DNA of 64,000 nucleotides from a virus (Duplodnaviria; Caudoviricetes), in IMG/VR virus record IMGVR_UViG_3300017764_000001. One strand, written 5' to 3'. The position numbers and the translations under genes were made by a program. Shown in pieces: positions 1 through 64,000 of the stretch. How positions within the stretch are numbered: position 1 is the stretch's first letter; every line of letters starts with the position of its first letter. The notes under the pieces are model-generated. The model had not been told where the DNA came from. It ran no database searches and saw only the letters and a program-made list of their open reading frames with translations.

Positions 1-270
1 ACGAACTTGTCCCCAGTGATAATTAAACCCACGAAATCCCCAACGAAAAATGTCTGTCACCGCAACAAGAGGATTCTGATCATATTGTATGTTTGGTGTT
101 TTAGGTATGTATATAAAAATATAGTATTTTCCGACTTCAGGAATAGTTTCATAAGAATCACTCACGGCATCCATCAATTCAACCATTAAGTCATCAGGAT
201 CTTCACCACCTATCAAACCATTTACGACACCTCTGACACGATTATCATTATCATCGGTTGGAAACATCAT
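1..270 (-). CDS. gp2: DNA end protector protein (T4 gp2-like), truncated by window start
   Basis: Not in ORF track. Manual minus-strand translation from ATG at 270: MMFPTDDNDNRVRG...GKYYIFIYIPKTPNIQYDQNPLVAVTDIFRWGFRGFNYHWGQVR. The YDxxPLV...GxNxH pattern and ATGA overlap with the gp4 stop fit gp2. Confidence 0.7.
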   Translation of the reverse strand, partial: MMFPTDDNDNRVRGVVNGLIGGEDPDDLMVELMDAVSDSYETIPEVGKYYIFIYIPKTPNIQYDQNPLVAVTDIFRWGFRGFNYHWGQVR

Positions 271-704
271 TGACGGATACCTAAATCATCCTCTGTCATG
301 ATCTTAAATTTCCACTGACGATCTTCACAAAACTCTTGTGCAGATTTCCACTTTGCCTGATTCTTTACATATTCCTTCACTTCATAGATGTAACCCTTTG
401 TCTTTCTCTTCGGAACTTTTGGTTCCAAAACTTGTCTTTTGGGTTTTATCTCTACCAAATATTTTTGTATTTTGTTTCCTTCTTTGACCTTTATATAAAA
501 GTCTGGGAAGTAACGATGAATTCTATTGTCAAGAGGTGATTTATATGGAAGAGCAATTTCTTCACTACTCCATTCCAAAACATTTTCATTCTTATCACAA
601 TAAACCATAAACTTTCTTTCCCACAAAGAACGATAAATTACGTTTGTTGGGTCACCTTTGTATTTCTTAGGATATGAAGGTTTATATTTTCCTTTATATG
701 ACAT
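267..704 (-). CDS. gp4: Head completion nuclease (T4 gp4-like, TnsA N-terminal fold)
   Basis: MSYKGKYKP..KYKGDPTNVIYRSLWERKFM; HRYFPDFYIK; EIKP; KWKSAQEFCEDRQWKF. Confidence 0.9.
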   Translation of the reverse strand: MSYKGKYKPSYPKKYKGDPTNVIYRSLWERKFMVYCDKNENVLEWSSEEIALPYKSPLDNRIHRYFPDFYIKVKEGNKIQKYLVEIKPKRQVLEPKVPKRKTKGYIYEVKEYVKNQAKWKSAQEFCEDRQWKFKIMTEDDLGIRQ

Positions 705-746
705 CTAAATACTTAATAATCTAAGTCGGCATATTTTATTTAGATG
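702..746. promoter_or_regulatory. Divergent late promoters (CTAAATA on each strand)
   Basis: CTAAATA at 705-711 (+) and its reverse complement at 737-743; resembles the T4 late TATAAATA box. Confidence 0.55.
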
Positions 747-1499
747 ACGGTATCAAGAAAGAGAATAACTGAATACATTTCAAAAATAGCAAACTCTGCC
801 CAAACATCTCACTATCAAGTATTTTTTGATGGGTTGAGTGTTGACCTGACAAAATTTTTGGGTGGTAAAGGAGTAGATAATCGATTTATTATTGAGGAAG
901 CTGGTCTTCGTTGCAGTAGTGCCTCTATTCCTGGTAGTTCTCTTGCCACTGCAAATATTGCCGGTAATTATATGGGTGTCCAAGAAAAAATGGTACACTC
1001 TAGAATTTTTACCGAAATGAGTTTAGAATTTTATGTTGATCGAGATTATAAAATAATTAAATTATTTGAATTTTGGATGGACTATATTACAAATGGATCA
1101 GAAAATGATAATATTAGAAAAACAAGGGAAGGATATTTTTATAGAATGAGATATCCCAGAGAATCTGATAGTGGATATAAGTGTGATAAAATTAAAATTA
1201 TAAAATTTGAACCAAGTCAAGGAAAAGAACTAGAGTATACATTTTATGGTGCCTTCCCTATAAATTTCTCATCCACACCTGTTCAATATGGTGGTTCTGA
1301 TGTTTTGAGAGCAAATGTGACTTTTAACTATGAAAGATATATTGCCGGAAAAGAAACAAGTATTGCCGAAAAACAAGAAAAGTCTGAAGAAAATTCGGAT
1401 GCTGCGACAAATAGTAATATTTCAGGAACCACCAGTCTTGGATTGACTGGAGCAGGAACACGTAGAGAATTAAATCAATTAAATCAAAATATAGGTTAA
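744..1499 (+). CDS. Tail tube initiator / tail tube-like protein (gp54/gp19 family)
   Basis: LRCSSASIPG, MSLEFYVDRDY..IKLFEFWMDYI, YTFYGAFPINF..ANVTFNYERY tube-fold motifs; sits between gp4 and gp26. Confidence 0.65.
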   Translation: MTVSRKRITEYISKIANSAQTSHYQVFFDGLSVDLTKFLGGKGVDNRFIIEEAGLRCSSASIPGSSLATANIAGNYMGVQEKMVHSRIFTEMSLEFYVDRDYKIIKLFEFWMDYITNGSENDNIRKTREGYFYRMRYPRESDSGYKCDKIKIIKFEPSQGKELEYTFYGAFPINFSSTPVQYGGSDVLRANVTFNYERYIAGKETSIAEKQEKSEENSDAATNSNISGTTSLGLTGAGTRRELNQLNQNIG

Positions 1500-1531
1500 T
1501 AAATACTCACAACTGAACTATTTGGATTGTC

Positions 1532-2254
1532 ATGCCTTTACCAAAGATTGCAACGCCGACATATGAGTTGGAATTACCATCAACCGGAAAAAAGATAAGA
1601 TATAGACCTTTTTTAGTGAAAGAAGAAAAGGTTCTTATTATTGCAATGGAATCTGAAGATCAGAAACAGATTACGAATGCCATTAAAACTGTAATTTCAA
1701 ACTGTATTCTAAGTCGAGGAGTGAAAGTAGAGCAGTTATCAACTTTTGATATTGAGTATTTATTTTTAAATATTAGAGGTAAGTCTGTGGGTGAGCAGGT
1801 TGATGTTCTCATTACATGTCCTGATGATGAAGAAACACAAGTTCCTGTAACAATTCCTCTTGATGATATTAGAGTCCAAAAAGATCCTGAGCACAGTCGA
1901 GATATTAAACTTGATGATGCTTTGATTATGAGAATGCGATATCCATCCATGTCAGAATTTATTAAATCTAATTTTAGTATTTCTGATGGATCTCTTGGTG
2001 TAACTGAATCCTTTGATTTGATTGCATCATGTATTGAACAAGTCTATAATGAAGAGGAATCTTGGAGTGCCTCTGATTGTACCAAAAAAGAACTTGTGGA
2101 CTTTATCGAACAATTGAGTTCTAAACAATTTAAAGAAATTGAAAAATTTTTTGAAACAATGCCAAAATTGTCTCATACAATTACTGTGATGAATCCTAAG
2201 ACAAAAGTCAAAAATGAAATCGTATTAGAGGGTCTGGCATCTTTTTTCGCGTGA
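1532..2254 (+). CDS. gp26: Baseplate hub subunit
   Basis: MPLPKIATPTYELELPSTGKKIRYRPFLVKEEK; FDIEYLFLNIRGKSVGE. Confidence 0.9.
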   Translation: MPLPKIATPTYELELPSTGKKIRYRPFLVKEEKVLIIAMESEDQKQITNAIKTVISNCILSRGVKVEQLSTFDIEYLFLNIRGKSVGEQVDVLITCPDDEETQVPVTIPLDDIRVQKDPEHSRDIKLDDALIMRMRYPSMSEFIKSNFSISDGSLGVTESFDLIASCIEQVYNEEESWSASDCTKKELVDFIEQLSSKQFKEIEKFFETMPKLSHTITVMNPKTKVKNEIVLEGLASFFA

Positions 2255-2436
2255 GTATGGCGCATATTGATCTTGCGTCATACTATAAAATTAATTTTTC
2301 TTTGATGCAGCACCATAAATATTCATTAACGGAGATAGAAAATATGATTCCGTGGGAAAAGGATGTGTATGTGGCACTTCTTCAACAATATATTGAAGAA
2401 GAAAACTTAAAACAGCAGCAAAGAAGTGGCATTTAG
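2251..2436 (+). CDS. gp51: Baseplate hub assembly catalyst
   Basis: YYKINFSLMQHHKYSLTEIENMIPWEKDVYVALL; follows gp26. Confidence 0.85.
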   Translation: MSMAHIDLASYYKINFSLMQHHKYSLTEIENMIPWEKDVYVALLQQYIEEENLKQQQRSGI

Positions 2437-4096
2437 TAGTCAGGCATTTAAGGCACCACAATTAGGAAGAAAAAGAGTTTCTTTTAAGAAAACTCTTGGT
2501 GATGTCGCTCAGTCTGGAGTAAATCCATCATCAGGAGAATATTTAACCTCAGAAGATAGAAAAGCACTTTTTAGATCAAGAAATATAGATGCTCAGAAAG
2601 TTTTTGGAAAATCTGGAGCACTTGTAAAATTAGATAATCTCGGACCAATTGTAAAGACAGATCAAGATGAAGATCAGCAGAGTGGATCACAAACAAATGC
2701 AGAATCATTAGGATCAAGAGTCACTGCTCTCGAAAAATCTGTTATCACCATACAGGAATCAGTAAAGAAACTATCAGAATTTCTAGTCGATGATGCAAAG
2801 AAAGAACAGCAGTTATTATTAAAAGGACAGAAAACTGAAGATATTGCAAAGGAAAAGGAAAAGAGAAGAAGAAAAGAATCTGGATTAGAATCTGTTGCTA
2901 GAGGAATTGGAAATACTCTTATGGCACCAATTAAAGCAATTGGTGGTAAAGTAAAAGGTATTCTGTCTAGAGTATTAGAATTTCTTAAAATTCTTTTTGT
3001 CGGTTGGTTGACAGACAAGGGGGTAAAAGCTTTCAGATCTTACATGAACGGTAATAAAGAAGAATTTGAAAGAATTGGAAAAAATATATTAGGAGCACTC
3101 GGTATTGTTATGGGCATTATTGCCGGTGTTAATGTTGGTCTGGCAGCAATTCCAGGATTGATTTTAGGTATTCTTCCTACCATTGCCACTCTCGGTGCTG
3201 CGATAGTAGGATTTTTATTATCTCCTGCTGGATTGACTACACTAGCATTTTTGGGTCTTGCCGGACTTGCTGGGATGGGAATACAGTCGATAGATAAACA
3301 AAAATTAAAAAGTGCCTATGGCGATAAACAAGAATATATGGATGAAGGTGCCTTTAGTCAAAAACTTTTACTACAATATGGTGGTTCGGCAACCGAAAAG
3401 GAAAGGGAAGAAAATCTAACACCCAGTGAGAAAAATGAATATGCTTTTCTCAAGGAGTATAATTTAGATCTTCAAAGAAGAGGAGATGCTTTTGATAGAA
3501 TCAGGGAATTAGAGAAAAAACTTCCTGAACTAAAAAAAGCAGCAGATGAAGGTAAAGGAAAACCAGGAGCAGCTATAAAAACAAATAGTTATAATACTGC
3601 AAAAACTGATCTTATAAAACAAAAGAGAATTTTTAAAAATTCTGATAATAGAGTACAACAGATTAAAAATCAACTTACACTGAAAGGAAAAACTTTAGGA
3701 GAGGTAAAAACTGATTTTGATTCGGGTAGAATAATACAGACAGGAATAAGTCAGGCTGGAACACCAAGAAGTGCTTATGGTTTAGGGTATTCAATAAAAC
3801 AAAAAGTAGAACCACAAGAAGTAACACCAACTCCCACACCAACTCCTCCACCTACACCAACTTCTATAGAGACCCCTATAACATCACCAGTAACCAGTCT
3901 TGCTCAGACAAGACAAATTCCCACACCAGAACCAAAGAAAGAACCAACAGTAATTTTTAGACCTAATCCCCAGGTTCAACAAAAAGAACCTGCATCTGTG
4001 ACAAATGGAAATAGTGAAACTCCAAATATTTCATCATCAAATCCAAATAATTTTTATACCATGTATTCACAAATACAATATAACGTGGTAAGATAA
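2426..4096 (+). CDS. Putative baseplate hub / tape-measure-like protein
   Basis: 556 aa; coiled-coil-like and hydrophobic Gly/Ala/Leu segments, Pro/Thr linker; syntenic position after gp26-gp51. Confidence 0.45.
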   Translation: MAFSSQAFKAPQLGRKRVSFKKTLGDVAQSGVNPSSGEYLTSEDRKALFRSRNIDAQKVFGKSGALVKLDNLGPIVKTDQDEDQQSGSQTNAESLGSRVTALEKSVITIQESVKKLSEFLVDDAKKEQQLLLKGQKTEDIAKEKEKRRRKESGLESVARGIGNTLMAPIKAIGGKVKGILSRVLEFLKILFVGWLTDKGVKAFRSYMNGNKEEFERIGKNILGALGIVMGIIAGVNVGLAAIPGLILGILPTIATLGAAIVGFLLSPAGLTTLAFLGLAGLAGMGIQSIDKQKLKSAYGDKQEYMDEGAFSQKLLLQYGGSATEKEREENLTPSEKNEYAFLKEYNLDLQRRGDAFDRIRELEKKLPELKKAADEGKGKPGAAIKTNSYNTAKTDLIKQKRIFKNSDNRVQQIKNQLTLKGKTLGEVKTDFDSGRIIQTGISQAGTPRSAYGLGYSIKQKVEPQEVTPTPTPTPPPTPTSIETPITSPVTSLAQTRQIPTPEPKKEPTVIFRPNPQVQQKEPASVTNGNSETPNISSSNPNNFYTMYSQIQYNVVR

Positions 4097-4097
4097 G

Positions 4098-5639
4098 ATG
4101 GCACTAGCAGCAGTCGCGGCAGGAGCAGTAAGAATAGGATCAATGGTAGGTAAAACTGCCATTGGAGTCACTAAAGTTGCCGGATCTACGATAAGATCCG
4201 GTGCTAGAGTTGGAAGTCGTGCTACTGCAAAAGGTGCCAAAAAAGTAAATGCCGGACTTAAAAAAGCAATACTTCAAAGAAAGAGAGTTCAAAGAACTAC
4301 TTTTTTAAAGAATCAGAGAAGAAAAAGAAGAGATGTTGAGTTACAAAAAAGAAATGCAAGGGAACAAGAATTAGAAAGAAGAAGTGTAAGTAAAGGTAGA
4401 AAGGGTATTAAAGTTCCTACTGTTGCAAAAAATCCTTTACAGGCACTGATTGAGTTTCTATCTACAATACTTATTGGTTGGTTAATAAATAAACTTCCTC
4501 AAATTATAGAATGGGCAGAAAAACTTATTGCGTTTGTCAAGAAAACTGTCAAGATAATTGGAAGTTTTTTCAGTAACTTAAAAGATGCTCTGTCTGGTGT
4601 TGTTGACTTATTCAAAAATACTGCCGAAGCAATCAAAAATTTTGATTTTGCCGATAAAGACAAAAAAATACGAGATTCCTTTGATAAATTAAAAGAATCT
4701 TTTAACAAGATGGGAAAAGATATTGAAGATGGTAAAAAACTTTTAAAAGAAACCACACAGAAAAATCCTCAAGAAATAATGAGTCAAGAAAGATCTGAAC
4801 TAATGTCAGATCCCGATCAAGTAAAATCTGAAATAGAAAGAGTGCGAACTGGTGAAACTCCAACAGTGCAACCTCAAACTCCAATGACTGGAGATTTATT
4901 CAGCACTATTGCTGGTGGTGAAGGTGGAGTAAACTCTATCAATAGAGGAAATGCTGGTGATACTCCTGGTGGTGCAAAATCTATCTTTGGTAAAAATCTC
5001 ACCGATATGACTATTAGTGAAATTTATGCTGCCCAACAATCAGGAAAAGTATTTGCTGTAGGTAAATATCAAATAATTCCGAGTACGATGACAGGATTTA
5101 TTAATTATTTGAGAGGACAAGGTATTAATCCTGACAAAACAAAATTTACAGAAAAAATACAAGATTTTTATAAACCATATACTGTTAATGTAAAGAGACC
5201 TGCTGTTGGAAATTATCTTAGGGGTAAGGCAACTATTAATGATGCAAATTTAGCACTAGCTGCCGAATTTGCATCTATAGGTGTTCCTTATGATATGAAG
5301 AAAGGTTCTTATAATGGAACTTGGCCTAAGAGTGATATTAAAAAAGGTGATAGTTTATATTCAGGTGTAGGTGGAAATAAAGCATCAATTTCACCAGAAG
5401 AAATACAAGCATCTCTCCGTGGATCTAGTGGAGAAAAAAATATTTCTCCTTTACCGAGAACAGAAACTAACTTAACAATGGATACAACCTCTGAAGATAT
5501 TATTGTAATTGATGATCAACCAGTTCCAGTTGCCTCAACAACAGTTAGAGGTTCTTCATCGGTTATTCTTGTTCCTGTCGGACCTTCATTAAATAGTATG
5601 TTAAGACAACAACTACTTTTAGATTTAGCATATACTTAA
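4098..5639 (+). CDS. Virion hub/tail protein with lambda-type (GH104-like) muramidase domain
   Basis: IAGGEGG..NLTDMTISEI..AVGKYQII..QD..AEFASI pattern in the C-terminal half. Confidence 0.6.
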   Translation: MALAAVAAGAVRIGSMVGKTAIGVTKVAGSTIRSGARVGSRATAKGAKKVNAGLKKAILQRKRVQRTTFLKNQRRKRRDVELQKRNAREQELERRSVSKGRKGIKVPTVAKNPLQALIEFLSTILIGWLINKLPQIIEWAEKLIAFVKKTVKIIGSFFSNLKDALSGVVDLFKNTAEAIKNFDFADKDKKIRDSFDKLKESFNKMGKDIEDGKKLLKETTQKNPQEIMSQERSELMSDPDQVKSEIERVRTGETPTVQPQTPMTGDLFSTIAGGEGGVNSINRGNAGDTPGGAKSIFGKNLTDMTISEIYAAQQSGKVFAVGKYQIIPSTMTGFINYLRGQGINPDKTKFTEKIQDFYKPYTVNVKRPAVGNYLRGKATINDANLALAAEFASIGVPYDMKKGSYNGTWPKSDIKKGDSLYSGVGGNKASISPEEIQASLRGSSGEKNISPLPRTETNLTMDTTSEDIIVIDDQPVPVASTTVRGSSSVILVPVGPSLNSMLRQQLLLDLAYT

Positions 5640-6980
5640 ATGTCAGCAGCAGAAGCCTCTCTTTACGAAACCCTAGCAATTCAATCAAATGATGGGGAAA
5701 GAACAGTTGATATTCGACTGGGAACTATTTCTGTTGATTATTATGAGGATATATTTTCCCCAACAGTAACTGCGAAAATTAAAGTCGTAAATACCGGAGA
5801 TACTATAGGAGATGATCTCAATAAACAATCTCTCTATAATGGACTACCTCTTCGTGGAGGTGAACGTATTGCAATGAAAATATTAGACAGGGGAAAAGGA
5901 AAAACCGGACTTGATTTTGCCACAGATCCAAATGATTATCTTTATGTTTCTAGTATTACTGATGTTGTTTCTGAAACTCAAAGAGAAAGTTTTAATCTAC
6001 ATTTAGTTTCAAGAGAAGCAATAACAAATGAGACGACAAGAGTTGTAAAAAAATATCCAACAGGTTTATCAATTAGTGATTCTGTTCAAAAAATATTGAA
6101 AGATGTATTAAAAACAAATAAATTTAGCGAAACATCTATTGAAAAATCTCAAAATCCATATGGATTTATTGGAAACCTTAGAAAACCTTTTACAGTATTA
6201 GTTTGGTTGGCATCAAAGGCAGTGCCTGTAAGTTCTGGTGATGCTACTGCAGGATTTGTTTTTTATCAGACACAAGATGGATTTAATTTTAGATCAATTC
6301 AAAATTTAATTGATGATGGAGTTAAAAAGGCAAAAGAAAATCAAGTTCCTGAGTATGTATATACGGAAATTAATCAATCAAGTATTGAGAGAAATAATGA
6401 CTTTCAAATTACTGCATATACTACTGATAGAAATCAAAATTTGATTGAAAAGTTACGTCTTGGAACTTATGCAAGTCAGAGAATGTTTTTTAATCCATTG
6501 ACATTTAATTTTACCACACCAGAACAAGGATTATTCCAATATAGTAATTATGGAGATAAGGCAGGAAATCTTGGAGATCCAATCGATTTACCTCCTCTTA
6601 GTGAAACATCTGAAAAAACATTAGGACAAACACCTACGAGAATATTATCTTCTGTTCTTGATATTGGAACGATGGAGAAAGATGTATCTATTGATGAAAA
6701 TGCCGATCCTAGTAAATATCAGGCACAATCCATTATGAGATATAATGTTTTGTTTACACAAACTGTAAGCATGACTGTTCCCTGTAATACTAATTTGAAA
6801 GCAGGAGATGTTATTAAATGTGAGTTCCCTAAAATTTCTAGAACAGATGGTCAACGTCCAGACCCTGAGCAAAGTGGTCTATATATGATAAAAGAACTGT
6901 GTCATCATTTTGATAAAACAAGATCTTTTACATCTATGTTGTTAGTTAGAGATACTTTCGGATTATACACTGGAAAATGA
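5640..6980 (+). CDS. Baseplate hub protein (gp27-like)
   Basis: YYEDIFSPTVTAKI, LPLRGGE, FVFYQTQDGFNFRSI, SGLYMIKELCHHF; immediately upstream of gp5. Confidence 0.55.
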   Translation: MSAAEASLYETLAIQSNDGERTVDIRLGTISVDYYEDIFSPTVTAKIKVVNTGDTIGDDLNKQSLYNGLPLRGGERIAMKILDRGKGKTGLDFATDPNDYLYVSSITDVVSETQRESFNLHLVSREAITNETTRVVKKYPTGLSISDSVQKILKDVLKTNKFSETSIEKSQNPYGFIGNLRKPFTVLVWLASKAVPVSSGDATAGFVFYQTQDGFNFRSIQNLIDDGVKKAKENQVPEYVYTEINQSSIERNNDFQITAYTTDRNQNLIEKLRLGTYASQRMFFNPLTFNFTTPEQGLFQYSNYGDKAGNLGDPIDLPPLSETSEKTLGQTPTRILSSVLDIGTMEKDVSIDENADPSKYQAQSIMRYNVLFTQTVSMTVPCNTNLKAGDVIKCEFPKISRTDGQRPDPEQSGLYMIKELCHHFDKTRSFTSMLLVRDTFGLYTGK

Positions 6981-9070
6981 TAGAAGAATCACTATTAAAA
7001 AGTAATTTTATAGGGAGAGACGGATTTCGTTGGTGGATTGGTCAGATTCCTCCTGGAGAATCTTTAGGTGCTCAGAATAAGGGTGAAGGATGGGGAAATA
7101 GATTTAAGGTTAGAATTTTAGGTTATCATCCTTACAGTAAAGAAGAATTACCGGATGAAGATTTGCCATGGGCAGGTTGTTTATTACCGGCGACATCAGG
7201 AACTGGTGCAAGTAATTTTGCAGAAAGTGTAAAATATCGTCCCGGTGATGTTGTCGTCGGTTTCTTCATGGACGGGGATAACGCACAAATTCCCATGATC
7301 ATGGGTGCATTTGGTAGAACAAGTCAAGTTCCACAGCAAGCAGCATCAGGTGCATTTGTTCCTTTTACCGGATATACTTCTAATATTGATATTCCTGATG
7401 GAACACTAGTTCCGGATGAATCTAACGAACAGAATAAAGATAGTCAACCAACTCCAAGAAGTCTTAGTGATAAGCAAGCAAAAAAGATAAATTCTAATAA
7501 TAATGGTGGAAAGGAAGAAATAGCAGCATCAAAGGCAGACGGACAAGTAATTTCACCTGCTAGTGCATGTGATGATAACTTCATGGATGAAGTATCTAAT
7601 GTTCTTGAAAATTTTCTTGTAGGTATTCCTAAGAATCCATTAGGTGGAATTGTCGGCGAGGCATCAGATTTTCTTGGTGATGTTCAAGCGGTTACTAAAA
7701 AAATACAAAGATTAACTAATAATCCAGTATCGGCAATGATGGACTCTCTTTATAGGGAAATGATACCATTATTAAGAACGGGTTTAAATGGTTATTATAA
7801 TGCTATTGAAAAAGCAAAAGGAACTCTTGAAGCTATTGAGGCCGTCAAAACACTAGTTCCTGTCGTAGTTGGAATTCAAGATCAACTTGGATGTTTAGGT
7901 GGAAAAATTATTAGTGGTCTTGGCGATACCATTAAAGGAATGCTAGAAGATACATTAATAAACATTGTTAATTTTGGAACTTGTGTCGTCGAACAATTTG
8001 CAGGAGATTTATTGAATACAATAACCGATAAAATTTCTGATGGAATGTCTAGTGTATTAGATGGCATATCACCAATATTGGAGTTTATTAATGGTGGTTC
8101 TGGATTTAATGTTAGGGATATACTTTCCGCATCTGCCGATACTATAGCATCTGCGGCAGGATTTTTTGATTGTAATCAAGATAAAGGAAAATGCACAGGT
8201 AGAGTCAGAAAATGGACTTTTGGTTATGGTGCCGATGGATCATTTGATCTGCAGAAAACATATGATAATGTCATGGATCAAATAAATGTCCAAAATGCAT
8301 TGGGATTACTTAATATCGATGTTCCGCAAGGAGTTAATTCTCCGTTCACCAAACCTGATTGTGCGACTCCATCGACATGTGGTGGTCCCACAGTTAAGAT
8401 ATTTGGTGGTGATGGAATTGGCGGTGCAGGTAGGGCAATACTTGGTGGAATTGTTCAAAACTCACCAGATCTCGATGACTTGTCAAGAAATATCACCAAA
8501 ACTGCAAGTATTATTGGAGTCGAATTAACTGATCCTGGTTCCGGATATTTTTATAAGGAACCATTAATTAGTTTTAGTGATTCTTGTGGATTAGGATATG
8601 GTGCTGTTGGAAAAGCAATTGTTAATTTTGAAACGGGAGAAATTGAAAATGTTGTAATGATATCTGAGGGAGAAAATTATCCTGCTGCTTTTGGAACTAT
8701 AATTCCTGAGGATGAAACCGAAACAACTGATTCAGATGATTCGGGAGATAATAATGGACCAATTGATACAGAAATTCCTGTTGGTATTATTGATGTCGAA
8801 ATAATAGATGGTGGAGAGGATTATCCTGAAGACACTGAGATTATTACAGACCTTATTCCTGAGGATGATGATGACGAAATTGAATTTGATGTCATCATTG
8901 ATGAGGGAAGAATAATATCGGTGAAACCAATAAATATTATTCAGGTGAATATTTTACCAAAATTACGTGCCACTGGTGGTTCTGGAGCATTACTGAGACC
9001 AATTATCGGAAGAATACCAGAATCAAAACCAGGACAAAAAGTAATACAAGTCATCGACTGCATAACATAA
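6977..9070 (+). CDS. gp5: Baseplate hub/central spike protein, N-terminal OB-fold part
   Basis: FIGRDGFRWWIGQI, RFKVRILGYHP, LPWA, VVVGFFMDGDNAQIPMIMG. Confidence 0.8.
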   Translation: MIEESLLKSNFIGRDGFRWWIGQIPPGESLGAQNKGEGWGNRFKVRILGYHPYSKEELPDEDLPWAGCLLPATSGTGASNFAESVKYRPGDVVVGFFMDGDNAQIPMIMGAFGRTSQVPQQAASGAFVPFTGYTSNIDIPDGTLVPDESNEQNKDSQPTPRSLSDKQAKKINSNNNGGKEEIAASKADGQVISPASACDDNFMDEVSNVLENFLVGIPKNPLGGIVGEASDFLGDVQAVTKKIQRLTNNPVSAMMDSLYREMIPLLRTGLNGYYNAIEKAKGTLEAIEAVKTLVPVVVGIQDQLGCLGGKIISGLGDTIKGMLEDTLINIVNFGTCVVEQFAGDLLNTITDKISDGMSSVLDGISPILEFINGGSGFNVRDILSASADTIASAAGFFDCNQDKGKCTGRVRKWTFGYGADGSFDLQKTYDNVMDQINVQNALGLLNIDVPQGVNSPFTKPDCATPSTCGGPTVKIFGGDGIGGAGRAILGGIVQNSPDLDDLSRNITKTASIIGVELTDPGSGYFYKEPLISFSDSCGLGYGAVGKAIVNFETGEIENVVMISEGENYPAAFGTIIPEDETETTDSDDSGDNNGPIDTEIPVGIIDVEIIDGGEDYPEDTEIITDLIPEDDDDEIEFDVIIDEGRIISVKPINIIQVNILPKLRATGGSGALLRPIIGRIPESKPGQKVIQVIDCIT

Positions 9071-9071
9071 T

Positions 9072-9716
9072 ATGGGAACTAGACCGAACGAAAACTGGGA
9101 AGCAAGGACTATTGATAGTAGAAGTCCAAAGTTTAGAATTGATGTCGCCAATCCAGAAATGGGTGCCGAGGGTGCCGATGTCTACAAAATTTATGCAGTC
9201 ACAGACAATAAAGATGTAAATTTATGTGCTTTAAGTGAAGGTGGAAAATATAAAATTCATAACGATAAATCTCTAGAGATTGTGGCAGGGATGACCAACA
9301 CCGAGGGTGCTGTTGATATTGTTATTGCCGGAATGAAAGGTGATGTTGTTATTACCGCAATGAGAGATGGTCAGGTCAAAATTAAGGGTGCCAATATTGT
9401 TCTTCAGGCAGATGAGGATATTGACTTAATTGCAGGTAGAAACATTAATGTTAATGGTAAGGCAAAAGTTATGTTGAAGGGTAATAAAGTTCAGGCGGAT
9501 GGATTATTGGGTAATTTAGTTGAAGAAACCAGTGGAAGTTTTGTTATGAGAGTCTTTGAGGGAGTTGCCGGTGGAGCAGTTGGTATGGATTATCTCAGAG
9601 GATCTGATGAACTTAAAGATGCCTTGGGTGGAGTAACTGCTGTCGCTGGTATTGGTAATCCTTCCCTTGGTCTAGCCGCAAATGTTCTAGGTAAGTTTTC
9701 TACAAGTTTAGTTTAA
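9072..9716 (+). CDS. gp5 C-terminal beta-helix spike-like protein
   Basis: Alternating strands (GDVVITA..QVKIKGANIVLQADEDIDLIAGRNINVNG); starts 1 nt after the gp5 stop. Confidence 0.5.
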   Translation: MGTRPNENWEARTIDSRSPKFRIDVANPEMGAEGADVYKIYAVTDNKDVNLCALSEGGKYKIHNDKSLEIVAGMTNTEGAVDIVIAGMKGDVVITAMRDGQVKIKGANIVLQADEDIDLIAGRNINVNGKAKVMLKGNKVQADGLLGNLVEETSGSFVMRVFEGVAGGAVGMDYLRGSDELKDALGGVTAVAGIGNPSLGLAANVLGKFSTSLV

Positions 9717-9718
9717 AA

Positions 9719-12700
9719 ATGTCATACGAACAGGTATTCGGACTATCATCTCAATTTAATGAAGACGTAATCTTTCTGAAAGACGTTAAGATTAATGGTC
9801 AAATATCCTTTGGGACTAACATATCATTTAATGTTCCTGTAACATTTGATGAAAATGTTTTCTTCAAGAAAAGTATTACTGTTGATGAGAACGTAAGTGT
9901 CGGTGGCATTAGTACATTTACTGGTTTGATTGATGCAAATGATAGTATAGATGTTGCCGATACACTAACTGTTAGACAAAGATTAAATGTTGGTACTTCT
10001 GGAACAGTTATAAGTGCCGATACCAATACTGAAAAAATAGGTTTTTTTAATCAAAATCCTACTCATACAAGATTTCAATTTAACTCTACCGAAAATCAAT
10101 CAGTTTTCATTGATGATCAAGGTAGAATTGGAATTGGAACAGCTTCTGTTGGTGTATATGTTGAAAGTTTAGATGATAATAATCAAGGAAAACTAAAACT
10201 TGAAATTGATGGAAGCGTTGCTATAAATCGAAACATTTATGATAGTAGTGGTGCTCCTGGACAAAATAACTTCTTTCTTTCGAGAGATGAAAATGGTATT
10301 CGATGGGTAAATATTGTTCCTAAGGATCCTGTCGGTATTTTCTTACAGGATGAAGGAGTATTTGTTCCCACAGTTGGTGTGGCACAATCATTTACAACCT
10401 TAAATTTTGTTCAACAGAATAGTGGTGGACAAGGCACCGATACAGTTATACCAACTGCGGCTAGCACTGAAACTGCCATAGGACTTTCTACTATATTCAC
10501 ACAAGATTTGTGGGGATATGTAGGATCGGGTAATAATGCCCCTGTTTATAGAATGAGTAAGGTTGGTATCAATAATGCTTCTCCAAGTGCTCAATTAGAT
10601 ATTACTGGAGATGTTCATGCAACAGGAAATGTTGATTTTGATTCTAACTTAAATGTGGATGGTGATACAACACTTGATGCAACCACCACCGATGGTCTTC
10701 TTGATATAAATGCTGGTGGTCAGGCAAATACCTTCATTGTTGAAGATCTAACAAATGATAGAGTTGTTATTGCCGGTTCTGGTGGTGAAATTGAAGATGA
10801 TGCAAATTTAACATTTGATGGATCTACTCTTGCAGTTGGTGTTGCTTTAGATGTAGATGGATTAGTTACATTTGATAATACAACACAGGCAACTAGTACC
10901 ACTGATGCAGCTGTTGAAATTGCCGGTGGTGTTGGAATTGTTAAAAAATTATTTGTCGGTAACGATACAAAAATAGAAAGTACTACAAGTTCTCCCAATA
11001 AAACATCAGGAGCATTAGTTGTTGGTGGTGGTCTTGGTCTTAACCAAAACCTTAATATGGGAGGTAATTTTGATGCTGAAGGGAGCGGAAGATTTGGTGC
11101 TTTATTGGAATTAGATGGACCGTTAAAAGATTTTAATAATAGTGTTGCTACCGGAAAAACAGATTATCGTTTATCATCAATTTATCATACTTCTGGAAGC
11201 GGAATAGGTGTTTCATGGAGACCATCAGGTGTTCAAACTAAGAAAACTATCTGGGTTTCTAAGAATGGTAGTGACTTGAATAGTGGTCTACTTGAAGGTG
11301 ATGCAAAGGCAAGTCTTGGTGGTGCTGCCGATGTGGCACAAGAAGGAGATACAATTAAAATAAGACCTGGTAAGTACCTAGAAAATAATCCTGTTGGATT
11401 AAGAACTGATGTATCAGTTACCGGAGAAGATTTGAGATTGGTAACGATAGTCCCTGAAAATAAAAATGATGATGTCATTCATGTTCGTCGTGGTTGCTTA
11501 GTCGAAAACTTAAGTTTTGCCGGTGGTGTTGTTGGAAGTGGTGTAGAAATAGGTTGTGATCGTGCAGGTGCGGTTGCATTCCCACCAACACAAACTGATA
11601 TTGATGCCGGTATATCTGTACAAGCTAGAAGTGGATTTACGGGTCTTGGACCTGCCGATGAGGGTTCTTCTGGTAGATGGAGATCTCCATATATTCGTAA
11701 CTGTACCAATTTCATGACAGGAAGTATTGGTATGAAAATTAATGGTGATCATGCTACTTCATCAGATCCGGATTCTGGATCTGATTTAAAATCTATGGTT
11801 TGTGATTCATTTACTCAATATAATGAAGCTGGTATTGGCGTATCTCTTTCTAATGATGCATATGCACAGTTAGTTTCTATCTTTACAATTAACTGTGACA
11901 TTGCGATATATGCCGAAACCGGAGGTCAGTGTGATCTTACAAACTCAAACTCCTCATTTGGTAATTTTGGATTAGTTGCAGTTGGTCTTGGTGCCACCCA
12001 GTATACAGGATTTACGTCCAATACAAACTCTTCTGGAAATATTATTACTGAAACTGCATCAGAAACTGATACTATTGTTGCTTATGGAGTGACAGATTCT
12101 GATAATGATGATCAGAGACCATTTGATGGTCAAGCTCTATATTTTAAAATCAATAATGTTGGACAACAGAATTATCCATCAATTCCGGCATTTGATCAAC
12201 TTGACGCACCAATGAAAGAGTTGAGTGCTATTAATATTATTCCAGGATCAGATGTGACAGGATATACTGCAGCAAATCCACCATCTGTTACTATTATAGA
12301 TGCAGATACTGTTAATAATCCTACCGGAGGACCTTTGGGACCAGAAGGAATTATAGCAGAAGGATCTGCGACAGTGGATCAAACTGGGACTATAACGGAA
12401 TTCAACGTAATTGCTAGTGGAAGAAATTATCTACCAACACAAAATCTTATTGTGAGTGTAGATGGTGATACTGGAATTGCAACTGCCGTTACAGAACCAA
12501 TTTTCTACACTATTTTTGAAGCAACTCCAAATACAGGGTATTATAATAAATTAACAGAAAGTGATCCCGGAATAGTTGGCATCACGACAATTACTTTTAA
12601 TGAATTTATACCTTATCCAGTATTTCCTGATGATCCATTTACTCTTCAAAGAATTAGTCGTATCCTGACCAGTTCCCATTCATTTGAATATGTCGGTACG

Positions 12701-12931
12701 GGCACGGACATAAATAGATCGACACCTCTTGTTGGTGGTGTCACTATTAAAGCGAATGAAGTTGTAGCTCGTGAAGGAGCACAAATTCCTTTCACATCTA
12801 CAGATCAAAAAGGTAATTTTGATATTGGTGAGGGTCTCCAAATTGATCAAACTACATCTACAATTCGTGGTCGAGATTTTAGTAGAGCAATTCAGGTAGA
12901 AGTTACTCCATTAATATTAGCACTGAGATAA
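9719..12931 (+). CDS. Virion structural / tail-associated protein with parallel beta-helix (pectin-lyase-like) domain
   Basis: TIWVSKNGSDLNSG..GDTIKIRPGKYLE beta-helix cap; fibre-like G/T/D-rich repeats. Confidence 0.6.
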   Translation: MSYEQVFGLSSQFNEDVIFLKDVKINGQISFGTNISFNVPVTFDENVFFKKSITVDENVSVGGISTFTGLIDANDSIDVADTLTVRQRLNVGTSGTVISADTNTEKIGFFNQNPTHTRFQFNSTENQSVFIDDQGRIGIGTASVGVYVESLDDNNQGKLKLEIDGSVAINRNIYDSSGAPGQNNFFLSRDENGIRWVNIVPKDPVGIFLQDEGVFVPTVGVAQSFTTLNFVQQNSGGQGTDTVIPTAASTETAIGLSTIFTQDLWGYVGSGNNAPVYRMSKVGINNASPSAQLDITGDVHATGNVDFDSNLNVDGDTTLDATTTDGLLDINAGGQANTFIVEDLTNDRVVIAGSGGEIEDDANLTFDGSTLAVGVALDVDGLVTFDNTTQATSTTDAAVEIAGGVGIVKKLFVGNDTKIESTTSSPNKTSGALVVGGGLGLNQNLNMGGNFDAEGSGRFGALLELDGPLKDFNNSVATGKTDYRLSSIYHTSGSGIGVSWRPSGVQTKKTIWVSKNGSDLNSGLLEGDAKASLGGAADVAQEGDTIKIRPGKYLENNPVGLRTDVSVTGEDLRLVTIVPENKNDDVIHVRRGCLVENLSFAGGVVGSGVEIGCDRAGAVAFPPTQTDIDAGISVQARSGFTGLGPADEGSSGRWRSPYIRNCTNFMTGSIGMKINGDHATSSDPDSGSDLKSMVCDSFTQYNEAGIGVSLSNDAYAQLVSIFTINCDIAIYAETGGQCDLTNSNSSFGNFGLVAVGLGATQYTGFTSNTNSSGNIITETASETDTIVAYGVTDSDNDDQRPFDGQALYFKINNVGQQNYPSIPAFDQLDAPMKELSAINIIPGSDVTGYTAANPPSVTIIDADTVNNPTGGPLGPEGIIAEGSATVDQTGTITEFNVIASGRNYLPTQNLIVSVDGDTGIATAVTEPIFYTIFEATPNTGYYNKLTESDPGIVGITTITFNEFIPYPVFPDDPFTLQRISRILTSSHSFEYVGTGTDINRSTPLVGGVTIKANEVVAREGAQIPFTSTDQKGNFDIGEGLQIDQTTSTIRGRDFSRAIQVEVTPLILALR

Positions 12932-12932
12932 T

Positions 12933-13934
12933 ATGGCAATCGCACCACTTAATAAATTTCTTACAAAAGCAGTCCCAGTCACTCCAAGTAATCAACAAGT
13001 TTATGAAACTTCGCAAGGAACAAGTGCGATTATACTTTATGCTGCAGTGGCAAATGTCGGCATTGGACAATCTTATCCATTAGTTAGTTTCAGTCATAGA
13101 AGAACGAGCAAGGCAACCGCAACCAATGGAAATATTAGAGATATAAGACTTGTCAAAGATATTGAAGTTCCACCAAATGATGCTGTTATTATTATTGATG
13201 GAAGGTTAGTATTAGAAAGAGATGCGACAAAAATAGACTCTGTTTTTGTGAGAGGATATCAGTCCGGTGTAGGAACTGTTTATAATGCTCAATATGATTA
13301 TGTAACAGGATTAACTACCATAACTACCTATGATCCTCATGGATTTAATGTGGATGATGAAATTGTATTAGATGGATTGGTATTTGATTGTCCATCTACG
13401 GGAGGTATTACAAGTTCAATTTTTCCAAATCCACAAACAACTTTTAAGGTAGAAACTGTAGGAACATCCACAATATTTACGACAAATACAGGAGTTGTGG
13501 CTAATTTACCACACACTTTTAGACCATCAGAACATCGATTTATCCGTGCTAATCCGGATCCTATTACTATCGTTTCGGGTGCAAATGTTGCGGCAGGAAC
13601 AAAAATACAGGTGATAAAAGGAACCACATATGATTCTGTTACAGGAATACTTTCAGTTACGGCATCTGCACCACACAATCTAACAACAAATGATACTATT
13701 CGATTTACCAATGATTCTTTAGTTTTTAAATGCTCTCAGGACAATTATTCAGACGAGAAAAAGTATCCGAGATCAACTGATCCTGCCAATAATTCAAATA
13801 CACTCGGTGTCACAACTTTTATAGGAATCGGAAACACTTTTACTGTAAATGTTGGAGTTCAAACTGGTGGTGGGACTGCATCACCGGTACAAATGGAACT
13901 CATTATGAGTATTCTGGAGACTAGCAAGGTATAA
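12933..13934 (+). CDS. Virion structural protein
   Basis: 333 aa; YD..TG..T.T...HG modules also present in gp7. Confidence 0.55.
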   Translation: MAIAPLNKFLTKAVPVTPSNQQVYETSQGTSAIILYAAVANVGIGQSYPLVSFSHRRTSKATATNGNIRDIRLVKDIEVPPNDAVIIIDGRLVLERDATKIDSVFVRGYQSGVGTVYNAQYDYVTGLTTITTYDPHGFNVDDEIVLDGLVFDCPSTGGITSSIFPNPQTTFKVETVGTSTIFTTNTGVVANLPHTFRPSEHRFIRANPDPITIVSGANVAAGTKIQVIKGTTYDSVTGILSVTASAPHNLTTNDTIRFTNDSLVFKCSQDNYSDEKKYPRSTDPANNSNTLGVTTFIGIGNTFTVNVGVQTGGGTASPVQMELIMSILETSKV

Positions 13935-13940
13935 TAAGTT

Positions 13941-16900
13941 ATGGCAAAGTATTTTAGTAGTTCTGTTTTAAGTGGTAAGAGAAGAAAACCACCCAGAGAC
14001 CGAATAGACGATCAGAGATACAGATATATAGGATTAGAAAATGCCGAACCAGATCTTGGTGATCCGTTAGTTGGACCATCATCCGAGGGTGTAAATCCCG
14101 TAAAATCTGGTGATCAATATATTATTGTTGCTGTCGAAGGTTTTCCTGGAGAGAGATTCTGGATTCCTAATCAGGGTGGATTAATACCAGGATCCATTAG
14201 TGTTTTTGATGAAACTAACTTAGTAGGATCATTAAGTAGTATCACACAATTAGATTTTCTTGGTGCGGGTGTTAAAGCTACTACTCAAACTGTAAAAGCA
14301 TCCACATTAAATTTGAGTGGTAATTTTAGTTTTAGTGAAAACCAAGTAATAACACAAGTTGGTAATACGGGAGTTTCTGGTATTGTAGAATTTTCAACGA
14401 CAAATGCCGGTATTGTAACTCTTACAAATGTTAATGGATCTTTCAACACTTCTGGTGCATTATTGCAAAATGGTGCTGCCACAGGAGTAACTCCATCATC
14501 AATTTCAATCTTTAATGATCCTAGTATTAGAGCACAGATAGAAGTAACACCTGAGTTTTTCTCTGAAAATAGACAATTTATTTTTAATGACAATGATGAG
14601 TTTAATGGAGCATTAAATTTAACATATAATCAGTCAAATAATTATGTTGGTGTAGGCACGACCGCCGCTACACAAATGCTTCATGTTCAGGGTAATCTCA
14701 GACTAACCGGAACAGTATATGATACTGAAAATTTACCTGGTGTTGATGGTCAACTTTTAGTAAAGGCAAATTCGGGCACAGACCCTGGATTGAAATGGAT
14801 TGATCAGGGAAGTTTATCGGTGGATGCTGCCGGGATTCGTGGTAGTGTTCAATATCATAATGCCGCCGGAAAGATAGGTGGAGCATCTAATTTTGTCTTT
14901 AATGACATAAGTGGTGTTAATAATGTCGGTATTGGAAGCACTTTACCCAAGGTTGATTTGGATGTTGTCGGTGTTGCATCAATCACTGGAAATTTAAAAG
15001 TAGGAACACTTAATGTTCAAGGTATCTCAACATATGGTGGGAACTTAGATATCAATGCAAGTGTCGATATTTCAACTAATTTAGATGTAGATGGAACCTC
15101 TACATTTAAGAATCCGGTAATTATAACTGATACTACTGAATCTAATAATACAATCACAGGTGCCTTAACAGTTGCCGGTGGTGTAGGTATTGCAAAAACT
15201 GTTCATATTGGAGAATCATTAAATCTTTTAGATAATAAAAAGATAAACATTGGTGTTGGTAGTGATTTGCAGATTTATCATGATGGAACAAATTCATATA
15301 TTGATAACAACACCGGTCATTTATACATTAGAAACAATGTAGACGATGATGATGACGGAAATATCTACATTCAGGCAAAATCTGGTGAAGATGGAATTAT
15401 TCTTAATGATGATGGAGCAATAGAACTTTATCACAACGGCGGTAACACCCCAAAATTACTGACTAACAGTGGTGGAGTTGAAGTAAACGGCACTTTAACA
15501 GCAGATACTTTTAATGGAACTGATAGTTCATTTACTGATATTACTATTACCGGAACTGCCGATATTGCTACTGCTGATGTTGAGACATTAAACATCAATA
15601 CTGGTGCCGCAATAGCAAACATTAATGAAATAAATGCAATCCATACTGATACTGATACTTTAAACGTAGGTATTGCCGCCACCATTTCTAAATTAAAGAT
15701 CGATAACATTGAAATAGATGGTAATAATATTACTGCAAAAACAGGAAATTTGGTTATAAGTGCTGATGGCACTAGTTTTGTTACTATTGATAAATTAGAA
15801 ATTACAGATATTACCGACTTTGCTGGTGCAAATGCCGCATTAATTGTTAAAGGTGGTGCTGATATTGATAAGAAGTTAAATGTTGATGGTGTTGTTACCT
15901 TCACAAAAGATACAGAATCTACCAGTCCGACTACAGGTGGTTTACAAATTACTGGTGGTGTAGGTATCGCAAAACGATTAAATGTTGCCGGTATTACCTC
16001 AATAACAAACACTACAAGTTCGACCAGTTCAATAACAGGTGCATTTAAGGTTGCTGGTGGTGTTGGTATTCTTGGTGATCTGAATATTGGTGCGGCAGTT
16101 GGATTTGGATCGACAGCATTACCTTCGGTCAATGATCATCATGATTTTGGTTCATCATCAAAAAGATGGAAAAATATTCATGCCGAAAAATTTATTGGTA
16201 CTCTTGAAGGAAGTGCAGAGAAAACTGATATAACGGCAGATAGTACGAATACAAATAGATTTATTTTCTTAAGTGATATATCTAGTGGTAGTGCAACGGC
16301 ATTTGGTGATACAGATTTAATTTACAATCCATCTGTAAATGCTCTTGGTATTGCAACTGATAGATTTGATAGTCCAATAGGTTCGGATAATACTGGAAAA
16401 ATTGCTGTTGGTATTGTAACCGCACATGAACTGTATGGTGCCTTGAAAGGTAATGCAGATACTGCGACAAAATTATTAAATGCACAAGATTTTTCTATTA
16501 GTGGAGATGGAACTGCTCCTACAATAAGTTTTGATGGAACACAAAATGTTCCTTTTGTTTTTACACTGAATACTGTCAATTCAAATGTCGGTACTTTTGG
16601 AAATAGTACAGGAACTGCATATGCAAAAGTTTCGGTTAATTCCAAAGGACTAGTTACTGCAGCAGAACATGTAGCTATTAATGGTGATGAAATAACTTCT
16701 GGTGAAGCAAAGAATGTCGCAATTACAGAACAGACAGATTCAACTGCAAAGCATTATATTCATTTTGGTGATGTCATTAATACAGATTTGGCAGATAAAA
16801 CCACATATGACAGAATTAATGTAGATAGTGCAGAACTTGTATATGTCCCTAATACTGGTGTCGGTATTGGAAGCACAGCACCAACGACAAAACTTGATGT

Positions 16901-19900
16901 TGGTGGCGAATCTAGAACCACAACATTGACAGTTACAGAAACATCTACTTTCAGTGGTGATGTTGATATCAATGCCAATGTTGACATTCAAAATGAACTA
17001 ATTGTTGATGGTGCAACAACACTCGCAAATAATGGTGGAATTACCACGACTGGTGGGGATCTTTATGTTGGTGGTGATTTATATGTTCTTGATGATATTT
17101 TCTATGATGAAATTAGTGGTAGAAATATTGTTATTACAGGTATTGCCACAATAAATCAATTAGAACTAGGACAGGCAAGTGAAACTTTAGTTGGTGTTAC
17201 TTCTATTGTTGATGAAGATAACATGATATCTGATAGTGCCACAGCACTTGCCACTCAACAATCAATTAAAAGATATATCGATGATACTAATGCCGGGCAG
17301 TTCCTGAAGTTTTCTGATGGTGTTTCTATTCCTGGTGGAGGAGGAGGATTTGGTCAAATTAATTTGGCAACAGAGGTATTTCAGGTAAAGGGAACTACAA
17401 ATGAAGTTAGGACAACTGTCATAGATGTTAATAGTGAAGGTGGAAATTTAGCTAATCAAATACAAATAGGATTGACAACTGACGTTACAATATCTGGTAA
17501 TTTTACATCCGGTACTGATGTTAATGAAGATGTTATAACTATAAATTCCAAATTTAATTCTGACCTTCTTCCAAATGGAAGTCAAGATATTGGTGCTAGC
17601 GATAATAAATGGGCAAATGTTTATGCCACAACAATTCATTTTGACACTGGTAAGGGTAATAGTGATTCTGCATCAAAATTACAAACACCCAGATTAATTA
17701 CTCTGGGTGATAATGATGATACTTATAGTGCCGGAGTTTCTGATGATATTGTTTCTATCGGAAGAACATTTGATGGATTTCAAAATGTCGGATTCGCACT
17801 GTCATTAACAGATACTGGTGTAACTGGAGGCACCTATGGAGATGCAGATACGGTTCCTAAAATTACTGTCGATGCCAGAGGTAGAATTAGTGTTGCTGAA
17901 AATATAACTATATCAAATGACAGAAATGTTTCTACGGCAAGTTCTTTAGAAACATCAAGAAACATTGCTGCGACAGGTGACATTGTATGGGATGTTGATT
18001 TTAAGGGTCATGAAAATGTAAGTTCTGGTGCGACTCTGGCAACAGTCAATACAAGCTCCGGAGTTCCACAGGCAGGAGACGATGATGAGGATGCCGGTGG
18101 ATCATTTGGTAACAGCACTACTATTCCAGTAGTCACAATTAATAAAAAAGGATTAGTTACTGCCGTAACAACAGAAAATGTCACGACCGTTCCAAATGCA
18201 GTAACTGCAAATAGATTAGCATCGGCTCAAACAATTACTTTAGGTGATGGCACAGAAGATGATATTATTTCTATCGGAAGAACATTTGACGGGTCTCAAA
18301 ATGTCGGATTCGCACTTACTTTAAAGGATGTTGGTCCTGGTGCAGGAAATTATGGTGGAGAGAATAAATTAATATCACTAGATCTTGATGCTAAAGGAAG
18401 AGTTACTGGGGTAACAAGTACAGCTATTGATTTTAGTCTTGCAACTGTTGCAACTGCAGATGCTCTAACAGTTTCAAGAAAAATTAAAGCAACGAATGAC
18501 ATCTCATGGGAAGTTGACTTTAAGGGTGATAGTGACGTTGAAGCTGAAGCAACTTTAAAGACTATTGATACATTACCCAATGACCTCACTGCAGCATTTG
18601 GTAGTGACACTCAGATTCCTAAAGTAAAACTTGATGATAAAGGTAGAGTAATTGAAATCGAAAACGTCGGAGTTGACTTTAATACTGCCACAGTTAATCA
18701 ATCAAAGAAAATAAAAGTTACAGAAAGAGATAATAATTCAAAACATTTTCTCACGTTTATTAGTAGTGACTCAGAACCTCTTCCCACTGCCTATTATGAT
18801 TTATATGGTGATGATGGACTGGAATATAATCCTTCTTCTAACTTATTGAGCGTAGGTAACCTTAGTTTATTTGGAACTAACTTAAATCCTAGTCTTTCGG
18901 TAAACGGAAATACACAATTAAATGGAAATACCACTCTTGGAGATGCTGATAGTGATACAGTAACCTTTACGGCAAAAGTCAACAGTAGTATTCTCCCATC
19001 TCATAATGCTGATTCAGATACTGATACTGATGGATTAGATATTGGTGGTGCGGACGACAACTTCCGTGTCGTTTATGCTAAAAAATTTGAAGGTGTTCTC
19101 CTTGGTAATTCAGAATCAGCTTCAAAATTAGATCCTGGTAAAAAAATAAATCTGGGTGGTGATGTAACTGCCACAATGACGGCACCTTTTACTGGTGAAT
19201 CTGATATTACTCTTAACACCACTTTGAGTAGTATATCAGGTTTGACACAAGGACCGTATCCTGGCAATCCTACTTTAGGAGATACAGGACTTGTTCCGAC
19301 ATTTACTGTTGATTCAAAAGGAAGAATAACTGTGGCAGGTAGTTATACTCCGACACTTCCTTCTAGTAATTTGCAATTAAATGGAAGAAATACAGCTATC
19401 TTATTTAATGATAATAATTCTGTCGGATATGCTGGTGGTTTTAGTGTAATAGAACGCACAAGTGGTGGATTGATTGGTACGACATTTCAAATAGATACTG
19501 TCGCTCTTACACCGATAGGGGGAGGAAATCCAGGAACTCTTCCAGCAATAAGATATCATGGGAAACTTCAAAATTCCACAGTATTAAGAATTTCTGGCAA
19601 TAACAATCATTATTATGCTGATGATGGATTTAGTATCCTCTATATGGGAGCAAGATCTGATAATGCTGCTTCTCTTTCAATTTTTTCAGATAATCAAAAT
19701 TTTGCGAGTCAAATAGAGGCAGTCAATATTCTTCAAAATGGAAATATTGGATTTGGAGTTGTTCAAACTGATGGATCTGTTGCTGAACATGCTATTCCAG
19801 ATGATGGTGGAGGTGTCATAACCGCAGGTAAAGTAAAGGCAAGAGAGATAGAAGTAACTGGTGATATTAAGGTCACAAATGTTACTGAACTTGCCGGAAT

Positions 19901-20942
19901 TGGTTTTACTAATCTATCTGATACCCCAACAACTTATAGTGAATCTAATGGATATTATGTTAAGGTAAGTGGAACTGAATTGGTATTTGATGAACTTACG
20001 GCAACTGATATTAATCAATCGAGTTTAACAAGTTTCATCAATGGTGCAAATGGATATACTGTCACACAGAATGATGTTACTCAACATCAATCAAGTCTAT
20101 CCATAGGTGGATCTCAAGTTACTAATATTCCCACTAGTAATATTACAGATTTCAATACTGATGTAAACAATTTAATTGAATCTAATACTAATATAGATGG
20201 AAATAATATTAGTAATTTAGAAACAATAATTAATAATACAGTTGAAGATACTAATACAACATACGACTTATCAGTTTTATCTGGAACAACTAAAATTAGA
20301 TTATCGGGAACTAATAGTACAAATGATGATGTCGAAATTGCTGCTGGAGGTGGAATATCTGTAACTAGAAATAATTCTGGTAAATTAACAATTACAAATA
20401 CTGATAAAGGATCTTCTGTTACGTCAGGACTTCAAAATGGCGATAACGCTCTATTTACATCAATAGAATTGAAAAGAGCCGATGGATCTTTTATTGACTG
20501 GAAAAATACTGATGGAGATAATGCTGATGATTATGATATTAGACTAGATAATTTTAGTGAATACGTTCTTAACCTTTCAGGTTATGGTGGTAATACTGCT
20601 CAATTAAAAGTAGAAGGTAATATTACCGCATTTACTTCTGACATTAGACTGAAGACAGATATAGAACCAATTAAAAATGCTCTTGAAAAAGTTCAATCAA
20701 TTCGTGGATTTACATACTCTCATAATGAAACTGCCAAAGAATTAGGATTTAAAGATGAAAGAAGATGGTCTGGTGTATCTGCACAAGAAATTGAAAAGGT
20801 ATTGCCAGAGGCAGTGTTCCCGGCTCCTGTCGATGATAAGTATTTGACGGTTCAATACGAAAAACTTGTTCCTCTCCTGATTGAAGCGATCAAGGAACTC
20901 AAGGAAGAGGTCAATGACCTGAGGTCTCAGATTGGGGGTTGA
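13941..20942 (+). CDS. Long tail fibre protein with C-terminal peptidase S74 chaperone
   Basis: 2333 aa; repeated fibre modules (GA..V.GGVGI.K, V.VD.KGR); C-terminal SDIRLKTDIEPI..GVSAQEIEKVLPEAV..VQYEKLVPLLIEAIKEL. Confidence 0.85.
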   Translation: MAKYFSSSVLSGKRRKPPRDRIDDQRYRYIGLENAEPDLGDPLVGPSSEGVNPVKSGDQYIIVAVEGFPGERFWIPNQGGLIPGSISVFDETNLVGSLSSITQLDFLGAGVKATTQTVKASTLNLSGNFSFSENQVITQVGNTGVSGIVEFSTTNAGIVTLTNVNGSFNTSGALLQNGAATGVTPSSISIFNDPSIRAQIEVTPEFFSENRQFIFNDNDEFNGALNLTYNQSNNYVGVGTTAATQMLHVQGNLRLTGTVYDTENLPGVDGQLLVKANSGTDPGLKWIDQGSLSVDAAGIRGSVQYHNAAGKIGGASNFVFNDISGVNNVGIGSTLPKVDLDVVGVASITGNLKVGTLNVQGISTYGGNLDINASVDISTNLDVDGTSTFKNPVIITDTTESNNTITGALTVAGGVGIAKTVHIGESLNLLDNKKINIGVGSDLQIYHDGTNSYIDNNTGHLYIRNNVDDDDDGNIYIQAKSGEDGIILNDDGAIELYHNGGNTPKLLTNSGGVEVNGTLTADTFNGTDSSFTDITITGTADIATADVETLNINTGAAIANINEINAIHTDTDTLNVGIAATISKLKIDNIEIDGNNITAKTGNLVISADGTSFVTIDKLEITDITDFAGANAALIVKGGADIDKKLNVDGVVTFTKDTESTSPTTGGLQITGGVGIAKRLNVAGITSITNTTSSTSSITGAFKVAGGVGILGDLNIGAAVGFGSTALPSVNDHHDFGSSSKRWKNIHAEKFIGTLEGSAEKTDITADSTNTNRFIFLSDISSGSATAFGDTDLIYNPSVNALGIATDRFDSPIGSDNTGKIAVGIVTAHELYGALKGNADTATKLLNAQDFSISGDGTAPTISFDGTQNVPFVFTLNTVNSNVGTFGNSTGTAYAKVSVNSKGLVTAAEHVAINGDEITSGEAKNVAITEQTDSTAKHYIHFGDVINTDLADKTTYDRINVDSAELVYVPNTGVGIGSTAPTTKLDVGGESRTTTLTVTETSTFSGDVDINANVDIQNELIVDGATTLANNGGITTTGGDLYVGGDLYVLDDIFYDEISGRNIVITGIATINQLELGQASETLVGVTSIVDEDNMISDSATALATQQSIKRYIDDTNAGQFLKFSDGVSIPGGGGGFGQINLATEVFQVKGTTNEVRTTVIDVNSEGGNLANQIQIGLTTDVTISGNFTSGTDVNEDVITINSKFNSDLLPNGSQDIGASDNKWANVYATTIHFDTGKGNSDSASKLQTPRLITLGDNDDTYSAGVSDDIVSIGRTFDGFQNVGFALSLTDTGVTGGTYGDADTVPKITVDARGRISVAENITISNDRNVSTASSLETSRNIAATGDIVWDVDFKGHENVSSGATLATVNTSSGVPQAGDDDEDAGGSFGNSTTIPVVTINKKGLVTAVTTENVTTVPNAVTANRLASAQTITLGDGTEDDIISIGRTFDGSQNVGFALTLKDVGPGAGNYGGENKLISLDLDAKGRVTGVTSTAIDFSLATVATADALTVSRKIKATNDISWEVDFKGDSDVEAEATLKTIDTLPNDLTAAFGSDTQIPKVKLDDKGRVIEIENVGVDFNTATVNQSKKIKVTERDNNSKHFLTFISSDSEPLPTAYYDLYGDDGLEYNPSSNLLSVGNLSLFGTNLNPSLSVNGNTQLNGNTTLGDADSDTVTFTAKVNSSILPSHNADSDTDTDGLDIGGADDNFRVVYAKKFEGVLLGNSESASKLDPGKKINLGGDVTATMTAPFTGESDITLNTTLSSISGLTQGPYPGNPTLGDTGLVPTFTVDSKGRITVAGSYTPTLPSSNLQLNGRNTAILFNDNNSVGYAGGFSVIERTSGGLIGTTFQIDTVALTPIGGGNPGTLPAIRYHGKLQNSTVLRISGNNNHYYADDGFSILYMGARSDNAASLSIFSDNQNFASQIEAVNILQNGNIGFGVVQTDGSVAEHAIPDDGGGVITAGKVKAREIEVTGDIKVTNVTELAGIGFTNLSDTPTTYSESNGYYVKVSGTELVFDELTATDINQSSLTSFINGANGYTVTQNDVTQHQSSLSIGGSQVTNIPTSNITDFNTDVNNLIESNTNIDGNNISNLETIINNTVEDTNTTYDLSVLSGTTKIRLSGTNSTNDDVEIAAGGGISVTRNNSGKLTITNTDKGSSVTSGLQNGDNALFTSIELKRADGSFIDWKNTDGDNADDYDIRLDNFSEYVLNLSGYGGNTAQLKVEGNITAFTSDIRLKTDIEPIKNALEKVQSIRGFTYSHNETAKELGFKDERRWSGVSAQEIEKVLPEAVFPAPVDDKYLTVQYEKLVPLLIEAIKELKEEVNDLRSQIGG
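17742..18316 (+). repeat. In-frame direct repeat inside tail fibre
   Basis: 59-nt copies at 17742-17800 and 18258-18316 with 4 mismatches; period 516 nt. Confidence 0.9.
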
Positions 20943-20967
20943 CACCCCTGCCTGGATGCCCTATAAT
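20939..20967 (+). promoter_or_regulatory. Consensus sigma70-type promoter for the tRNA island
   Basis: TTGACA-17 nt-TATAAT; shares ATGCCCTATAAT-N11-CAAGGG core with the early cassettes. Confidence 0.85.
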
Positions 20968-20996
20968 ATGTGGGTAATCAAGGGAACACCCCTCAC

Positions 20997-21197
20997 ATGA
21001 ACAGCACCGAAGAGTATCTGGAAAAGGTTGTCATCGACATCTGTGCCAAGTCCTTCACCCTCTACAGTGACGAAGGCAGCACTCGTATTATTGACTGCGA
21101 AACTTCCGAACAATTCATGAGTGTTTTCCTCCTTGTTCGTGATCGACTTGAAGAGGAGCAAATCAAATACACCGGAGTTTCAGTTTGTCAGGACTAA
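20997..21197 (+). CDS. Conserved cyanophage-type hypothetical protein
   Basis: MNSTEEYLEKVVIDICAKSF...; start moved from 20970 to the ATG after the AAGGG leader. Confidence 0.6.
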   Translation: MNSTEEYLEKVVIDICAKSFTLYSDEGSTRIIDCETSEQFMSVFLLVRDRLEEEQIKYTGVSVCQD

Positions 21198-21200
21198 TTT

Positions 21201-21398
21201 ATGGAACAACTAAATAATCCAACTATTAAATTTTATTCTGTGGAACATTGGGAAAAAAACTGGGAAGAAATGATTAGTAGAGTCGAGAACGGAGAACATA
21301 TAGGAATAGAGAATGAGAATGGAAATAAGGCAGTAATGATACCGGCAGATGATGAACTCATACGAATACATACTGAGTTAAACAACGACGCTCAATAG
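21201..21398 (+). CDS. Phd/YefM-like (antitoxin-fold) small protein
   Basis: WEEMISRVENGEHIGIENENGNKAVMIP aligns by eye with the Phd/YefM pattern L.EL.DRVE.GE.V.IT..G...AVL.P. Confidence 0.55.
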   Translation: MEQLNNPTIKFYSVEHWEKNWEEMISRVENGEHIGIENENGNKAVMIPADDELIRIHTELNNDAQ

Positions 21399-21407
21399 TT
21401 CATCATC

Positions 21408-21479
21408 GGGAATGTCGCCTAAAGGTAAAGGCCCTCTGCTTATAACGGAGTGATTTGGGTTCAAGTCCCAACATTCCTA
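21408..21479 (+). tRNA. trnI: tRNA-Ile(TAT)
   Basis: Acceptor GGGAATG/CATTCCT, anticodon arm CTCTG-CTTATAA-CGGAG, T arm TTGGG-TTCAAGT-CCCAA; no encoded CCA. Confidence 0.9.
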
Positions 21480-21482
21480 TTT

Positions 21483-21555
21483 GCTTCCTTAGCAATCTGG
21501 TGAATGCAGCAAACTCATAATTTGCCTAAGGAGAGTTCGATCCTCTCAGGAAGCA
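21483..21555 (+). tRNA. trnM: tRNA with CAT anticodon (elongator Met or Ile2; not initiator-type)
   Basis: Acceptor GCTTCCT/AGGAAGC, anticodon arm GCAAA-CTCATAA-TTTGC, T arm GAGAG-TTCGATC-CTCTC; lacks the three G-C pairs of initiator tRNA. Confidence 0.85.
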
Positions 21556-21614
21556 CCTTAAGTTGGTATTCATAGGTAAATGCTTTTATTAGTATTCATT
21601 GACTAATACCCTAC

Positions 21615-21699
21615 GCGAGTATGGTGGAATCGGTAGACACACCAGACTTAAAATCTGTTGACCATCAAGGTCGTGGGAGTTCAAGTCTCCCTACTCGCA
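21615..21699 (+). tRNA. trnL: tRNA-Leu(TAA)
   Basis: Acceptor GCGAGTA/TACTCGC, D loop GGAATCGGTAGAC, anticodon loop CTTAAAA, long variable arm, T arm GGGAG-TTCAAGT-CTCCC. Confidence 0.92.
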
Positions 21700-21753
21700 C
21701 TACTTTTAACCTAACTAAATAAAATATAGAAATAGTATAGAAGCAGTAATACA

Positions 21754-24700
21754 ATGCCTCTGAATAAGTTAGAGAACTTTCTTAAGAATGCAGAAGGTCG
21801 TATACTATATGTTAGTCCGGCAGATCTTGACTCTACTGACAGCATATTAAACCAGGGTAATTCCCAAACCAAACCGTTTAAAACTCTGCAGAGAGCACTA
21901 ATTGAAGCTGCGAGATTTTCCTATAATGTTGGAAGAAATAACGATACTACAGAAAAAACCACAATTCTTCTCATGCCTGGTGAGCATGAGATTGATAATC
22001 GTCCGGGACACACAATACAAGACGATGGAAGTGGTGCATTTGTATTAAAAACACCTGATGGAAGCACTGTAGGAGATAGTACTTTAAACCTTGAATTAGA
22101 GAGCAATTTTGACTTAGCTCAAGAAGGTAATATTCTTCATAAATTCAATAGTGTGCATGGTGGGGTTATTGTCCCTAGAGGAACTTCTATTGTCGGTCTA
22201 GACTTAAGAAAGACAAAGATAAGACCTAAATATGTTCCTAACCCAACCGACGATACTGTACCATATTCTGCTCTTTTCAGAATAACAGGTGCTTGCTATT
22301 TCTGGCAGTTTAGTATTTTTGATGGAGATGAATTAGGAAAGGTATACACTGATGACAAAAATTTTGATAATGTAATAAATCAGGTACAACCAACCTTCTC
22401 TCACCACAAACTTACTTGCTTTGAATATGCTGATGGTGTAAATGATGTTGGATCATCAGGTCTTACAGACCTTGATATGTATTATTATAAACTGTCTCGT
22501 GCATATAATGCGGCATCCAATAGAAATATTCAAGAAAAATTTTTACAGGATGGGGAAGGAACTGGATTGGATGGTTTTGCGAAACAGAGACCGGAATGGG
22601 AAATTGTTGGTGCATTTGCAAATGATCCTATAGTAATTACAAGAATACAATCTGGATCTCTTCCGGGTGTTCCCACCAATCAAATAACAGTTACTACTCA
22701 AGGAGCACATAACTTATCTGTAGGAACTCCAATTAAGATTAAGGGAGTAGGTAGATCAGAATATAATATTTCAACAAAGGTAGCATCAACTGATCCAGTT
22801 CGTAATGATAAATTTACTTATACACTGCCTGATTTTCCTCTTGATCTTGAAACAGAACCTGCTGTTGATGGTGCCTTAATAACTATCGAAACTGATACGG
22901 TTTCTGGTGCCTCACCATATATTTTTAATATCTCCTTACGATCTGTATGGGGTATGAATGGAATGCACGCTGATGGTTCTAAAGCATCAGGTTTCCGTTC
23001 AATGGTTGTGGCACAATTTACCGGTGTCTCACTCCAAAAAGATGATAGAGCTTTTGTAAAATATAATATTAGTTCTAGAAAATATGAAGGTCTTAATCAA
23101 GATACAGTAAAAGGAACGACACTTGCTTTAGAATCTTCATCTACAAATACTGCTCAGATTTATCATTTAGATTCGGATGCAATTTATAGAAATGATTGGC
23201 AGACTATTCATGTTAAGATAACAAATGATGCAATCTTACAGATTGTTTCTGTGTTTGCTATTGGATATGCAAAACATTTTGAAGCTAAAAGTGGTGGTGA
23301 CGCATCAATTACAAACTCCAACTCCAACTTTGGTCAGTTAGCATTAGTTTCTGATGGATTTAGAAAAGATGCATTTAAGAAAGATGACAATGCATTTATA
23401 ACTCATATTATTACACCAAAAGCAATTACAACTGTCGAAGAAGATGTTGAGTGGGTACAACTTAGTGCTACTACTGATGCTAATACTAATAGATTATATC
23501 TATTTGGATATGATTCAGTAAATATCAAACCACCCTCTCTCACACAAGGATTTAGAGTTGGTGCAAGAAATACTGATAAGTTATATGTGAGTATTAATGA
23601 TGTGGTTTATAAAGCTGACATTAAAATGTCTAATGCCGCAGCATCAAGTGCAAGGAGATCTGTCAATATATCTACGGTTGAAGGAAATACCGGTATTTTT
23701 GAATCCTCTTCAGATCATGGTTTTACGACAGGAGAAAAGGTTATTATTATCGCTGATGATGGTGATTTACCCGAAAAAATTCTTGAACACAAAGTTTACT
23801 TTGTCATATCTGGAGGAACTTTAACAACTACTCAACTTCAATTAGCATTATCAAAATCTGATGCCGATAATGCTGTTGCGATAAAGAATACTTATATTTC
23901 AGATGCAACCAAACTTAAAGTCATAAGTAGAGTAACAGATAAAGAATCTGGAGATGTAGGACATCCAGTTCAATATGATACCACTAACGGATGGTATATT
24001 ACAACCAATTCTAATTCTGATATTCGTTCTCAAATAGTATTAGGTAATGTCAGCACAAAGACTGAGATATCATTCTTTAAGAGAATTGCTGATACTAGAA
24101 GTTTAGATGATAAAATATTCAAGACAAGAGTATCAATCCCAAAAGAAGTTCAAAATGGAAAGAATATCCAAAATGGATTTATTCTTCAAGAATCTTCTCA
24201 GACTGGTGTAAGAACTGATGGTGATTTAACCCTTAATAGAACTTTAACTGCATCTGATTTTGCATTTAGTAGAAATCAGAGATTTATTAGTAGTTGTACT
24301 TTTAACAATGGAAATGGAAAAATTACGGTAGTATCAGAACGTCCTCACAATTTACAAACTAATGATTTAGTTAAAATTGATGCAATAAGACATTCTGCAA
24401 ATACTGAAGGAACTTCTGAAAAAGGTTATAATGTGGAGGCAAGTGTCACTGTTGTTGACAACATGACATTTACGTATAATGCACCAATAACAATAAGCAC
24501 ACAACCAACTAATGATTTTATACTTGATAAAACAACTGTCAGTTCTGCATCATCATTACCTAGATTTACAAGAAAAGATTTAAGATCAAATCTTTATTTC
24601 TTCAGAAATGATATAATTTCAGAATATGATGAAGGTGTAGAAACTGGTGTATATCATGGATATCAATTATTTTCAGATTTTGCTATTCCAGAAGAATTTA

Positions 24701-27700
24701 CTAATAACAAATATAGTCAGACAGTTGTTGATTTGTATCCACAATTAGATCGTGACAACACAAATGATACTCCCACTTCTGCAAAATCATTTGCTCTTAG
24801 AGCACCTTTAGGAAAAGTTGTAACCAATGATCTCCAGAAGAGTATTACAAAAGAATCTGTTGATGAATTACTCGTTAAATTTGGATCTGCAATAAAAATA
24901 TCTTCAGAAACTGGTGGAGTTATAACACTTGAAAGGAATCATAACCTTTGTGGTATTGCACATGGAGTATTACATAGTAATAACTCTGGAATGAATAATG
25001 GAACATATGAAAACGTAAAAATATTTGAAGGACCGGTTGATTCAGGTATTTGGAACGGATCTCTAGGAAAAGTCACTGTTACTGGTGGAGAAATAACTGC
25101 CTATGAAATTACAAATCCAGGTTCGGGATTTGTGGCAGGTCAATATGGACATTGGGATTATAGACTCATTGGTGGTTCAGATGGTGCCGCTAAATTAGGA
25201 ACTAGTGACAGTGCGGCACTTGCAAATAAAAATTTAACATCTTCACCAGATAATCTTGTCATACAAGTCACTGGTTCTGGCATCACGACCGATGCATATT
25301 TTAGAACTACTAATGTACTCCAACCCAACACAATTAGTATTGCAAAAACCGCAGGTGATCCTGATATTACTTCAGATCAATATGTTTTTGTTGTCGGACG
25401 TGCCGTAAAATCTCAGTTAACAAATGTTGGAACCGGTTATAATTTTGATGATTATGATAGTATTCCTCACGGGTTAAAAGTAGGAAATAGATTCCAATAT
25501 AATGATGAAAATAATAATAAAGTAGGAACATTTATTGTTACTGATTTTGGTAGTGCAAGCAATCCCACTGCTCAATTATCCTCTCTTAAGGCAAAGTTAG
25601 AATCTTCAGAAGATGTTGGTGCTCTTTATCAGAATGGGCATATTCTAAAGCACGGACTATCTGCAAATGATGCCGATTCCGGAAAAGATGATGAAAATCT
25701 TGATGTAAGAGGAGTTCCACTTCATGGTCTCGAAAATGCTAAACTTACCTCAACTCCTGTTGCCACCAGCACAACAATAAGTTTAGGTTCTCTAGTTACA
25801 GGTGCTCAACACGGTATGGGAGTCAGATTCCCACAAGGAAGTTATATTCAAATTGATGATGAAATATTAAGAATTGCATCTTCCACTAAATCAGTAACCG
25901 GTGATGTGTTGAACAATGTTACCGTTATTCGTGGTGTATTTGGAACACAAGCGACATCACATTTACCAAGTTCCTTGGTTACAAAATTAAGTCCAATACC
26001 ATTAGAACTGCACAGATATTCAATTCTTCGTGCATCTGGACATACATTTGAATATCTTGGATATGGTCCTGGTAACTATTCTACGGCACTTCCACAAGTT
26101 CAGGTCAGAACACTCACAGAACGAGAAGAATTCCTGTCACAGGCACAAGAATTATCGGCAGGATCGGTTGTTTATACTGGTATGAATGATAAGGGTGATT
26201 TCTATATTGGTAATCAGAAGAAGTCTGCACTTACTGGTGAAGAAACCACTTTTGATAATCCAGTTCCTACTGTTGCCGGTGAAGATCCTTCACGATTAAG
26301 TGTCGTATTTGATGAGGTTACTGTCAAAGAAAGACTTGTAGTTGAGGGTGGAAAATCTAACAATATTCTGTCACAGTTTGATGGACCAGTAACCTTTAGT
26401 TCAGATGTTAGACATAAAGGAAAAGTTAAGATAAAAGATGATACGACACTTGAAAATGGTGGAGCACTTTTTGTAGAAGGTGGAGTTGATTTTGATAATG
26501 ATTTAAACGTCGGTAATGATTTAACTGTAGGTGACGATATAACTGTTGATGATAATTTATATGTTAAGGGTAACACCACTCTAGGAGATGCCAATACTGA
26601 TACCATAACATTAAATGCAGAATTTGATTCATCTTTGATTCCTGCCGGTAGTAATAAAAATATTGGTTCTGATGCAGATCAATGGAATGATATTTACATC
26701 GATGGAACTGCATACATTGATACTCTTCGTGTTGAAGAGAACAATGATAATACTCTTGGAGATGTAAATACAGGTTCTGCCCAATTTGATGGTGGTGTCG
26801 GTATTGCTAAGAAATTAACGGTCGGAATGGCTGTTACTTCCAATGACTTAATTTATGCAACTGAAGGATTCAGACTTCCACAGGATAAAAATGTTGGACT
26901 GGGATCTGAGCATAAATTTAAAATATTTGAAAATACAGACGGTAATGGTACTATAAAACATGAAGGAGATTCTGGAAATCTTGGTATCACGCTAAAGGCT
27001 GGAAATACAATTAGTTTTGGTTCAAATGGTTCATCAGATGCTGCAGAATTTACAGCCGGAGCAGATTGTAAACTTAAGCATGATGGTAATACTAAACTTC
27101 AAACTGTAACGGATGGTGTTACGGTTACCGGCACACTTACTGCAGATGATATAACTGTTGATAGTGTTACTATCGATGACAGTACTGTTACGGCAACGAA
27201 TTTTTCTGGTACGGCAACACGAGCAAATAAACCAAGAATAACAGGAGCAAATACAGCTCTTGATACTGATGTTGCTATTATTTGTTTAAACGAAACTCCA
27301 GAAAATGCCACTGCAGATCCTGGAACTTATCAAGATCTAAAGGCTACTGCTGGACTAAGATTTAATCTTGCAGAAAGTCAGTTAAAGATTAATGGAGACA
27401 TAATCGCATTTGCATCTGATGAACGATTAAAAACTAACATTTCTCCAATTACCGAGGCACTATCAAAAGTTAAATCTATTGATGGATTTACATATAACTT
27501 TAATGATACTGCAAAAGAATTGGGATTTGACACTGAAGTAGATTATGCAGGTGTTTCTGCACAGAAAGTTCAAAAAGTTCTGCCAGAAGTTGTTCGTCCC
27601 GCACCATCAGGTGATGATTATATCACTGTTCAATATGAGAAACTTGTTCCTCTCTTAATTGAGGCAATCAAGGAACTCAGTGATAAGGTTGATGACCTGG

Positions 27701-27723
27701 AACAAAAATTATCAGATAAATAA
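21754..27723 (+). CDS. Large virion structural / tail fibre protein with C-terminal S74 chaperone
   Basis: 1989 aa; MPLNKLENF..GRILYV..PFKTLQRALIEAARFSY; C-terminal SDERLKTNISPI..YEKLVPLLIEAIKEL. Confidence 0.8.
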   Translation: MPLNKLENFLKNAEGRILYVSPADLDSTDSILNQGNSQTKPFKTLQRALIEAARFSYNVGRNNDTTEKTTILLMPGEHEIDNRPGHTIQDDGSGAFVLKTPDGSTVGDSTLNLELESNFDLAQEGNILHKFNSVHGGVIVPRGTSIVGLDLRKTKIRPKYVPNPTDDTVPYSALFRITGACYFWQFSIFDGDELGKVYTDDKNFDNVINQVQPTFSHHKLTCFEYADGVNDVGSSGLTDLDMYYYKLSRAYNAASNRNIQEKFLQDGEGTGLDGFAKQRPEWEIVGAFANDPIVITRIQSGSLPGVPTNQITVTTQGAHNLSVGTPIKIKGVGRSEYNISTKVASTDPVRNDKFTYTLPDFPLDLETEPAVDGALITIETDTVSGASPYIFNISLRSVWGMNGMHADGSKASGFRSMVVAQFTGVSLQKDDRAFVKYNISSRKYEGLNQDTVKGTTLALESSSTNTAQIYHLDSDAIYRNDWQTIHVKITNDAILQIVSVFAIGYAKHFEAKSGGDASITNSNSNFGQLALVSDGFRKDAFKKDDNAFITHIITPKAITTVEEDVEWVQLSATTDANTNRLYLFGYDSVNIKPPSLTQGFRVGARNTDKLYVSINDVVYKADIKMSNAAASSARRSVNISTVEGNTGIFESSSDHGFTTGEKVIIIADDGDLPEKILEHKVYFVISGGTLTTTQLQLALSKSDADNAVAIKNTYISDATKLKVISRVTDKESGDVGHPVQYDTTNGWYITTNSNSDIRSQIVLGNVSTKTEISFFKRIADTRSLDDKIFKTRVSIPKEVQNGKNIQNGFILQESSQTGVRTDGDLTLNRTLTASDFAFSRNQRFISSCTFNNGNGKITVVSERPHNLQTNDLVKIDAIRHSANTEGTSEKGYNVEASVTVVDNMTFTYNAPITISTQPTNDFILDKTTVSSASSLPRFTRKDLRSNLYFFRNDIISEYDEGVETGVYHGYQLFSDFAIPEEFTNNKYSQTVVDLYPQLDRDNTNDTPTSAKSFALRAPLGKVVTNDLQKSITKESVDELLVKFGSAIKISSETGGVITLERNHNLCGIAHGVLHSNNSGMNNGTYENVKIFEGPVDSGIWNGSLGKVTVTGGEITAYEITNPGSGFVAGQYGHWDYRLIGGSDGAAKLGTSDSAALANKNLTSSPDNLVIQVTGSGITTDAYFRTTNVLQPNTISIAKTAGDPDITSDQYVFVVGRAVKSQLTNVGTGYNFDDYDSIPHGLKVGNRFQYNDENNNKVGTFIVTDFGSASNPTAQLSSLKAKLESSEDVGALYQNGHILKHGLSANDADSGKDDENLDVRGVPLHGLENAKLTSTPVATSTTISLGSLVTGAQHGMGVRFPQGSYIQIDDEILRIASSTKSVTGDVLNNVTVIRGVFGTQATSHLPSSLVTKLSPIPLELHRYSILRASGHTFEYLGYGPGNYSTALPQVQVRTLTEREEFLSQAQELSAGSVVYTGMNDKGDFYIGNQKKSALTGEETTFDNPVPTVAGEDPSRLSVVFDEVTVKERLVVEGGKSNNILSQFDGPVTFSSDVRHKGKVKIKDDTTLENGGALFVEGGVDFDNDLNVGNDLTVGDDITVDDNLYVKGNTTLGDANTDTITLNAEFDSSLIPAGSNKNIGSDADQWNDIYIDGTAYIDTLRVEENNDNTLGDVNTGSAQFDGGVGIAKKLTVGMAVTSNDLIYATEGFRLPQDKNVGLGSEHKFKIFENTDGNGTIKHEGDSGNLGITLKAGNTISFGSNGSSDAAEFTAGADCKLKHDGNTKLQTVTDGVTVTGTLTADDITVDSVTIDDSTVTATNFSGTATRANKPRITGANTALDTDVAIICLNETPENATADPGTYQDLKATAGLRFNLAESQLKINGDIIAFASDERLKTNISPITEALSKVKSIDGFTYNFNDTAKELGFDTEVDYAGVSAQKVQKVLPEVVRPAPSGDDYITVQYEKLVPLLIEAIKELSDKVDDLEQKLSDK

Positions 27724-27736
27724 CTAAAAAGGCATA

Positions 27737-30067
27737 ATGGCAAATTATATAAAGTCATTTAATTTTAGGAATGGGGTACAGGTTGACAATGATAATTTCA
27801 TTGTCAATGCTGTCGGCCGAGTTGGAATTGGCACAACTGTTCCAGAAAAACTCCTTGATGTAAGAGGAAATGCCAAGGTTGTAGGACATATTACCGCAAC
27901 GGATGCAAGTGTAAGTGGAATTGTAACGGTAGGAAGTATTACTATAAATGGAAGTACCGGAACGATTAGTGCTACAACTTTTTCCGGTTCTGCCGGAAAT
28001 TTTGGTGATCAGGCAGTTGTTGCCATTGCAACTGATGGATTTATTGATGTTCCTACTGGATTAACAACAACTTCTAACATAGGTATTGGAACGACTTCAA
28101 CTGATTTTCAATTACAGGTAGGAAGTAATCCGGTAACTTCTATTGGATTTGGTGTCACGAGTGGTAGTGTAACAGCAAGTGCAAATCTAAAAATAAGTGG
28201 TATTTCTACACTTGGTGTTACGACAGTAACTGATTTAACCGGGCAACAACTGAATGTATCTGGTATTTCTACACTTGGTGTTACGACAGTAACTGATTTA
28301 ACCGCACAACAACTGAATGTTTCTGGTGTTACTACCGTAACTGATTTAACCGGACAACAACTGAATGTGTCTGGTGTCTCTACATTTAGTAATAGTATTC
28401 TTATTGGAACTGGTGCAACTGTTGGATTTGGTAGTACGGCATTTTTTGGAGATAATGCAAGGGCAATCTTTGGTGCCGGTGAAGACTTACAGATTTATCA
28501 TGATGGTAGTAATAGTTATATTGATGATGCTGGCACGGGAAATCTTACTCTGAATGGTAATCATGTCGTCATTCAGAGCAATAATAACACTGAAACAATT
28601 GCAGAGTTTAGTAGTAATGGATCAGTAGAACTTTATTACGACAACTCCAAGAAATTTGAAACCACCAATGAAGGTGTATTGGTTTCTGGTGGAGCAACAA
28701 CAGGCAGTTTGAGTGTGTCTGGTGTCTCCACATTTAGTGATAATATTCTTATTGGAACTGGTGCAACTGTTGGATTTGGTAGTACCGCATACTTTAAAGA
28801 TGATGCAAAGGTAATCTTTGGTACTGGTGAAGACTTACAGATTTATCACAATGGTAGTAATAATTTTATTGATAGTGATAATACTGCTCTCTATGTTCTC
28901 TCAGATTTATTGGTTATTAATGATGGTGCTAGTAGTGAGAGCATGGCAACATTTGCCAAAGATGGAGCAGTCACACTTTATTATGATAATTCCAAGAAGT
29001 TTGAAACCAGAAGTAATGGTATTACTGTAACTGGCATAGGATCTTTTGACTCTATTGGTATCGGAACGTCGGCACCATCTACAGATTTGCAAATTAGAAA
29101 GGCATCTGGTAATGCCACACTAGAAGTCATTTCTGATACCGCAAAGGCATCTATTAGTATTGGAAATAGTGTCGGTGCCGGAAATAGTAGTGCATCGATA
29201 AATTATGGATCCACCAGTGGATTTGGCGTCTTTAGCACAAATCAATCACTTGATATCATTAATCGTGATGCCGGTAATGTCAATTTCTCTTTAGGAAATA
29301 ATACGACAAATGAAAAAGCGTTCCATTGGCATCGTGACGTAGGTAATGAACAATTAATGTCTCTGACAAAACAGGGATATCTTGGCATTGGTGTTACAAA
29401 TCCGACACATGTATTACATGTTGCTGGCATTTCTACGTTTACTGGTGCCGCATATTTTGAAGATAATGTGACAATCGATGGAACACTTTCATTCGGTAGT
29501 GGTGCCACATTAACTGCAACATTTAAAGGTGACGTACAAGATACTTCAAGTAATGTCATTCTTGATGTATCACAACCATTATTAAATGCAAATGTTAATA
29601 CAGCATCAGGTATTTCTACATTCAATAGAGTTTCTGCCGGATCTACAATAAAAACTACTAATTTAGTTGTGGGTGGTGGTGATGCTAATCGTACAATTAG
29701 TGGTCATGTCATAACAGTTAATGGAGAAACATCAAGATTTTTTGTATCCGAAACTGGGGTAATAGGAATATCTACAAACGTAGACCTTGATGATTATGCT
29801 GATGTTGGGGTATTTTCACCAAGTAAAATTGGAGTTTTTGGTGGTGTTGGTGTCGGAACCACGGCAGTAAGATGTGCTGTTGATCTTGCAGATGCTGGGA
29901 CTGTTGGTGTCGGAACAACACAACCATATTTCTTACCACCAAAAGTATCTACTGCCACTAGAAATGGTATTGGGGCAACTATAACTGGTGCCACAATTTA
30001 TAATATAACATTAAATAAATTACAAGTATATACAGGTTCTGCCTGGGAAACCGTTACAAGTAGTTAA
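27737..30067 (+). CDS. Tail fibre-like protein
   Basis: VGIGTT, GISTF and LQIYHDG fibre modules; internal repeats. Confidence 0.7.
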   Translation: MANYIKSFNFRNGVQVDNDNFIVNAVGRVGIGTTVPEKLLDVRGNAKVVGHITATDASVSGIVTVGSITINGSTGTISATTFSGSAGNFGDQAVVAIATDGFIDVPTGLTTTSNIGIGTTSTDFQLQVGSNPVTSIGFGVTSGSVTASANLKISGISTLGVTTVTDLTGQQLNVSGISTLGVTTVTDLTAQQLNVSGVTTVTDLTGQQLNVSGVSTFSNSILIGTGATVGFGSTAFFGDNARAIFGAGEDLQIYHDGSNSYIDDAGTGNLTLNGNHVVIQSNNNTETIAEFSSNGSVELYYDNSKKFETTNEGVLVSGGATTGSLSVSGVSTFSDNILIGTGATVGFGSTAYFKDDAKVIFGTGEDLQIYHNGSNNFIDSDNTALYVLSDLLVINDGASSESMATFAKDGAVTLYYDNSKKFETRSNGITVTGIGSFDSIGIGTSAPSTDLQIRKASGNATLEVISDTAKASISIGNSVGAGNSSASINYGSTSGFGVFSTNQSLDIINRDAGNVNFSLGNNTTNEKAFHWHRDVGNEQLMSLTKQGYLGIGVTNPTHVLHVAGISTFTGAAYFEDNVTIDGTLSFGSGATLTATFKGDVQDTSSNVILDVSQPLLNANVNTASGISTFNRVSAGSTIKTTNLVVGGGDANRTISGHVITVNGETSRFFVSETGVIGISTNVDLDDYADVGVFSPSKIGVFGGVGVGTTAVRCAVDLADAGTVGVGTTQPYFLPPKVSTATRNGIGATITGATIYNITLNKLQVYTGSAWETVTSS
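28198..28371 (+). repeat. Tandem 63-nt in-frame repeat (2 full copies + one 48-nt copy)
   Basis: Encodes GISTLGVTTVTDLTGQQLNVS; a further duplicated module starts at 28367 and 28715 (period 348 nt). Confidence 0.9.
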
Positions 30068-30069
30068 TT

Positions 30070-31227
30070 ATGCCACTACCATCATCTCCGGATCCAATTA
30101 GTGCATCTCAAATAAAAAATGAGTTTGGAACTAATGGTTCTCCACTAATACGTATTGGTCAATATAGAGATGCCACCACACATGGTGGAAAACAATGGCC
30201 ATTTGATGTAGATATTCCCATTGGGACTGGTTCTAATGACACTACAACCACCATAAAGTTTAGTGATTTTCGTGGAAAACAATTAAATACTATTACTGTT
30301 ATTGATGGTAGCACTGAGAATCGTATTATTGCCGCAACTGAAGATAAAGCAGTCGTTGGTGGTTTAAAAAGTTCAACGAGTAAAAGTGTTCGTGCCCAAG
30401 CTAGAAATATTATTTACATTGTCAATAAAACTATTGGATCCACAAAGGGTGATAGGAATAAATGTGCATTAAGAACTGGTGATTCAAGTGCCTGGTTTGG
30501 AGGAAATAATTCTTCCTCTGCCAAAGTAAATATTGAACTTGGTGAGGGAGCAAAAATATATGGTGCAGGTGGTGATGGAGGAGATGGTAAAAAACACGAT
30601 TCTAATGGTGAACCTGGTGAAAATGGAACCAGTGCATTGGGAATACAAGTTGCCACTGAAAGTATAGTTGTTCGTTCCGGTGCAATCATCGTAGCCGGTG
30701 GTGGTGGTGGTGCCGGAGGTGGTGGAGGTAAAGAAACTTCACAAACAGAAGCCCGACGAGCTGGTGGTGGAGGAGGCGGTGGTGGTGCCGGTGTTCCTGC
30801 TGGTCAAGGTGGGCAAGGATTTAATTATAATGATCCTGATAAACCAGAAAAAAAGAACGGTGAAAATGGTACAAGTGGAGACACCGATAGTGCTGGTAGG
30901 GGTGGTAATGGTGGAAATAGTGGTGACGATGAATGTCGTGGAGGTGGAGGTGGAGGTGGATCTAATTTGAATGGAACTGACGGACAAGGTGGAGAAGGTG
31001 GAAAACCGGGAGGTGCCGAAGATGGTGCTGATGGAACTGAGTCTGGAGGAGGAAATGGTGGAGAAGGAGATGCACGGCAGAGTGGGGAAGGCGTTGAGAC
31101 ATCTGAGGGTGGAACTGGTGGTCCTTCTGGCTATGCAATTACATCATCAGGAAATCTTACAATTAATGTGACTGTTGGTTCCAGTAGAGTTGAGGGAACT
31201 CAACAACAAAATGGAGGAGTAAGTTAA
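30070..31227 (+). CDS. Glycine-rich tail tip / adhesin-like protein
   Basis: MPLPSSPDPIS..IKNEFG N-terminus; IYGAGGDGG, IVAGGGGGAGGGGG poly-Gly runs. Confidence 0.55.
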   Translation: MPLPSSPDPISASQIKNEFGTNGSPLIRIGQYRDATTHGGKQWPFDVDIPIGTGSNDTTTTIKFSDFRGKQLNTITVIDGSTENRIIAATEDKAVVGGLKSSTSKSVRAQARNIIYIVNKTIGSTKGDRNKCALRTGDSSAWFGGNNSSSAKVNIELGEGAKIYGAGGDGGDGKKHDSNGEPGENGTSALGIQVATESIVVRSGAIIVAGGGGGAGGGGGKETSQTEARRAGGGGGGGGAGVPAGQGGQGFNYNDPDKPEKKNGENGTSGDTDSAGRGGNGGNSGDDECRGGGGGGGSNLNGTDGQGGEGGKPGGAEDGADGTESGGGNGGEGDARQSGEGVETSEGGTGGPSGYAITSSGNLTINVTVGSSRVEGTQQQNGGVS

Positions 31228-31230
31228 AAC

Positions 31231-32445
31231 ATGCCACCAACACCAGCATCTCCGGATCCAATTAGTTTTCAGGACCTCATTAATGAGTTTGGTAATCCTG
31301 GAGGAGGAAATAATGATTTAGGTTCATTTAGAGTAAATCAAACCGTTCATGGAGAAACTTATCGTCTTGATAGGGATGATAATGATAATAATCCAGTTCC
31401 TGCCAGTGGTGCAATTTCATTTGCAGATCTTCAAAATAGATCATTGAATGTAGTCGTCGATATCAATCAAAATAGCAATAGAGTGTGGGGTAGAGATAGA
31501 TGGAATAGTAATAATGTAATAGTAATAGGTGGTGGTAGAAGTAAAAAACAAAACGGATCAAGAATTATTCTTCATGTAAGAGGCACTATTGGATCTGAAA
31601 GAGGAACTCATGAAAGAGGAGATGGTGGAAATGGTAATCGATGGTCTTGTGCATTTAGAACAGGAGATTGGGGTGGAGCAAGAACTTTAGATGTCATAGT
31701 TGGTCCTGGTGGTAACTCCGGACATATTAGAGGTGGAGGTGGTGATGGTGGTAATGGTGGAAGTTCAAGTGGAAATGGTGGAGAAGATTCTGATGCTAGT
31801 GGAGAAAATGGGAGAGATGGAACAAGTGGATTGGGATTAAATCATAATGTAAGATATCTTAAAGTTAGATCTAATGCCTCAATTTACGCCGGTGGTGGCG
31901 GTGGAGGAGGCGGTGGTGGTGCCGGTGGTGAATTAAAAAACTCCGTCGAAAGATCCAGTGGTGGTGGAGGTGGAGGTGGCATGGGTATACCAGGAGGAAA
32001 TGGTGGAAATGGTGGAGGACAAGGATCCACAAGTGAATCTGAAGATAGATATGCAACTAATGGAGGAGAAGGAAGTTCTAGTGAAGGTGCCAATGGTGGT
32101 CGGGGTGCAGTAAATTCAGAAGGTAGTGGTAGAGATTCCTCTTCTGGTGGAGGTGGAGGAGGGGGCGGTGGAGTAAACCCCGGTGAAGGTGGTGATGGTA
32201 GTGAAGGTGCAGTTGATGGCTCCGAAGGAAAAGATATGGACAATAATAATCCTGGTAACTTTAATGAAAGAGGTGCCGGTGGTGATGGTGGTAAAGGTGA
32301 TGCAGAAGGCACAGGACAACAAGAGGGTCCTGGTGGATCTGCTGGACACCATGGAGCAGCTATTGCCAAAGGTTTTTTTGATATAGAAAATATTGTAGGA
32401 ACAGGAAGAATCTATGGTGTTCATAATAATGTCACTCCAACATAA
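31231..32445 (+). CDS. Glycine-rich tail tip / adhesin-like protein (paralogue)
   Basis: MPPTPASPDPISFQDLINEFG; IYAGGGGGGGGGGAGG; same architecture as the upstream gene. Confidence 0.55.
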   Translation: MPPTPASPDPISFQDLINEFGNPGGGNNDLGSFRVNQTVHGETYRLDRDDNDNNPVPASGAISFADLQNRSLNVVVDINQNSNRVWGRDRWNSNNVIVIGGGRSKKQNGSRIILHVRGTIGSERGTHERGDGGNGNRWSCAFRTGDWGGARTLDVIVGPGGNSGHIRGGGGDGGNGGSSSGNGGEDSDASGENGRDGTSGLGLNHNVRYLKVRSNASIYAGGGGGGGGGGAGGELKNSVERSSGGGGGGGMGIPGGNGGNGGGQGSTSESEDRYATNGGEGSSSEGANGGRGAVNSEGSGRDSSSGGGGGGGGGVNPGEGGDGSEGAVDGSEGKDMDNNNPGNFNERGAGGDGGKGDAEGTGQQEGPGGSAGHHGAAIAKGFFDIENIVGTGRIYGVHNNVTPT

Positions 32446-32469
32446 ATAAAAAGAAATGAGTTTTTTATT

Positions 32470-33126
32470 ATGAATGATGAAATATTACAAGTCACTCAAT
32501 TTGAAAATCCCTTTCCTCATTTGATTGTAGATAATTTTTATAATGAGAAAGAATTAGAACTTATATGGGAAGAACTTAAATTTTATACAAAACCAGGTAA
32601 ATTGCTTGATGTAAAAGATTATGGTGGTGTAGATGGATATACCAGTGCGAAAGCAATTATGTTGGACTCACTTTACAGGGATAATACTAAAAATAATGGT
32701 GTTAACTGGAGAAGTTTATCTAATATTTTGACAGTCAATCGAAAATTATTTACGAGTGGTGTTTTAGATGTATTTGCCGATACACATGATTGTTGCTGTC
32801 TGGCAAATAAATCAAATAGTGATACCACAAAAGTCAGATATTATCATAATGGTGATAAGTATGATCCACATACTGATAAAGGATTTCAGTTTTTAGGATT
32901 TTCATATTTTTATAAAGAACCTAAAAAATTTGAAGGTGGACAGTTATATTTTCCAAAATATGATTATGAAGTTCCTTGTGATAACAATTCAATGATTATC
33001 TTCCCTGGATGGGTAGAACACGGAGTAAGAGAAATAAGTATTAAAGATTCTGATTACTTTGATGGTTGGGGGAGATATGCCATAACTTCATTCTTTACTT
33101 TTAAGGCAAATGAAATACATAATTGA
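32470..33126 (+). CDS. 2OG-Fe(II) oxygenase (prolyl-4-hydroxylase-like)
   Basis: YHNGDKYDPHTD (HxD), FEGGQLYF, IIFPGWVEHGV (distal His), RYAIT. Confidence 0.85.
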   Translation: MNDEILQVTQFENPFPHLIVDNFYNEKELELIWEELKFYTKPGKLLDVKDYGGVDGYTSAKAIMLDSLYRDNTKNNGVNWRSLSNILTVNRKLFTSGVLDVFADTHDCCCLANKSNSDTTKVRYYHNGDKYDPHTDKGFQFLGFSYFYKEPKKFEGGQLYFPKYDYEVPCDNNSMIIFPGWVEHGVREISIKDSDYFDGWGRYAITSFFTFKANEIHN

Positions 33127-33151
33127 CAAAGTATCAAAATATAAGTAGAAT
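33123..33151 (+). promoter_or_regulatory. sigma70-type promoter
   Basis: TTGACA-17 nt-TAGAAT. Confidence 0.7.
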
Positions 33152-33170
33152 ACCTTTGTTGGGGTTGATG

Positions 33171-33251
33171 AGACAGTTTAAGAACTGTCTACTAGATTTA
33201 AATACTGGTGCTTCATGCCCTATAATATGGAGGTAAACAAGGGACAATCCC
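33171..33251 (+). promoter_or_regulatory. Early promoter cassette 1
   Basis: AGACAGTT-N4-AACTGTCTAC, 28 nt, TATAAT (33221), N11, CAAGGG, ATG at 33252. Confidence 0.8.
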
Positions 33252-33392
33252 ATGCTCTGTGAAGTCAAACTTTATGTTGCGGGTCGTACTTTCTATGAGA
33301 CTGTTCGTGCCGCAAACTATGATGAAGCCCGTGAAGTGGCACTGGCAAGAAATCCTAATGCAACTGTCGTGAGTGTAAATGCAAAGTTCTGA
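33252..33392 (+). CDS. Small hypothetical protein (46 aa)
   Basis: Manual: MLCEVKLYVAGRTFYETVRAANYDEAREVALARNPNATVVSVNAKF; directly after cassette 1. Confidence 0.7.
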   Translation: MLCEVKLYVAGRTFYETVRAANYDEAREVALARNPNATVVSVNAKF

Positions 33393-33544
33393 TGTCTAAG
33401 TTTTTTGATGAAAAAATGCAAGTCTGCATTGAACTTGATGGGGAAACTTATTGGAATCTTGTAAAGATGGGTGCAGAAATTAGAACACCCATCAACCAAT
33501 ACATTGAAAATTTATTGCAAAGTCATGTAATGGATTATGAATAA
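33392..33544 (+). CDS. Small protein, possible ribbon-helix-helix fold (50 aa)
   Basis: Manual: MSKFFDEKMQVCIELDGETYWNLVKMGAEIRTPINQYIENLLQSHVMDYE; TGATG coupling. Confidence 0.55.
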   Translation: MSKFFDEKMQVCIELDGETYWNLVKMGAEIRTPINQYIENLLQSHVMDYE

Positions 33545-33782
33545 GTTTCTAAAACCACATATTCCACAGCCAGGATTACTTGAACCAAACCCAGGTAATC
33601 CTTTAGGTTATGTAACAAATGATGGAATGTGGGCAGCAGTTCCATGTGGCAAAAAGTTTAGCATTATACATAATGGAAGTGTGATTCATCAATCACGCAC
33701 TTACGATTCGGCACTGAACTTTATTAAAAAGGGGGTTAAAAATGAGGGATCAAAACGGAATCGAAGACAACGAACCGGGTGA
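33537..33782 (+). CDS. Hypothetical protein
   Basis: ORF track; coupled overlaps with both neighbours. Confidence 0.65.
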   Translation: MNKFLKPHIPQPGLLEPNPGNPLGYVTNDGMWAAVPCGKKFSIIHNGSVIHQSRTYDSALNFIKKGVKNEGSKRNRRQRTG

Positions 33783-33960
33783 TGTTAAATGGAATCGAGG
33801 ACTAGACATCTTCATTGAATCTGTTCACAAACCTGATCCCGCATTACGTCAGTGCGCTCATAATCAAAGATGTTATCATGAACTCATGTGGGTTCGTGAG
33901 AACGTGTTAAACTATCTCAAAACACTTAGAAAGCACGATGAATATTCCACGTATCCATGA
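33742..33960 (+). CDS. Hypothetical protein
   Basis: ORF track; KWNRGLDIFIESV..LRQCAHNQRCYHEL. Confidence 0.65.
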   Translation: MRDQNGIEDNEPGDVKWNRGLDIFIESVHKPDPALRQCAHNQRCYHELMWVRENVLNYLKTLRKHDEYSTYP

Positions 33961-34162
33961 CGGAGATAAAGTAACCTATATTGGTTGCTGTAGGGAGCAA
34001 ATTAACTGGGGAAATAGTGATAATCCCGACAATGTATTAGAGAGAGGAAAAGAATACACAGTAGAGAAAACTGAGGTTCATACTGCACATACAAAATTAA
34101 TGATCAAAGGTTATAATGGCAAATTCAATTCTATTTGTTTTTTAAAAGGAGAGGAACAATGA
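33938..34162 (+). CDS. Hypothetical protein
   Basis: ORF track. Confidence 0.6.
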   Translation: MNIPRIHDGDKVTYIGCCREQINWGNSDNPDNVLERGKEYTVEKTEVHTAHTKLMIKGYNGKFNSICFLKGEEQ

Positions 34163-34377
34163 GTCAATTTGATCCAGCAGAAATAGTATTACAGAGCACT
34201 GCCAAGTTATTTGAATACGAAAAACTATCACGGCAGATTGAAGAATGTAATGATATGGAAATGTTGAGAGACATGGCACGTTGTTGGATCAAATTGTACA
34301 TGAAACAACAAGAAACCATGAGAACCATTGGACTTGATCAACAACCACTTCCCAAAAGAAAGGATGACGAGGGTTAA
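34159..34377 (+). CDS. Hypothetical protein
   Basis: Start moved to the ATG after the GAGGA RBS. Confidence 0.6.
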   Translation: MSQFDPAEIVLQSTAKLFEYEKLSRQIEECNDMEMLRDMARCWIKLYMKQQETMRTIGLDQQPLPKRKDDEG

Positions 34378-34379
34378 TT

Positions 34380-34556
34380 ATGTACGAAGAATTAGACTGC
34401 TTTGAAAGAGCACTACAACATTTTGGTACGAGAGTAGAGATTGTCACCGCCATGGAAATGGCAAATAAAATTGCTACTGAAGATGCCTACCAAATGATTA
34501 AGGATGAACTTAAAGAATTGAAAAAATGCCGTAAAGAATTTAAGAAAGATGCCTGA
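34380..34556 (+). CDS. Small hypothetical protein (58 aa)
   Basis: Manual: MYEELDCFERALQHFGTRVEIVTAMEMANKIATEDAYQMIKDELKELKKCRKEFKKDA. Confidence 0.65.
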   Translation: MYEELDCFERALQHFGTRVEIVTAMEMANKIATEDAYQMIKDELKELKKCRKEFKKDA

Positions 34557-34710
34557 TGATTCTCTTAAAATTCATGAAAATGATGACGGTTCATTTAGTA
34601 TGGAATGGGATCGAGAGGACCAGAAATGGAACTGGTTAAATGACTTGACAAGTGCCGAGATTGAGACTATGCTACAGGAAGCAATCAGAAACTATGGAGG
34701 AACTCAATGA
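34549..34710 (+). CDS. Small hypothetical protein (53 aa)
   Basis: Manual: MPDDSLKIHENDDGSFSMEWDREDQKWNWLNDLTSAEIETMLQEAIRNYGGTQ; ATGA overlap downstream. Confidence 0.65.
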   Translation: MPDDSLKIHENDDGSFSMEWDREDQKWNWLNDLTSAEIETMLQEAIRNYGGTQ

Positions 34711-35042
34711 CAAAACCAGATCTTGAATATAAAAACTATTCACTTGAAAAATTGAGTGAATGGATTAGAGATTCTCTTCATTCTGAAGCGACTCCATTGG
34801 AAATCTATGAGGCAATCATCACAACTCTCAAACAGGAAGTTAGTTATCATGATGTCTGTAAAAGACAGGCAAAAGATATCATAAATTTGATGCAAGGATA
34901 TCAAAAAAATGATTCAATCGATTTAGGACTTGATGAATATCCATATGGAGAAAGTTTCATATCTGCATTAGATGATACCATTTCACCTAAATCACTAGAT
35001 AATAATGATGGTGATGTGATCAATTTTCCAATGCGATACTAA
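34707..35042 (+). CDS. Hypothetical protein
   Basis: ORF track. Confidence 0.6.
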   Translation: MTKPDLEYKNYSLEKLSEWIRDSLHSEATPLEIYEAIITTLKQEVSYHDVCKRQAKDIINLMQGYQKNDSIDLGLDEYPYGESFISALDDTISPKSLDNNDGDVINFPMRY

Positions 35043-35071
35043 TAAATACAATCACAAAAGGACAAACTATA

Positions 35072-35299
35072 ATGGAAAGCGTCGAAAAGCACATTGAAGT
35101 TGATAAAAAGATCCTTGAAGATCCAACAACTTCACCACAACAACGTCGTCACATCGAAGAAGAACTTCATGAACTTGAGGTCTATGTAGAGAATCACAAG
35201 AAAGAAATTGCAGATGGTGATCATCATGATCCTACCGCACTTGAACTATTTTGTGAGGTTGAACCAGATGCAGATGAGTGCCGTATCTATGACGATTGA
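35072..35299 (+). CDS. cp12: CP12 Calvin-cycle inhibitor (auxiliary metabolic gene)
   Basis: C-terminal PTALELFCEVEPDADECRIYDD signature; TAATAAATA late-like box at 35040. Confidence 0.9.
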   Translation: MESVEKHIEVDKKILEDPTTSPQQRRHIEEELHELEVYVENHKKEIADGDHHDPTALELFCEVEPDADECRIYDD

Positions 35300-35584
35300 A
35301 TGAAACTTCCTTCATCATTCCCTCATGAACCTCCTGAAGGTTATCATTACGAGGTTGAACAATTCAGACGTAATGTGGTTTCTATCTGGTTACGTCACCC
35401 CGATCATTTCAATTATACTGATGAGCCTGTACGCACTATATGGGGTTTCTTTAATACAAAGAAAGGACTTTACTATTCCCCCGTCAATCATAAGAAAGTT
35501 GGAAAAGAAGTTGATATCACTGACACCAGAAATTACACCTCAATGCAAATACAATACAAGGGACTGGAAAGTTTCTTTGTGTGA
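35300..35584 (+). CDS. Conserved cyanophage-type hypothetical protein
   Basis: FPHEPPEGYHYEV..VRTIWGFFNTKK. Confidence 0.65.
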   Translation: MKLPSSFPHEPPEGYHYEVEQFRRNVVSIWLRHPDHFNYTDEPVRTIWGFFNTKKGLYYSPVNHKKVGKEVDITDTRNYTSMQIQYKGLESFFV

Positions 35585-35638
35585 CAGTTATTGAACTGTC
35601 TACCACCTCTTGACGAGGTGGTTTTTTCATGGCATAAT
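35581..35638 (+). promoter_or_regulatory. Early promoter cassette 2
   Basis: GTGACAGTT-N4-AACTGTCTAC; TTGACG-17-CATAAT. Confidence 0.75.
35602..35627 (+). terminator. Intrinsic terminator overlapping the -35 of cassette 2
   Basis: ACCACCTC-TTGAC-GAGGTGGT followed by a T run. Confidence 0.7.
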
Positions 35639-35661
35639 ATATTCATATTCATCAGACATCT

Positions 35662-36852
35662 GTGACCGTCACTCTTCGTCCGCATCAACAACGTGGCATC
35701 AATCGTATGGAAGAGTATGCCAAAGGTCAACTGATTTTCCCCACCGGAGCAGGCAAAACTCTCACGGCAATCATGGATGCCAAGAGAGTATTTGAGACTG
35801 CAACATCACACAAAACCATTGTGATTGTTGCTCCTCGTATTCTCCTTGCTGAGCAACTTTGTAGTGAGTTTCTGGAAGTTATTCAACGCAATGATGTGCA
35901 TGTGATGCACGTTCACAGTGGTGAGACTTCTTTCTTCGGCACCACTAAAGTCAAGCAGATTCAGATGCACGACTCCATCTGCAAAACTGCCGGTGAGCAT
36001 CAACTTATCTTCACCACTTACAACTCTCTGGGTCGTATTGTGGATGCAGAAGTTGAGGTAGATACTATCTACTTTGATGAGGCACATAACAGTGTCAAAC
36101 GTAACTTTTTCCCTGCCACCGAGCACTACAGTCAAGAGGCAAATCGTTGCTATTTCTTCACTGCCACTCGTAAGACTTCGGTCACTATTGCCAAACCAGG
36201 CATGAATGATCGTGCCGTCTATGGTGATGTAATCTGCCGAGTTTCTGCACCTGAACTTGTGGAGGGTGGTTATATTCTTCCTCCCAAGGTTAAGGTGATT
36301 GAAATGGATAAGGTTGATCGTAAATCTATCACCCCTCACCTTGAGAGCAACAACATTCTCACCACGATTGATGAGATCAGCATCAAGAAAGTTCTGGTCT
36401 GTTCTAACACTACCAAACAACTGACCACTATCTTCCAGACTGATTTTGCCTATCAGTTGCAGAAACGTGGTTATTCTTATTTGTATATCACTGCCAAGAC
36501 TGGTGCTGTTATTGATGGTAAGAAAGTATCCCGTGAGAAGTTCTTTGAAACTTTGAACACCTGGGGTAAAGATTCCAACAAAAAGTTTGTTGTTCTTCAC
36601 CGTTCGATTCTGTCTGAAGGTATCAATGTCAGTCAACTGGAAGCAGTCATCTTCATGCGTAACATGGATGTGATTGAAATGACTCAAACTGTGGGTCGTG
36701 TGCTTCGTAAAGGTGGCAATGATAAGACCTACGGATTCTGTGTCGTCCCTGTTTATTCTAAGGTTGGTATCTCTACTCAACGTGGATTGCAGACGGTGAT
36801 TGATACCGTCTTTGAGAAGGGTGAGATGCTTGATAGTGTGGTGCGTCGTTGA
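35662..36852 (+). CDS. Superfamily 2 (DEAH) helicase / ResIII-like
   Basis: LRPHQ Q-motif, PTGAGKT, YFDEAH, FTAT, LSEGINV, QTVGRVLR. Confidence 0.9.
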   Translation: MTVTLRPHQQRGINRMEEYAKGQLIFPTGAGKTLTAIMDAKRVFETATSHKTIVIVAPRILLAEQLCSEFLEVIQRNDVHVMHVHSGETSFFGTTKVKQIQMHDSICKTAGEHQLIFTTYNSLGRIVDAEVEVDTIYFDEAHNSVKRNFFPATEHYSQEANRCYFFTATRKTSVTIAKPGMNDRAVYGDVICRVSAPELVEGGYILPPKVKVIEMDKVDRKSITPHLESNNILTTIDEISIKKVLVCSNTTKQLTTIFQTDFAYQLQKRGYSYLYITAKTGAVIDGKKVSREKFFETLNTWGKDSNKKFVVLHRSILSEGINVSQLEAVIFMRNMDVIEMTQTVGRVLRKGGNDKTYGFCVVPVYSKVGISTQRGLQTVIDTVFEKGEMLDSVVRR

Positions 36853-36856
36853 TGCA

Positions 36857-36933
36857 CCAGTCTATGAACTGTCCACCAGTCGTTGCCAGGGCACCAGGAT
36901 GCCCTATAATACAAAGGTAGTCAAGGGAGAGCA
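36857..36933 (+). promoter_or_regulatory. Early promoter cassette 3
   Basis: CCAGT..AACTGTCCAC; TTGCCA-16-TATAAT; N11-CAAGGG. Confidence 0.8.
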
Positions 36934-37101
36934 ATGATCACCAACAAACGGCAAATGCTCAAAGTGATGTCACGATGCACCGATGCAGACACACTCACCC
37001 GTGAACAAAAATTTGAGGTCTTCTGTAGAGTTTGTGACAACATGCTCAAGGAAGGTAGAATCACTAGAGTAAATCACAGACGCTGGACTGAAATCTGGTA
37101 A
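36934..37101 (+). CDS. Small hypothetical protein (55 aa)
   Basis: Manual: MITNKRQMLKVMSRCTDADTLTREQKFEVFCRVCDNMLKEGRITRVNHRRWTEIW. Confidence 0.7.
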   Translation: MITNKRQMLKVMSRCTDADTLTREQKFEVFCRVCDNMLKEGRITRVNHRRWTEIW

Positions 37102-37142
37102 ATCACTAAAGTTCATTCTTCAACCTTTTTTTCTTCATCATC

Positions 37143-37544
37143 ATGGCAACCCGAGCACGAATTGGTCTTCAAGTTGGAAATGCAATCATTTCTGTTTATC
37201 ATCACTGGGATGGTTATCCTCAGTGGTTGGGTCGCATCCTGAGCACACATTACATCACAAAGAGTCAAGTTATTGACCTGATTGACGGTGGTGATATGTC
37301 TTCCTGCTGGACTAATTGTGGTTGGCAGAATGAAACCCGTCCCGAAACTGGTCCAATGTATTATTCTGAGCGTGGAGAAGATTGTCCTCCTCGTTTGGAT
37401 GAATCTATCACTGAGTTTATTAACAACGGTGAAGAGTTTGGTTATATCTTCAAGGATGGTGAATGGTTCTGTTATGATACTAAGACCTGGAGTGATACTT
37501 TCGCACAGGTTATAGATATTCCAGAGGGAGCCCTGGTAGCATGA
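37143..37544 (+). CDS. Conserved phage hypothetical protein
   Basis: MATRARIG..SVYHHWDGYPQWLG..L..HY. Confidence 0.7.
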   Translation: MATRARIGLQVGNAIISVYHHWDGYPQWLGRILSTHYITKSQVIDLIDGGDMSSCWTNCGWQNETRPETGPMYYSERGEDCPPRLDESITEFINNGEEFGYIFKDGEWFCYDTKTWSDTFAQVIDIPEGALVA

Positions 37545-37723
37545 TCGATTTAGAAAAACTTTCTCATGAAGAGAAAGAAGCACTGGCAGAAGATTGTGAA
37601 GACTTTCTTCTGCACAGAAACATACCATTAAGGTCACATTCATACGATAACATCATTCTTCATGCAATGAGAGAAGGTTATCGCATCGAAGGATTCGACC
37701 GACCCATCCGTAGGACAGCATAA
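37541..37723 (+). CDS. Hypothetical protein
   Basis: ORF track; GGAG RBS. Confidence 0.6.
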   Translation: MIDLEKLSHEEKEALAEDCEDFLLHRNIPLRSHSYDNIILHAMREGYRIEGFDRPIRRTA

Positions 37724-37793
37724 CAACTGTCCACAACCTCTTCACAGGGCACCAGGATGCCCTATAATACATTTGTAATCAAGGGACGACCCC
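37713..37793 (+). promoter_or_regulatory. Early promoter cassette 4
   Basis: GGACAG..AACTGTCCAC; TTCACA-16-TATAAT; 27 nt identical to cassette 3. Confidence 0.8.
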
Positions 37794-38162
37794 ATGACAA
37801 CCTCCTTCGCAGACTACGTTGCTCAGCAGGATGCACGGAACGACATTCAGTTGAACGTTCGCAAGTGGACTTTGATGTTGTGTGATGCTCTGGTTGACAA
37901 TTTCAAGCAGTCTCACCCTAACTCTGATCCTTACACATTCTCCGTTGAGAGTGGTCGTAAGTATCACAAGATTATGATGGAGACTGAATCTCAGTCTAGG
38001 AGTGTTCATGCCTTCGTTGATAAGAAGACTGGAGAAGTTTACAAGCCTGCTTCATTCAAGGCACCCGCAAAGATTGTCCGTTTCAATCTCTGTTTGATTA
38101 AAGACCGTGAGTGGTTGCTGGAGAACTGTGACTGGGCTGGGAGCTACCTTTATGTGCGATAA
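37794..38162 (+). CDS. Conserved phage hypothetical protein
   Basis: GRKYHKI..SVHAFVDKKTGEVYKPASFKAPAK..DWAGSYLY. Confidence 0.75.
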   Translation: MTTSFADYVAQQDARNDIQLNVRKWTLMLCDALVDNFKQSHPNSDPYTFSVESGRKYHKIMMETESQSRSVHAFVDKKTGEVYKPASFKAPAKIVRFNLCLIKDREWLLENCDWAGSYLYVR

Positions 38163-38198
38163 TATGATATAATGAACACATTCAATTCGGAGGTTACA

Positions 38199-38360
38199 AT
38201 GAACGATGAACGACATTATCACACCGAAAGTGAACGTCGTCAACTTGACGGTGTTGTCACTGATTCTGATAAAAATGGATGGAACGTATCCAAACTGAAT
38301 CGAATGAAGTCCAGAGCAAACAATCTACCTGATGATTCTCTGATTATTGATGACGACTAA
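38199..38360 (+). CDS. Small hypothetical protein
   Basis: GGAGG RBS before ATG 38199; TGnTATAAT at 38165-38173. Confidence 0.55.
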   Translation: MNDERHYHTESERRQLDGVVTDSDKNGWNVSKLNRMKSRANNLPDDSLIIDDD

Positions 38361-38411
38361 AGAAAAGTTCCTGTTCACTGCATCATTCATCTGGTTTCTT
38401 CACTGGGGCAC

Positions 38412-38888
38412 ATGTCTAGCATCTACCATTCTGGATACGGTTATTCTAAGAAACTCTGTGAGGATGTTACCTCTTGGTTTCTGAACAAGTATTATCCACG
38501 TCATAAGATTGATGTGGAGATTGTTCACCGGGGATTGAAACGTGAGGGTGTCTATGGTTATTGTGACGTGATCGGTCGATCTCATCGGCCACGTCACTTC
38601 CTGATTGAACTTCAGACCGAAATGTCCAAGGAGTTGTATACAAAAATCCTTTTTCATGAATTGAAGCACCTGGCACAGTGGGTAGACGGTTCTCTGCGGT
38701 TTCGGCATGGAAAAATGTGTTATTGTCAAGAACCGGTCGAAAAATACGACTATGTGGATCAACCACATGAAATTGAAGCACGGGAGTGGGAAGAAATCCT
38801 ATATGATCTGCATCTAAATGACAAACAAGGTATGCCGGTGAAACAAGTGGCACAGCAGTCGTTCCCAAACCGTCTGATGGCTATATAA
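38412..38888 (+). CDS. Zincin-like metallopeptidase (HEXXH)
   Basis: ILFHELKHLAQW, downstream PHEIEA, G.YGYC motif. Confidence 0.7.
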   Translation: MSSIYHSGYGYSKKLCEDVTSWFLNKYYPRHKIDVEIVHRGLKREGVYGYCDVIGRSHRPRHFLIELQTEMSKELYTKILFHELKHLAQWVDGSLRFRHGKMCYCQEPVEKYDYVDQPHEIEAREWEEILYDLHLNDKQGMPVKQVAQQSFPNRLMAI

Positions 38889-38916
38889 TAACCATGTAAA
38901 CAAGGGAGGACCACTG
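38832..38916 (+). promoter_or_regulatory. Early promoter cassette 5
   Basis: ATGCCGGT..AAGTGGCACA; TTCCCA-16-TATAAT (38884); N11-CAAGGG. Confidence 0.7.
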
Positions 38917-39072
38917 ATGACCCCAGAAGTTGAGAAGCACCTGGCAGATCCTTACAATCGGATTCGTTATGCTTATGAGTTCCTGGACAGTGAGATCGGT
39001 GATTCTGCCAAGTGTATGGATCGAATCTATTATTGGTTATCTCAGGATATTGATTGTGAGGTACACTACTAA
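38917..39072 (+). CDS. Small hypothetical protein (51 aa)
   Basis: Manual: MTPEVEKHLADPYNRIRYAYEFLDSEIGDSAKCMDRIYYWLSQDIDCEVHY. Confidence 0.6.
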   Translation: MTPEVEKHLADPYNRIRYAYEFLDSEIGDSAKCMDRIYYWLSQDIDCEVHY

Positions 39073-39251
39073 TGAACAATGTAGACAGTATCAACAAACA
39101 AATTCTTGAACTGAACCATCGAAAACAAAAACTTGAGATTGAGATTGATGGTATCGAATCTGCAATCAAGTTTCTAAGACAACAGAAAGAACTGTTGGAA
39201 GGTGCAAAGGGCACCACAAAAGACTTTTACGACGATCTTCTTTCTGACTGA
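39072..39251 (+). CDS. Small coiled-coil protein (59 aa)
   Basis: Manual: MNNVDSINKQILELNHRKQKLEIEIDGIESAIKFLRQQKELLEG... Confidence 0.6.
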   Translation: MNNVDSINKQILELNHRKQKLEIEIDGIESAIKFLRQQKELLEGAKGTTKDFYDDLLSD

Positions 39252-39252
39252 C

Positions 39253-40167
39253 ATGCTGACTCACATTGAACACATCGAAGATTCTATTCTGACTGGTGAT
39301 CTTCGACCCCTGGATGTTTTCACCGAATGGCATCATCTTTCGGTCAAAATGGACGGTGCTCCTGCGATTGTCTGGGGCACACATCCTGAGACTGATAAGT
39401 TTTTTGTCGGCACCAAGAGTGTATTCAACAAGAAAAAGATCAAAATCAATTATACTCATGATGACATCAACAACAATCATGAGGGTAATGTAGCTCTGAT
39501 TCTTCATGCCTGTCTGGCAAATCTGCCAAGGACAAATGGTATTATTCAGGGTGATTTTCTTGGATTCGGTGGTGATGATACCTATTGTCCGAATACTGTG
39601 ACTTATGTGTTCGATGATATTATTCAGGAGACGATTGTCGTCGCACCACACACCTGGCACGAACCCGATCAGTGGTATGATGGTGATGGTAATTGTTTGC
39701 GTGAGTGTATGGCACTGCCACTGAATCATGGTGATGTAGAGAGCACGGATGAGTGTCTGTTTGTGAGACCCAAGACCTGGAAGATTGTGGATGACGACTT
39801 CAGTTCTGATGTCGCATTTGCCCGTCAGATGGCACAAATGGTGAGGTTTGTTGATGATAAGCAGGCGGCAAAGTTGAAGCAGGTTCTTAACTCTTTCATT
39901 CGTGAGGGTATTGAACTGGATGAAGAATTGATTGCCTATAGTGCAGATTGTGATGTGAATTTGATTCGGTTGTGGAAACTGGTGCGATCAATGAAGCATG
40001 AGTATTTGTTTGCCTGTCGTAATAATGGACCGAAGGCATATTTGAACAATCGTAGGTGTCACGGTGAGGGTTATGTCGTCTTCCATGATTATGGCACGTT
40101 CAAGTTTGTCAAACGTGAGAATTTTAGTCGATTGAACTTCACAATGCAAAAGGCATGGGACAGTTGA
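39253..40167 (+). CDS. Putative covalent nucleotidyltransferase (Rnl2-like RNA ligase fold)
   Basis: VKMDG (motif I), IQGDFLG (III), YVFDD (IIIa), EGYVV (IV), FKFVK (V) in the correct order. Confidence 0.55.
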   Translation: MLTHIEHIEDSILTGDLRPLDVFTEWHHLSVKMDGAPAIVWGTHPETDKFFVGTKSVFNKKKIKINYTHDDINNNHEGNVALILHACLANLPRTNGIIQGDFLGFGGDDTYCPNTVTYVFDDIIQETIVVAPHTWHEPDQWYDGDGNCLRECMALPLNHGDVESTDECLFVRPKTWKIVDDDFSSDVAFARQMAQMVRFVDDKQAAKLKQVLNSFIREGIELDEELIAYSADCDVNLIRLWKLVRSMKHEYLFACRNNGPKAYLNNRRCHGEGYVVFHDYGTFKFVKRENFSRLNFTMQKAWDS

Positions 40168-40238
40168 GGTAGTGGCACAGGACAGGGTGTCCGTGCTCTG
40201 TCCTGCCCTATAATACAGAGGTAATCAAGGGACACACC
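40158..40238 (+). promoter_or_regulatory. Early promoter cassette 6
   Basis: GGACAGTT-N4-TAGTGGCACA, 29 nt, TATAAT (40209), N11-CAAGGG. Confidence 0.75.
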
Positions 40239-40478
40239 ATGACCGACTTCATCTGTGCCTACTTTGGTTCTGACTGGACTATCACTGCTCGTGGGTTCTC
40301 CAGTGCCCGCCAGGCGGAGAAGCACGGACTCTACATGATGCCCACAGCCGGTGTCTTCGGGTTTGCGGTGATTCATGAGTCTGAGAACGGATGGGAGGTC
40401 TGTGATGACCGCAGCATCCTGTCACCTAACAATAAGGTGACTCAGACTGATCTTAACACGTTTGACGTTTCAGTCTAA
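40239..40478 (+). CDS. Hypothetical protein
   Basis: ORF after cassette 6. Confidence 0.65.
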   Translation: MTDFICAYFGSDWTITARGFSSARQAEKHGLYMMPTAGVFGFAVIHESENGWEVCDDRSILSPNNKVTQTDLNTFDVSV

Positions 40479-40481
40479 AAA

Positions 40482-40562
40482 CCAGTTGAGAAGGTGGCAC
40501 ACACCACCTTCACAGGGCACTCGGATGCCCTATAATAAGAACATCAACAAGGGACACACCCC
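40482..40562 (+). promoter_or_regulatory. Early promoter cassette 7
   Basis: CCAGTT-N4-AGGTGGCACA; TTCACA-16-TATAAT (40531); N11-CAAGGG. Confidence 0.8.
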
Positions 40563-40829
40563 ATGCAACTGACCAACTCTGCCACCATCGTTGATTTCTT
40601 CCCTGAGGCATTTATTGCCGAGGCAGATGAGAAGAAAGGAATGAAAGTTGTGATCAAACGTTTCCACAAGAGAGTCACATTTCGTGCCAATGGTATGAAG
40701 TCCTATAGCACGGTGACTATGATTGATGCAAAAAACGAGTGGATGTCACGTATTGCCAAGGGTGCGGAAGTGACCAACTATAATACCGAAAAGATGCCTT
40801 CTTCTGAGTATATGCCCCTGTACTGCTGA
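40563..40829 (+). CDS. Hypothetical protein
   Basis: ORF after cassette 7. Confidence 0.7.
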   Translation: MQLTNSATIVDFFPEAFIAEADEKKGMKVVIKRFHKRVTFRANGMKSYSTVTMIDAKNEWMSRIAKGAEVTNYNTEKMPSSEYMPLYC

Positions 40830-40875
40830 TGTTCTACGTTCTGCCCATCGTTCTTTTCATCTATTCTCTTCTCTC

Positions 40876-41154
40876 ATGAACTACACTCTTCAACAACTGA
40901 AAGATCGAGTCAACACTCTCATCGAACAACAGGGGGAAACTGCATACTGTGCGGCATGGATTTATACCAAGGAAGATTGTTCTATGCGGGACAATGAGGG
41001 ATTGGATGTGTATCCGTGCGAAGAACATCCTGAGTTGGTTGAACGTATCTTCAACGATATTGGCAACATTGATTACATCTACACTACCATTCAGGATTGT
41101 GTAGATGAAGTTACAGAAGAACAATATATGGCACTTCAGCAGGAACTGGTCTGA
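40876..41154 (+). CDS. Hypothetical protein
   Basis: ORF track. Confidence 0.65.
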   Translation: MNYTLQQLKDRVNTLIEQQGETAYCAAWIYTKEDCSMRDNEGLDVYPCEEHPELVERIFNDIGNIDYIYTTIQDCVDEVTEEQYMALQQELV

Positions 41155-41396
41155 TGTTTATTGATACCGATCGTCAACTTCGCAAACTTTCTATTTTCAA
41201 ACCAATGAACTTTCGTATTGTTGAGATTGACTTTGACTTTGATGATGAAATGACCAATGATGATCAACAGGAGATTGTCGATGAAGTTATGGCGACGACC
41301 TGGAGTGCGATTGATGGTGATGACCTTGTAGAAGAGATTACATCTGCGACGGGTTGGTGTATTAACTCCATTGATTATTGTTATGTCCTGTCCTAA
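41154..41396 (+). CDS. Acidic hypothetical protein
   Basis: ORF track; TGATG coupling. Confidence 0.6.
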   Translation: MFIDTDRQLRKLSIFKPMNFRIVEIDFDFDDEMTNDDQQEIVDEVMATTWSAIDGDDLVEEITSATGWCINSIDYCYVLS

Positions 41397-41447
41397 AAAA
41401 ACCTTGTCTGTGTTATAATCATAGATAAGGAAAATGCACTGAAAACT

Positions 41448-41678
41448 ATGACAGTCGATTGTTCAAGAACAGAAACTAATGTCTTTCTAAATGTTCAGGA
41501 ACTGGGTGTTATCCTAAGTGCCCTTCAACTTTTAGATCACAGTGATGAACATCTCATTGCCAGACAATATGGACCTGCTCCTGTCTTATACAATCGATTG
41601 GTGGAAATTTATGAAACACTGGACCGGTCACAAATTTATACTCATCATGAGTATCAACGACATGAACACAGTTATTGA
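41448..41678 (+). CDS. Hypothetical protein
   Basis: ORF track; TGTTATAAT extended -10 upstream. Confidence 0.55.
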   Translation: MTVDCSRTETNVFLNVQELGVILSALQLLDHSDEHLIARQYGPAPVLYNRLVEIYETLDRSQIYTHHEYQRHEHSY

Positions 41679-42043
41679 TGGAACAATTTGGATGGGATAC
41701 CAATGATGAGTTTCCAATCGAAAGAACGGAACATCCATCATCACCAGTTAAAAGAACTCTTTATCTTCATTCATTAAATGAACACTCTTGTATCAGTCAT
41801 GATGGTTACATTCAACTCGGTATCTTTGATCATTCTGTTGAGAGACACATGGAATTGAATCCGACACTACACTGGGTTGAAACTTATTGGTGTCCTGATG
41901 TCTTCAGTAAACGTTATAAACGTGCGACATTCCAAAAGACTGCCAGAGTTAATGAAGGTAGTCCAAAGACTGATAATCAGGGACAGGGTATTGATTATGA
42001 TAAGGTAAAACCTAAAGGATGCACTAAATTAGAGGACAAGTAA
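41675..42043 (+). CDS. Hypothetical protein
   Basis: ORF track. Confidence 0.6.
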   Translation: MMEQFGWDTNDEFPIERTEHPSSPVKRTLYLHSLNEHSCISHDGYIQLGIFDHSVERHMELNPTLHWVETYWCPDVFSKRYKRATFQKTARVNEGSPKTDNQGQGIDYDKVKPKGCTKLEDK

Positions 42044-42044
42044 A

Positions 42045-42224
42045 ATGACACAAAAAACATACAAAATTGAAGAAGAAGGGACAAATGGTTGGGCACTCAT
42101 TGATCCTGAGTACCAGCATCTTACAAAGGAAAGATGCTCTGAACTCCTAGAACATCTTATTGAAAAAGGTGTCAATCCAAACTATCTTCGTGCCGTAAGA
42201 GATGACGTACAAACCTCAAGTTGA
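42045..42224 (+). CDS. Small hypothetical protein (59 aa)
   Basis: Manual: MTQKTYKIEEEGTNGWALIDPEYQHLTKERCSELLEHLIEKGVNPNYLRAVRDDVQTSS. Confidence 0.65.
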   Translation: MTQKTYKIEEEGTNGWALIDPEYQHLTKERCSELLEHLIEKGVNPNYLRAVRDDVQTSS

Positions 42225-42435
42225 TGATTATGTCAAGTGGAGAAATGTAGAGGGATGGGTTTACTTTGTAGACCATGAATATTTTACCATTGAGATAGGA
42301 GTTAAAAACAAGAGCGAAGAATCTTATAAGGATTCACCTCTTCATCGGAAAGTTCATTGTCTGATTGTCTGTCACAACTATTATTGGGATGATGTAGAGT
42401 ATGTCAAACACCGAAGAAAAGAAAATGCCCAATGA
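42202..42435 (+). CDS. Hypothetical protein
   Basis: YKPQVDDYVKW..EGWVYFVD.EYFTIEIGVK. Confidence 0.65.
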   Translation: MTYKPQVDDYVKWRNVEGWVYFVDHEYFTIEIGVKNKSEESYKDSPLHRKVHCLIVCHNYYWDDVEYVKHRRKENAQ

Positions 42436-43126
42436 TGTTATTGTCAAGGGTAAGGTCAAGAGTGTGATTCAGGGTATTGATGATGATCAGGTTCTGATTC
42501 ATTATCATGATACTGTGACTGCCGGTAATGGTAAGAAGAAAGATCATCCGAAAGGTAAGGGTGAAATCAATGCAAAGATATCATCCCTTATCTTTGAACA
42601 ATTAGAACGTGCCACAATTAAAACTCATTTCATACAATCGGCAGGTCCTGGTATTATGAGATGTAAGAAGGTGGATATTATTCCGATTGAGGTTGTTGTT
42701 CGTAATGTCGCTGATGGTTCGATTGTAAGAGACACGACTATTCCAAAGGATACCGTATTCAATCCACCACTGGTTGAGTTCTATCTCAAGGATGATGATA
42801 AGAATGATCCTTTACTTACGGAGGATAGATTAACACTTATGGGGTATACTAATCTAAGAAGAATCAAACAGTATGCAAAGGAGACTAATGCCGTGGTATC
42901 TGATTTGTTTAAAAGAATTGGTATTATATTGATTGATTTTAAACTTGAGTTTGGTACGACTGTCAATGGAGAGATTGTTGTTGCCGATGAGATTAGTCCT
43001 GATGGATGTAGGTTGAGAAATAAGGAGACAAATCAAAGTATGGACAAAGATTTATTCCGTAAGGGTACAGGTGATATTATTGGTGCCTACACTGAAATTA
43101 TGAACAAATTGATTGAAATATGCTGA
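42425..43126 (+). CDS. purC: SAICAR synthetase (phosphoribosylaminoimidazole-succinocarboxamide synthase)
   Basis: KGKVKSV, IIPIEVVVRNVADGS, VEFYLKDD..NDP, LIDFKLEFG, VADEISPDGCRL, DKDLFR. Confidence 0.92.
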   Translation: MPNDVIVKGKVKSVIQGIDDDQVLIHYHDTVTAGNGKKKDHPKGKGEINAKISSLIFEQLERATIKTHFIQSAGPGIMRCKKVDIIPIEVVVRNVADGSIVRDTTIPKDTVFNPPLVEFYLKDDDKNDPLLTEDRLTLMGYTNLRRIKQYAKETNAVVSDLFKRIGIILIDFKLEFGTTVNGEIVVADEISPDGCRLRNKETNQSMDKDLFRKGTGDIIGAYTEIMNKLIEIC

Positions 43127-43222
43127 AATATGATTAAAAAACAATTAAAAAGGTATTTTTAAATATAAAAGTGTTGTTTGTATGCTATTGAGAATCATTA
43201 GCAATAAGGTGTTAGTAACTCC

Positions 43223-43246
43223 GTGGATACTGTGTGAATACTGTGT
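43223..43246. repeat. 11-bp tandem repeat GTG(G/A)ATACTGT
   Basis: Copies at 43223 and 43234. Confidence 0.75.
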
Positions 43247-43367
43247 AGAAACTCCTGAGTAACTTCACAGAAACCTCTCATCCTTATGTGAGTTTAGTCC
43301 GCACGTTATCACACTCGAAGGTTTTTGTCAACAGGGACGGCAGAAAAACTCTGAGATCCACACATTT

Positions 43368-43545
43368 CTCGTCGAGATTGTATAAATACATCTTATGAAT
43401 CTCGTCGAGACATACACTTGACAACTCGACGAGATCATAGTATCATAATCACAGTTCATCAATCTCGACGAGAACCATGTACGACGATTACGATCTCGAC
43501 TATACATTCAATAATGATCATGCATCATCATATGATCTCGACGAG
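43368..43545. repeat. Array of palindromes CTCG(T/A)CGAG
   Basis: Perfect copies at 43368, 43401, 43425, 43464, 43537; partial copy at 43494. Confidence 0.9.
43418..43446 (+). promoter_or_regulatory. sigma70-type promoter with palindrome in the spacer
   Basis: TTGACA-actcgacgagatcatag-TATCAT; TATAAATA late box also at 43381. Confidence 0.7.
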
Positions 43546-43680
43546 ATGTGCGAAGGACACGTATCATATAACATGATACAAGATAGCACATCATATAATG
43601 ACGAGATGACCGCATATGATGATGACGAACATCGTGACGAGCAAGACTATCAAACGCTTGCATATATGCACTACGCATGA
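43477..43680 (+). CDS. Very acidic Tyr/Asp-rich small protein
   Basis: MYDDYDLDY..YDLDEMCEG.. Confidence 0.55.
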   Translation: MYDDYDLDYTFNNDHASSYDLDEMCEGHVSYNMIQDSTSYNDEMTAYDDDEHRDEQDYQTLAYMHYA

Positions 43681-43709
43681 TAGAATAGTCCGAGAATCAC
43701 CTAACCACA

Positions 43710-43862
43710 ATGATTGCACAGAAACGCACAATCCGTGTTATTCTAGACATCGAATGTTACGATGATCTTGATATCGAGGATCAGGATTGGCGTGAGATTC
43801 TGCAGCTCGAAGGTGATGAAGACGTTCATGCTACCATCAAAGATCTGGCAGATATCTTCTAG
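43710..43862 (+). CDS. Small acidic protein (50 aa)
   Basis: Manual: MIAQKRTIRVILDIECYDDLDIEDQDWREILQLEGDEDVHATIKDLADIF. Confidence 0.6.
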   Translation: MIAQKRTIRVILDIECYDDLDIEDQDWREILQLEGDEDVHATIKDLADIF

Positions 43863-43890
43863 TTTGTGCCAGTTCGTAGATTGGTTTTTT

Positions 43891-43919
43891 ATTCTCAATA
43901 GTGAGTCCTTATTGAGAAT
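43891..43919. repeat. Palindrome ATTCTCAATA-N9-TATTGAGAAT, copy 1
   Basis: Perfect 10-bp arms. Confidence 0.9.
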
Positions 43920-43936
43920 AGAAGTCTTTAAAAAAA

Positions 43937-43992
43937 CCAGTTGGAGAACTGGCACAGAACCCCTTGTGGATTCGTCCGTGAGGGGTTATGTT
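43937..43992 (+). promoter_or_regulatory. Early promoter cassette 8a
   Basis: CCAGTT-N4-AACTGGCACA; TTGTGG..TATGTT. Confidence 0.6.
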
Positions 43993-44016
43993 GTATCTGT
44001 CGTTAGGAAATTCTCC

Positions 44017-44151
44017 ATGTTTGATGAACTCTGGTCTGAGATTGCTGATGCTCCCGGTGAGATCTTCGATGTCATCGAATACAAGGAAGAATGGGAGAAG
44101 GAAGAGAAATTCGATGTTGAGAAGTACATCAACGGAGACACTGATTACTGA
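44017..44151 (+). CDS. Small acidic protein (44 aa)
   Basis: MFDELWSEIADAPGEIFDVIEYKEEWEKEEKFDVEKYINGDTDY; C-terminal part of track ORF 43762. Confidence 0.6.
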   Translation: MFDELWSEIADAPGEIFDVIEYKEEWEKEEKFDVEKYINGDTDY

Positions 44152-44426
44152 TGTCCTTCATTTCAAACTTCATCAATCAAACTATGAACGAATCTGATCT
44201 TTTCACTCTCAAAGAAAACTATGCCAACATGATTATCGATGACATGGATATTGATACGTTGGCACAATTTGCCTACGATTCAATCATGGACAATCTGAAA
44301 GATTATGAAGAGACAGATTTGGAGGCAGAAATCACCGATCTTTATGGTGAAGAAACTTACAATGATTTGGCAGACGTTGATACCATCAACGTTTCGTATG
44401 GTGATACGCTGAGACCCGCAAGTTAG
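44151..44426 (+). CDS. Acidic hypothetical protein
   Basis: ORF track. Confidence 0.6.
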   Translation: MSFISNFINQTMNESDLFTLKENYANMIIDDMDIDTLAQFAYDSIMDNLKDYEETDLEAEITDLYGEETYNDLADVDTINVSYGDTLRPAS

Positions 44427-44428
44427 TC

Positions 44429-44457
44429 ATTCTCAATATACATTTATTATTGAGAAT
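44429..44457. repeat. Palindrome ATTCTCAATA-N9-TATTGAGAAT, copy 2
   Basis: Same arms as copy 1, different 9-nt spacer. Confidence 0.9.
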
Positions 44458-44468
44458 CGCAGCTGCCG

Positions 44469-44526
44469 GTGGACAGTTGAACAACCTACACACAAAATGG
44501 GCACAGACCCCAAAATCGTGTATTGT
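44469..44526 (+). promoter_or_regulatory. Early promoter cassette 8b
   Basis: GTGGACAGTT-N4-AACCTACACA, 28 nt, TATTGT. Confidence 0.55.
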
Positions 44527-44532
44527 GGATAC

Positions 44533-44712
44533 ATGAACAAAACACAACTCTTTTCTGACTCAAATCTCTCCGAACTTCAGGGTTTCATGTTTGACACAAT
44601 GGCATCATCAGAAATGGCAGTCGATTGGTTCTGCGATCGTTTCAATGTTAATGCAGATGATGATATCATTGATTTCGTCCTTGATGCACACTTTGCGTTC
44701 TTCGGAGAGTAA
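44533..44712 (+). CDS. Small hypothetical protein
   Basis: MNKTQLFSDSNLSELQGFMF...; start moved downstream of the promoter. Confidence 0.6.
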   Translation: MNKTQLFSDSNLSELQGFMFDTMASSEMAVDWFCDRFNVNADDDIIDFVLDAHFAFFGE

Positions 44713-44747
44713 CACTAACTCCTTTCGTTCTTCATTCACACTTTCTC

Positions 44748-44879
44748 ATGCGTATCTTCCTTGCTTCGATTGTCATCATCCTGGGTGCCAATCTTCTCAT
44801 CGATCTGTTGGATTCCGACCTGGTGGATGTAATGCAGGAGCGTCGGGAAACTATAGAGAAACAAATGGATCGGATGTGA
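44748..44879 (+). CDS. Small protein with hydrophobic N-terminus (43 aa)
   Basis: Manual: MRIFLASIVIILGANLLIDLLDSDLVDVMQERRETIEKQMDRM. Confidence 0.5.
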   Translation: MRIFLASIVIILGANLLIDLLDSDLVDVMQERRETIEKQMDRM

Positions 44880-44932
44880 CAGTCGGCAAGGTGTCCACTT
44901 TTTTGGCACAGCACCCCGTTTCCGTGTATCTT
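44876..44932 (+). promoter_or_regulatory. Early promoter cassette 9
   Basis: GTGACAGTC-N4-AGGTGTCCAC, 28 nt, TATCTT. Confidence 0.6.
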
Positions 44933-44989
44933 AGAGAAGTGGAGGGGAGCACACCCCACCACGACCCCAGTCCTTTCACTTCAATTTCA

Positions 44990-45313
44990 ATGCGTAAGAT
45001 CGAAAAGCAAATGAACGACGCAGTTGCAAACAATGAGAATTGGACATCTGCAAACACGACTGTTACTTTCGATTCCGAAACTAATGAGTCTACCGTGTAT
45101 CTCCACGGTAATAAAATTGCAGAGGTTGGTGATGACTTCCTTCGTGTTTTTGACGGTGGATGGCAAACAAACACAACAAAGTCCCGTCTCAATGCACTGA
45201 TCGAACGTTTTTGTGATGCGTTCACTGACAGCGTTTATCAGCACAAATTTGAGTGGTTCATCACTGATGACAAGAACATTTACAAGTTCGTTAACGGTTA
45301 CACGTTCTCCTGA
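44990..45313 (+). CDS. Conserved phage hypothetical protein
   Basis: MRKIEKQMNDAV..VYLHGNKIAEV..DGGWQTNTTKSRLNALI; real start lies inside track ORF 44591. Confidence 0.7.
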   Translation: MRKIEKQMNDAVANNENWTSANTTVTFDSETNESTVYLHGNKIAEVGDDFLRVFDGGWQTNTTKSRLNALIERFCDAFTDSVYQHKFEWFITDDKNIYKFVNGYTFS

Positions 45314-45352
45314 GGGGTTCATTCCCCTCCTGTTCTTTTCTCACTGATTAAC

Positions 45353-45523
45353 ATGTTTCGCATCGCATCTTCGTTAACAACCCGTCGCAAACTTTGGGTC
45401 TCCGATGATAACGTGGCACTGCCTGCTTATCTACATGCCGGGGCAAATTCCAAATACAAAGGAAGCAACCCCGGTAAGTATTGGTGCAACTCAGAGGCAC
45501 CGAACATTTCCTTCTCTATCTGA
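45353..45523 (+). CDS. Small hypothetical protein (56 aa)
   Basis: Manual: MFRIASSLTTRRKLWVSDDNVALPAYLHAG... Confidence 0.5.
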   Translation: MFRIASSLTTRRKLWVSDDNVALPAYLHAGANSKYKGSNPGKYWCNSEAPNISFSI

Positions 45524-45529
45524 TACATT

Positions 45530-45667
45530 ATGAAAATCGTTCGGCGCACTGACTTCGGAAAGTTTCACACCATTTGTGTTCACACAGACAAAAAATGGAT
45601 CAAAGTGATTGATGACGGCATCATAAAGATTGTTCGCAATCCTTACACAGTGCCATGCGTTCGTTAA
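45530..45667 (+). CDS. Small hypothetical protein (45 aa)
   Basis: Manual: MKIVRRTDFGKFHTICVHTDKKWIKVIDDGIIKIVRNPYTVPCVR. Confidence 0.5.
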   Translation: MKIVRRTDFGKFHTICVHTDKKWIKVIDDGIIKIVRNPYTVPCVR

Positions 45668-45676
45668 CAGCAGTTC

Positions 45677-45698
45677 GGGGGTATTATGCCCCCTTATT
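45677..45698 (+). terminator. Probable intrinsic terminator at the end of the early block
   Basis: GGGGGT-ATTAT-GCCCCC followed by TTATT. Confidence 0.5.
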
Positions 45699-45804
45699 GC
45701 CGCGGTGCGTGGCTAAAAACGCATCACTTCCCTAAGCTATAAACGACCCAAATCGACCTTTCAATTTCCCTCTCTTAAAAAAATTCTGAGCATATATAAA
45801 ATCA

Positions 45805-45996
45805 ATGGCAGAGTTCAAAGAAATGCAAAAAAATCCCCAGGAAAATTTTACGACTGTAGAGATCGATCCAGTCACTGGAGAGCACTATCTGACAATTCCT
45901 GAATGGATCTGTGATGAAAACGGATGGTACGAGGGCACAGAAGTAAATATCGAGGTTGATGGAGATTCGATAGTGATCAGGGACGTTGACAGGTAA
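45805..45996 (+). CDS. AbrB/MazE/SpoVT-like DNA-binding protein
   Basis: TVEID..GEHYLTIPEWIC..GWYEGTEVNIEVDGDSIVIR swapped-hairpin pattern. Confidence 0.7.
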   Translation: MAEFKEMQKNPQENFTTVEIDPVTGEHYLTIPEWICDENGWYEGTEVNIEVDGDSIVIRDVDR

Positions 45997-46014
45997 CTAT
46001 ATACCTGGTATGAT
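45986..46014 (+). promoter_or_regulatory. sigma70-type promoter
   Basis: TTGACA-17-TATGAT with a CAGGTA/TACCTG inverted repeat across the spacer. Confidence 0.75.
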
Positions 46015-46036
46015 ACTGAAGTAGTTTTATTCTATT

Positions 46037-46795
46037 ATGGCTAAAGGATTTACTGTAAAGGCAAAGACACCGAAACCATCAGAGTCCGGACCCGAATGGG
46101 ACTTTGATAAGGCAAAAGAAATGGTCAGAGGAAAGACAATTGTTTTTTGTCTTCCAGGTAGGGGAGTTTCGTATACATATCTGAAAAATTTCGTACAACT
46201 TTGTTTTGATCTAGTACAGGCAGGAGCAAGCATTCAGATCTCGCAGGACTATTCATCAATGGTGAATTTTGCTCGTTGCAAGTGTCTGGGTGCGAATGTA
46301 CTGCGAGGACCGGATCAGATTCCCTGGGACGGCAAGTTGGAGTATGATTATCAGTTATGGATTGATAGTGATATTGTATTCAATACTGAGAAGTTCTGGC
46401 AACTGATTCTGATGGACAAAGACATTGCCGGAGGATGGTACTGTACAGAGGACGGTCGCACCACATCAGTCGCTCATTGGTTGGAGGAGGATGACTTCCG
46501 AAACAATGGAGGTGTGATGAACCACGAAACTCTGGAAAGTATTTCTAAACGTAAGAAACCATTCACCGTGGACTATACAGGTTTCGGATGGTTACTTATC
46601 AAGAACGGAGTCTTTGAGAACGAAGGCATCAAGTATCCATGGTTTGCCCCGAAGATGCAAGTCTTTGAATCAGGAGAAGTGCAGGACATGTGTGGAGAGG
46701 ATGTCTCTTTCTGTCTCGATGCAATTGAGAGTGGTTTTGAGATTTGGTGTGATCCTCGGATTCGTGTCGGACATGAAAAAACCCGTGTCATCTGA
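46037..46795 (+). CDS. Glycosyltransferase (GT-A)-like protein
   Basis: IVFCLPG, VNFARCKCL, YDYQLWIDSDIVF (DxD), VDYTGFGWLLI, GEDVSFC, DPRIRVGHEK. Confidence 0.7.
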   Translation: MAKGFTVKAKTPKPSESGPEWDFDKAKEMVRGKTIVFCLPGRGVSYTYLKNFVQLCFDLVQAGASIQISQDYSSMVNFARCKCLGANVLRGPDQIPWDGKLEYDYQLWIDSDIVFNTEKFWQLILMDKDIAGGWYCTEDGRTTSVAHWLEEDDFRNNGGVMNHETLESISKRKKPFTVDYTGFGWLLIKNGVFENEGIKYPWFAPKMQVFESGEVQDMCGEDVSFCLDAIESGFEIWCDPRIRVGHEKTRVI

Positions 46796-46982
46796 TCTTT
46801 ATACGATCCTTCGTAAGAATAAGAGATTATTCACAAATCTTACCGAGGACGAATATCTGGAGATCATGCAGGATCTGGCAATTGAATTTTACGAAACCGG
46901 ATCACCAAAACCGGAACACTTACAGACTATTATTACCAACGACCACGGAGGATCTAAATGGCTAAATCAAAAACAGGACTGA
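46785..46982 (+). CDS. Hypothetical protein
   Basis: Probable GTG start at 46785 within track ORF 46614. Confidence 0.55.
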   Translation: MSSDLYTILRKNKRLFTNLTEDEYLEIMQDLAIEFYETGSPKPEHLQTIITNDHGGSKWLNQKQD

Positions 46983-47104
46983 TCAAGGACTCATATTCAC
47001 TCGGAACCCCGAAGAAGACTCGTCAGGGTGCGGGCAAAGGGACTAAGTGTACCGCGACTTCTCGTAATAATGCAAAGAAGGCATATAGGGGTCAGGGACG
47101 GTAA
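46958..47104 (+). CDS. Small basic protein (48 aa)
   Basis: Manual: MAKSKTGLIKDSYSLGTPKKTRQGAGKGTKCTATSRNNAKKAYRGQGR. Confidence 0.6.
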   Translation: MAKSKTGLIKDSYSLGTPKKTRQGAGKGTKCTATSRNNAKKAYRGQGR

Positions 47105-47130
47105 TACATAGTGTAGATATGTAAATTACC

Positions 47131-47820
47131 ATGGCATGTTTGATAACTAATCTTCCGTCACAGGAAGTATGGGTTCGTAAAGAGTATCTGACAGATCATC
47201 AAAGTGGACATGGGGAGTTTGTAAAGGGCGTCTGGGTATCGGCAAAGTCGATTCCTGGACGTGCTTTTTATTTTGAGACATATTTACCAGAATATGCCGC
47301 AATGTATGATAAACTCCCCATCAGTGCCTTTCTGAGTGAACCAAAGACACCAGATCCGGACATGACCCTACATAATCTACAGTTCTGGAACTGTATGGAC
47401 TACGGTGTAGTGGCAGTACAGAAGCAGTTTATTGGTTCGATGCACTATGAGGTCTATACAAGGGATTACGGACCTCAGACGGGCACGTACATATGTACTC
47501 TGGACAACTATCATCAAGATCCAGACTCAATTGACTATGCGACGAGTGAAAATCCGTCCGAACACAAGTCACATAACCTGATTGAACTTGATAATGGACA
47601 GTTTTGTCTGTATCCGAACAACAGAACTCGTATCTATGACAACAGTTTGACACCAGAAGAACCGAAAGTACCCGATTTTAAGGTTTCGACGGTCTATTAT
47701 CAGGTCGAAAACGGTCATGACCGTGATGGATTAGGAAATGATGAGAATTATTTCTGGAAAACGGCAAAAGAACGTCAAAATAGTGAAGAAAATGTTGAAA
47801 ATGACGGTATAAATAAATAA
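47131..47820 (+). CDS. Conserved marine T4-like phage hypothetical protein
   Basis: NLPSQEVWVRKEYLTD, AMYDKLPISAF, LQFWNCMDY, EHKSHNLIELDNGQFCLYPNNR. Confidence 0.75.
   Translation: MACLITNLPSQEVWVRKEYLTDHQSGHGEFVKGVWVSAKSIPGRAFYFETYLPEYAAMYDKLPISAFLSEPKTPDPDMTLHNLQFWNCMDYGVVAVQKQFIGSMHYEVYTRDYGPQTGTYICTLDNYHQDPDSIDYATSENPSEHKSHNLIELDNGQFCLYPNNRTRIYDNSLTPEEPKVPDFKVSTVYYQVENGHDRDGLGNDENYFWKTAKERQNSEENVENDGINK
47808..47815 (+). promoter_or_regulatory. T4-type late promoter
   Basis: TATAAATA upstream of gp25. Confidence 0.7.
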
Positions 47821-47832
47821 AAACTCTGTCTG

Positions 47833-48234
47833 ATGGCGGTAACACGGATATCTAGAGTATTCAAGGACATTAGTTTGTCCTTTGAACCTCATCCAATCAC
47901 TAATGATCTACCAATTTTAAAGAATGAATCGGCAATTCGTCGTTCTGTAAGGAATGTCGTACAGACAATACCTACTGAAAAGTTTTTTAATAGTGTATTT
48001 GGGTCTGATGTCTATAAAAGTCTGTTTGATTTTGTAGATTTTGGTACTGCTGCGATCATTAAAGACCAAATTATCACTGCAATTAAAAATTTTGAACCTA
48101 GAGTAGAGAATGTCAGGGTCATAGTGGACCCATCACCAGATGAAAACTCATTTGAGGTTACAATATTTTTTGATATCATAGGACAAGAGTTCCCAACACA
48201 AGAATATTCATTCATATTAGAGGCAACGAGATAA
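47833..48234 (+). CDS. gp25: Baseplate wedge subunit
   Basis: FKDISLSFEPHPITNDL..AIRRSVRN..EKFFN..I..AIKNFEPRV. Confidence 0.9.
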   Translation: MAVTRISRVFKDISLSFEPHPITNDLPILKNESAIRRSVRNVVQTIPTEKFFNSVFGSDVYKSLFDFVDFGTAAIIKDQIITAIKNFEPRVENVRVIVDPSPDENSFEVTIFFDIIGQEFPTQEYSFILEATR

Positions 48235-48238
48235 TAAA

Positions 48239-50206
48239 ATGCCTTTTACTAAGTTTACAAACCTAGATTTCGATCAAATCAAGACATCCATTAAGGATTA
48301 TCTTCGTGCAAACTCCGATTTTACAGATTTTGACTTTGAGGGGTCTAATTTTTCGGCACTGATCGATACACTAGCATATAATACTTACATTACTGCATTC
48401 AATTCTAATATGATTGTGAACGAATCCTTCTTGGATTCGGCAACAGTTAGACAGAATGTAGTTTCTCTTGCCGGAAATATTGGTTATGTTCCAAGATCAA
48501 AGACTGCATCAAAAACAACCGTCTCTCTTAGGACAGTTTTAACTACTGATGAAAATGATACGAATATTGAGACTGTCACATTGAATAGTGGTGTTTTTTC
48601 AACCGGAAGTTCAAATGATACATCTTTCGTTTTTTCCACAATAGAGGACATAGAGGGAAAAATAGAAAAAGAAAGTGGTGTTGGTAGAGTTGCATATTTT
48701 GATAATATTACCATCTATCAGGGAACATTATTAAGAAAGAACTTTATATATGATGGATCTTTAGATCAAAAATTTATTTTAAATAACTCAGATATAGATA
48801 CGACTAGTGTATCGGTTTATATTAGTGATTCTGAAACTGAAAAAGGATTTAAATATGTTCCTGTAGAAAATATCCTGAATGTAACAAAAGATTCAAGAAT
48901 ATATTTTATAAGAGAAATACAAGATGAAAAATATGAAATAAGATTTGGTGATGGTATATTTGGAAAGAAACTCGGTGATGAAGGTGGTACTGACGGCAAA
49001 TATATTACCGTAGAATATTTAATTACTGACGGTAAGGTTGGTAATGGAGTTAATAAATTTACTTATGCAGGATCACTTAAAAATCAAAATGGTGCAATAT
49101 TAACACCAACAGAGGTTGATGCAATAAAAGGTGAAAAGGTCAGTGATGAAGTATATAATGAAATTGTAAAATCTCAAAATGGTAATGATATTGAAGGAAT
49201 TGATTCGGTTCGTTATTTTGCTCCAATTACGTATTCTGCACAAAATCGTGCCGTTACCCCAAGAGATTATGAGGCAATTATTAAAAGAATATATCCAGAC
49301 GCAGAGTCGATGTCTATTGTTGGAGGAGAAGAATTAGATCCTCCAGAATTTGGAAATGTAATTATTAGTATTAAACCAAAAGGTGGTACATTTGTTAGTG
49401 ACTTTAATAAAAAACAAATACTATCTAAACTTAGACAGTATTCTGTTTCTGGTATCAATCAAAGGATAATTGATCTTAAGATACTTTATGTCGAACTAGA
49501 TTCAAGTGTTTATTTTAATGAATCTTATACTTCAACAGTGTCGGCATTACAATCTCAAGTATTGAATAAACTTACTGAATATTCCAAATCAACAAACTTT
49601 AATAAATTTGGGGGTAGATTTAAATATAGTAAATTGCAAAATATAATTGATGAAACTGATAGAAATGCAATTACATCAAATATTACTAAAATAAAAATTA
49701 GAAGAAATTTAAAAGCTTCAATTAATCAGGTTGCACAATATGAATTGTGTTTTGGAAATGAATTTCATGTAAGAAAAGAAGGTCGTAATATAAAATCTAC
49801 AGGATTTAATGTTTTTGGAGAATCATCGACCGTTTATTTTACAGATGTTCCAAATGAAGATGAAAAAACAGGAATACTTCAAATTGTGAAATTAGTTGGT
49901 AATGATCAGAAAAGAATTGTAAAGTCTTCTGCCGGTACAATTGATTATATTAAAGGTGAAATAATAGTTGATACTGTAAATATTACTTCTACCATAAAAC
50001 CAGACAATATTATTGAAATTGAATCTGTTCCTGAATCTAATGATGTTGTTGGACTGAAAGATTTATATCTATCTCTTGATGTTTCAAAAAGTAGAATAAA
50101 TATGTTAAGAGATTTAATTTCTTCTGGGGATGAAATATCTGGAGTGAAATTTATCGAAGATTCATTCACCTCAAGTTATTCAAACGGAAGCATAATAAGA
50201 AACTAA
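48239..50206 (+). CDS. gp6: Baseplate wedge subunit
   Basis: LDFDQIKTSIKDYLRANSDFTDFDFEGSNFSALIDTLAYNTY..ESFLDSA; AQNRAVT..DYEAII. Confidence 0.92.
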   Translation: MPFTKFTNLDFDQIKTSIKDYLRANSDFTDFDFEGSNFSALIDTLAYNTYITAFNSNMIVNESFLDSATVRQNVVSLAGNIGYVPRSKTASKTTVSLRTVLTTDENDTNIETVTLNSGVFSTGSSNDTSFVFSTIEDIEGKIEKESGVGRVAYFDNITIYQGTLLRKNFIYDGSLDQKFILNNSDIDTTSVSVYISDSETEKGFKYVPVENILNVTKDSRIYFIREIQDEKYEIRFGDGIFGKKLGDEGGTDGKYITVEYLITDGKVGNGVNKFTYAGSLKNQNGAILTPTEVDAIKGEKVSDEVYNEIVKSQNGNDIEGIDSVRYFAPITYSAQNRAVTPRDYEAIIKRIYPDAESMSIVGGEELDPPEFGNVIISIKPKGGTFVSDFNKKQILSKLRQYSVSGINQRIIDLKILYVELDSSVYFNESYTSTVSALQSQVLNKLTEYSKSTNFNKFGGRFKYSKLQNIIDETDRNAITSNITKIKIRRNLKASINQVAQYELCFGNEFHVRKEGRNIKSTGFNVFGESSTVYFTDVPNEDEKTGILQIVKLVGNDQKRIVKSSAGTIDYIKGEIIVDTVNITSTIKPDNIIEIESVPESNDVVGLKDLYLSLDVSKSRINMLRDLISSGDEISGVKFIEDSFTSSYSNGSIIRN

Positions 50207-50207
50207 T

Positions 50208-53200
50208 ATGATACAGACAGGATTTGAAACACGGATAAAGATACAAAACATTGTATCAAGTCAACTCCCTAATTTTATATTAGATGAAAGTCCTAAAACA
50301 GTAGACTTTCTGAAACAATATTATATTTCACAAGAGTATCAAAGTGGACCTATTGATTTATCGACTAATCTAGATCAATATCTGGATTTAGATAATCTTA
50401 TTCCTGAAGTTGTAGTTGATAGTACAACTATCACTGGAGATGTAACATCTAGTGATTCTATAATAAATGTATCCAACACTAAAGGATTTCCTCAAGAATA
50501 TGGATTATTAAAAATTGGTAATGAAATTATTTCATATACAGGAATAACAACAAATTCTTTTACTGGTTGTATTCGTGGATTTAGTGGAATTAGTTCATAT
50601 AGAACAGATTCTGATAATGAAGAAATAGTTTTTACAAAAGCATCTGCAGAATCTCATAGTTCAAATTCCTCTGTTCAAAATTTAAGTAGTTTATTTTTAA
50701 AAGAGTTTTATAAAAAATTCAAAACAACTTTTGCTCCAGGATTAGAAAATAATAATTTTGTATCAACACTGAATGTTGGTAATTTTCTCAAAGAAATAAA
50801 ATCCTTCTATCAGAGTAAAGGAACGGATGAATCATTTAGAATTTTATTTGAAATTTTATACGGAGATTCACCAACAGTAATAAATTTAGAAGAAAATTTA
50901 ATTAAACCATCTTTTGCAGAATATAGAAGAAGAGAAGTTGCCATAGCAAAGGTTATCTCAGGAGAAGCATCTTTTCTTAAAGGACAGGGGTTATTTAAAG
51001 AAAATTCAAATATAGTAGCATCGATTTCAGATATATCTCCATTTTCAATTGATAATGAAATTTTTTATAAGTTATTTCTTTTTGTTGGATATGATGAGGA
51101 TTCTGATATCCAAGGAAGATTTTTATCGACTCCAAATTCAAAATGTACAGAAGATGTTCAGACTAATGCATCAATTATAAATGTCGATTCTACAATTGGA
51201 TTTGGAGCTACAGGATCTTTAAGATCAGGATCTAATGTCATTTCATATACTGATAAGACTGTAAATCAATTTTTAAACTGTGAAGGAGTTACAACTTCCA
51301 TATCTCAAGGAGATTTGGTTCATGATAAGCAAATTTATTATGGATATGAAAATGGGGATATTAATAAAAAAGTAGAATTGATATTTTTTACTACTTTAAG
51401 TAATTTTATTCCAGATGGGAATGTAAATATCAATGAAAATGATCCCATTGGAATAAAAAATCTCGGTGATAAAGTAATTAATCCTTTACAGAATAAATCT
51501 CCAAAACAAATATTAGCAAATTCTTGGATTTATAATACCAATTCTTCTTATTTTATTAGTAATTATGATACCGGCACTCTTGAACTTTTTTCAAAAATTG
51601 ATAAGTCTAGTTTAAAATTAGGTGATTTTGTTGAAATTGTTGAAAGAGATACTGGAAAGGTAATATTTCCTGATGATAGTAATAATCCTTTTGTAGCACT
51701 TAATGGACAAGAAATTCAAGAAAAGAAAAGTGTAACTTTAGATGGTGGTTTTAATCAAGATAAATTGGGTATTACCACTGACTTTAATTTAAGAAAAATA
51801 TTAAATAAAGCTAACATTGGATCTCAAAGTAATGTATCATTTAAATATGGAAACAAAAGTTTAATATCAGATATTCAAAATGTTTATTTTGATGATGAAT
51901 ATGCTTATGTTGCATCAAACTCATTACCATCAGCTAAAACAAGAAAAGGAACGACAGGATTTCCTTTTTCGGAAGATATTGATATAAAAATTAAAAAATT
52001 AGTAATAGATCTTGATAATCAAATTGGTGGAATTTTAACTTCATTCAATGAATTAACTCAAGAGTTTAGTGCCATAGAGATAAGAGATAATCTTGGTAAA
52101 TCTGTATTTAAAACTGGTGACAAGATTTTTTATCAACCACAGGGAGATGTTTTAGTTGGATTAGAAACCGGAAACTATTTTGTTGAAGTAATTGATGGTG
52201 CTGGTTTTAATGATCAAATAAAATTATATGGATCTAATTATCTTATTGGAACTGAAAATCATTTGACTTTATCTGGTGCAGGAACACATACAATTACATT
52301 AGAGTCTCAAAAGTCTGGAATAATTGGACCACAAAAATTACTTAAAAAGTTTCCAATTAAACAACAGTTAGTAGATGGAAATAAAGAAGAAACTATTCCT
52401 GGTGGAATAGGTTTATTGATAAATGGGGTTGAAATAACAAACTATAAATCTGTAGATAAAGTATATTATGGACCTTTAAAGAAAATTAATGTCTTGAATG
52501 GTGGAGAAAATTTTGATGTTATTAATCCACCAAAAATTGTCATTGAATCTGGATTAGGAAACACTGCTCTTGCTCAACCGGTTGTTTCTGGATCTATAGA
52601 GGAAGTTCTTATAGATTTTGATACTTATAATTTTAATATTGATAAAGTTATATCGATAAGTGTAACAGGAGGAAATGGATCTGGGTGTGTTCTTGAACCA
52701 TCTATTTTAAATACTTTTAGGGAAGTTGAATTTGATGCTAGGATAGCAGATGTTGGAGGAGGAATCAATACTATTACAAATCAAATTATATTTGATGTAG
52801 AACATGGTTTTATTAGTGGACAAGAAGTTATCTATGATTCTAATTTAGGCGTTCAAGTTGGAATTCAAACTATAGGTAGTGGTGGTAAATCTAATTTGGT
52901 AAATAAATCAACATATGTTGTAGATGTAACCAATAATGTCTCTATAAGATTGCATGAAAATTTTGATGATTATAGTGCTGGTATTAATACAGTTAGTTTT
53001 ACCGGAGCAACAGGATCTGGAATTCAAAAAATAAAGATAGGTCCATTGAATGTACTAAAAGATATTGTTGTAATTAATCCTGGTGAAAGATATACTAATA
53101 AAAAATTAATTGTCACATCATCGGGAATATCTACAGAGTATGATTGGATTCAATTTGAAAATCATGGATTTAATAATGGTGACTTAATAGATTATTCTAT

Positions 53201-56200
53201 TGCATCTGGTGATGGAACATCATCTCCACAGGTTATATCCGGATTATCAACTAATAAAAAATATCAAGTACTTAAAATTGATAACAATAAATTTAGACTA
53301 TGTGATGCTGGTATTGGTGGAACTATAACTGATAATTTTATCAGAAAAAATTATGTTAAAATAAATGAATCTTCTGGAACCGGATATCAGCAATTTAGTT
53401 ATCCTCCAATCAATGTAGATTTTAGATTTTCTACTGTTGGATTGGGTACAACTAGCGAACAATCTATAACACTTACTCCAATAGTGAAAGGATCTATAAC
53501 TTCTGTAGATTTATATGATAAAGGAGCAGGATATGGATCTTCTATCATAAATTATGAAGATAAACCAACAATTTCTATTCAAAACGGAAAAGATGCAAGA
53601 GTTCTTCCCATTATATCAAATGGAAGAATAGATTTTATCAATGTTGAATATGGTGGAGAAGATTATTATTCAGTTCCAGATGTTGTTATTACAGATTCTT
53701 CTAAATCTGGTTCTGGATGTGTTTTGAGAGCCATAATAAAAAATAATAAATTAGATTCTGTTAAAGTTATCAAATCTGGGATTGGTTATTCTTCTGCGGA
53801 TACTTCTATTTCCATAGTATCCTCTGGAATTAATCAGGTTTTAGATTCTGAAATAAGAGATTTAACAATTATAACCAACGAAATTTTTGAATCAAACAAA
53901 CTTTTGATTGATAATGATGATAATGAGTTAAAATATTCTGTATGTGGATATGATGTAGATCTATTCTCAGATAGTAACGATTCTATATCAGGAATTATTG
54001 GATGGGCATATGATGGAAATCCCATATATGGTCCATATGGATCAAAAGATCCTAATGAATTTACTACTCCTAGCACATTAGTTTCTGGATACACAAAGAG
54101 TGCAGCATCTGTTATTGATAGACCTTCAACAGATGATTTTGCAGAAGGATTTTTTGTAGAGGATTATCAATATGATGGAACAAATGCAGATTTAGATGAA
54201 CATAATGGTAGATATGAAAAAAATAAAGATTTTCCAAACGGTGTCTATGCATATCATGCAGTAGTTGATATAAAATCAAAAGGTAATGCACCATTGTTTC
54301 CATTCTTTATTGGTAACTCATTTAGATCCAAAAAAATAGCAGAAAACTTCCAGTTTGATTTTGATCAATCATATGATTTTAATAATTCAACTTTACAGAG
54401 AAATACTTTACCATATAACACGAATGAACCTTTTGCAGATAATTTTTTCATAAAAATTAAAAAAAATCAAAAAATAAACGTAGATAAAACAACATCTGGA
54501 AATATAAACAACATATCCATAGTTAATGGTGGAGAAAATTTTAAAATAAATGACATTATTAAATTTGATAATAGGGAAACTAATGGAAGTGGTTTAAATG
54601 TAAAGGTTTCTTCTTTGAAAGGAAAAGAGATAACAAAAATAGATACGGTAGGCATAACTAACAATGCTGTTTTAACATGGGGAGGAAGTAAGATAAAAGT
54701 TACGATTGACACTGAACATGATTTTAAGAATGGTGATTATATATCGTTATCGGGAATATCTACAGATTCTTTAAAAAGATTAGAAAAATATCATAGAATA
54801 ACAGTTCAAGATAATTCTACATCTAGAACAATATCCTCAATTTCTGCGGGGGCAGCATCAACTGAAATATTTGTATCATTCATTCCAAATTATGTTTCTA
54901 CAGGGTCTACAATTGGTATTGGAGATGAGCAATTAACAGTATTAAATGTATTTGAAAATTTAAACGTTTTAAGAGTATTAAGAGGATCTCCGGGAGTATC
55001 TCATACCGAATCCTCTTTAGTGAACTATAATACAAAATTATTTACAGTTGATGGAGAGTTCCCTTTCTTTGATTCAAAAAATAATAATCAAGTGCGTTTC
55101 AATGCCGCAGAGTCTGTAGGATTAGGAACTACATCGGGAACGGGATTTTCTACATCATTTATATTTGGTTCATCTACGGTCTCTAGAGAAATCCCAACAA
55201 GAGGTATATACTTAGAAAATCATCCATTTAAAACAAATCAATTAATAAGATTAACAAATCCTACACTTAGAAAACTTATTGTTTATTCTTCTGGTCCTGA
55301 TGGTGTTTTATCAGATCTTATCAATGGAAATTATTATGCTGTAAATAAATCCAAAAATGTCATAGGAATTAAAACTGGTATAGGTAGTAGTGAAGTATAT
55401 TTCAGAGGATTTTCAGCATCTGGAGATACTGGAAATGATGATAGATATCTTTTTGAATCTATATTTGATCAAGTAACTTCCAATGTAAAATCTATTAAAA
55501 CAACCATTTCAGTATCTACATCTCATGATCTTAAAAAGAATGATATAGTCAAATTAAATATTGTTCCAAATCTTTCTGTTGGAATTGGAACAACAGCATC
55601 ATCTGTGGTTGTTAAGGTAGATAATATAACGAAACAAATTCTAATAAATCCTGTTGGGTTTAATTCTTCAAGTATTAACACTACAACAAATCAAATATCT
55701 TTAATAAATCATGAGTTCAAAACTGGAGATAAAGTAAGATATACAGCACCTGAGGTTGCATCTGGATTAGATACCGGAGGATATTTTATTTTAAAGGTTG
55801 ATGATGATAATATTAAACTTGGAAAAGTATATTCTGATGTAATATCAATTAATCCAAAAATTGTTAGTATAGGGGCAAGTGGAGGAGAACTTCATACATT
55901 ATCATTGATTAATCCTGAACTGAAAGTAACCAAAAATAATAATCTTTCTTTTAATCTATCAGATTCTTCATTAAGTGGATATGAATTTAAGATTTATCAT
56001 GATCAAGATTTTAAAAATGAATTTGTATCTACAGGAAATACAACATTATTTACTATTTTAAGCAGTGGAATAAATGGAACAGTAGGAGCATCTCTGACAG
56101 TTTATTCTGATAATAATTCTCCAACTTCTTTGACTTATAATATAGAAAAATCTGGATATATTAGTACTTCTGATAAAGAGGTTAAAAATTATTCTACTAT

Positions 56201-59200
56201 TATTTTTGAAAATAGTAAATATAATAAAGAATTTAAAGTTTCTTCCGGAGTTGGAGTAACTACTTTTAATTTATATCTAGAAGATGATCCAGAAAGATTT
56301 TCATATCTTCCTTCAGAATGTGAAATACTTGAATATTCCACTACATCTAAAAATGCAAAAGGGGGTATAGATTCTTTAAATATTATATCCTCAGGAAGTG
56401 GTTATAAAAAACTTCCATCTGTTGTTGGATCTTCATCGACAATAGCAGAAAATGAACTAATTACTATCTCTTCTAATAAAGTTGGAAATATCAGAGATAT
56501 TGATATTATCAATGATGAATTTAAATATTACACTGACAATACATTAAGACCAACAGCTTCACTTCCAAGTATTTTGGAAGTGAAGAATGGAAATACTATT
56601 AATTCTATTTTAGTAGAAGATCCTGGTGAGGGCTACTTTAGTGCTCCTAGTTTAGTATTAGTTGATAAAGTCACGGGAGAAAAACTTAATACTGGTTTCT
56701 TAGAAGCTAATTTTGATGGAGCCATATCAAGTGTATCTATCTTAGAGGAACCAAAGGGACTTCCAGATAATGGTGTTGTTGTAAAATCAATATTTAATAC
56801 AAATGGATTTACAATTGATACAATTGATTCTACTGTTGGAACTGGTATCACATGTACTTTAGTTACACCAATTTCTGGATTTAGTACGGCACCATTTAAA
56901 GTTGGTGATGAAATATATGTTGAGGGAATATTAAAAAGTAGCAATGATGGAACAGGACATAATTCTGAAGATTATGGATATAGATTCTTTAAAATAAAAT
57001 CTATACCGGATCCTTTAGCTAATCCAAATCCAAATCCATTTAAGGTTGAATTTGATGTAGTTGGATTGACAACCAATACAGGAATAGCAGTTACTATATC
57101 GAATGGATTTGGTAGAATAATACCTAAAAGTAAATATCCATCTTTTGAAGTAGTTTTAAACTCATCTCCATTCGTACCTGGAGAGAAAGTTAATGTTAAT
57201 GGGACACAAAAAAATATAGAAGTTGTTAGATCAACTGAAGGTGAACTTGTTCTGTTTGGTTCTGATAGTGAAATATTAAAAATAGGTGATAAAATTACAG
57301 GAAGAGGATCCTTAACTTCTGCAGAAATTAATAAGATAAATGAAAATAATGGAACTTTTGATGTAGATTTTTCATATAAAACTAATATAGGATGGGAGGA
57401 CTCAGTAGGGAAATTAAGTGTTGATCATCAGGTTATTCCAGATAATGATTATTACCAAAATTTATCATATTCTGTACGAAGTAATCAAACTTGGAAAGAA
57501 ATAAAATCACCCGTTGGCAGACTTGTTCATACTTCAGGATTGAAAAATTTCTCCGATACTCAAATTATATCGGATGCAAAAACTAGTGTTGGTTCTTCAG
57601 AACAATCAATTTCAATTAGTGACACTATTGATGAATCTAGAGTTGATATTCTTAGAGGGATAGATCTTGCTAGAGATGATGAATCTAATGGAGAAGTTTC
57701 AAATTTCTTACAATTCAACAAAACTAGATTTGTTAACTTTGTTGACTGCAAAACAAATAATGTTCTTCCTATTGATAACATAAATCAACAATTTTCTAAT
57801 TTAGAATCTGATCCCGATAGATTTTTGAATCTTGATATTCTCGACACATCAGTAAGATATGATAATTATCTAATTAGAATTGAAAGTTTTGCACATGATG
57901 AAAAGCAATTGCAACTTTCGGAGTTTGTACTGTTATCTAATGGAATAGATCAAACTTTGTTTAGTAAATCAGAATTAACTAACTCTGGAATAGCTTTTAC
58001 TACTTTTGCTGAAGATAAATTTGGAGAATATGTAATAGAGACAAATACTGAAGAGGATCTTTCTTATCTTAGGTTTGTACCAAATGATCCAAATAATATT
58101 GACTATGATTTAAAATTTATTAAAACAAGTACCATTAGTGGCACTGGTATAGGAACACAAAGTTTTGGATTTATTGATTTAGTATCATCAAATAAAACTG
58201 CCAATACAGGAATAACAACAACGATATTTTCAAAAAATATAGATGAAATAGAATCTGCATATATTGTCACCAAGGTTATCAACTCCTCTACAAAAGAAAT
58301 GAATTTTGTGGAAACATATGTGACTCATGATGGAACTGATACTTATATTTCTGAATATTTTGTTGATGCTGGAGGTGAAACTCTTAATAATAGAATAGGT
58401 CTCTCAACTGCTTCTATTAGTAATAATCAATTAGTATTTTTATATGAAAATGATACTAGTGATACTATACAAATTAGATCTAAGATAGTTGGATTTGGTA
58501 CAACTAGTTCTGGAAATGGTGAATATAGATATTTGGTTGATGGTCAAACTGCTGAAACTGAGAGAACAGCAAAATATGAGGCATCTTTTAAAGTTGGTGT
58601 TGGAACAACTGCAATATTCTCAGGTTATCCTTTAACTTTTGATGCTGTTAAATGTAATGTTGAAGTAAGTAGTGCAGGAACTTCAAAGGCACTTCATCAA
58701 ATAACTGCTATACATGATGGAACCAATGCATATTTACAGCAATCTCAATTCCTTGCAAATAATTATGATTCCACATTGGGATTAGGAACATTTAGTGCAA
58801 CATATAGTGCAAGTAACTTTATTGTTAATTTCCATCCTGAAGATACTACAGGTATTACAACCGTTAAAACTTTCAATCAAGTTTTTTACAAAAATATAGA
58901 TGAAAATAATGATCCAAATGATTTAATTTATGGAAATATAATTGAAAGTGCGGAATTTAAATTCTATAATGCGATTAATGGAAACAGAATAAACAGAAAA
59001 CAGTTTGACTTAAAAAATAATAATATTGATATATTTAAAAAGACTTTTAATCCTTCAGTTGCAATTACTTCGTCCATAGTAGATGTTGGAATTGCATATA
59101 GTGCATTTAACATCAAGAATCATTTCTTTAGAACTGGTGAGGAATTAATTTATACTCCCAAATCTACATTTGTTGGAGTTGGATCAACACCAATGCAGTA

Positions 59201-62200
59201 TACTATAGATGGTTCTGCGATTGGGATATTAACATCTAGAGTTTTTGCAATAAGGCATGATGATAATGAATTTGGTATTGCAACAACTAAAGCACATGCT
59301 AATTCTGGAATAGGTATCACAGTTAAATCTTTTGGAAAGGGAAATGCTCATACATTTGAAATGGTTAAGTCAAATGAAAAAGCATTAATGGCAATTGACG
59401 GTATTGTTCAAACTCCAATAGCCAATACAAACATTACACATACTGTAAATAATAATCCTGTTTCTGGAATATCAACAGTTCAAACTACTTTTGCTTTAAG
59501 TGGAATTTCTTCCATAAGTGTCATCAACATTCTTAAAGTTGAAGAAGAATATATGAGAGTTGAAAATGTTGGTATTGGAACCTCTTCTATAGGACCTATC
59601 ACACCAGGAATAGGAACATTCAATCTGGTAACTGTTGAAAGAGGTGCAGTCGGTAGTTCTGCTACTTCTCATGCAAATGGATCAGTTGTTGAACTCTATA
59701 AAGGAAATTATAATATAGTTGATAGTAAAGTTCATTTTATTGAAGCACCTAGAGGAAATCCTCAGGGTCAAGATAAAAATGGATTACCATTCTCAAGATC
59801 TGTATTTAACGGTAGAGTTTATCTAAGAAATAATTATACCGGTAACTTCTTATATGATGATATATCAGATCAATTTACAGGAATAACATCAGAATTTAAT
59901 TTAACTGTTAATGGAGAAAATGTTACCGGTATAGGGACTAGTGGTGGACAAGGTGTATTATTCATTAACGGAATATTCCAGACACCAGAAACTGATAATA
60001 ATCCTCAACAAAATTATCAAATTATTGAAGATTTAACAGCAGGTATAACGACAGTTAAATTTACTGGAATGTATGTAAATGATATTGAACAAGATTTTAT
60101 TAGTGAATCTGATGTAAACGTAAATCAAATTCCTAGAGGTGGACTACCAATTAGTATTGGATCTACTGAAGGACTTGGATATGCTCCTTTGATAGGTGCA
60201 AAACTTCGTCCTGTAGTTGTAGGAGGTGTCATAACCGATGTTGTTGGTGTTGCTACAACAGGTTCATCTTTTGGAATTACAACAGCAGCATATAACAAGA
60301 CAACGGGTATTTTATCAGTTACCACTAATACAGATCATGGATTAGTATTTGGAAATCAAAGTAAAGATGAAGTGAGATTAGTTGGTTTAGAGTTTGATTG
60401 TCCACCAGGATCTGGAATTACAACAACAATATATCCGGAGAATGGTCCTAGAAATTATCAACTTGTTGGTGTTTCTTCTGCACAGACATTCCAAATAAAT
60501 GTTGGAACTAGTACAATTACACATAATTATGTTGGAAGTGGAACTGTGACACAGTTTTTCCCAGATCTAAGTTTTGGTTCTGGTTATAATGGAATTGTTT
60601 CTGTTTCAGTTGCGGTTACAGAATCTGGGCATTCGGGGACTGCTGCCGTAATAACTGGAGCACCTGTTGGATTTAACACACATAGATTTGTCAGTGCCAC
60701 AGCAGGAATTCAAAAATCTGGAAGTCCTGCAATTCAACCTGGAGATGGAACATCTTATGATCCTAGAGTTGGAATTCTAACAGTTGCAGCTGCATCTCAC
60801 GGACTTTCTACTAATGATTTGGTAACAATTGAAGATGGATCTTTAATATTCTCCTGTGCTCAAGATAGTTTCCAAACTTTACATGCATATCCAAGAAGCA
60901 CTGATTACATATCAGGAGTTTCCACTGCTATCACTAAAGTAAATAATGATAAATTTACAGTATTTGTTGGAACATCTCCAGCACATGGTGGAGGAGCACT
61001 AAAATTCACTATTTCCAATGGTGGAACAGGTTATAGTGATCCTGAAATATTTGTCTCCGAACCATCGTATGAAAATCTTTCTGTAGTAGGTATTTCTAGA
61101 AGAGGAATTGGTTCTACTACTGATACTGGAGTTGGATTGAAAATTGATGTCATACCAACTCCAAGTTCAGATTATACTGGAATAGGATCAGAATTATTTG
61201 AAGTATCTCAATTTAAAGTTAGCACTCCTGGATATGGATTCTTACCTGGAGATGAATTTAAAGCAGTTGGATTAGTTACTTCTAGATTTATAGAGTCCTT
61301 GATAAAAGAATTTAAAATGGAGGTCACAGAAGCATTCAGTGATGCATTCTCACTTTGGCAGTTTGGTGAATTTGATTACATTGACTCCATTAAACCATTA
61401 CAAAATGGCAGAAGAACTAGATTCCCATTAAAATATGAAAATGAAATAATTAGTGTTGAAGCTAATGATGCTTTTGATGTTGAATTAAATCCAATTTTAT
61501 TAATCTTTAGAAATAGAGTTATTCAAGAACCAGGAAAAACTTATGAATTTGTTGGAGGAACAACGGTCAATTTCAAAATTGCTCCAAGAATTGAAGATGA
61601 CATACACATTTTCTTCTATAAAGGAACCGATGGTGAAGATTCTGTTATAGTTGATGCTCCACCCAAACCAATTGAACTTGGTGATGAAGTGAAAGTTATG
61701 TCAAAACCAAATCAAGATGACCGATTAGTATCTGACTTTACTCAATCAGATACCATTAGAACAAATTCATATAGAGGTTTAGGTATAACAACAGAGTTTA
61801 AACCAGTCGAAGTTACAAGACAAAAAGATGATTTAATTCTTGATGGTAGATTAATTAGTAAATCTAGAGAGTTATTGGAACCTAAAATTTTCCCAACGGC
61901 AAAAATAATTTATGACGTTAATTCTACTGATGGACAGTTTTTTATAGATAATGTTGGTAGGTTATTCCATTATGAAAATGATTCATCGTCTTATGATGTA
62001 AGAATTGTTTCTGGAGAATCTAACCCAGTAGCATCTGCAGTAACAGCGACTGTTTCTGCAGCAGGAACGATAACAAATTTAACTATCGTAAGTGGTGGAT
62101 CTGGATATGAATCTATTCCTACATTAAAAATACAGGCACCTCCTACACAGATAGGTGTTGGTGTTGGAACCACAGCAACTGGTACAGTTACAATTAGTAA

Positions 62201-62852
62201 TGGTTCGGTTAATGGATTTACAATTACAAATCCTGGACTTGGATATTCTCAATTAAATCCACCTCAAGTTCTTGTATCTCTACCTGACTCTTTGAATGTA
62301 GAACTTGTTACTGGAATAACATCAATTAAGGGAGGTGATGGTGTTATTACTGGAATAGGAACTACAATTGTTGGTGGTAATTTGGGAATTGCATTTACTG
62401 CCGTCAATCAAATTAGTTTTGATGAAAACGTTTTTGTACCTGGCAATCCAATTTATATTTACAATACTGAAGTTGGAAATGGTGTTACATCTATCGATGG
62501 AAGTGATTCCGAAGTTGTTGGTATAGGAACTACATGTCTTGATAATGTTTACATTATAAAAGAGTTTAGCAGCACTGGAGTCCCACCAAATGATGTTATA
62601 GGAATAATTACATGTAGAATCGATTCTGGAACTGATACTACCCAGATTCCAACTACCGTTGGTTTTACGACAGATCCTATCGGTAAATTCTCTGTTGGTA
62701 TTGTGACTGGTGCTAACGTTACAAGATCATCAAATCCATTGTCTATTGGTGTTACTGGATTTACAATTAATTCTGGATTAAGCACATTCCCAACTCTTCA
62801 AAGATTTGGTGGAGGTCAAACTTTATTCAACACCGGAGCAATTTCCAAATAG
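50208..62852 (+). CDS. gp7: Baseplate wedge initiator (giant, 4214 aa)
   Basis: Between gp6 and gp8; SQLPNFI..FLKQYYISQE, FYQSKGT.ESF.ILF, IIGWAYDGNPIYG (YHYH-like insert), LVHTSG.K.F. Confidence 0.8.
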   Translation: MIQTGFETRIKIQNIVSSQLPNFILDESPKTVDFLKQYYISQEYQSGPIDLSTNLDQYLDLDNLIPEVVVDSTTITGDVTSSDSIINVSNTKGFPQEYGLLKIGNEIISYTGITTNSFTGCIRGFSGISSYRTDSDNEEIVFTKASAESHSSNSSVQNLSSLFLKEFYKKFKTTFAPGLENNNFVSTLNVGNFLKEIKSFYQSKGTDESFRILFEILYGDSPTVINLEENLIKPSFAEYRRREVAIAKVISGEASFLKGQGLFKENSNIVASISDISPFSIDNEIFYKLFLFVGYDEDSDIQGRFLSTPNSKCTEDVQTNASIINVDSTIGFGATGSLRSGSNVISYTDKTVNQFLNCEGVTTSISQGDLVHDKQIYYGYENGDINKKVELIFFTTLSNFIPDGNVNINENDPIGIKNLGDKVINPLQNKSPKQILANSWIYNTNSSYFISNYDTGTLELFSKIDKSSLKLGDFVEIVERDTGKVIFPDDSNNPFVALNGQEIQEKKSVTLDGGFNQDKLGITTDFNLRKILNKANIGSQSNVSFKYGNKSLISDIQNVYFDDEYAYVASNSLPSAKTRKGTTGFPFSEDIDIKIKKLVIDLDNQIGGILTSFNELTQEFSAIEIRDNLGKSVFKTGDKIFYQPQGDVLVGLETGNYFVEVIDGAGFNDQIKLYGSNYLIGTENHLTLSGAGTHTITLESQKSGIIGPQKLLKKFPIKQQLVDGNKEETIPGGIGLLINGVEITNYKSVDKVYYGPLKKINVLNGGENFDVINPPKIVIESGLGNTALAQPVVSGSIEEVLIDFDTYNFNIDKVISISVTGGNGSGCVLEPSILNTFREVEFDARIADVGGGINTITNQIIFDVEHGFISGQEVIYDSNLGVQVGIQTIGSGGKSNLVNKSTYVVDVTNNVSIRLHENFDDYSAGINTVSFTGATGSGIQKIKIGPLNVLKDIVVINPGERYTNKKLIVTSSGISTEYDWIQFENHGFNNGDLIDYSIASGDGTSSPQVISGLSTNKKYQVLKIDNNKFRLCDAGIGGTITDNFIRKNYVKINESSGTGYQQFSYPPINVDFRFSTVGLGTTSEQSITLTPIVKGSITSVDLYDKGAGYGSSIINYEDKPTISIQNGKDARVLPIISNGRIDFINVEYGGEDYYSVPDVVITDSSKSGSGCVLRAIIKNNKLDSVKVIKSGIGYSSADTSISIVSSGINQVLDSEIRDLTIITNEIFESNKLLIDNDDNELKYSVCGYDVDLFSDSNDSISGIIGWAYDGNPIYGPYGSKDPNEFTTPSTLVSGYTKSAASVIDRPSTDDFAEGFFVEDYQYDGTNADLDEHNGRYEKNKDFPNGVYAYHAVVDIKSKGNAPLFPFFIGNSFRSKKIAENFQFDFDQSYDFNNSTLQRNTLPYNTNEPFADNFFIKIKKNQKINVDKTTSGNINNISIVNGGENFKINDIIKFDNRETNGSGLNVKVSSLKGKEITKIDTVGITNNAVLTWGGSKIKVTIDTEHDFKNGDYISLSGISTDSLKRLEKYHRITVQDNSTSRTISSISAGAASTEIFVSFIPNYVSTGSTIGIGDEQLTVLNVFENLNVLRVLRGSPGVSHTESSLVNYNTKLFTVDGEFPFFDSKNNNQVRFNAAESVGLGTTSGTGFSTSFIFGSSTVSREIPTRGIYLENHPFKTNQLIRLTNPTLRKLIVYSSGPDGVLSDLINGNYYAVNKSKNVIGIKTGIGSSEVYFRGFSASGDTGNDDRYLFESIFDQVTSNVKSIKTTISVSTSHDLKKNDIVKLNIVPNLSVGIGTTASSVVVKVDNITKQILINPVGFNSSSINTTTNQISLINHEFKTGDKVRYTAPEVASGLDTGGYFILKVDDDNIKLGKVYSDVISINPKIVSIGASGGELHTLSLINPELKVTKNNNLSFNLSDSSLSGYEFKIYHDQDFKNEFVSTGNTTLFTILSSGINGTVGASLTVYSDNNSPTSLTYNIEKSGYISTSDKEVKNYSTIIFENSKYNKEFKVSSGVGVTTFNLYLEDDPERFSYLPSECEILEYSTTSKNAKGGIDSLNIISSGSGYKKLPSVVGSSSTIAENELITISSNKVGNIRDIDIINDEFKYYTDNTLRPTASLPSILEVKNGNTINSILVEDPGEGYFSAPSLVLVDKVTGEKLNTGFLEANFDGAISSVSILEEPKGLPDNGVVVKSIFNTNGFTIDTIDSTVGTGITCTLVTPISGFSTAPFKVGDEIYVEGILKSSNDGTGHNSEDYGYRFFKIKSIPDPLANPNPNPFKVEFDVVGLTTNTGIAVTISNGFGRIIPKSKYPSFEVVLNSSPFVPGEKVNVNGTQKNIEVVRSTEGELVLFGSDSEILKIGDKITGRGSLTSAEINKINENNGTFDVDFSYKTNIGWEDSVGKLSVDHQVIPDNDYYQNLSYSVRSNQTWKEIKSPVGRLVHTSGLKNFSDTQIISDAKTSVGSSEQSISISDTIDESRVDILRGIDLARDDESNGEVSNFLQFNKTRFVNFVDCKTNNVLPIDNINQQFSNLESDPDRFLNLDILDTSVRYDNYLIRIESFAHDEKQLQLSEFVLLSNGIDQTLFSKSELTNSGIAFTTFAEDKFGEYVIETNTEEDLSYLRFVPNDPNNIDYDLKFIKTSTISGTGIGTQSFGFIDLVSSNKTANTGITTTIFSKNIDEIESAYIVTKVINSSTKEMNFVETYVTHDGTDTYISEYFVDAGGETLNNRIGLSTASISNNQLVFLYENDTSDTIQIRSKIVGFGTTSSGNGEYRYLVDGQTAETERTAKYEASFKVGVGTTAIFSGYPLTFDAVKCNVEVSSAGTSKALHQITAIHDGTNAYLQQSQFLANNYDSTLGLGTFSATYSASNFIVNFHPEDTTGITTVKTFNQVFYKNIDENNDPNDLIYGNIIESAEFKFYNAINGNRINRKQFDLKNNNIDIFKKTFNPSVAITSSIVDVGIAYSAFNIKNHFFRTGEELIYTPKSTFVGVGSTPMQYTIDGSAIGILTSRVFAIRHDDNEFGIATTKAHANSGIGITVKSFGKGNAHTFEMVKSNEKALMAIDGIVQTPIANTNITHTVNNNPVSGISTVQTTFALSGISSISVINILKVEEEYMRVENVGIGTSSIGPITPGIGTFNLVTVERGAVGSSATSHANGSVVELYKGNYNIVDSKVHFIEAPRGNPQGQDKNGLPFSRSVFNGRVYLRNNYTGNFLYDDISDQFTGITSEFNLTVNGENVTGIGTSGGQGVLFINGIFQTPETDNNPQQNYQIIEDLTAGITTVKFTGMYVNDIEQDFISESDVNVNQIPRGGLPISIGSTEGLGYAPLIGAKLRPVVVGGVITDVVGVATTGSSFGITTAAYNKTTGILSVTTNTDHGLVFGNQSKDEVRLVGLEFDCPPGSGITTTIYPENGPRNYQLVGVSSAQTFQINVGTSTITHNYVGSGTVTQFFPDLSFGSGYNGIVSVSVAVTESGHSGTAAVITGAPVGFNTHRFVSATAGIQKSGSPAIQPGDGTSYDPRVGILTVAAASHGLSTNDLVTIEDGSLIFSCAQDSFQTLHAYPRSTDYISGVSTAITKVNNDKFTVFVGTSPAHGGGALKFTISNGGTGYSDPEIFVSEPSYENLSVVGISRRGIGSTTDTGVGLKIDVIPTPSSDYTGIGSELFEVSQFKVSTPGYGFLPGDEFKAVGLVTSRFIESLIKEFKMEVTEAFSDAFSLWQFGEFDYIDSIKPLQNGRRTRFPLKYENEIISVEANDAFDVELNPILLIFRNRVIQEPGKTYEFVGGTTVNFKIAPRIEDDIHIFFYKGTDGEDSVIVDAPPKPIELGDEVKVMSKPNQDDRLVSDFTQSDTIRTNSYRGLGITTEFKPVEVTRQKDDLILDGRLISKSRELLEPKIFPTAKIIYDVNSTDGQFFIDNVGRLFHYENDSSSYDVRIVSGESNPVASAVTATVSAAGTITNLTIVSGGSGYESIPTLKIQAPPTQIGVGVGTTATGTVTISNGSVNGFTITNPGLGYSQLNPPQVLVSLPDSLNVELVTGITSIKGGDGVITGIGTTIVGGNLGIAFTAVNQISFDENVFVPGNPIYIYNTEVGNGVTSIDGSDSEVVGIGTTCLDNVYIIKEFSSTGVPPNDVIGIITCRIDSGTDTTQIPTTVGFTTDPIGKFSVGIVTGANVTRSSNPLSIGVTGFTINSGLSTFPTLQRFGGGQTLFNTGAISK

Positions 62853-62856
62853 TCTT

Positions 62857-62864
62857 TATAAATA
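62857..62864 (+). promoter_or_regulatory. T4-type late promoter
   Basis: TATAAATA upstream of gp8. Confidence 0.7.
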
Positions 62865-62881
62865 TCTAAAAAACTATCGAT

Positions 62882-64000
62882 ATGTCCGCCGTAGTAACAG
62901 ATCAATTTAGAATTGCTAATGCCACTAGTTTTATAGAATCCGTTTTAAACGATAATAATTCTTATTACGTTTTTTTGGGATTACCTAATCCCACTGTGGC
63001 AGGATTTGGTAGAACTACAACATCTAACGATTGGCCTTTGGCACCTGTCGATAATTTGAGTTATCAAACACATTATAGAGACTCTATGTTGTTTGGTAAA
63101 AGGATAAATAGCGCTAATATTAGAAGAGTTGTAAAAAAGCATACTTGGGTTAAAAATAATCGTTATGACATGTATCGACATGATTATAGTGCCACTAATT
63201 TAGCACCTAATTCAAAAACTACTAATTTATACAGATCAAATTACTATGTAATGAATAGTGATTTTGAAGTTTATATTTGTATTGATAATGGATCAAGTGG
63301 ACTTCCAGCAGAATCTACTGCAAAAGGTAATAGATCCCTGATTGAACCAAATTTTAATGATGTAGAACCGATAACTCAATCTGATGGATATACCTGGAAA
63401 TATTTGTTTACCATTGCACCTAGTGATATTATAAAATTTGATTCTACCGAATATATTGTCTTACCAAATGATTGGTCTACAACAACAGATTCTCAAATAA
63501 AAACCATTCGTGAATCTGGCAATTCTGATACGAGTAAAAATCAAATAAAAAAAGTATATATCAAAAATCGAGGAAAAACCGGTGGATATGTATCTTCAGT
63601 GTCTTCAGGACCTCATACATTAAACATTTTTGGAGATGGCACAGGAGGAAAGGTTAGTGTAACAGTCACATCTACAGGTAAAATAGACACAGTAAAAGTA
63701 ATATCCGGGGGATCTGGATATACGTATGGTATTGTTGATTTAGGACCAATACAAACATCTGATGATAATAGTGATGCTTTGGGAGAATTAGTCCCTATTA
63801 TACCCCCATCAAAGGGACATGGGCATGATATTTATAAAGAACTTGGAGCTGATAAAGTTTTAATATATGCCAGATTTGACGATTCTTCTAAAGATTTTCC
63901 TGTAGACTCTACTTTTGCTCAGGTTGGAATTATTAAAAATCCTGAAAAATTTGCTTCAACGGATACATATAAAGCAAATGAATTTTCATCTTTAGATTCA
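62882..64000 (+). CDS. gp8: Baseplate wedge subunit, truncated by window end
   Basis: Not in ORF track (no stop). Manual: MSAVVTDQFRIANATSFIESV..YYVFLGLPNP..; later RYDMYRHDYS, VYICIDNG, DGYTWKYLFTI. Confidence 0.85.
   Translation, partial: MSAVVTDQFRIANATSFIESVLNDNNSYYVFLGLPNPTVAGFGRTTTSNDWPLAPVDNLSYQTHYRDSMLFGKRINSANIRRVVKKHTWVKNNRYDMYRHDYSATNLAPNSKTTNLYRSNYYVMNSDFEVYICIDNGSSGLPAESTAKGNRSLIEPNFNDVEPITQSDGYTWKYLFTIAPSDIIKFDSTEYIVLPNDWSTTTDSQIKTIRESGNSDTSKNQIKKVYIKNRGKTGGYVSSVSSGPHTLNIFGDGTGGKVSVTVTSTGKIDTVKVISGGSGYTYGIVDLGPIQTSDDNSDALGELVPIIPPSKGHGHDIYKELGADKVLIYARFDDSSKDFPVDSTFAQVGIIKNPEKFASTDTYKANEFSSLDS

What the first reader, a model, noticed from the sequence alone, without database searches (positions are those of the whole stretch)
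21408..50290. Phage tRNAs match the two codons absent from an early gene but abundant in late genes: a possible translational timing switch
Reading the 396-codon early helicase codon by codon, I found no ATA and no TTA. The in-register antisense ORFs independently show that TTA/CTA/TCA are absent over long stretches of early genes (35806-36780, 37113-37643, 39166-39837, 44987-45322). In contrast gp7 has four ATA and one TTA in its first 25 codons. The island encodes exactly tRNA-Ile(TAT) and tRNA-Leu(TAA) under a consensus sigma70 promoter. Inference: early genes run on host tRNAs while virion genes depend on phage-supplied tRNAs. From memory, low host tRNA-Leu(UAA) has been linked to cyanophage resistance in Synechococcus.
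Basis: partly seen in the sequence, partly recalled or inferred. Interest (0 to 1): 0.7.

Follow-up and report, generated by a model that had tools for sequence, protein, structure and literature searches.

The report
Cyanophage tRNAs match host-rare codons
An uncultured marine T4-like cyanophage carries tRNAs for AUA and UUA, the rarest codons of Synechococcus hosts; these codons fill its giant tail genes and are purged from a block of early genes, which is a clear case of a known principle, not a timing switch.

Summary
The helicase has 0 ATA in 30 Ile codons and 0 TTA in 24 Leu codons. Genes 35662-41396 have ATA 4/118 and TTA 2/113. The 18 tail and baseplate genes use ATA for 34% of Ile and TTA for 44% of Leu. 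TTA and ATA are the two most skewed of 59 codons, beyond what GC3 explains. One correction: the island holds three tRNAs, Ile(TAT), CAT and Leu(TAA).

ATA, TTA and AGA are the three rarest codons in marine Synechococcus. In relatives, the same "no ATA/TTA, higher GC3" signature marks the major capsid gene, the most expressed late gene (ATA 4/815 in 41 phages; 0/0/0 in Syn9). Some early-promoter genes use these codons freely. Syn9 lacks tRNA-Ile(TAT) and avoids ATA everywhere. The best reading is therefore known tRNA and codon compensation, with avoidance set by expression level. The scan noted the same pattern before in other viruses.

There is also a new lead. The small ORF that abuts tRNA-Ile(TAT) is ATA-rich (191/280 Ile codons across the family). 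It keeps an invariant ATA-CGA-ATA across 47 divergent sequences. This may be an AUA-decoding sensor.

The parts
20939..20967 (+). Perfect sigma70-type promoter (TTGACA-17-TATAAT). Its first hexamer overlaps the stop codon of the 2333-aa fibre gene. It heads the operon of two small ORFs and three tRNAs.
   Evidence: The same perfect consensus precedes the syntenic small-ORF and tRNA islands of S-SKS1 and Syn9.
20997..21197 (+). ORF1, a small conserved protein (DUF7294, PHROG 662). It avoids host-rare codons.
   Evidence: Window: ATA 0/5, TTA 0/5. Family of 43 unique sequences: ATA 5/129, TTA 5/220, AGA 3/112.
21201..21398 (+). ORF2, a small conserved 'Phd-like' protein. It is ATA-rich and its stop lies 9 nt before tRNA-Ile(TAT).
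   Evidence: PHROG 375 E=2.8e-11; Pfam PhdYeFM is weak at E=0.028. Window ATA 5/7. Family ATA 191/280 Ile codons. tRNA-Ile(TAT) is called downstream in 69 of 80 loci, in all but one within 16 nt of the stop.
21360..21371 (+). ATA-CGA-ATA-CAT, the synonymously invariant codon block. It occupies codons 13 to 10 before the ORF2 stop.
   Evidence: In 47 unique in-register sequences: ATA 46/46, CGA 46/47, ATA 46/46, CAC/CAT 42/4. The flanking Leu and Thr codons are synonymously saturated. The 11-mer is not repeated elsewhere in the window above chance.
21348..21407 (+). Predicted 11-bp stem. GAUGAUGAACU (21348-21358, coding DDEL) pairs with AGUUCAUCAUC (21397-21407, the last two stop bases plus the whole spacer up to tRNA-Ile position -1). 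The loop holds AUA-CGA-AUA.
   Evidence: strand folding gives -15.3 kcal/mol, z=-2.45. At least 7 nt of complementarity is present in 23 of 57 unique variants. Other variants have a short hairpin with a T-run, or no spacer.
21408..21479 (+). tRNA-Ile, anticodon TAT, reads AUA.
   Evidence: ARAGORN; Rfam 60.6 bits. Synechococcus WH7803 has no such tRNA, and PMC3152331 reports none in the cyanobacteria it analysed.
21483..21557 (+). tRNA with anticodon CAT. It is not an initiator by its G1-C72 pair and A/U-rich anticodon stem. Whether it is elongator Met or lysidine-type Ile2 is unresolved.
   Evidence: There was no match in E. coli genomes.
21615..21700 (+). tRNA-Leu, anticodon TAA, reads UUA.
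   Evidence: About 90-95% identical to tRNAs of S-TIM5 and S-CAM4 phages.
21715..21721 (+). CTAAATA late-promoter-like motif, 33 nt before the fibre gene.
   Evidence: Similar motifs lie upstream of the genes starting at 744, 1532, 27737, 47833 and 62882.
744..20942 (+). Late virion block 1: tube-like, hub, gp5-like and fibre genes up to 2333 aa.
   Evidence: PHROG hits. GC3 0.15-0.27, mostly under 0.20. ATA is 25-41% of Ile in most genes, and TTA is 31-49% of Leu.
21754..32445 (+). Late virion block 2: a 1989-aa tail fibre, a 776-aa tail protein and two genes of unknown function.
   Evidence: GC3 0.14-0.19, ATA 22-32%, TTA 33-40%.
32470..35584 (+). Non-structural block A: a 2OG-Fe(II) oxygenase and small ORFs. 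It has early-type promoters but uses TTA freely.
   Evidence: Promoters at 33123, 33197 and 34645. TTA 22/69 Leu; ATA 11/58 (observed/expected 0.40).
35662..36852 (+).
   Evidence: ATA 0/30, TTA 0/24. A sigma70-like site at 35610 ends 24 nt upstream. In 80 orthologues, ATA is 54/2454 and TTA 66/2258.
35662..41396 (+). Non-structural block B, about 13 genes. Several have a near-consensus sigma70-like promoter ending 24-82 nt upstream of the start (most 24-41 nt). The block is almost free of ATA and TTA.
   Evidence: ATA 4/118, TTA 2/113, AGA 13/98, GC3 0.44. Promoters at 35610, 36883, 37034, 37741, 38862, 38930 and 40509.
41448..47820 (+). Non-structural blocks C and D, including a purC-like gene and members of PHROG 1574 and 3704. 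Depletion is intermediate.
   Evidence: ATA observed/expected is 0.35 (C) and 0.33 (D). TTA/(TTA+TTG) observed/expected is 0.97 (C) and 0.67 (D).
47833..64000 (+). Late virion block 3: gp25-like, gp6-like, a 4214-aa gp7-like gene and gp8-like (cut by the window end).
   Evidence: GC3 0.12-0.27, ATA 38-43% of Ile, TTA 37-55% of Leu. TATAAATA lies 18 nt before the genes starting at 47833 and 62882.

Best explanation
This is codon and tRNA compensation in an AT-rich T4-like cyanophage, layered on expression-dependent codon selection.

Mutation bias drives the long, low-copy tail and baseplate genes to GC3 of about 0.16. This fills them with ATA, TTA and AGA at about 23-29 per 1000 codons each. 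These are the three rarest sense codons of marine Synechococcus, at 1.4-3.1 per 1000.

The phage carries a conserved cassette of tRNA-Ile(UAU), tRNA(CAU) and tRNA-Leu(UAA). It is transcribed from a consensus sigma70 promoter that unmodified host RNA polymerase should use from the start of infection. The cassette supplies decoding capacity that the host barely has; WH7803 has no tRNA-Ile(UAU) at all.

Genes under strong translational selection are purged of exactly these codons. In this window they are the promoter-proximal early genes at 35.6-41.4 kb. In relatives they are gp23, gp32, gp45 and the same helicase.

Shown here: the counts, the composition control, the host codon ranks, the tRNA genes, the promoter motifs and the comparative pattern. 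Inferred: early expression of block B, expression of the tRNAs during infection, and the dependence of virion-gene translation on the tRNAs.
For: - TTA, ATA, AGA, CTA and GTA are the five codons most depleted in block B relative to late genes. ATA, TTA, AGA, CTA and GTA are also the five rarest codons in 84,000 codons from 14 marine Synechococcus loci.
- The depletion exceeds the composition expectation. In late genes, TTA sits exactly at the composition expectation (0.794 against 0.787), so those genes are relaxed for TTA and not enriched in it.
- WH7803 has 40 anticodons. It has single Leu-TAA and Arg-TCT genes and no Ile-TAT.
- Natural control. Syn9 has Leu-TAA and Arg-TCT but no Ile-TAT. 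Its structural genes use TTA for 20% of Leu and AGA for 55% of Arg, but ATA for only 5% of Ile. The window phage and S-SKS1 both have Ile-TAT, and their structural genes use ATA for 34% and 24% of Ile.
- High-expression genes avoid these codons whatever their timing. gp23 in 41 environmental cyanomyoviruses has ATA 4/815 and TTA 82/1553 at GC3 0.42; neighbouring late genes have 16% and 24% at GC3 0.27. Syn9 gp23 has 0 ATA, 0 TTA and 0 AGA. The lowest ATA and TTA use among long S-SKS1 ORFs is in gp23, gp45, gp32 and the helicase.
- In 80 helicase orthologues, ATA is 2.2% against 20.8% expected.
- The same anticodon trio and a perfect promoter lie at the syntenic site in S-SKS1.
- Published precedent: PMC3152331, PMC11726456 and PMC12482277.
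Against: - The host is unknown. If it is a low-GC Prochlorococcus, ATA, TTA and AGA are common (18-27 per 1000) and compensation would matter only on Synechococcus-like hosts.
- This genome's own gp23, gp32 and gp45 could not be read, so the expression-level argument rests on relatives.
- High expression of block B genes is inferred from promoters only.
- There is a real early-below-late trend in Syn9 (TTA/Leu 0.13 against 0.20; AGA/Arg 0.18 against 0.55). A timing component is therefore not excluded.
- The three-phage comparison of tRNA presence with codon use is anecdotal (n=3).
Confidence: 0.7

Rival explanations
1. A true translational timing switch, which is the reader's hypothesis and resembles bldA. 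Early genes are written without AUA and UUA so that they run on host tRNAs. Virion genes can only be translated once the phage tRNAs have accumulated, so the tRNAs gate late protein synthesis.
For: - There is a strong, codon-specific contrast between block B and the virion genes.
- The tRNA operon has an early-type promoter, so supply would build up before late transcription.
- In Syn9, UUA-rich morphogenesis proteins are not made when tRNA-Leu(UAA) is lacking (PMC11726456).
- Syn9's early block has less TTA and AGA than its structural genes.
Against: - gp23, the bulk of late translation, avoids ATA and TTA in S-SKS1, Syn9 and 41 environmental relatives.
- Early-promoter block A uses TTA for 22/69 Leu, and ORF2 in the tRNA operon uses ATA for 5/7 Ile.
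- In S-SKS1 the class contrast is weak after composition control (ATA observed/expected 0.53 late against 0.47 early block).
- Late genes already have their own late promoters.
- A tRNA made from a consensus early promoter is a poor delay device.
Confidence: 0.12
2. Mosaic origin. The 35.6-47.8 kb block was acquired from a higher-GC Synechococcus phage or host. Its codon usage is a leftover of that origin and is unrelated to the tRNAs.
For: - GC steps from about 0.37 to 0.43 at 36 kb and back to 0.30 at 48 kb.
- Parts of the block are 75-82% identical at the DNA level to Synechococcus phages, whereas the structural genes find little.
Against: - The depletion is codon-specific and far beyond the block's own third-position composition.
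- There is no close donor. The best DNA identity is about 80% over short pieces.
- The helicase keeps the signature in 80 orthologues from loci of GC 0.35-0.44.
- gp23 and ORF1 show the same signature in many phages. This points to maintained selection, not recent import.
- The purC-like gene is closest to Firmicutes, not cyanobacteria.
Confidence: 0.07
3. Host-range or anti-defence role. The cassette exists mainly to let an AT-rich phage cross between low-GC Prochlorococcus and high-GC Synechococcus. Alternatively, it replaces host tRNAs that are depleted or cleaved during infection. The codon pattern would then be secondary.
For: - The fibre gene 21754-27723 is about 75% identical at the DNA level to fibre genes of Prochlorococcus phages P-SSM2 and P-SSM5.
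- ATA and TTA are common in low-GC Prochlorococcus and rare in Synechococcus.
- The host-range, host-degradation and nuclease-escape hypotheses are all published (summarised in PMC12482277).
- An orphan Phd-like antitoxin-type ORF sits in the same operon.
Against: - There are no host data for this phage.
- The tRNAs chosen are exactly the ones for the rarest host codons, not the usual nuclease targets.
- This reading overlaps the best explanation more than it competes with it.
Confidence: 0.15

Closest known systems
tRNA and codon compensation in T4-like cyanophages (Limor-Waisberg et al. 2011, PMC3152331; Enav et al. 2012; Zborowsky, Tahan and Lindell 2025, PMC11726456)
   Same: These are AT-rich myoviruses of GC-rich Synechococcus that carry tRNAs with AT-rich anticodons. 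Leu(TAA) is among the commonest. Ile(TAT) occurs in several phages although no cyanobacterium analysed has it. UUA-rich Syn9 virion proteins fail when tRNA-Leu(UAA) is lacking. Codon usage by early, middle and late cluster has already been compared.
   Different: This phage is uncultured and its closest isolate is S-SKS1 (gp6 62% amino-acid identity). The contrast for ATA is unusually strong, at 34% of Ile in virion genes. The papers I could read do not describe the ORF-tRNA-Ile module or the capsid-gene exception.
Phage T4 temporal codon classes and T4 tRNAs (Cowe and Sharp 1991; Kunisawa 1992; cited from my own knowledge, not read here)
   Same: Codons read by phage-encoded tRNAs are commoner in late genes, and the tRNAs supplement a host pool that fits the phage genes poorly.
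   Different: The host and the tRNA set are different. Here the comparison shows that the top-expressed late gene goes with the 'early' codon class.
Late-gene reliance on phage tRNAs in lytic phages that destroy the host (Yang et al. 2021, as summarised in PMC12482277; Shigella phage Sf14, PMC12482277)
   Same: Late structural genes are better adapted to the phage tRNA pool than to the host pool.
   Different: Those phages carry near-complete tRNA sets (about 26 in Sf14). This island has three tRNAs aimed at the rarest host codons. Host degradation was not examined here.
Streptomyces bldA tRNA-Leu(UAA) and TTA-containing regulators (PMC2000904, PMC10732093)
   Same: A rare codon in a GC-rich host, with a single dedicated tRNA, makes translation of a few genes depend on that tRNA. 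ORF2, with its fixed AUA-CGA-AUA next to tRNA-Ile(UAU), has this logic.
   Different: In bldA the rare codon sits in a few regulators. Here it floods thousands of positions in structural genes. No delay of the tRNA is shown, and the promoter is of the early type.
Leader-peptide transcription attenuators (trp, his, leu operons)
   Same: A translated ORF with tandem codons cognate to the downstream product lies immediately upstream of that product, and RNA hairpins overlap its end.
   Different: ORF2 is a conserved protein of 57-65 aa, not a disposable leader. The hairpin layout varies between variants: a long stem in 23 of 57, a T-run hairpin in 8 of 57, and none in the rest. The product is a tRNA gene, and no terminator/antiterminator pair is shown.

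Membership tests
Phage tRNA codon-usage compensation | Intact phage-encoded tRNA genes | tested here: met
   ARAGORN finds three tRNAs. Rfam RF00005 scores are 52-61 bits against a cut-off of 29.
Phage tRNA codon-usage compensation | The cognate codons are common in the phage and rare in the host | tested here: met
   Virion genes have ATA at 27.8 and TTA at 28.7 per 1000 codons. Marine Synechococcus has 1.4 and 3.0 per 1000, its two rarest codons. Caveat: the true host is unknown, and low-GC Prochlorococcus uses both codons often.
Phage tRNA codon-usage compensation | The host has no or few cognate tRNA genes | tested here: inconclusive
   WH7803, the host of relative S-SKS1, has no Ile(TAT) and one Leu(TAA) gene. 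The host of this phage is not known, and tRNA levels were not measured.
Phage tRNA codon-usage compensation | The phage tRNAs are expressed and used in infection | not testable with these tools
   A consensus promoter lies upstream. Contigs from marine RNA libraries cover the island and bridge ORF2 to tRNA-Ile and tRNA to tRNA. Such contigs cannot prove transcription, level or timing.
tRNA-gated temporal switch (bldA-like) | The rare codons are excluded from early genes and confined to the gated (late) class | tested here: not met
   Early-promoter block A has TTA 22/69, and operon ORF2 has ATA 5/7. In relatives, the main late gene gp23 lacks these codons.
tRNA-gated temporal switch (bldA-like) | The tRNA appears later than the ungated genes are translated | not testable with these tools
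   The promoter is of the early type, which argues against a delay, but no time course is available.
Leader-peptide attenuator (for ORF2 and tRNA-Ile) | Tandem regulatory codons cognate to the downstream product, conserved as codons | tested here: met
   Positions -13, -12 and -11 are ATA 46/46, CGA 46/47 and ATA 46/46. Neighbouring codons are synonymously saturated.
Leader-peptide attenuator (for ORF2 and tRNA-Ile) | Mutually exclusive terminator and antiterminator structures controlled by ribosome position | tested here: inconclusive
   The window has one 11-bp stem that pairs the DDEL codons with the tRNA 5' leader. That stem is present in 23 of 57 variants, a T-run hairpin in 8, and neither in the rest. 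No alternative pairing was identified.

The most novel reading that the evidence does not exclude
The small conserved ORF that ends 9 nt before tRNA-Ile(UAU) may be a built-in sensor of AUA-decoding capacity. Its invariant AUA-CGA-AUA would pause ribosomes when AUA decoders are scarce. In this phage, a ribosome paused there would hold open an 11-bp stem that otherwise sequesters the 5' leader of pre-tRNA-Ile. That would couple maturation of the tRNA, or synthesis of the Phd-like protein, to the cell's ability to read AUA. This would be a feedback device for a phage tRNA, or a bldA-like checkpoint.
Probability: 0.25. Interest if true: 0.65.

Novelty: new member of a known kind. Interest (0 to 1): 0.38.

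Why it matters
The finding as given is a clean, quantitative example of a known rule. Phage tRNAs cover the codons that an AT-rich phage overuses and its GC-rich host can barely read.

The comparison adds two useful points. First, avoidance of these codons follows expression level, not timing: the capsid gene behaves like the early genes. Second, carrying tRNA-Ile(UAU) goes with a five- to seven-fold higher use of ATA in structural genes, although this rests on three phages only.

Both points bear on tRNA-based resistance in marine Synechococcus. They indicate which phage proteins would fail first in a host that silences a rare tRNA.

The ORF-tRNA-Ile module, with its fixed AUA-CGA-AUA, is widespread in marine cyanophages. 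It can be tested directly in S-SKS1 on WH7803.

Tried and rejected
- **Rest of this genome.** No whole genome is held. Exact-pattern scans of viral contigs and metagenome contigs found nothing. Logan contigs carrying gp7 and gp8 all end about 3.8 kb past the window end. This phage's own gp23, gp32 and gp45 could therefore not be read.
- **Identity of tRNA(CAT).** There was no BLAST match in E. coli genomes. It is only 61-65% identical to any WH7803 tRNA. The acceptor and anticodon-stem pairs do not fit the E. coli Met or Ile2 rules that I recall. Its identity is unresolved.
- **Third CAT tRNA in WH7803.** Only two CAT tRNAs were found by Rfam, ARAGORN and a pattern search. The third expected one was not detected, and I draw no conclusion from that.
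- **Host loci from the purC-like gene.** Using this gene to fetch host loci returned Firmicutes, not cyanobacteria. S-SKS1 psbA was used instead.
- **RNA-library contigs.** They cover the island and bridge ORF2 to tRNA-Ile. They cannot show transcription start, level or timing, and parts without cover mean nothing.
- **Papers not held.** Enav 2012, Doron 2016 and Bailly-Bechet 2007 are not in the library. Syn9 expression classes were therefore approximated from gene order and annotation.
- **Pure GC3 explanation.** Rejected.
- **Recent import of block B.** Rejected as the main cause.
- **The 11-mer ATACGAATACA as a repeated regulatory motif.** Rejected, because only chance-level near-matches occur in the window.

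Full report
**What the window is**

All genes lie on the + strand. PHROG and Pfam hits identify a T4-like cyanomyovirus.
- Virion genes occupy 744-20942, 21754-32445 and 47833-64000. They include a tube-like gene, a gp26-like hub, gp5-like, fibres of 1070, 2333 and 1989 aa, gp25-like, gp6-like, a 4214-aa gp7-like gene and gp8-like.
- A non-structural block at 32470-47820 lies between them. It holds a 2OG-Fe(II) oxygenase, an SF2 helicase, a purC-like gene and many small ORFs.

The closest isolate is Synechococcus phage S-SKS1 (gp6 62% amino-acid identity). It is syntenic in reverse orientation. Near-identical DNA occurs in marine viral and seawater metagenomes of several studies.

**Checking the observation**

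The counts are right.
- The helicase (35662-36852) has ATA 0/30 Ile and TTA 0/24 Leu.
- The first 25 codons of gp7 hold 4 ATA and 1 TTA.
- The four antisense ORFs are codon-aligned with their sense genes, so they do report absence of TTA, CTA and TCA.
- A perfect TTGACA-17-TATAAT sits at 20939-20967.

One point is incomplete. The island holds three tRNAs: Ile(TAT) at 21408-21479, a CAT tRNA at 21483-21557 and Leu(TAA) at 21615-21700. Two small ORFs lie between the promoter and the tRNAs.

**Is it more than GC3?**

Yes. The 18 virion genes (15,562 codons) have GC3 of 0.16. Block B (35662-41396, 1,692 codons) has GC3 of 0.44, so composition is a serious confounder. I took expectations from each class's own four-fold sites and its own AAR, GAR and CAR codons.

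| Class | ATA/Ile observed | ATA expected | TTA/(TTA+TTG) observed | TTA expected |
|---|---|---|---|---|
| Block B | 4/118 | 0.248 (P=2.5e-10) | 2/27 | 0.49 (P=4e-6) |
| Virion genes | 0.343 | 0.440 | 0.794 | 0.787 |

Late genes are therefore at the mutational expectation for TTA and only mildly below it for ATA. The selected state is the avoidance in block B.

Ranking all 59 degenerate codons by RSCU ratio puts TTA first (log2 -4.4), ATA second (-3.1) and AGA third (-2.5), followed by CTA and GTA. Other A-ending codons shift by only -0.5 to -1.4.

For the helicase alone, the corrected test is weak (P=0.017 and 0.066).

The depletion is also patchy.
- Block A (32470-35584) uses TTA for 22/69 Leu.
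- Blocks C and D are intermediate.
- ATA is below expectation in all non-structural blocks (observed/expected 0.14-0.40).

**Expression class**

Sigma70-like sites with at least 10 of 12 matches fall in intergenic positions at 33123, 33197, 34645, 35610 (helicase), 36883, 37034, 37741, 38862, 38930, 40509, 43418 and 45986, plus the perfect one at 20939. Most end 23-41 nt upstream of a non-structural gene start. No such site is intergenic within the virion blocks.

T4-type late motifs (TATAAATA, CTAAATA, ATAAATA) lie 14-33 nt upstream of the genes starting at 744, 1532, 21754, 27737, 47833 and 62882. They also precede the genes at 32470 and 35072.

**Why these codons**

In 84,238 codons from 14 marine Synechococcus loci, the five rarest sense codons are ATA (1.4 per 1000), TTA (3.0), AGA (3.1), CTA (3.4) and GTA (4.0). 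These are the same five codons that are most depleted in block B. Low-GC Prochlorococcus uses ATA, TTA and AGA at 18-27 per 1000.

Synechococcus WH7803 has 40 anticodons. It has one Leu(TAA) gene, one Arg(TCT) gene and no Ile(TAT). This agrees with PMC3152331, which found TAT absent from all cyanobacteria it analysed.

The virion genes use ATA and TTA at about 28 per 1000 codons. That is about 20-fold and 10-fold the Synechococcus level.

**Timing or expression level?**

Relatives decide this question.
- S-SKS1 has the same anticodon trio at the syntenic site, although RefSeq annotates only the Leu tRNA there. It also has ten more tRNAs elsewhere, including Arg(TCT).
- In S-SKS1 the class contrast almost disappears after composition control. 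ATA observed/expected is 0.53 in late genes and 0.47 in the early block.
- Among its ORFs of at least 150 codons, those with the lowest ATA and TTA use include a DNA methyltransferase, gp45, gp23 (major head protein: ATA 0/20, TTA 1/38), the helicase orthologue (0/35, 1/26) and gp32.
- In 41 environmental cyanomyoviruses, gp23 has ATA 4/815 and TTA 82/1553 at GC3 0.42. Its late neighbours have 16% and 24% at GC3 0.27.
- In Syn9, gp23 has no ATA, TTA or AGA at GC3 0.56. The same holds for ATA and TTA in gp32 and gp45. The giant fibres use TTA for 17-34% of Leu and AGA for 64% of Arg.
- The helicase keeps the signature in 80 orthologues of 59-92% identity: ATA 54/2454 against 20.8% expected, and TTA 66/2258.

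The signature 'GC3 about 0.4, no ATA or TTA' therefore marks strongly selected genes of any temporal class. The window's late class happens to contain only very long, low-copy proteins.

A residual early-below-late trend does exist in Syn9 (TTA/Leu 0.13 against 0.20; AGA/Arg 0.18 against 0.55). A timing component is therefore not excluded.

**Do the tRNAs matter for codon use?**

A natural control suggests that they do. Syn9 carries Leu(TAA) and Arg(TCT) but not Ile(TAT). Its structural genes tolerate TTA and AGA but hold ATA to 5% of Ile (3.5 per 1000). The window phage and S-SKS1 carry Ile(TAT), and their structural genes use ATA for 34% and 24% of Ile. With three phages this is suggestive only.

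A perfect sigma70 consensus precedes the small-ORF and tRNA islands of all three phages. This fits transcription by unmodified host polymerase from the start of infection. That suits a supply function better than a delay.

**What is already known**

Zborowsky, Tahan and Lindell 2025 (PMC11726456) showed that lack of tRNA-Leu(UAA) makes Synechococcus WH5701 resistant to Syn9. UUA is enriched in the untranslated phage proteins. The authors also compared codon usage by early, middle and late cluster.

Limor-Waisberg et al. 2011 (PMC3152331) described the AT-rich tRNA sets of cyanomyoviruses. Late-gene reliance on phage tRNAs has been argued for Sf14 and a vibriophage (PMC12482277).

This scan has noted the same two-dialect pattern before on other DNA, namely a giant virus and other phages. 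The finding is therefore a new member of a known kind.

**A new lead inside the island**

The second small ORF (21201-21398; PHROG 375 'Phd-like antitoxin'; weak Pfam PhdYeFM) ends 9 nt before tRNA-Ile(TAT).

In 80 IMG/VR cyanophage loci with a homologue, ARAGORN calls tRNA-Ile(TAT) downstream in 69, and in all but one of these it lies within 16 nt of the stop. Of the 69 loci with enough downstream sequence to read the order, 39 have the full order TAT, CAT, TAA. The tRNA-Ile sequences themselves belong to several quite different types.

The ORF family is far richer in ATA than its surroundings.

| Sequence set | ATA/Ile |
|---|---|
| ORF2 family | 191/280 (68%; own four-fold expectation 0.44) |
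| ORF1 family, same operon | 5/129 |
| Other ORFs of the same loci | 25% |

In 47 unique in-register sequences (56-100% amino-acid identity), some codons before the stop are fixed and their neighbours are not.

| Codon position before stop | Codon counts |
|---|---|
| -13 (Ile) | ATA 46/46 |
| -12 (Arg) | CGA 46/47 |
| -11 (Ile) | ATA 46/46 |
| -10 (His) | CAC 42, CAT 4 |
| -14 (Leu) | CTC 20, CTA 13, CTT 8, CTG 4, TTG 2 |
| -9 (Thr) | ACT 34, ACC 7, ACA 5 |

Another Ile position in the alignment has ATT 23, ATA 12 and ATC 11. Two loci whose tRNA-Ile is not adjacent lack the motif.

In the window, GAUGAUGAACU (21348-21358) pairs with AGUUCAUCAUC (21397-21407). The second arm covers the whole spacer up to tRNA position -1 (-15.3 kcal/mol, z=-2.45). 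A ribosome paused on AUA-CGA-AUA would cover the 5' arm. This stem is present in 23 of 57 unique variants. Others have a short hairpin with a T-run, or no spacer.

I read this as a candidate AUA-decoding sensor, either feedback on tRNA-Ile maturation or tRNA-dependent synthesis of the small protein. Only the conservation is shown; the mechanism is inference.

**Verdict**

It is best explained by known tRNA compensation plus expression-dependent codon selection. The ORF2 and tRNA-Ile module is the part worth an experiment.

Noticed in passing
window 21201-21407: A small Phd-like ORF abuts tRNA-Ile(TAT). Across the family, ATA accounts for 191/280 Ile codons. The codon block ATA-CGA-ATA is invariant in 47 divergent sequences. 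An 11-bp stem pairs its DDEL codons with the tRNA 5' leader.
   Followed up: yes
window 21483-21557: The third tRNA (anticodon CAT) was omitted by the finding. It is not an initiator by its G1-C72 pair and A/U-rich anticodon stem. Whether it is Met or lysidine-type Ile2 is unresolved. If it is Ile2, the island would carry two AUA decoders.
   Followed up: partly
L002 (S-SKS1 NC_020851, record 178217-178598): ARAGORN finds tRNA(CAT) and tRNA-Ile(TAT) next to the annotated tRNA-Leu, and RefSeq lacks both. These tRNAs are only 49-64% identical to the window's, although the anticodons and the site are the same.
   Followed up: partly
L379-L458 (IMG/VR loci): Several unrelated sequence types of tRNA-Ile(TAT) follow the same conserved ORF end. 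This looks like cassette exchange at a conserved junction.
   Followed up: no
window 42401-43126: The purC-like SAICAR synthetase gene is closest to Firmicutes homologues (40-47% identity among the best 80 genome hits), not to marine picocyanobacteria.
   Followed up: no
window 1532-2254 and 9072-9716: Two late virion genes almost lack ATA (1/23 and 0/14) but use TTA normally (7/20 and 6/16). The two codons are therefore not always treated alike.
   Followed up: no
window 21210-21216: A CTAAATA late-promoter-like motif lies just inside the start of ORF2. The tRNAs might therefore also be transcribed late.
   Followed up: no
G001 (Synechococcus WH7803 genome): Only two CAT-anticodon tRNAs were detected: the initiator and one other. 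Three are expected. The third may have escaped the search filters.
   Followed up: partly
window 20800-22000: Contigs from marine RNA libraries match the island. Some bridge ORF2 to tRNA-Ile, and others bridge tRNA-Ile, tRNA(CAT), tRNA-Leu and the fibre gene start. This is compatible with a polycistronic precursor but is not proof of transcription.
   Followed up: partly

Follow-up and report, generated by a model that had tools for sequence, protein, structure and literature searches.

Perfect palindromes beside an immediate-early module of a marine T4-like cyanophage as candidate operators for host Fur

The window analysed here, a 64-kb stretch of viral DNA (64,000 nucleotides), contains two perfect copies of the palindrome ATTCTCAATA-N9-TATTGAGAAT, which we regard with moderate confidence as high-affinity operators for host Fur, serving iron-dependent control, insulation or Fur titration. 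Through these sites, the phage probably reads or manipulates the iron status of its host. We infer Fur binding to the palindromes, and its effect, from Fur-box sequence identity, shared geometry, the pattern of conservation and genomic placement. The window belongs to the genome of a marine T4-like cyanomyovirus whose nearest isolates are Synechococcus phages (e.g., S-SKS1), and its DNA occurs in seawater and viral metagenomes. Elsewhere in the window, positions 48001-60000 have a G+C content of 0.27-0.31 compared with 0.34-0.44 in the rest, and three tRNA genes stand in a row at 21408-21699.

Palindromes in the early region of the window

PAL1 occupies positions 43891-43919 and PAL2 positions 44429-44457 (no strand assigned to either). 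Inspection of the sequence alone had reported exact arms at both places, the spacers gtgagtcct and tacatttat, and a lone right arm TATTGAGAAT at 43186-43195 (likewise without strand); all of these are confirmed. The same reading placed both palindromes just 3' of a stop codon, and the distances bear this out: PAL1, the candidate Fur operator 3' of a 50-aa acidic ORF (43710-43862, plus strand), starts 29 nt past its stop, and PAL2 starts 3 nt past the stop of a 91-aa ORF assigned to Pfam DUF7326 (44151-44426, plus strand). A genome-wide scan, which had been proposed as a check, finds the exact 10-mer five times in the 64 kb, in every case within the 1.3 kb between 43186 and 44457. With one mismatch allowed, 15 copies are seen against 14.7 expected, which is chance level, and thus only the exact copies stand out. 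The relaxed pattern TTCTCAAT-N9-13-ATTGAGAA gives two matches in the window and none in 100 dinucleotide-preserving shuffles of it.

The palindromes stand among early transcription signals and small genes. A TCTCGWCGAGA array with a strong sigma-70-like promoter (TTGACA-17-TATCAT, 43418-43446) lies at 43367-43546 (no strand assigned); in relatives, this is the module with palindromes on either side. The first gene of the flanked module is a 67-aa acidic ORF (43477-43680, plus strand), with homologs in 43 of 119 loci among the matches listed. The 50-aa ORF serves as the anchor of synteny, having a homolog in 95 of the 119 palindrome contigs among the matches listed. Past PAL1, the first gene is a 44-aa acidic ORF (44017-44151, plus strand), and past PAL2 comes a 71-aa ORF (44497-44712, plus strand) whose true start may be the ATG at 44535. 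A 38-nt promoter-leader block at 44489-44526, which contains GGGCACAGACCCCAAAATCG, recurs twice in relatives (L026 and L096) and coincides with a breakpoint of module shuffling. On the plus strand, PAL1 is framed by a left flanking dyad with a T-run (TGTGCCAGTT..TTGG, 43865-43890) that pairs with a right flanking dyad (CCAGTT..AACTGGCACA, 43931-43956), the latter lying 11 nt past PAL1 and belonging to the next early promoter cassette.

Unlike in classical Fur repression, PAL1 and PAL2 lie outside the predicted -35/-10 elements, which counts against a Fur operator: no hexamer pair overlaps either palindrome, and the nearest promoter-like -35 lies 44 nt past the end of PAL1 and 12 nt past the end of PAL2. 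As separate promoter candidates, the TTGAGA of the right arm was rejected as a -35 element because no -10 follows at 17 nt, and the TGGCACA flanks were rejected as sigma-54 promoter marks on spacing.

As RNA, the palindrome stem alone would reach -8.7 kcal/mol; it is AU-rich, has only two G-C pairs and is followed by no T run. The intrinsic terminator scan calls neither PAL1 nor PAL2. Neither combines a GC-rich stem with a U tract. The sequence-only reading had noted the lack of both a GC stem and a U tail. This holds insofar as PAL1 has no trailing U tail, but it overlooks that a T6 run on the left and an A7 run on the right frame PAL1, which lies at the apex of an imperfect hairpin of 99 nt (43862-43960; -43.4 kcal/mol, z -8.3) built from the two flanking dyads and these runs. 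PAL2 has no such frame. No Rfam family reaches its gathering score in the window, the cyanobacterial loci or the phage loci; below threshold, only miRNA-precursor models match the long hairpin.

Correspondence with cyanobacterial Fur boxes

Searching the literature for the arm strings returned mostly primers, and the sole relevant match is a study of FurA (Gonzalez et al. 2014, PMC4005646). According to this work, the FurA box of Anabaena PCC 7120 has the consensus AAATAAATTCTCAATAAAT, derived from eight DNase I footprints, the boxes of the furA promoter itself contain ATTCTCAAT, and FurA binds its own promoter in gel shifts (PMC4005646). The phage arm together with the first spacer base (ATTCTCAATAA) equals positions 7-17 of the Anabaena consensus at 11 of 11 positions. 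The correspondence extends to geometry. The furA promoters of Nostocales have ATTCTCAAT-N11-GTTGAGAAA, in the tail-to-tail arrangement of the phage palindromes, and in Pseudanabaena the site reads TTCTCAA-N13-TTGATAA. Across 121 cyanobacterial genomes, TTCTCAA-N13-TTGAGAA is present in 24, compared with 10 for the reversed control pattern, and in 12 of the 24 loci examined it ends 8 nt before a FurA ortholog.

The picocyanobacterial host family, to which genomes of Prochlorococcus size and marine Synechococcus size belong, shows the same arrangement. An inverted repeat of the palindrome type precedes 21 of 29 primary fur genes, commonly as TCTCATTA-N8-TATTGAGAA, and sits ~60-130 nt upstream of fur (loci L335-L363); it is kept over a GC range of 0.29 to 0.72. 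On this sequence evidence, we regard it as a candidate auto-operator. A pattern search of host-type genomes also returned near-perfect copies (ATTCTCAATAGCAA...TGTTGAGA) ~70 nt upstream of a gene for a Crp-family regulator, which adjoins a ferritin gene or a gene of the PSII-antenna type, an iron-cluster context. The recognition helix of Fur is nearly identical between Anabaena (SLSTIYRTLKL) and marine-size genomes (SLATIYRTLRL). Neither the window nor the viral loci encode a Fur homolog, and therefore the reader of the palindromes would be that of the host.

Set against the cyanobacterial FurA box and furA operator (PMC4005646), the phage copies share the core ATTCTCAAT(A), the tail-to-tail inverted geometry and the combination of retained arms with a variable spacer. 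They differ in being perfect and invariant palindromes, more symmetric than any host site seen, and in standing at gene ends, beside rather than over core promoters. The spacer also counts against the Fur assignment, being mostly 9 nt in phages (with 8 and 10 as well) and mostly one base shorter, 8 nt, at the picocyanobacterial fur promoters.

A further reservation concerns which member of the Fur family would bind. The same heptamers in head-to-head 7-1-7 order precede znuA/znuC, COG0523, TonB and TonB-dependent receptor genes. Perfect TGAGAAT-N-ATTCTCA occurs just upstream of such genes at five loci from diverse cyanobacteria (L252, L261, L266, L275 and L276). These perfect 7-1-7 palindromes are a signature of a Zur/Fur-type regulon, and the signature differs from the RegPrecise Zur motif quoted in PMC9337993. 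The half-site is thus a general word of the Fur family, which makes the paralog Zur a possible alternative reader and weighs against Fur as the specific one. The 7-1-7 form is absent from the znuA loci of two marine-size genomes and is thus not universal.

Conservation in relatives and alternative readings

The exact 10-9-10 palindrome is present in at least 119 uncultured viral contigs (IMG/VR), most of which are relatives of this phage. Long contigs carry one to three copies per genome, 500-750 bp apart, and one complete 213-kb genome carries two. Among the matches listed, the palindrome is found only beside one conserved immediate-early module, in the same syntenic places; it is present too in unrelated phage types, without the genes of the module. 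We oriented all palindrome loci on the homolog of the 50-aa gene, which yields a stereotyped map. A palindrome, often with a third arm after it, lies ~700 nt upstream of the stop of the 50-aa gene, followed by the TCTCGWCGAGA promoter array, the 67-aa and 50-aa genes, and a TGTGCCA..TGGCACA dyad overlapping the stop codon of the latter. The second palindrome, often preceded by an extra arm, lies 25-70 nt past the 50-aa gene and is followed by the dyad of the next early promoter cassette. The distance between palindromes and the upstream dyad of the next early cassette is 2-17 nt. Lone arms recur at fixed positions in relatives, and the lone arm of the window is a decayed form of the upstream palindrome that many relatives keep. 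PAL2 represents a third positional class with a conserved right flank of its own.

Among cultured phages, the palindrome is missing from P-SSM2, Syn9, S-PM2, P-HM2, S-CRM01, S-SKS1 and S-T4. S-SRM01 carries a single imperfect copy, in the upstream position, and DSL-LC03 a single copy, at another place, whose spacer is 8 nt long. In S-SRM01 (L121:2403-3066), 54 nt separate the end of an HNH endonuclease gene from the imperfect upstream palindrome that follows it. At four loci (L009, L010, L228 and L223), a conserved element of ~60 nt, beginning with ATTTTATGGCAGG and ending with CTCTCCCCT, is found just past the palindrome or the empty site; no Rfam family matches it, and it may be a structured leader.

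In more than 100 contigs the arms do not vary, while spacers and flanks do. Copies with perfect arms have spacers of 9 (127 copies), 10 (18 copies) or 8 nt (1 copy). The spacers of the two window copies had been called unrelated, and across the IMG/VR copies spacers do differ widely; within each positional class, however, they are related and so not fully free. To distinguish a site read as sequence from one read as structure, compensatory and invariant arm changes were to be compared in relatives, and among 46 distinct imperfect copies the changes are one-sided in all, comprising 47 pair-breaking and 19 wobble changes. Arm positions 2-7 are almost invariant, and positions 8-10 break freely. 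Such one-sided, uncompensated changes indicate that the sequence itself is read and not pairing alone. Invariant arms, non-compensatory variants and the match to the box of a known regulator together support the initial preference for sequence-specific protein recognition over a plain terminator.

The same data bear on the reading of the palindrome as an RNA hairpin on early transcripts, where it would stabilise 3' ends, mark a processing site or act as a factor-dependent terminator, read by a sequence-specific RNA-binding protein. Its placement is suitable, since every copy closes a transcription unit, just past a stop codon; loops of 8-10 nt occur, and PAL1 tops the 99-nt hairpin. A strand bias points the same way. 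Read on the sense strand, the spacer begins and ends with A..T in 26 cases, G..T in 18 and A..C in one, and wobble mismatches in the arms number 16 on the sense strand compared with 3 on the antisense strand, counts that lineage sharing may inflate. A symmetric DNA site does not predict this bias towards G.U-compatible pairs, which speaks against Fur, keeps an RNA or single-strand role alive, and is the reason that we retain the hairpin as an option. Nevertheless, the weakness of the stem and its missing U tract, the lack of any compensatory change, the free breakage of pairs 8-10 alongside invariant positions 2-7, and the use of the same words as DNA operators before fur genes make it an unlikely explanation overall. 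RNA-library contigs covering 42800-45300 (two runs of one study plus two other runs) run through both palindromes, which is weak evidence against the hairpin: these contigs show neither transcript ends nor strand, and breaks near PAL1 could stem from the assembly graph.

The pattern of presence and absence in relatives raises the question of mobility, i.e., of a selfish or deletion-prone micro-palindrome, similar to a REP or the core of a MITE, that moves among cyanobacteria and phages by means of a transposition enzyme and has no regulatory function for the phage. In a sample of loci gathered through the 50-aa protein instead of the palindrome, and hence unbiased, 13 of 32 loci carry the downstream site with at most one mismatch and the other 19 lack it altogether, with no intermediates. 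What separates a filled from an empty site is a clean indel of ~29-33 bp (L224 vs L221; L228 vs L223; PAL2 of the window vs its closest relative, L049). A site that is perfect in some relatives and cleanly missing from others, the pattern expected of a mobile or deletion-prone palindrome, counts against a Fur operator. Between L214 and L215 (1526-1554 in both), the whole 29-bp palindrome is flipped in place with collinear flanks, and the single arm mismatch moves to the opposite arm. A flipped element would also suit a mobile palindrome, although any short inverted repeat commonly gives rise to small inversions, as in the hairpin inversions of plastids.

Copies in cyanobacterial genomes bear on mobility as well. 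In 185,579 species genomes scanned, 86 stretches hold the exact palindrome; of the 80 listed, at least 70 are cyanobacterial, and these span many orders. There, the palindrome sits in low-copy repeats, with one to seven copies per genome. Its perfect copies lie at the centre of MITE-like repeats in many cyanobacteria, a position that favours the mobile reading and is odd for a regulator site. In Leptolyngbyaceae/Leptothoe, the repeat is a MITE-like element of ~250 bp (L125:2880-3130, with aligned copies L151, L152, L153, L159, L169 and L190) with terminal inverted repeats (CCCACATTCCGC...GCGGAATGTYGG) and the palindrome at its centre. Its arms hold TGGCACA / TGTGACAGTT words, like the promoter dyads of the phage, and two copies from one genome (L152 vs L159) have the spacer in opposite orientations. 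Clustering of the genes around 80 cyanobacterial copies reveals no recurrent enzyme gene; an IS4-type transposase (Microcystis) and a Fic/AAA island (Nostocales) were considered as partner genes and rejected as local contexts only. With no transposase or HUH enzyme recurring beside the palindrome, no evident target duplication, arms that equal a regulator half-site at single-copy promoters, and one to three copies per phage genome always in the same syntenic places rather than dispersed, we assign a low probability to a purely mobile element.

Similarly improbable is an operator for some other DNA-binding protein with Fur-like specificity, encoded by the phage or the host. Confinement of the sites to one module would suit a local autoregulator. 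However, the products of the flanked module are very acidic, small proteins with no DNA-binding family among them, and the palindrome also occurs in unrelated phage types and cyanobacteria that do not have the genes of the module. The non-T4 phage contigs with the palindrome share no DNA-binding protein among its neighbours.

A site for site-specific recombination or shuffling, by which a module between two copies is excised, inverted or exchanged, is highly improbable: copies do flank small gene modules, the three-arm units upstream and downstream mirror each other, the closest relatives differ in the genes that lie between copies, and PeSL cassettes of T4-type phages mediate such shuffling (PMC2839356), but breakpoints relative to the closest relatives (43990-44035, 44183 and 44489) fall in promoter-leader cassettes outside the palindromes, the arms are only 10 bp with spacers of unfixed length (8, 9 or 10 with perfect arms), no joints appear in the RNA-library contigs over 42800-45300, and no recombinase is among the neighbour genes scanned. 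The earlier suggestion of a recombinase-type site bracketing 43920-44428 is likewise not supported: the palindromes of relatives bracket the upstream promoter/67-aa/50-aa module instead. The likeness to PeSL cassettes (PMC2839356, PMC4122927) is superficial. Both place a stem-loop by an early sigma-70-like promoter between small genes of a hyperplastic region, and both have shuffled gene content between copies; PeSL stems, however, are GC-type terminators in many copies with recombination at the stems, whereas here two or three AT-rich, invariant copies are found and the breakpoints lie elsewhere.

A possible iron-responsive control of early genes

Among the options raised at the outset, a second regulator is the one that fits, with host Fur as the candidate. 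In the proposed mechanism, each palindrome would act as two inverted ATTCTCAAT half-sites placed tail to tail, as in the operators before cyanobacterial fur. In an iron-replete cell, metal-loaded Fur would occupy the palindromes, which close one early transcription unit after another at the 3' end and abut the upstream dyad of the cassette that follows. Most economically, bound Fur would then dampen the adjacent cassette by hindering whatever uses the upstream dyad, or would block read-through from the strong immediate-early promoter at 43418-43446. In an iron-starved cell, Fur would leave and expression of the downstream early genes would rise. Sites this perfect and invariant would also suit selection for the highest affinity, such as a roadblock or a Fur decoy would undergo. 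Under the decoy reading, idealised Fur operators on a replicating genome would soak up host Fur, switching on an iron-uptake and iron-sparing regulon that feeds phage production; in a milder form, the early programme would be timed to host iron. We consider this possibility rather doubtful. In the FURTA laboratory assay, multicopy Fur boxes titrate Fur, and by the same principle high-affinity Fur boxes on replicating phage DNA could sequester Fur and derepress iron-uptake genes. We know of no natural phage Fur decoy of such a kind.

Control of phage genes by host metal sensing has precedents. DtxR acts at the tox operator of corynephage beta, and Fur acts at the stx1 promoter of Shiga-toxin phages. 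As proposed here, both are cases of a host iron-sensing repressor with a palindromic operator on phage DNA. In contrast, those operators overlap the promoter of a single late or lysogenic-conversion gene, whereas two to three sites here flank an immediate-early module of a lytic T4-like phage. Cyanophages also carry Pho boxes before pstS, and NtcA sites, and are known to sense phosphate and nitrogen through the regulators of the host. These sites likewise couple cyanophage expression to host nutrient status via binding sites for host transcription factors. However, they serve phosphorus or nitrogen; for the palindromes, the nutrient would be iron, the regulator another one, and the target genes are not auxiliary metabolic genes. 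The combination of a cyanophage with a Fur box was not found in the literature searched.

Over large areas of the ocean, iron is limiting for picocyanobacteria, whose mortality is due in large part to T4-like cyanophages. If Fur binds the palindromes, the outcome of infection would depend on host iron status through a defined and mutable DNA element. The perfect palindromes would then also offer a convenient probe for the Fur regulon, so far poorly defined, of marine Synechococcus and Prochlorococcus. The comparison delimits, at the level of sequence, a conserved putative Fur-type operator before picocyanobacterial fur genes.
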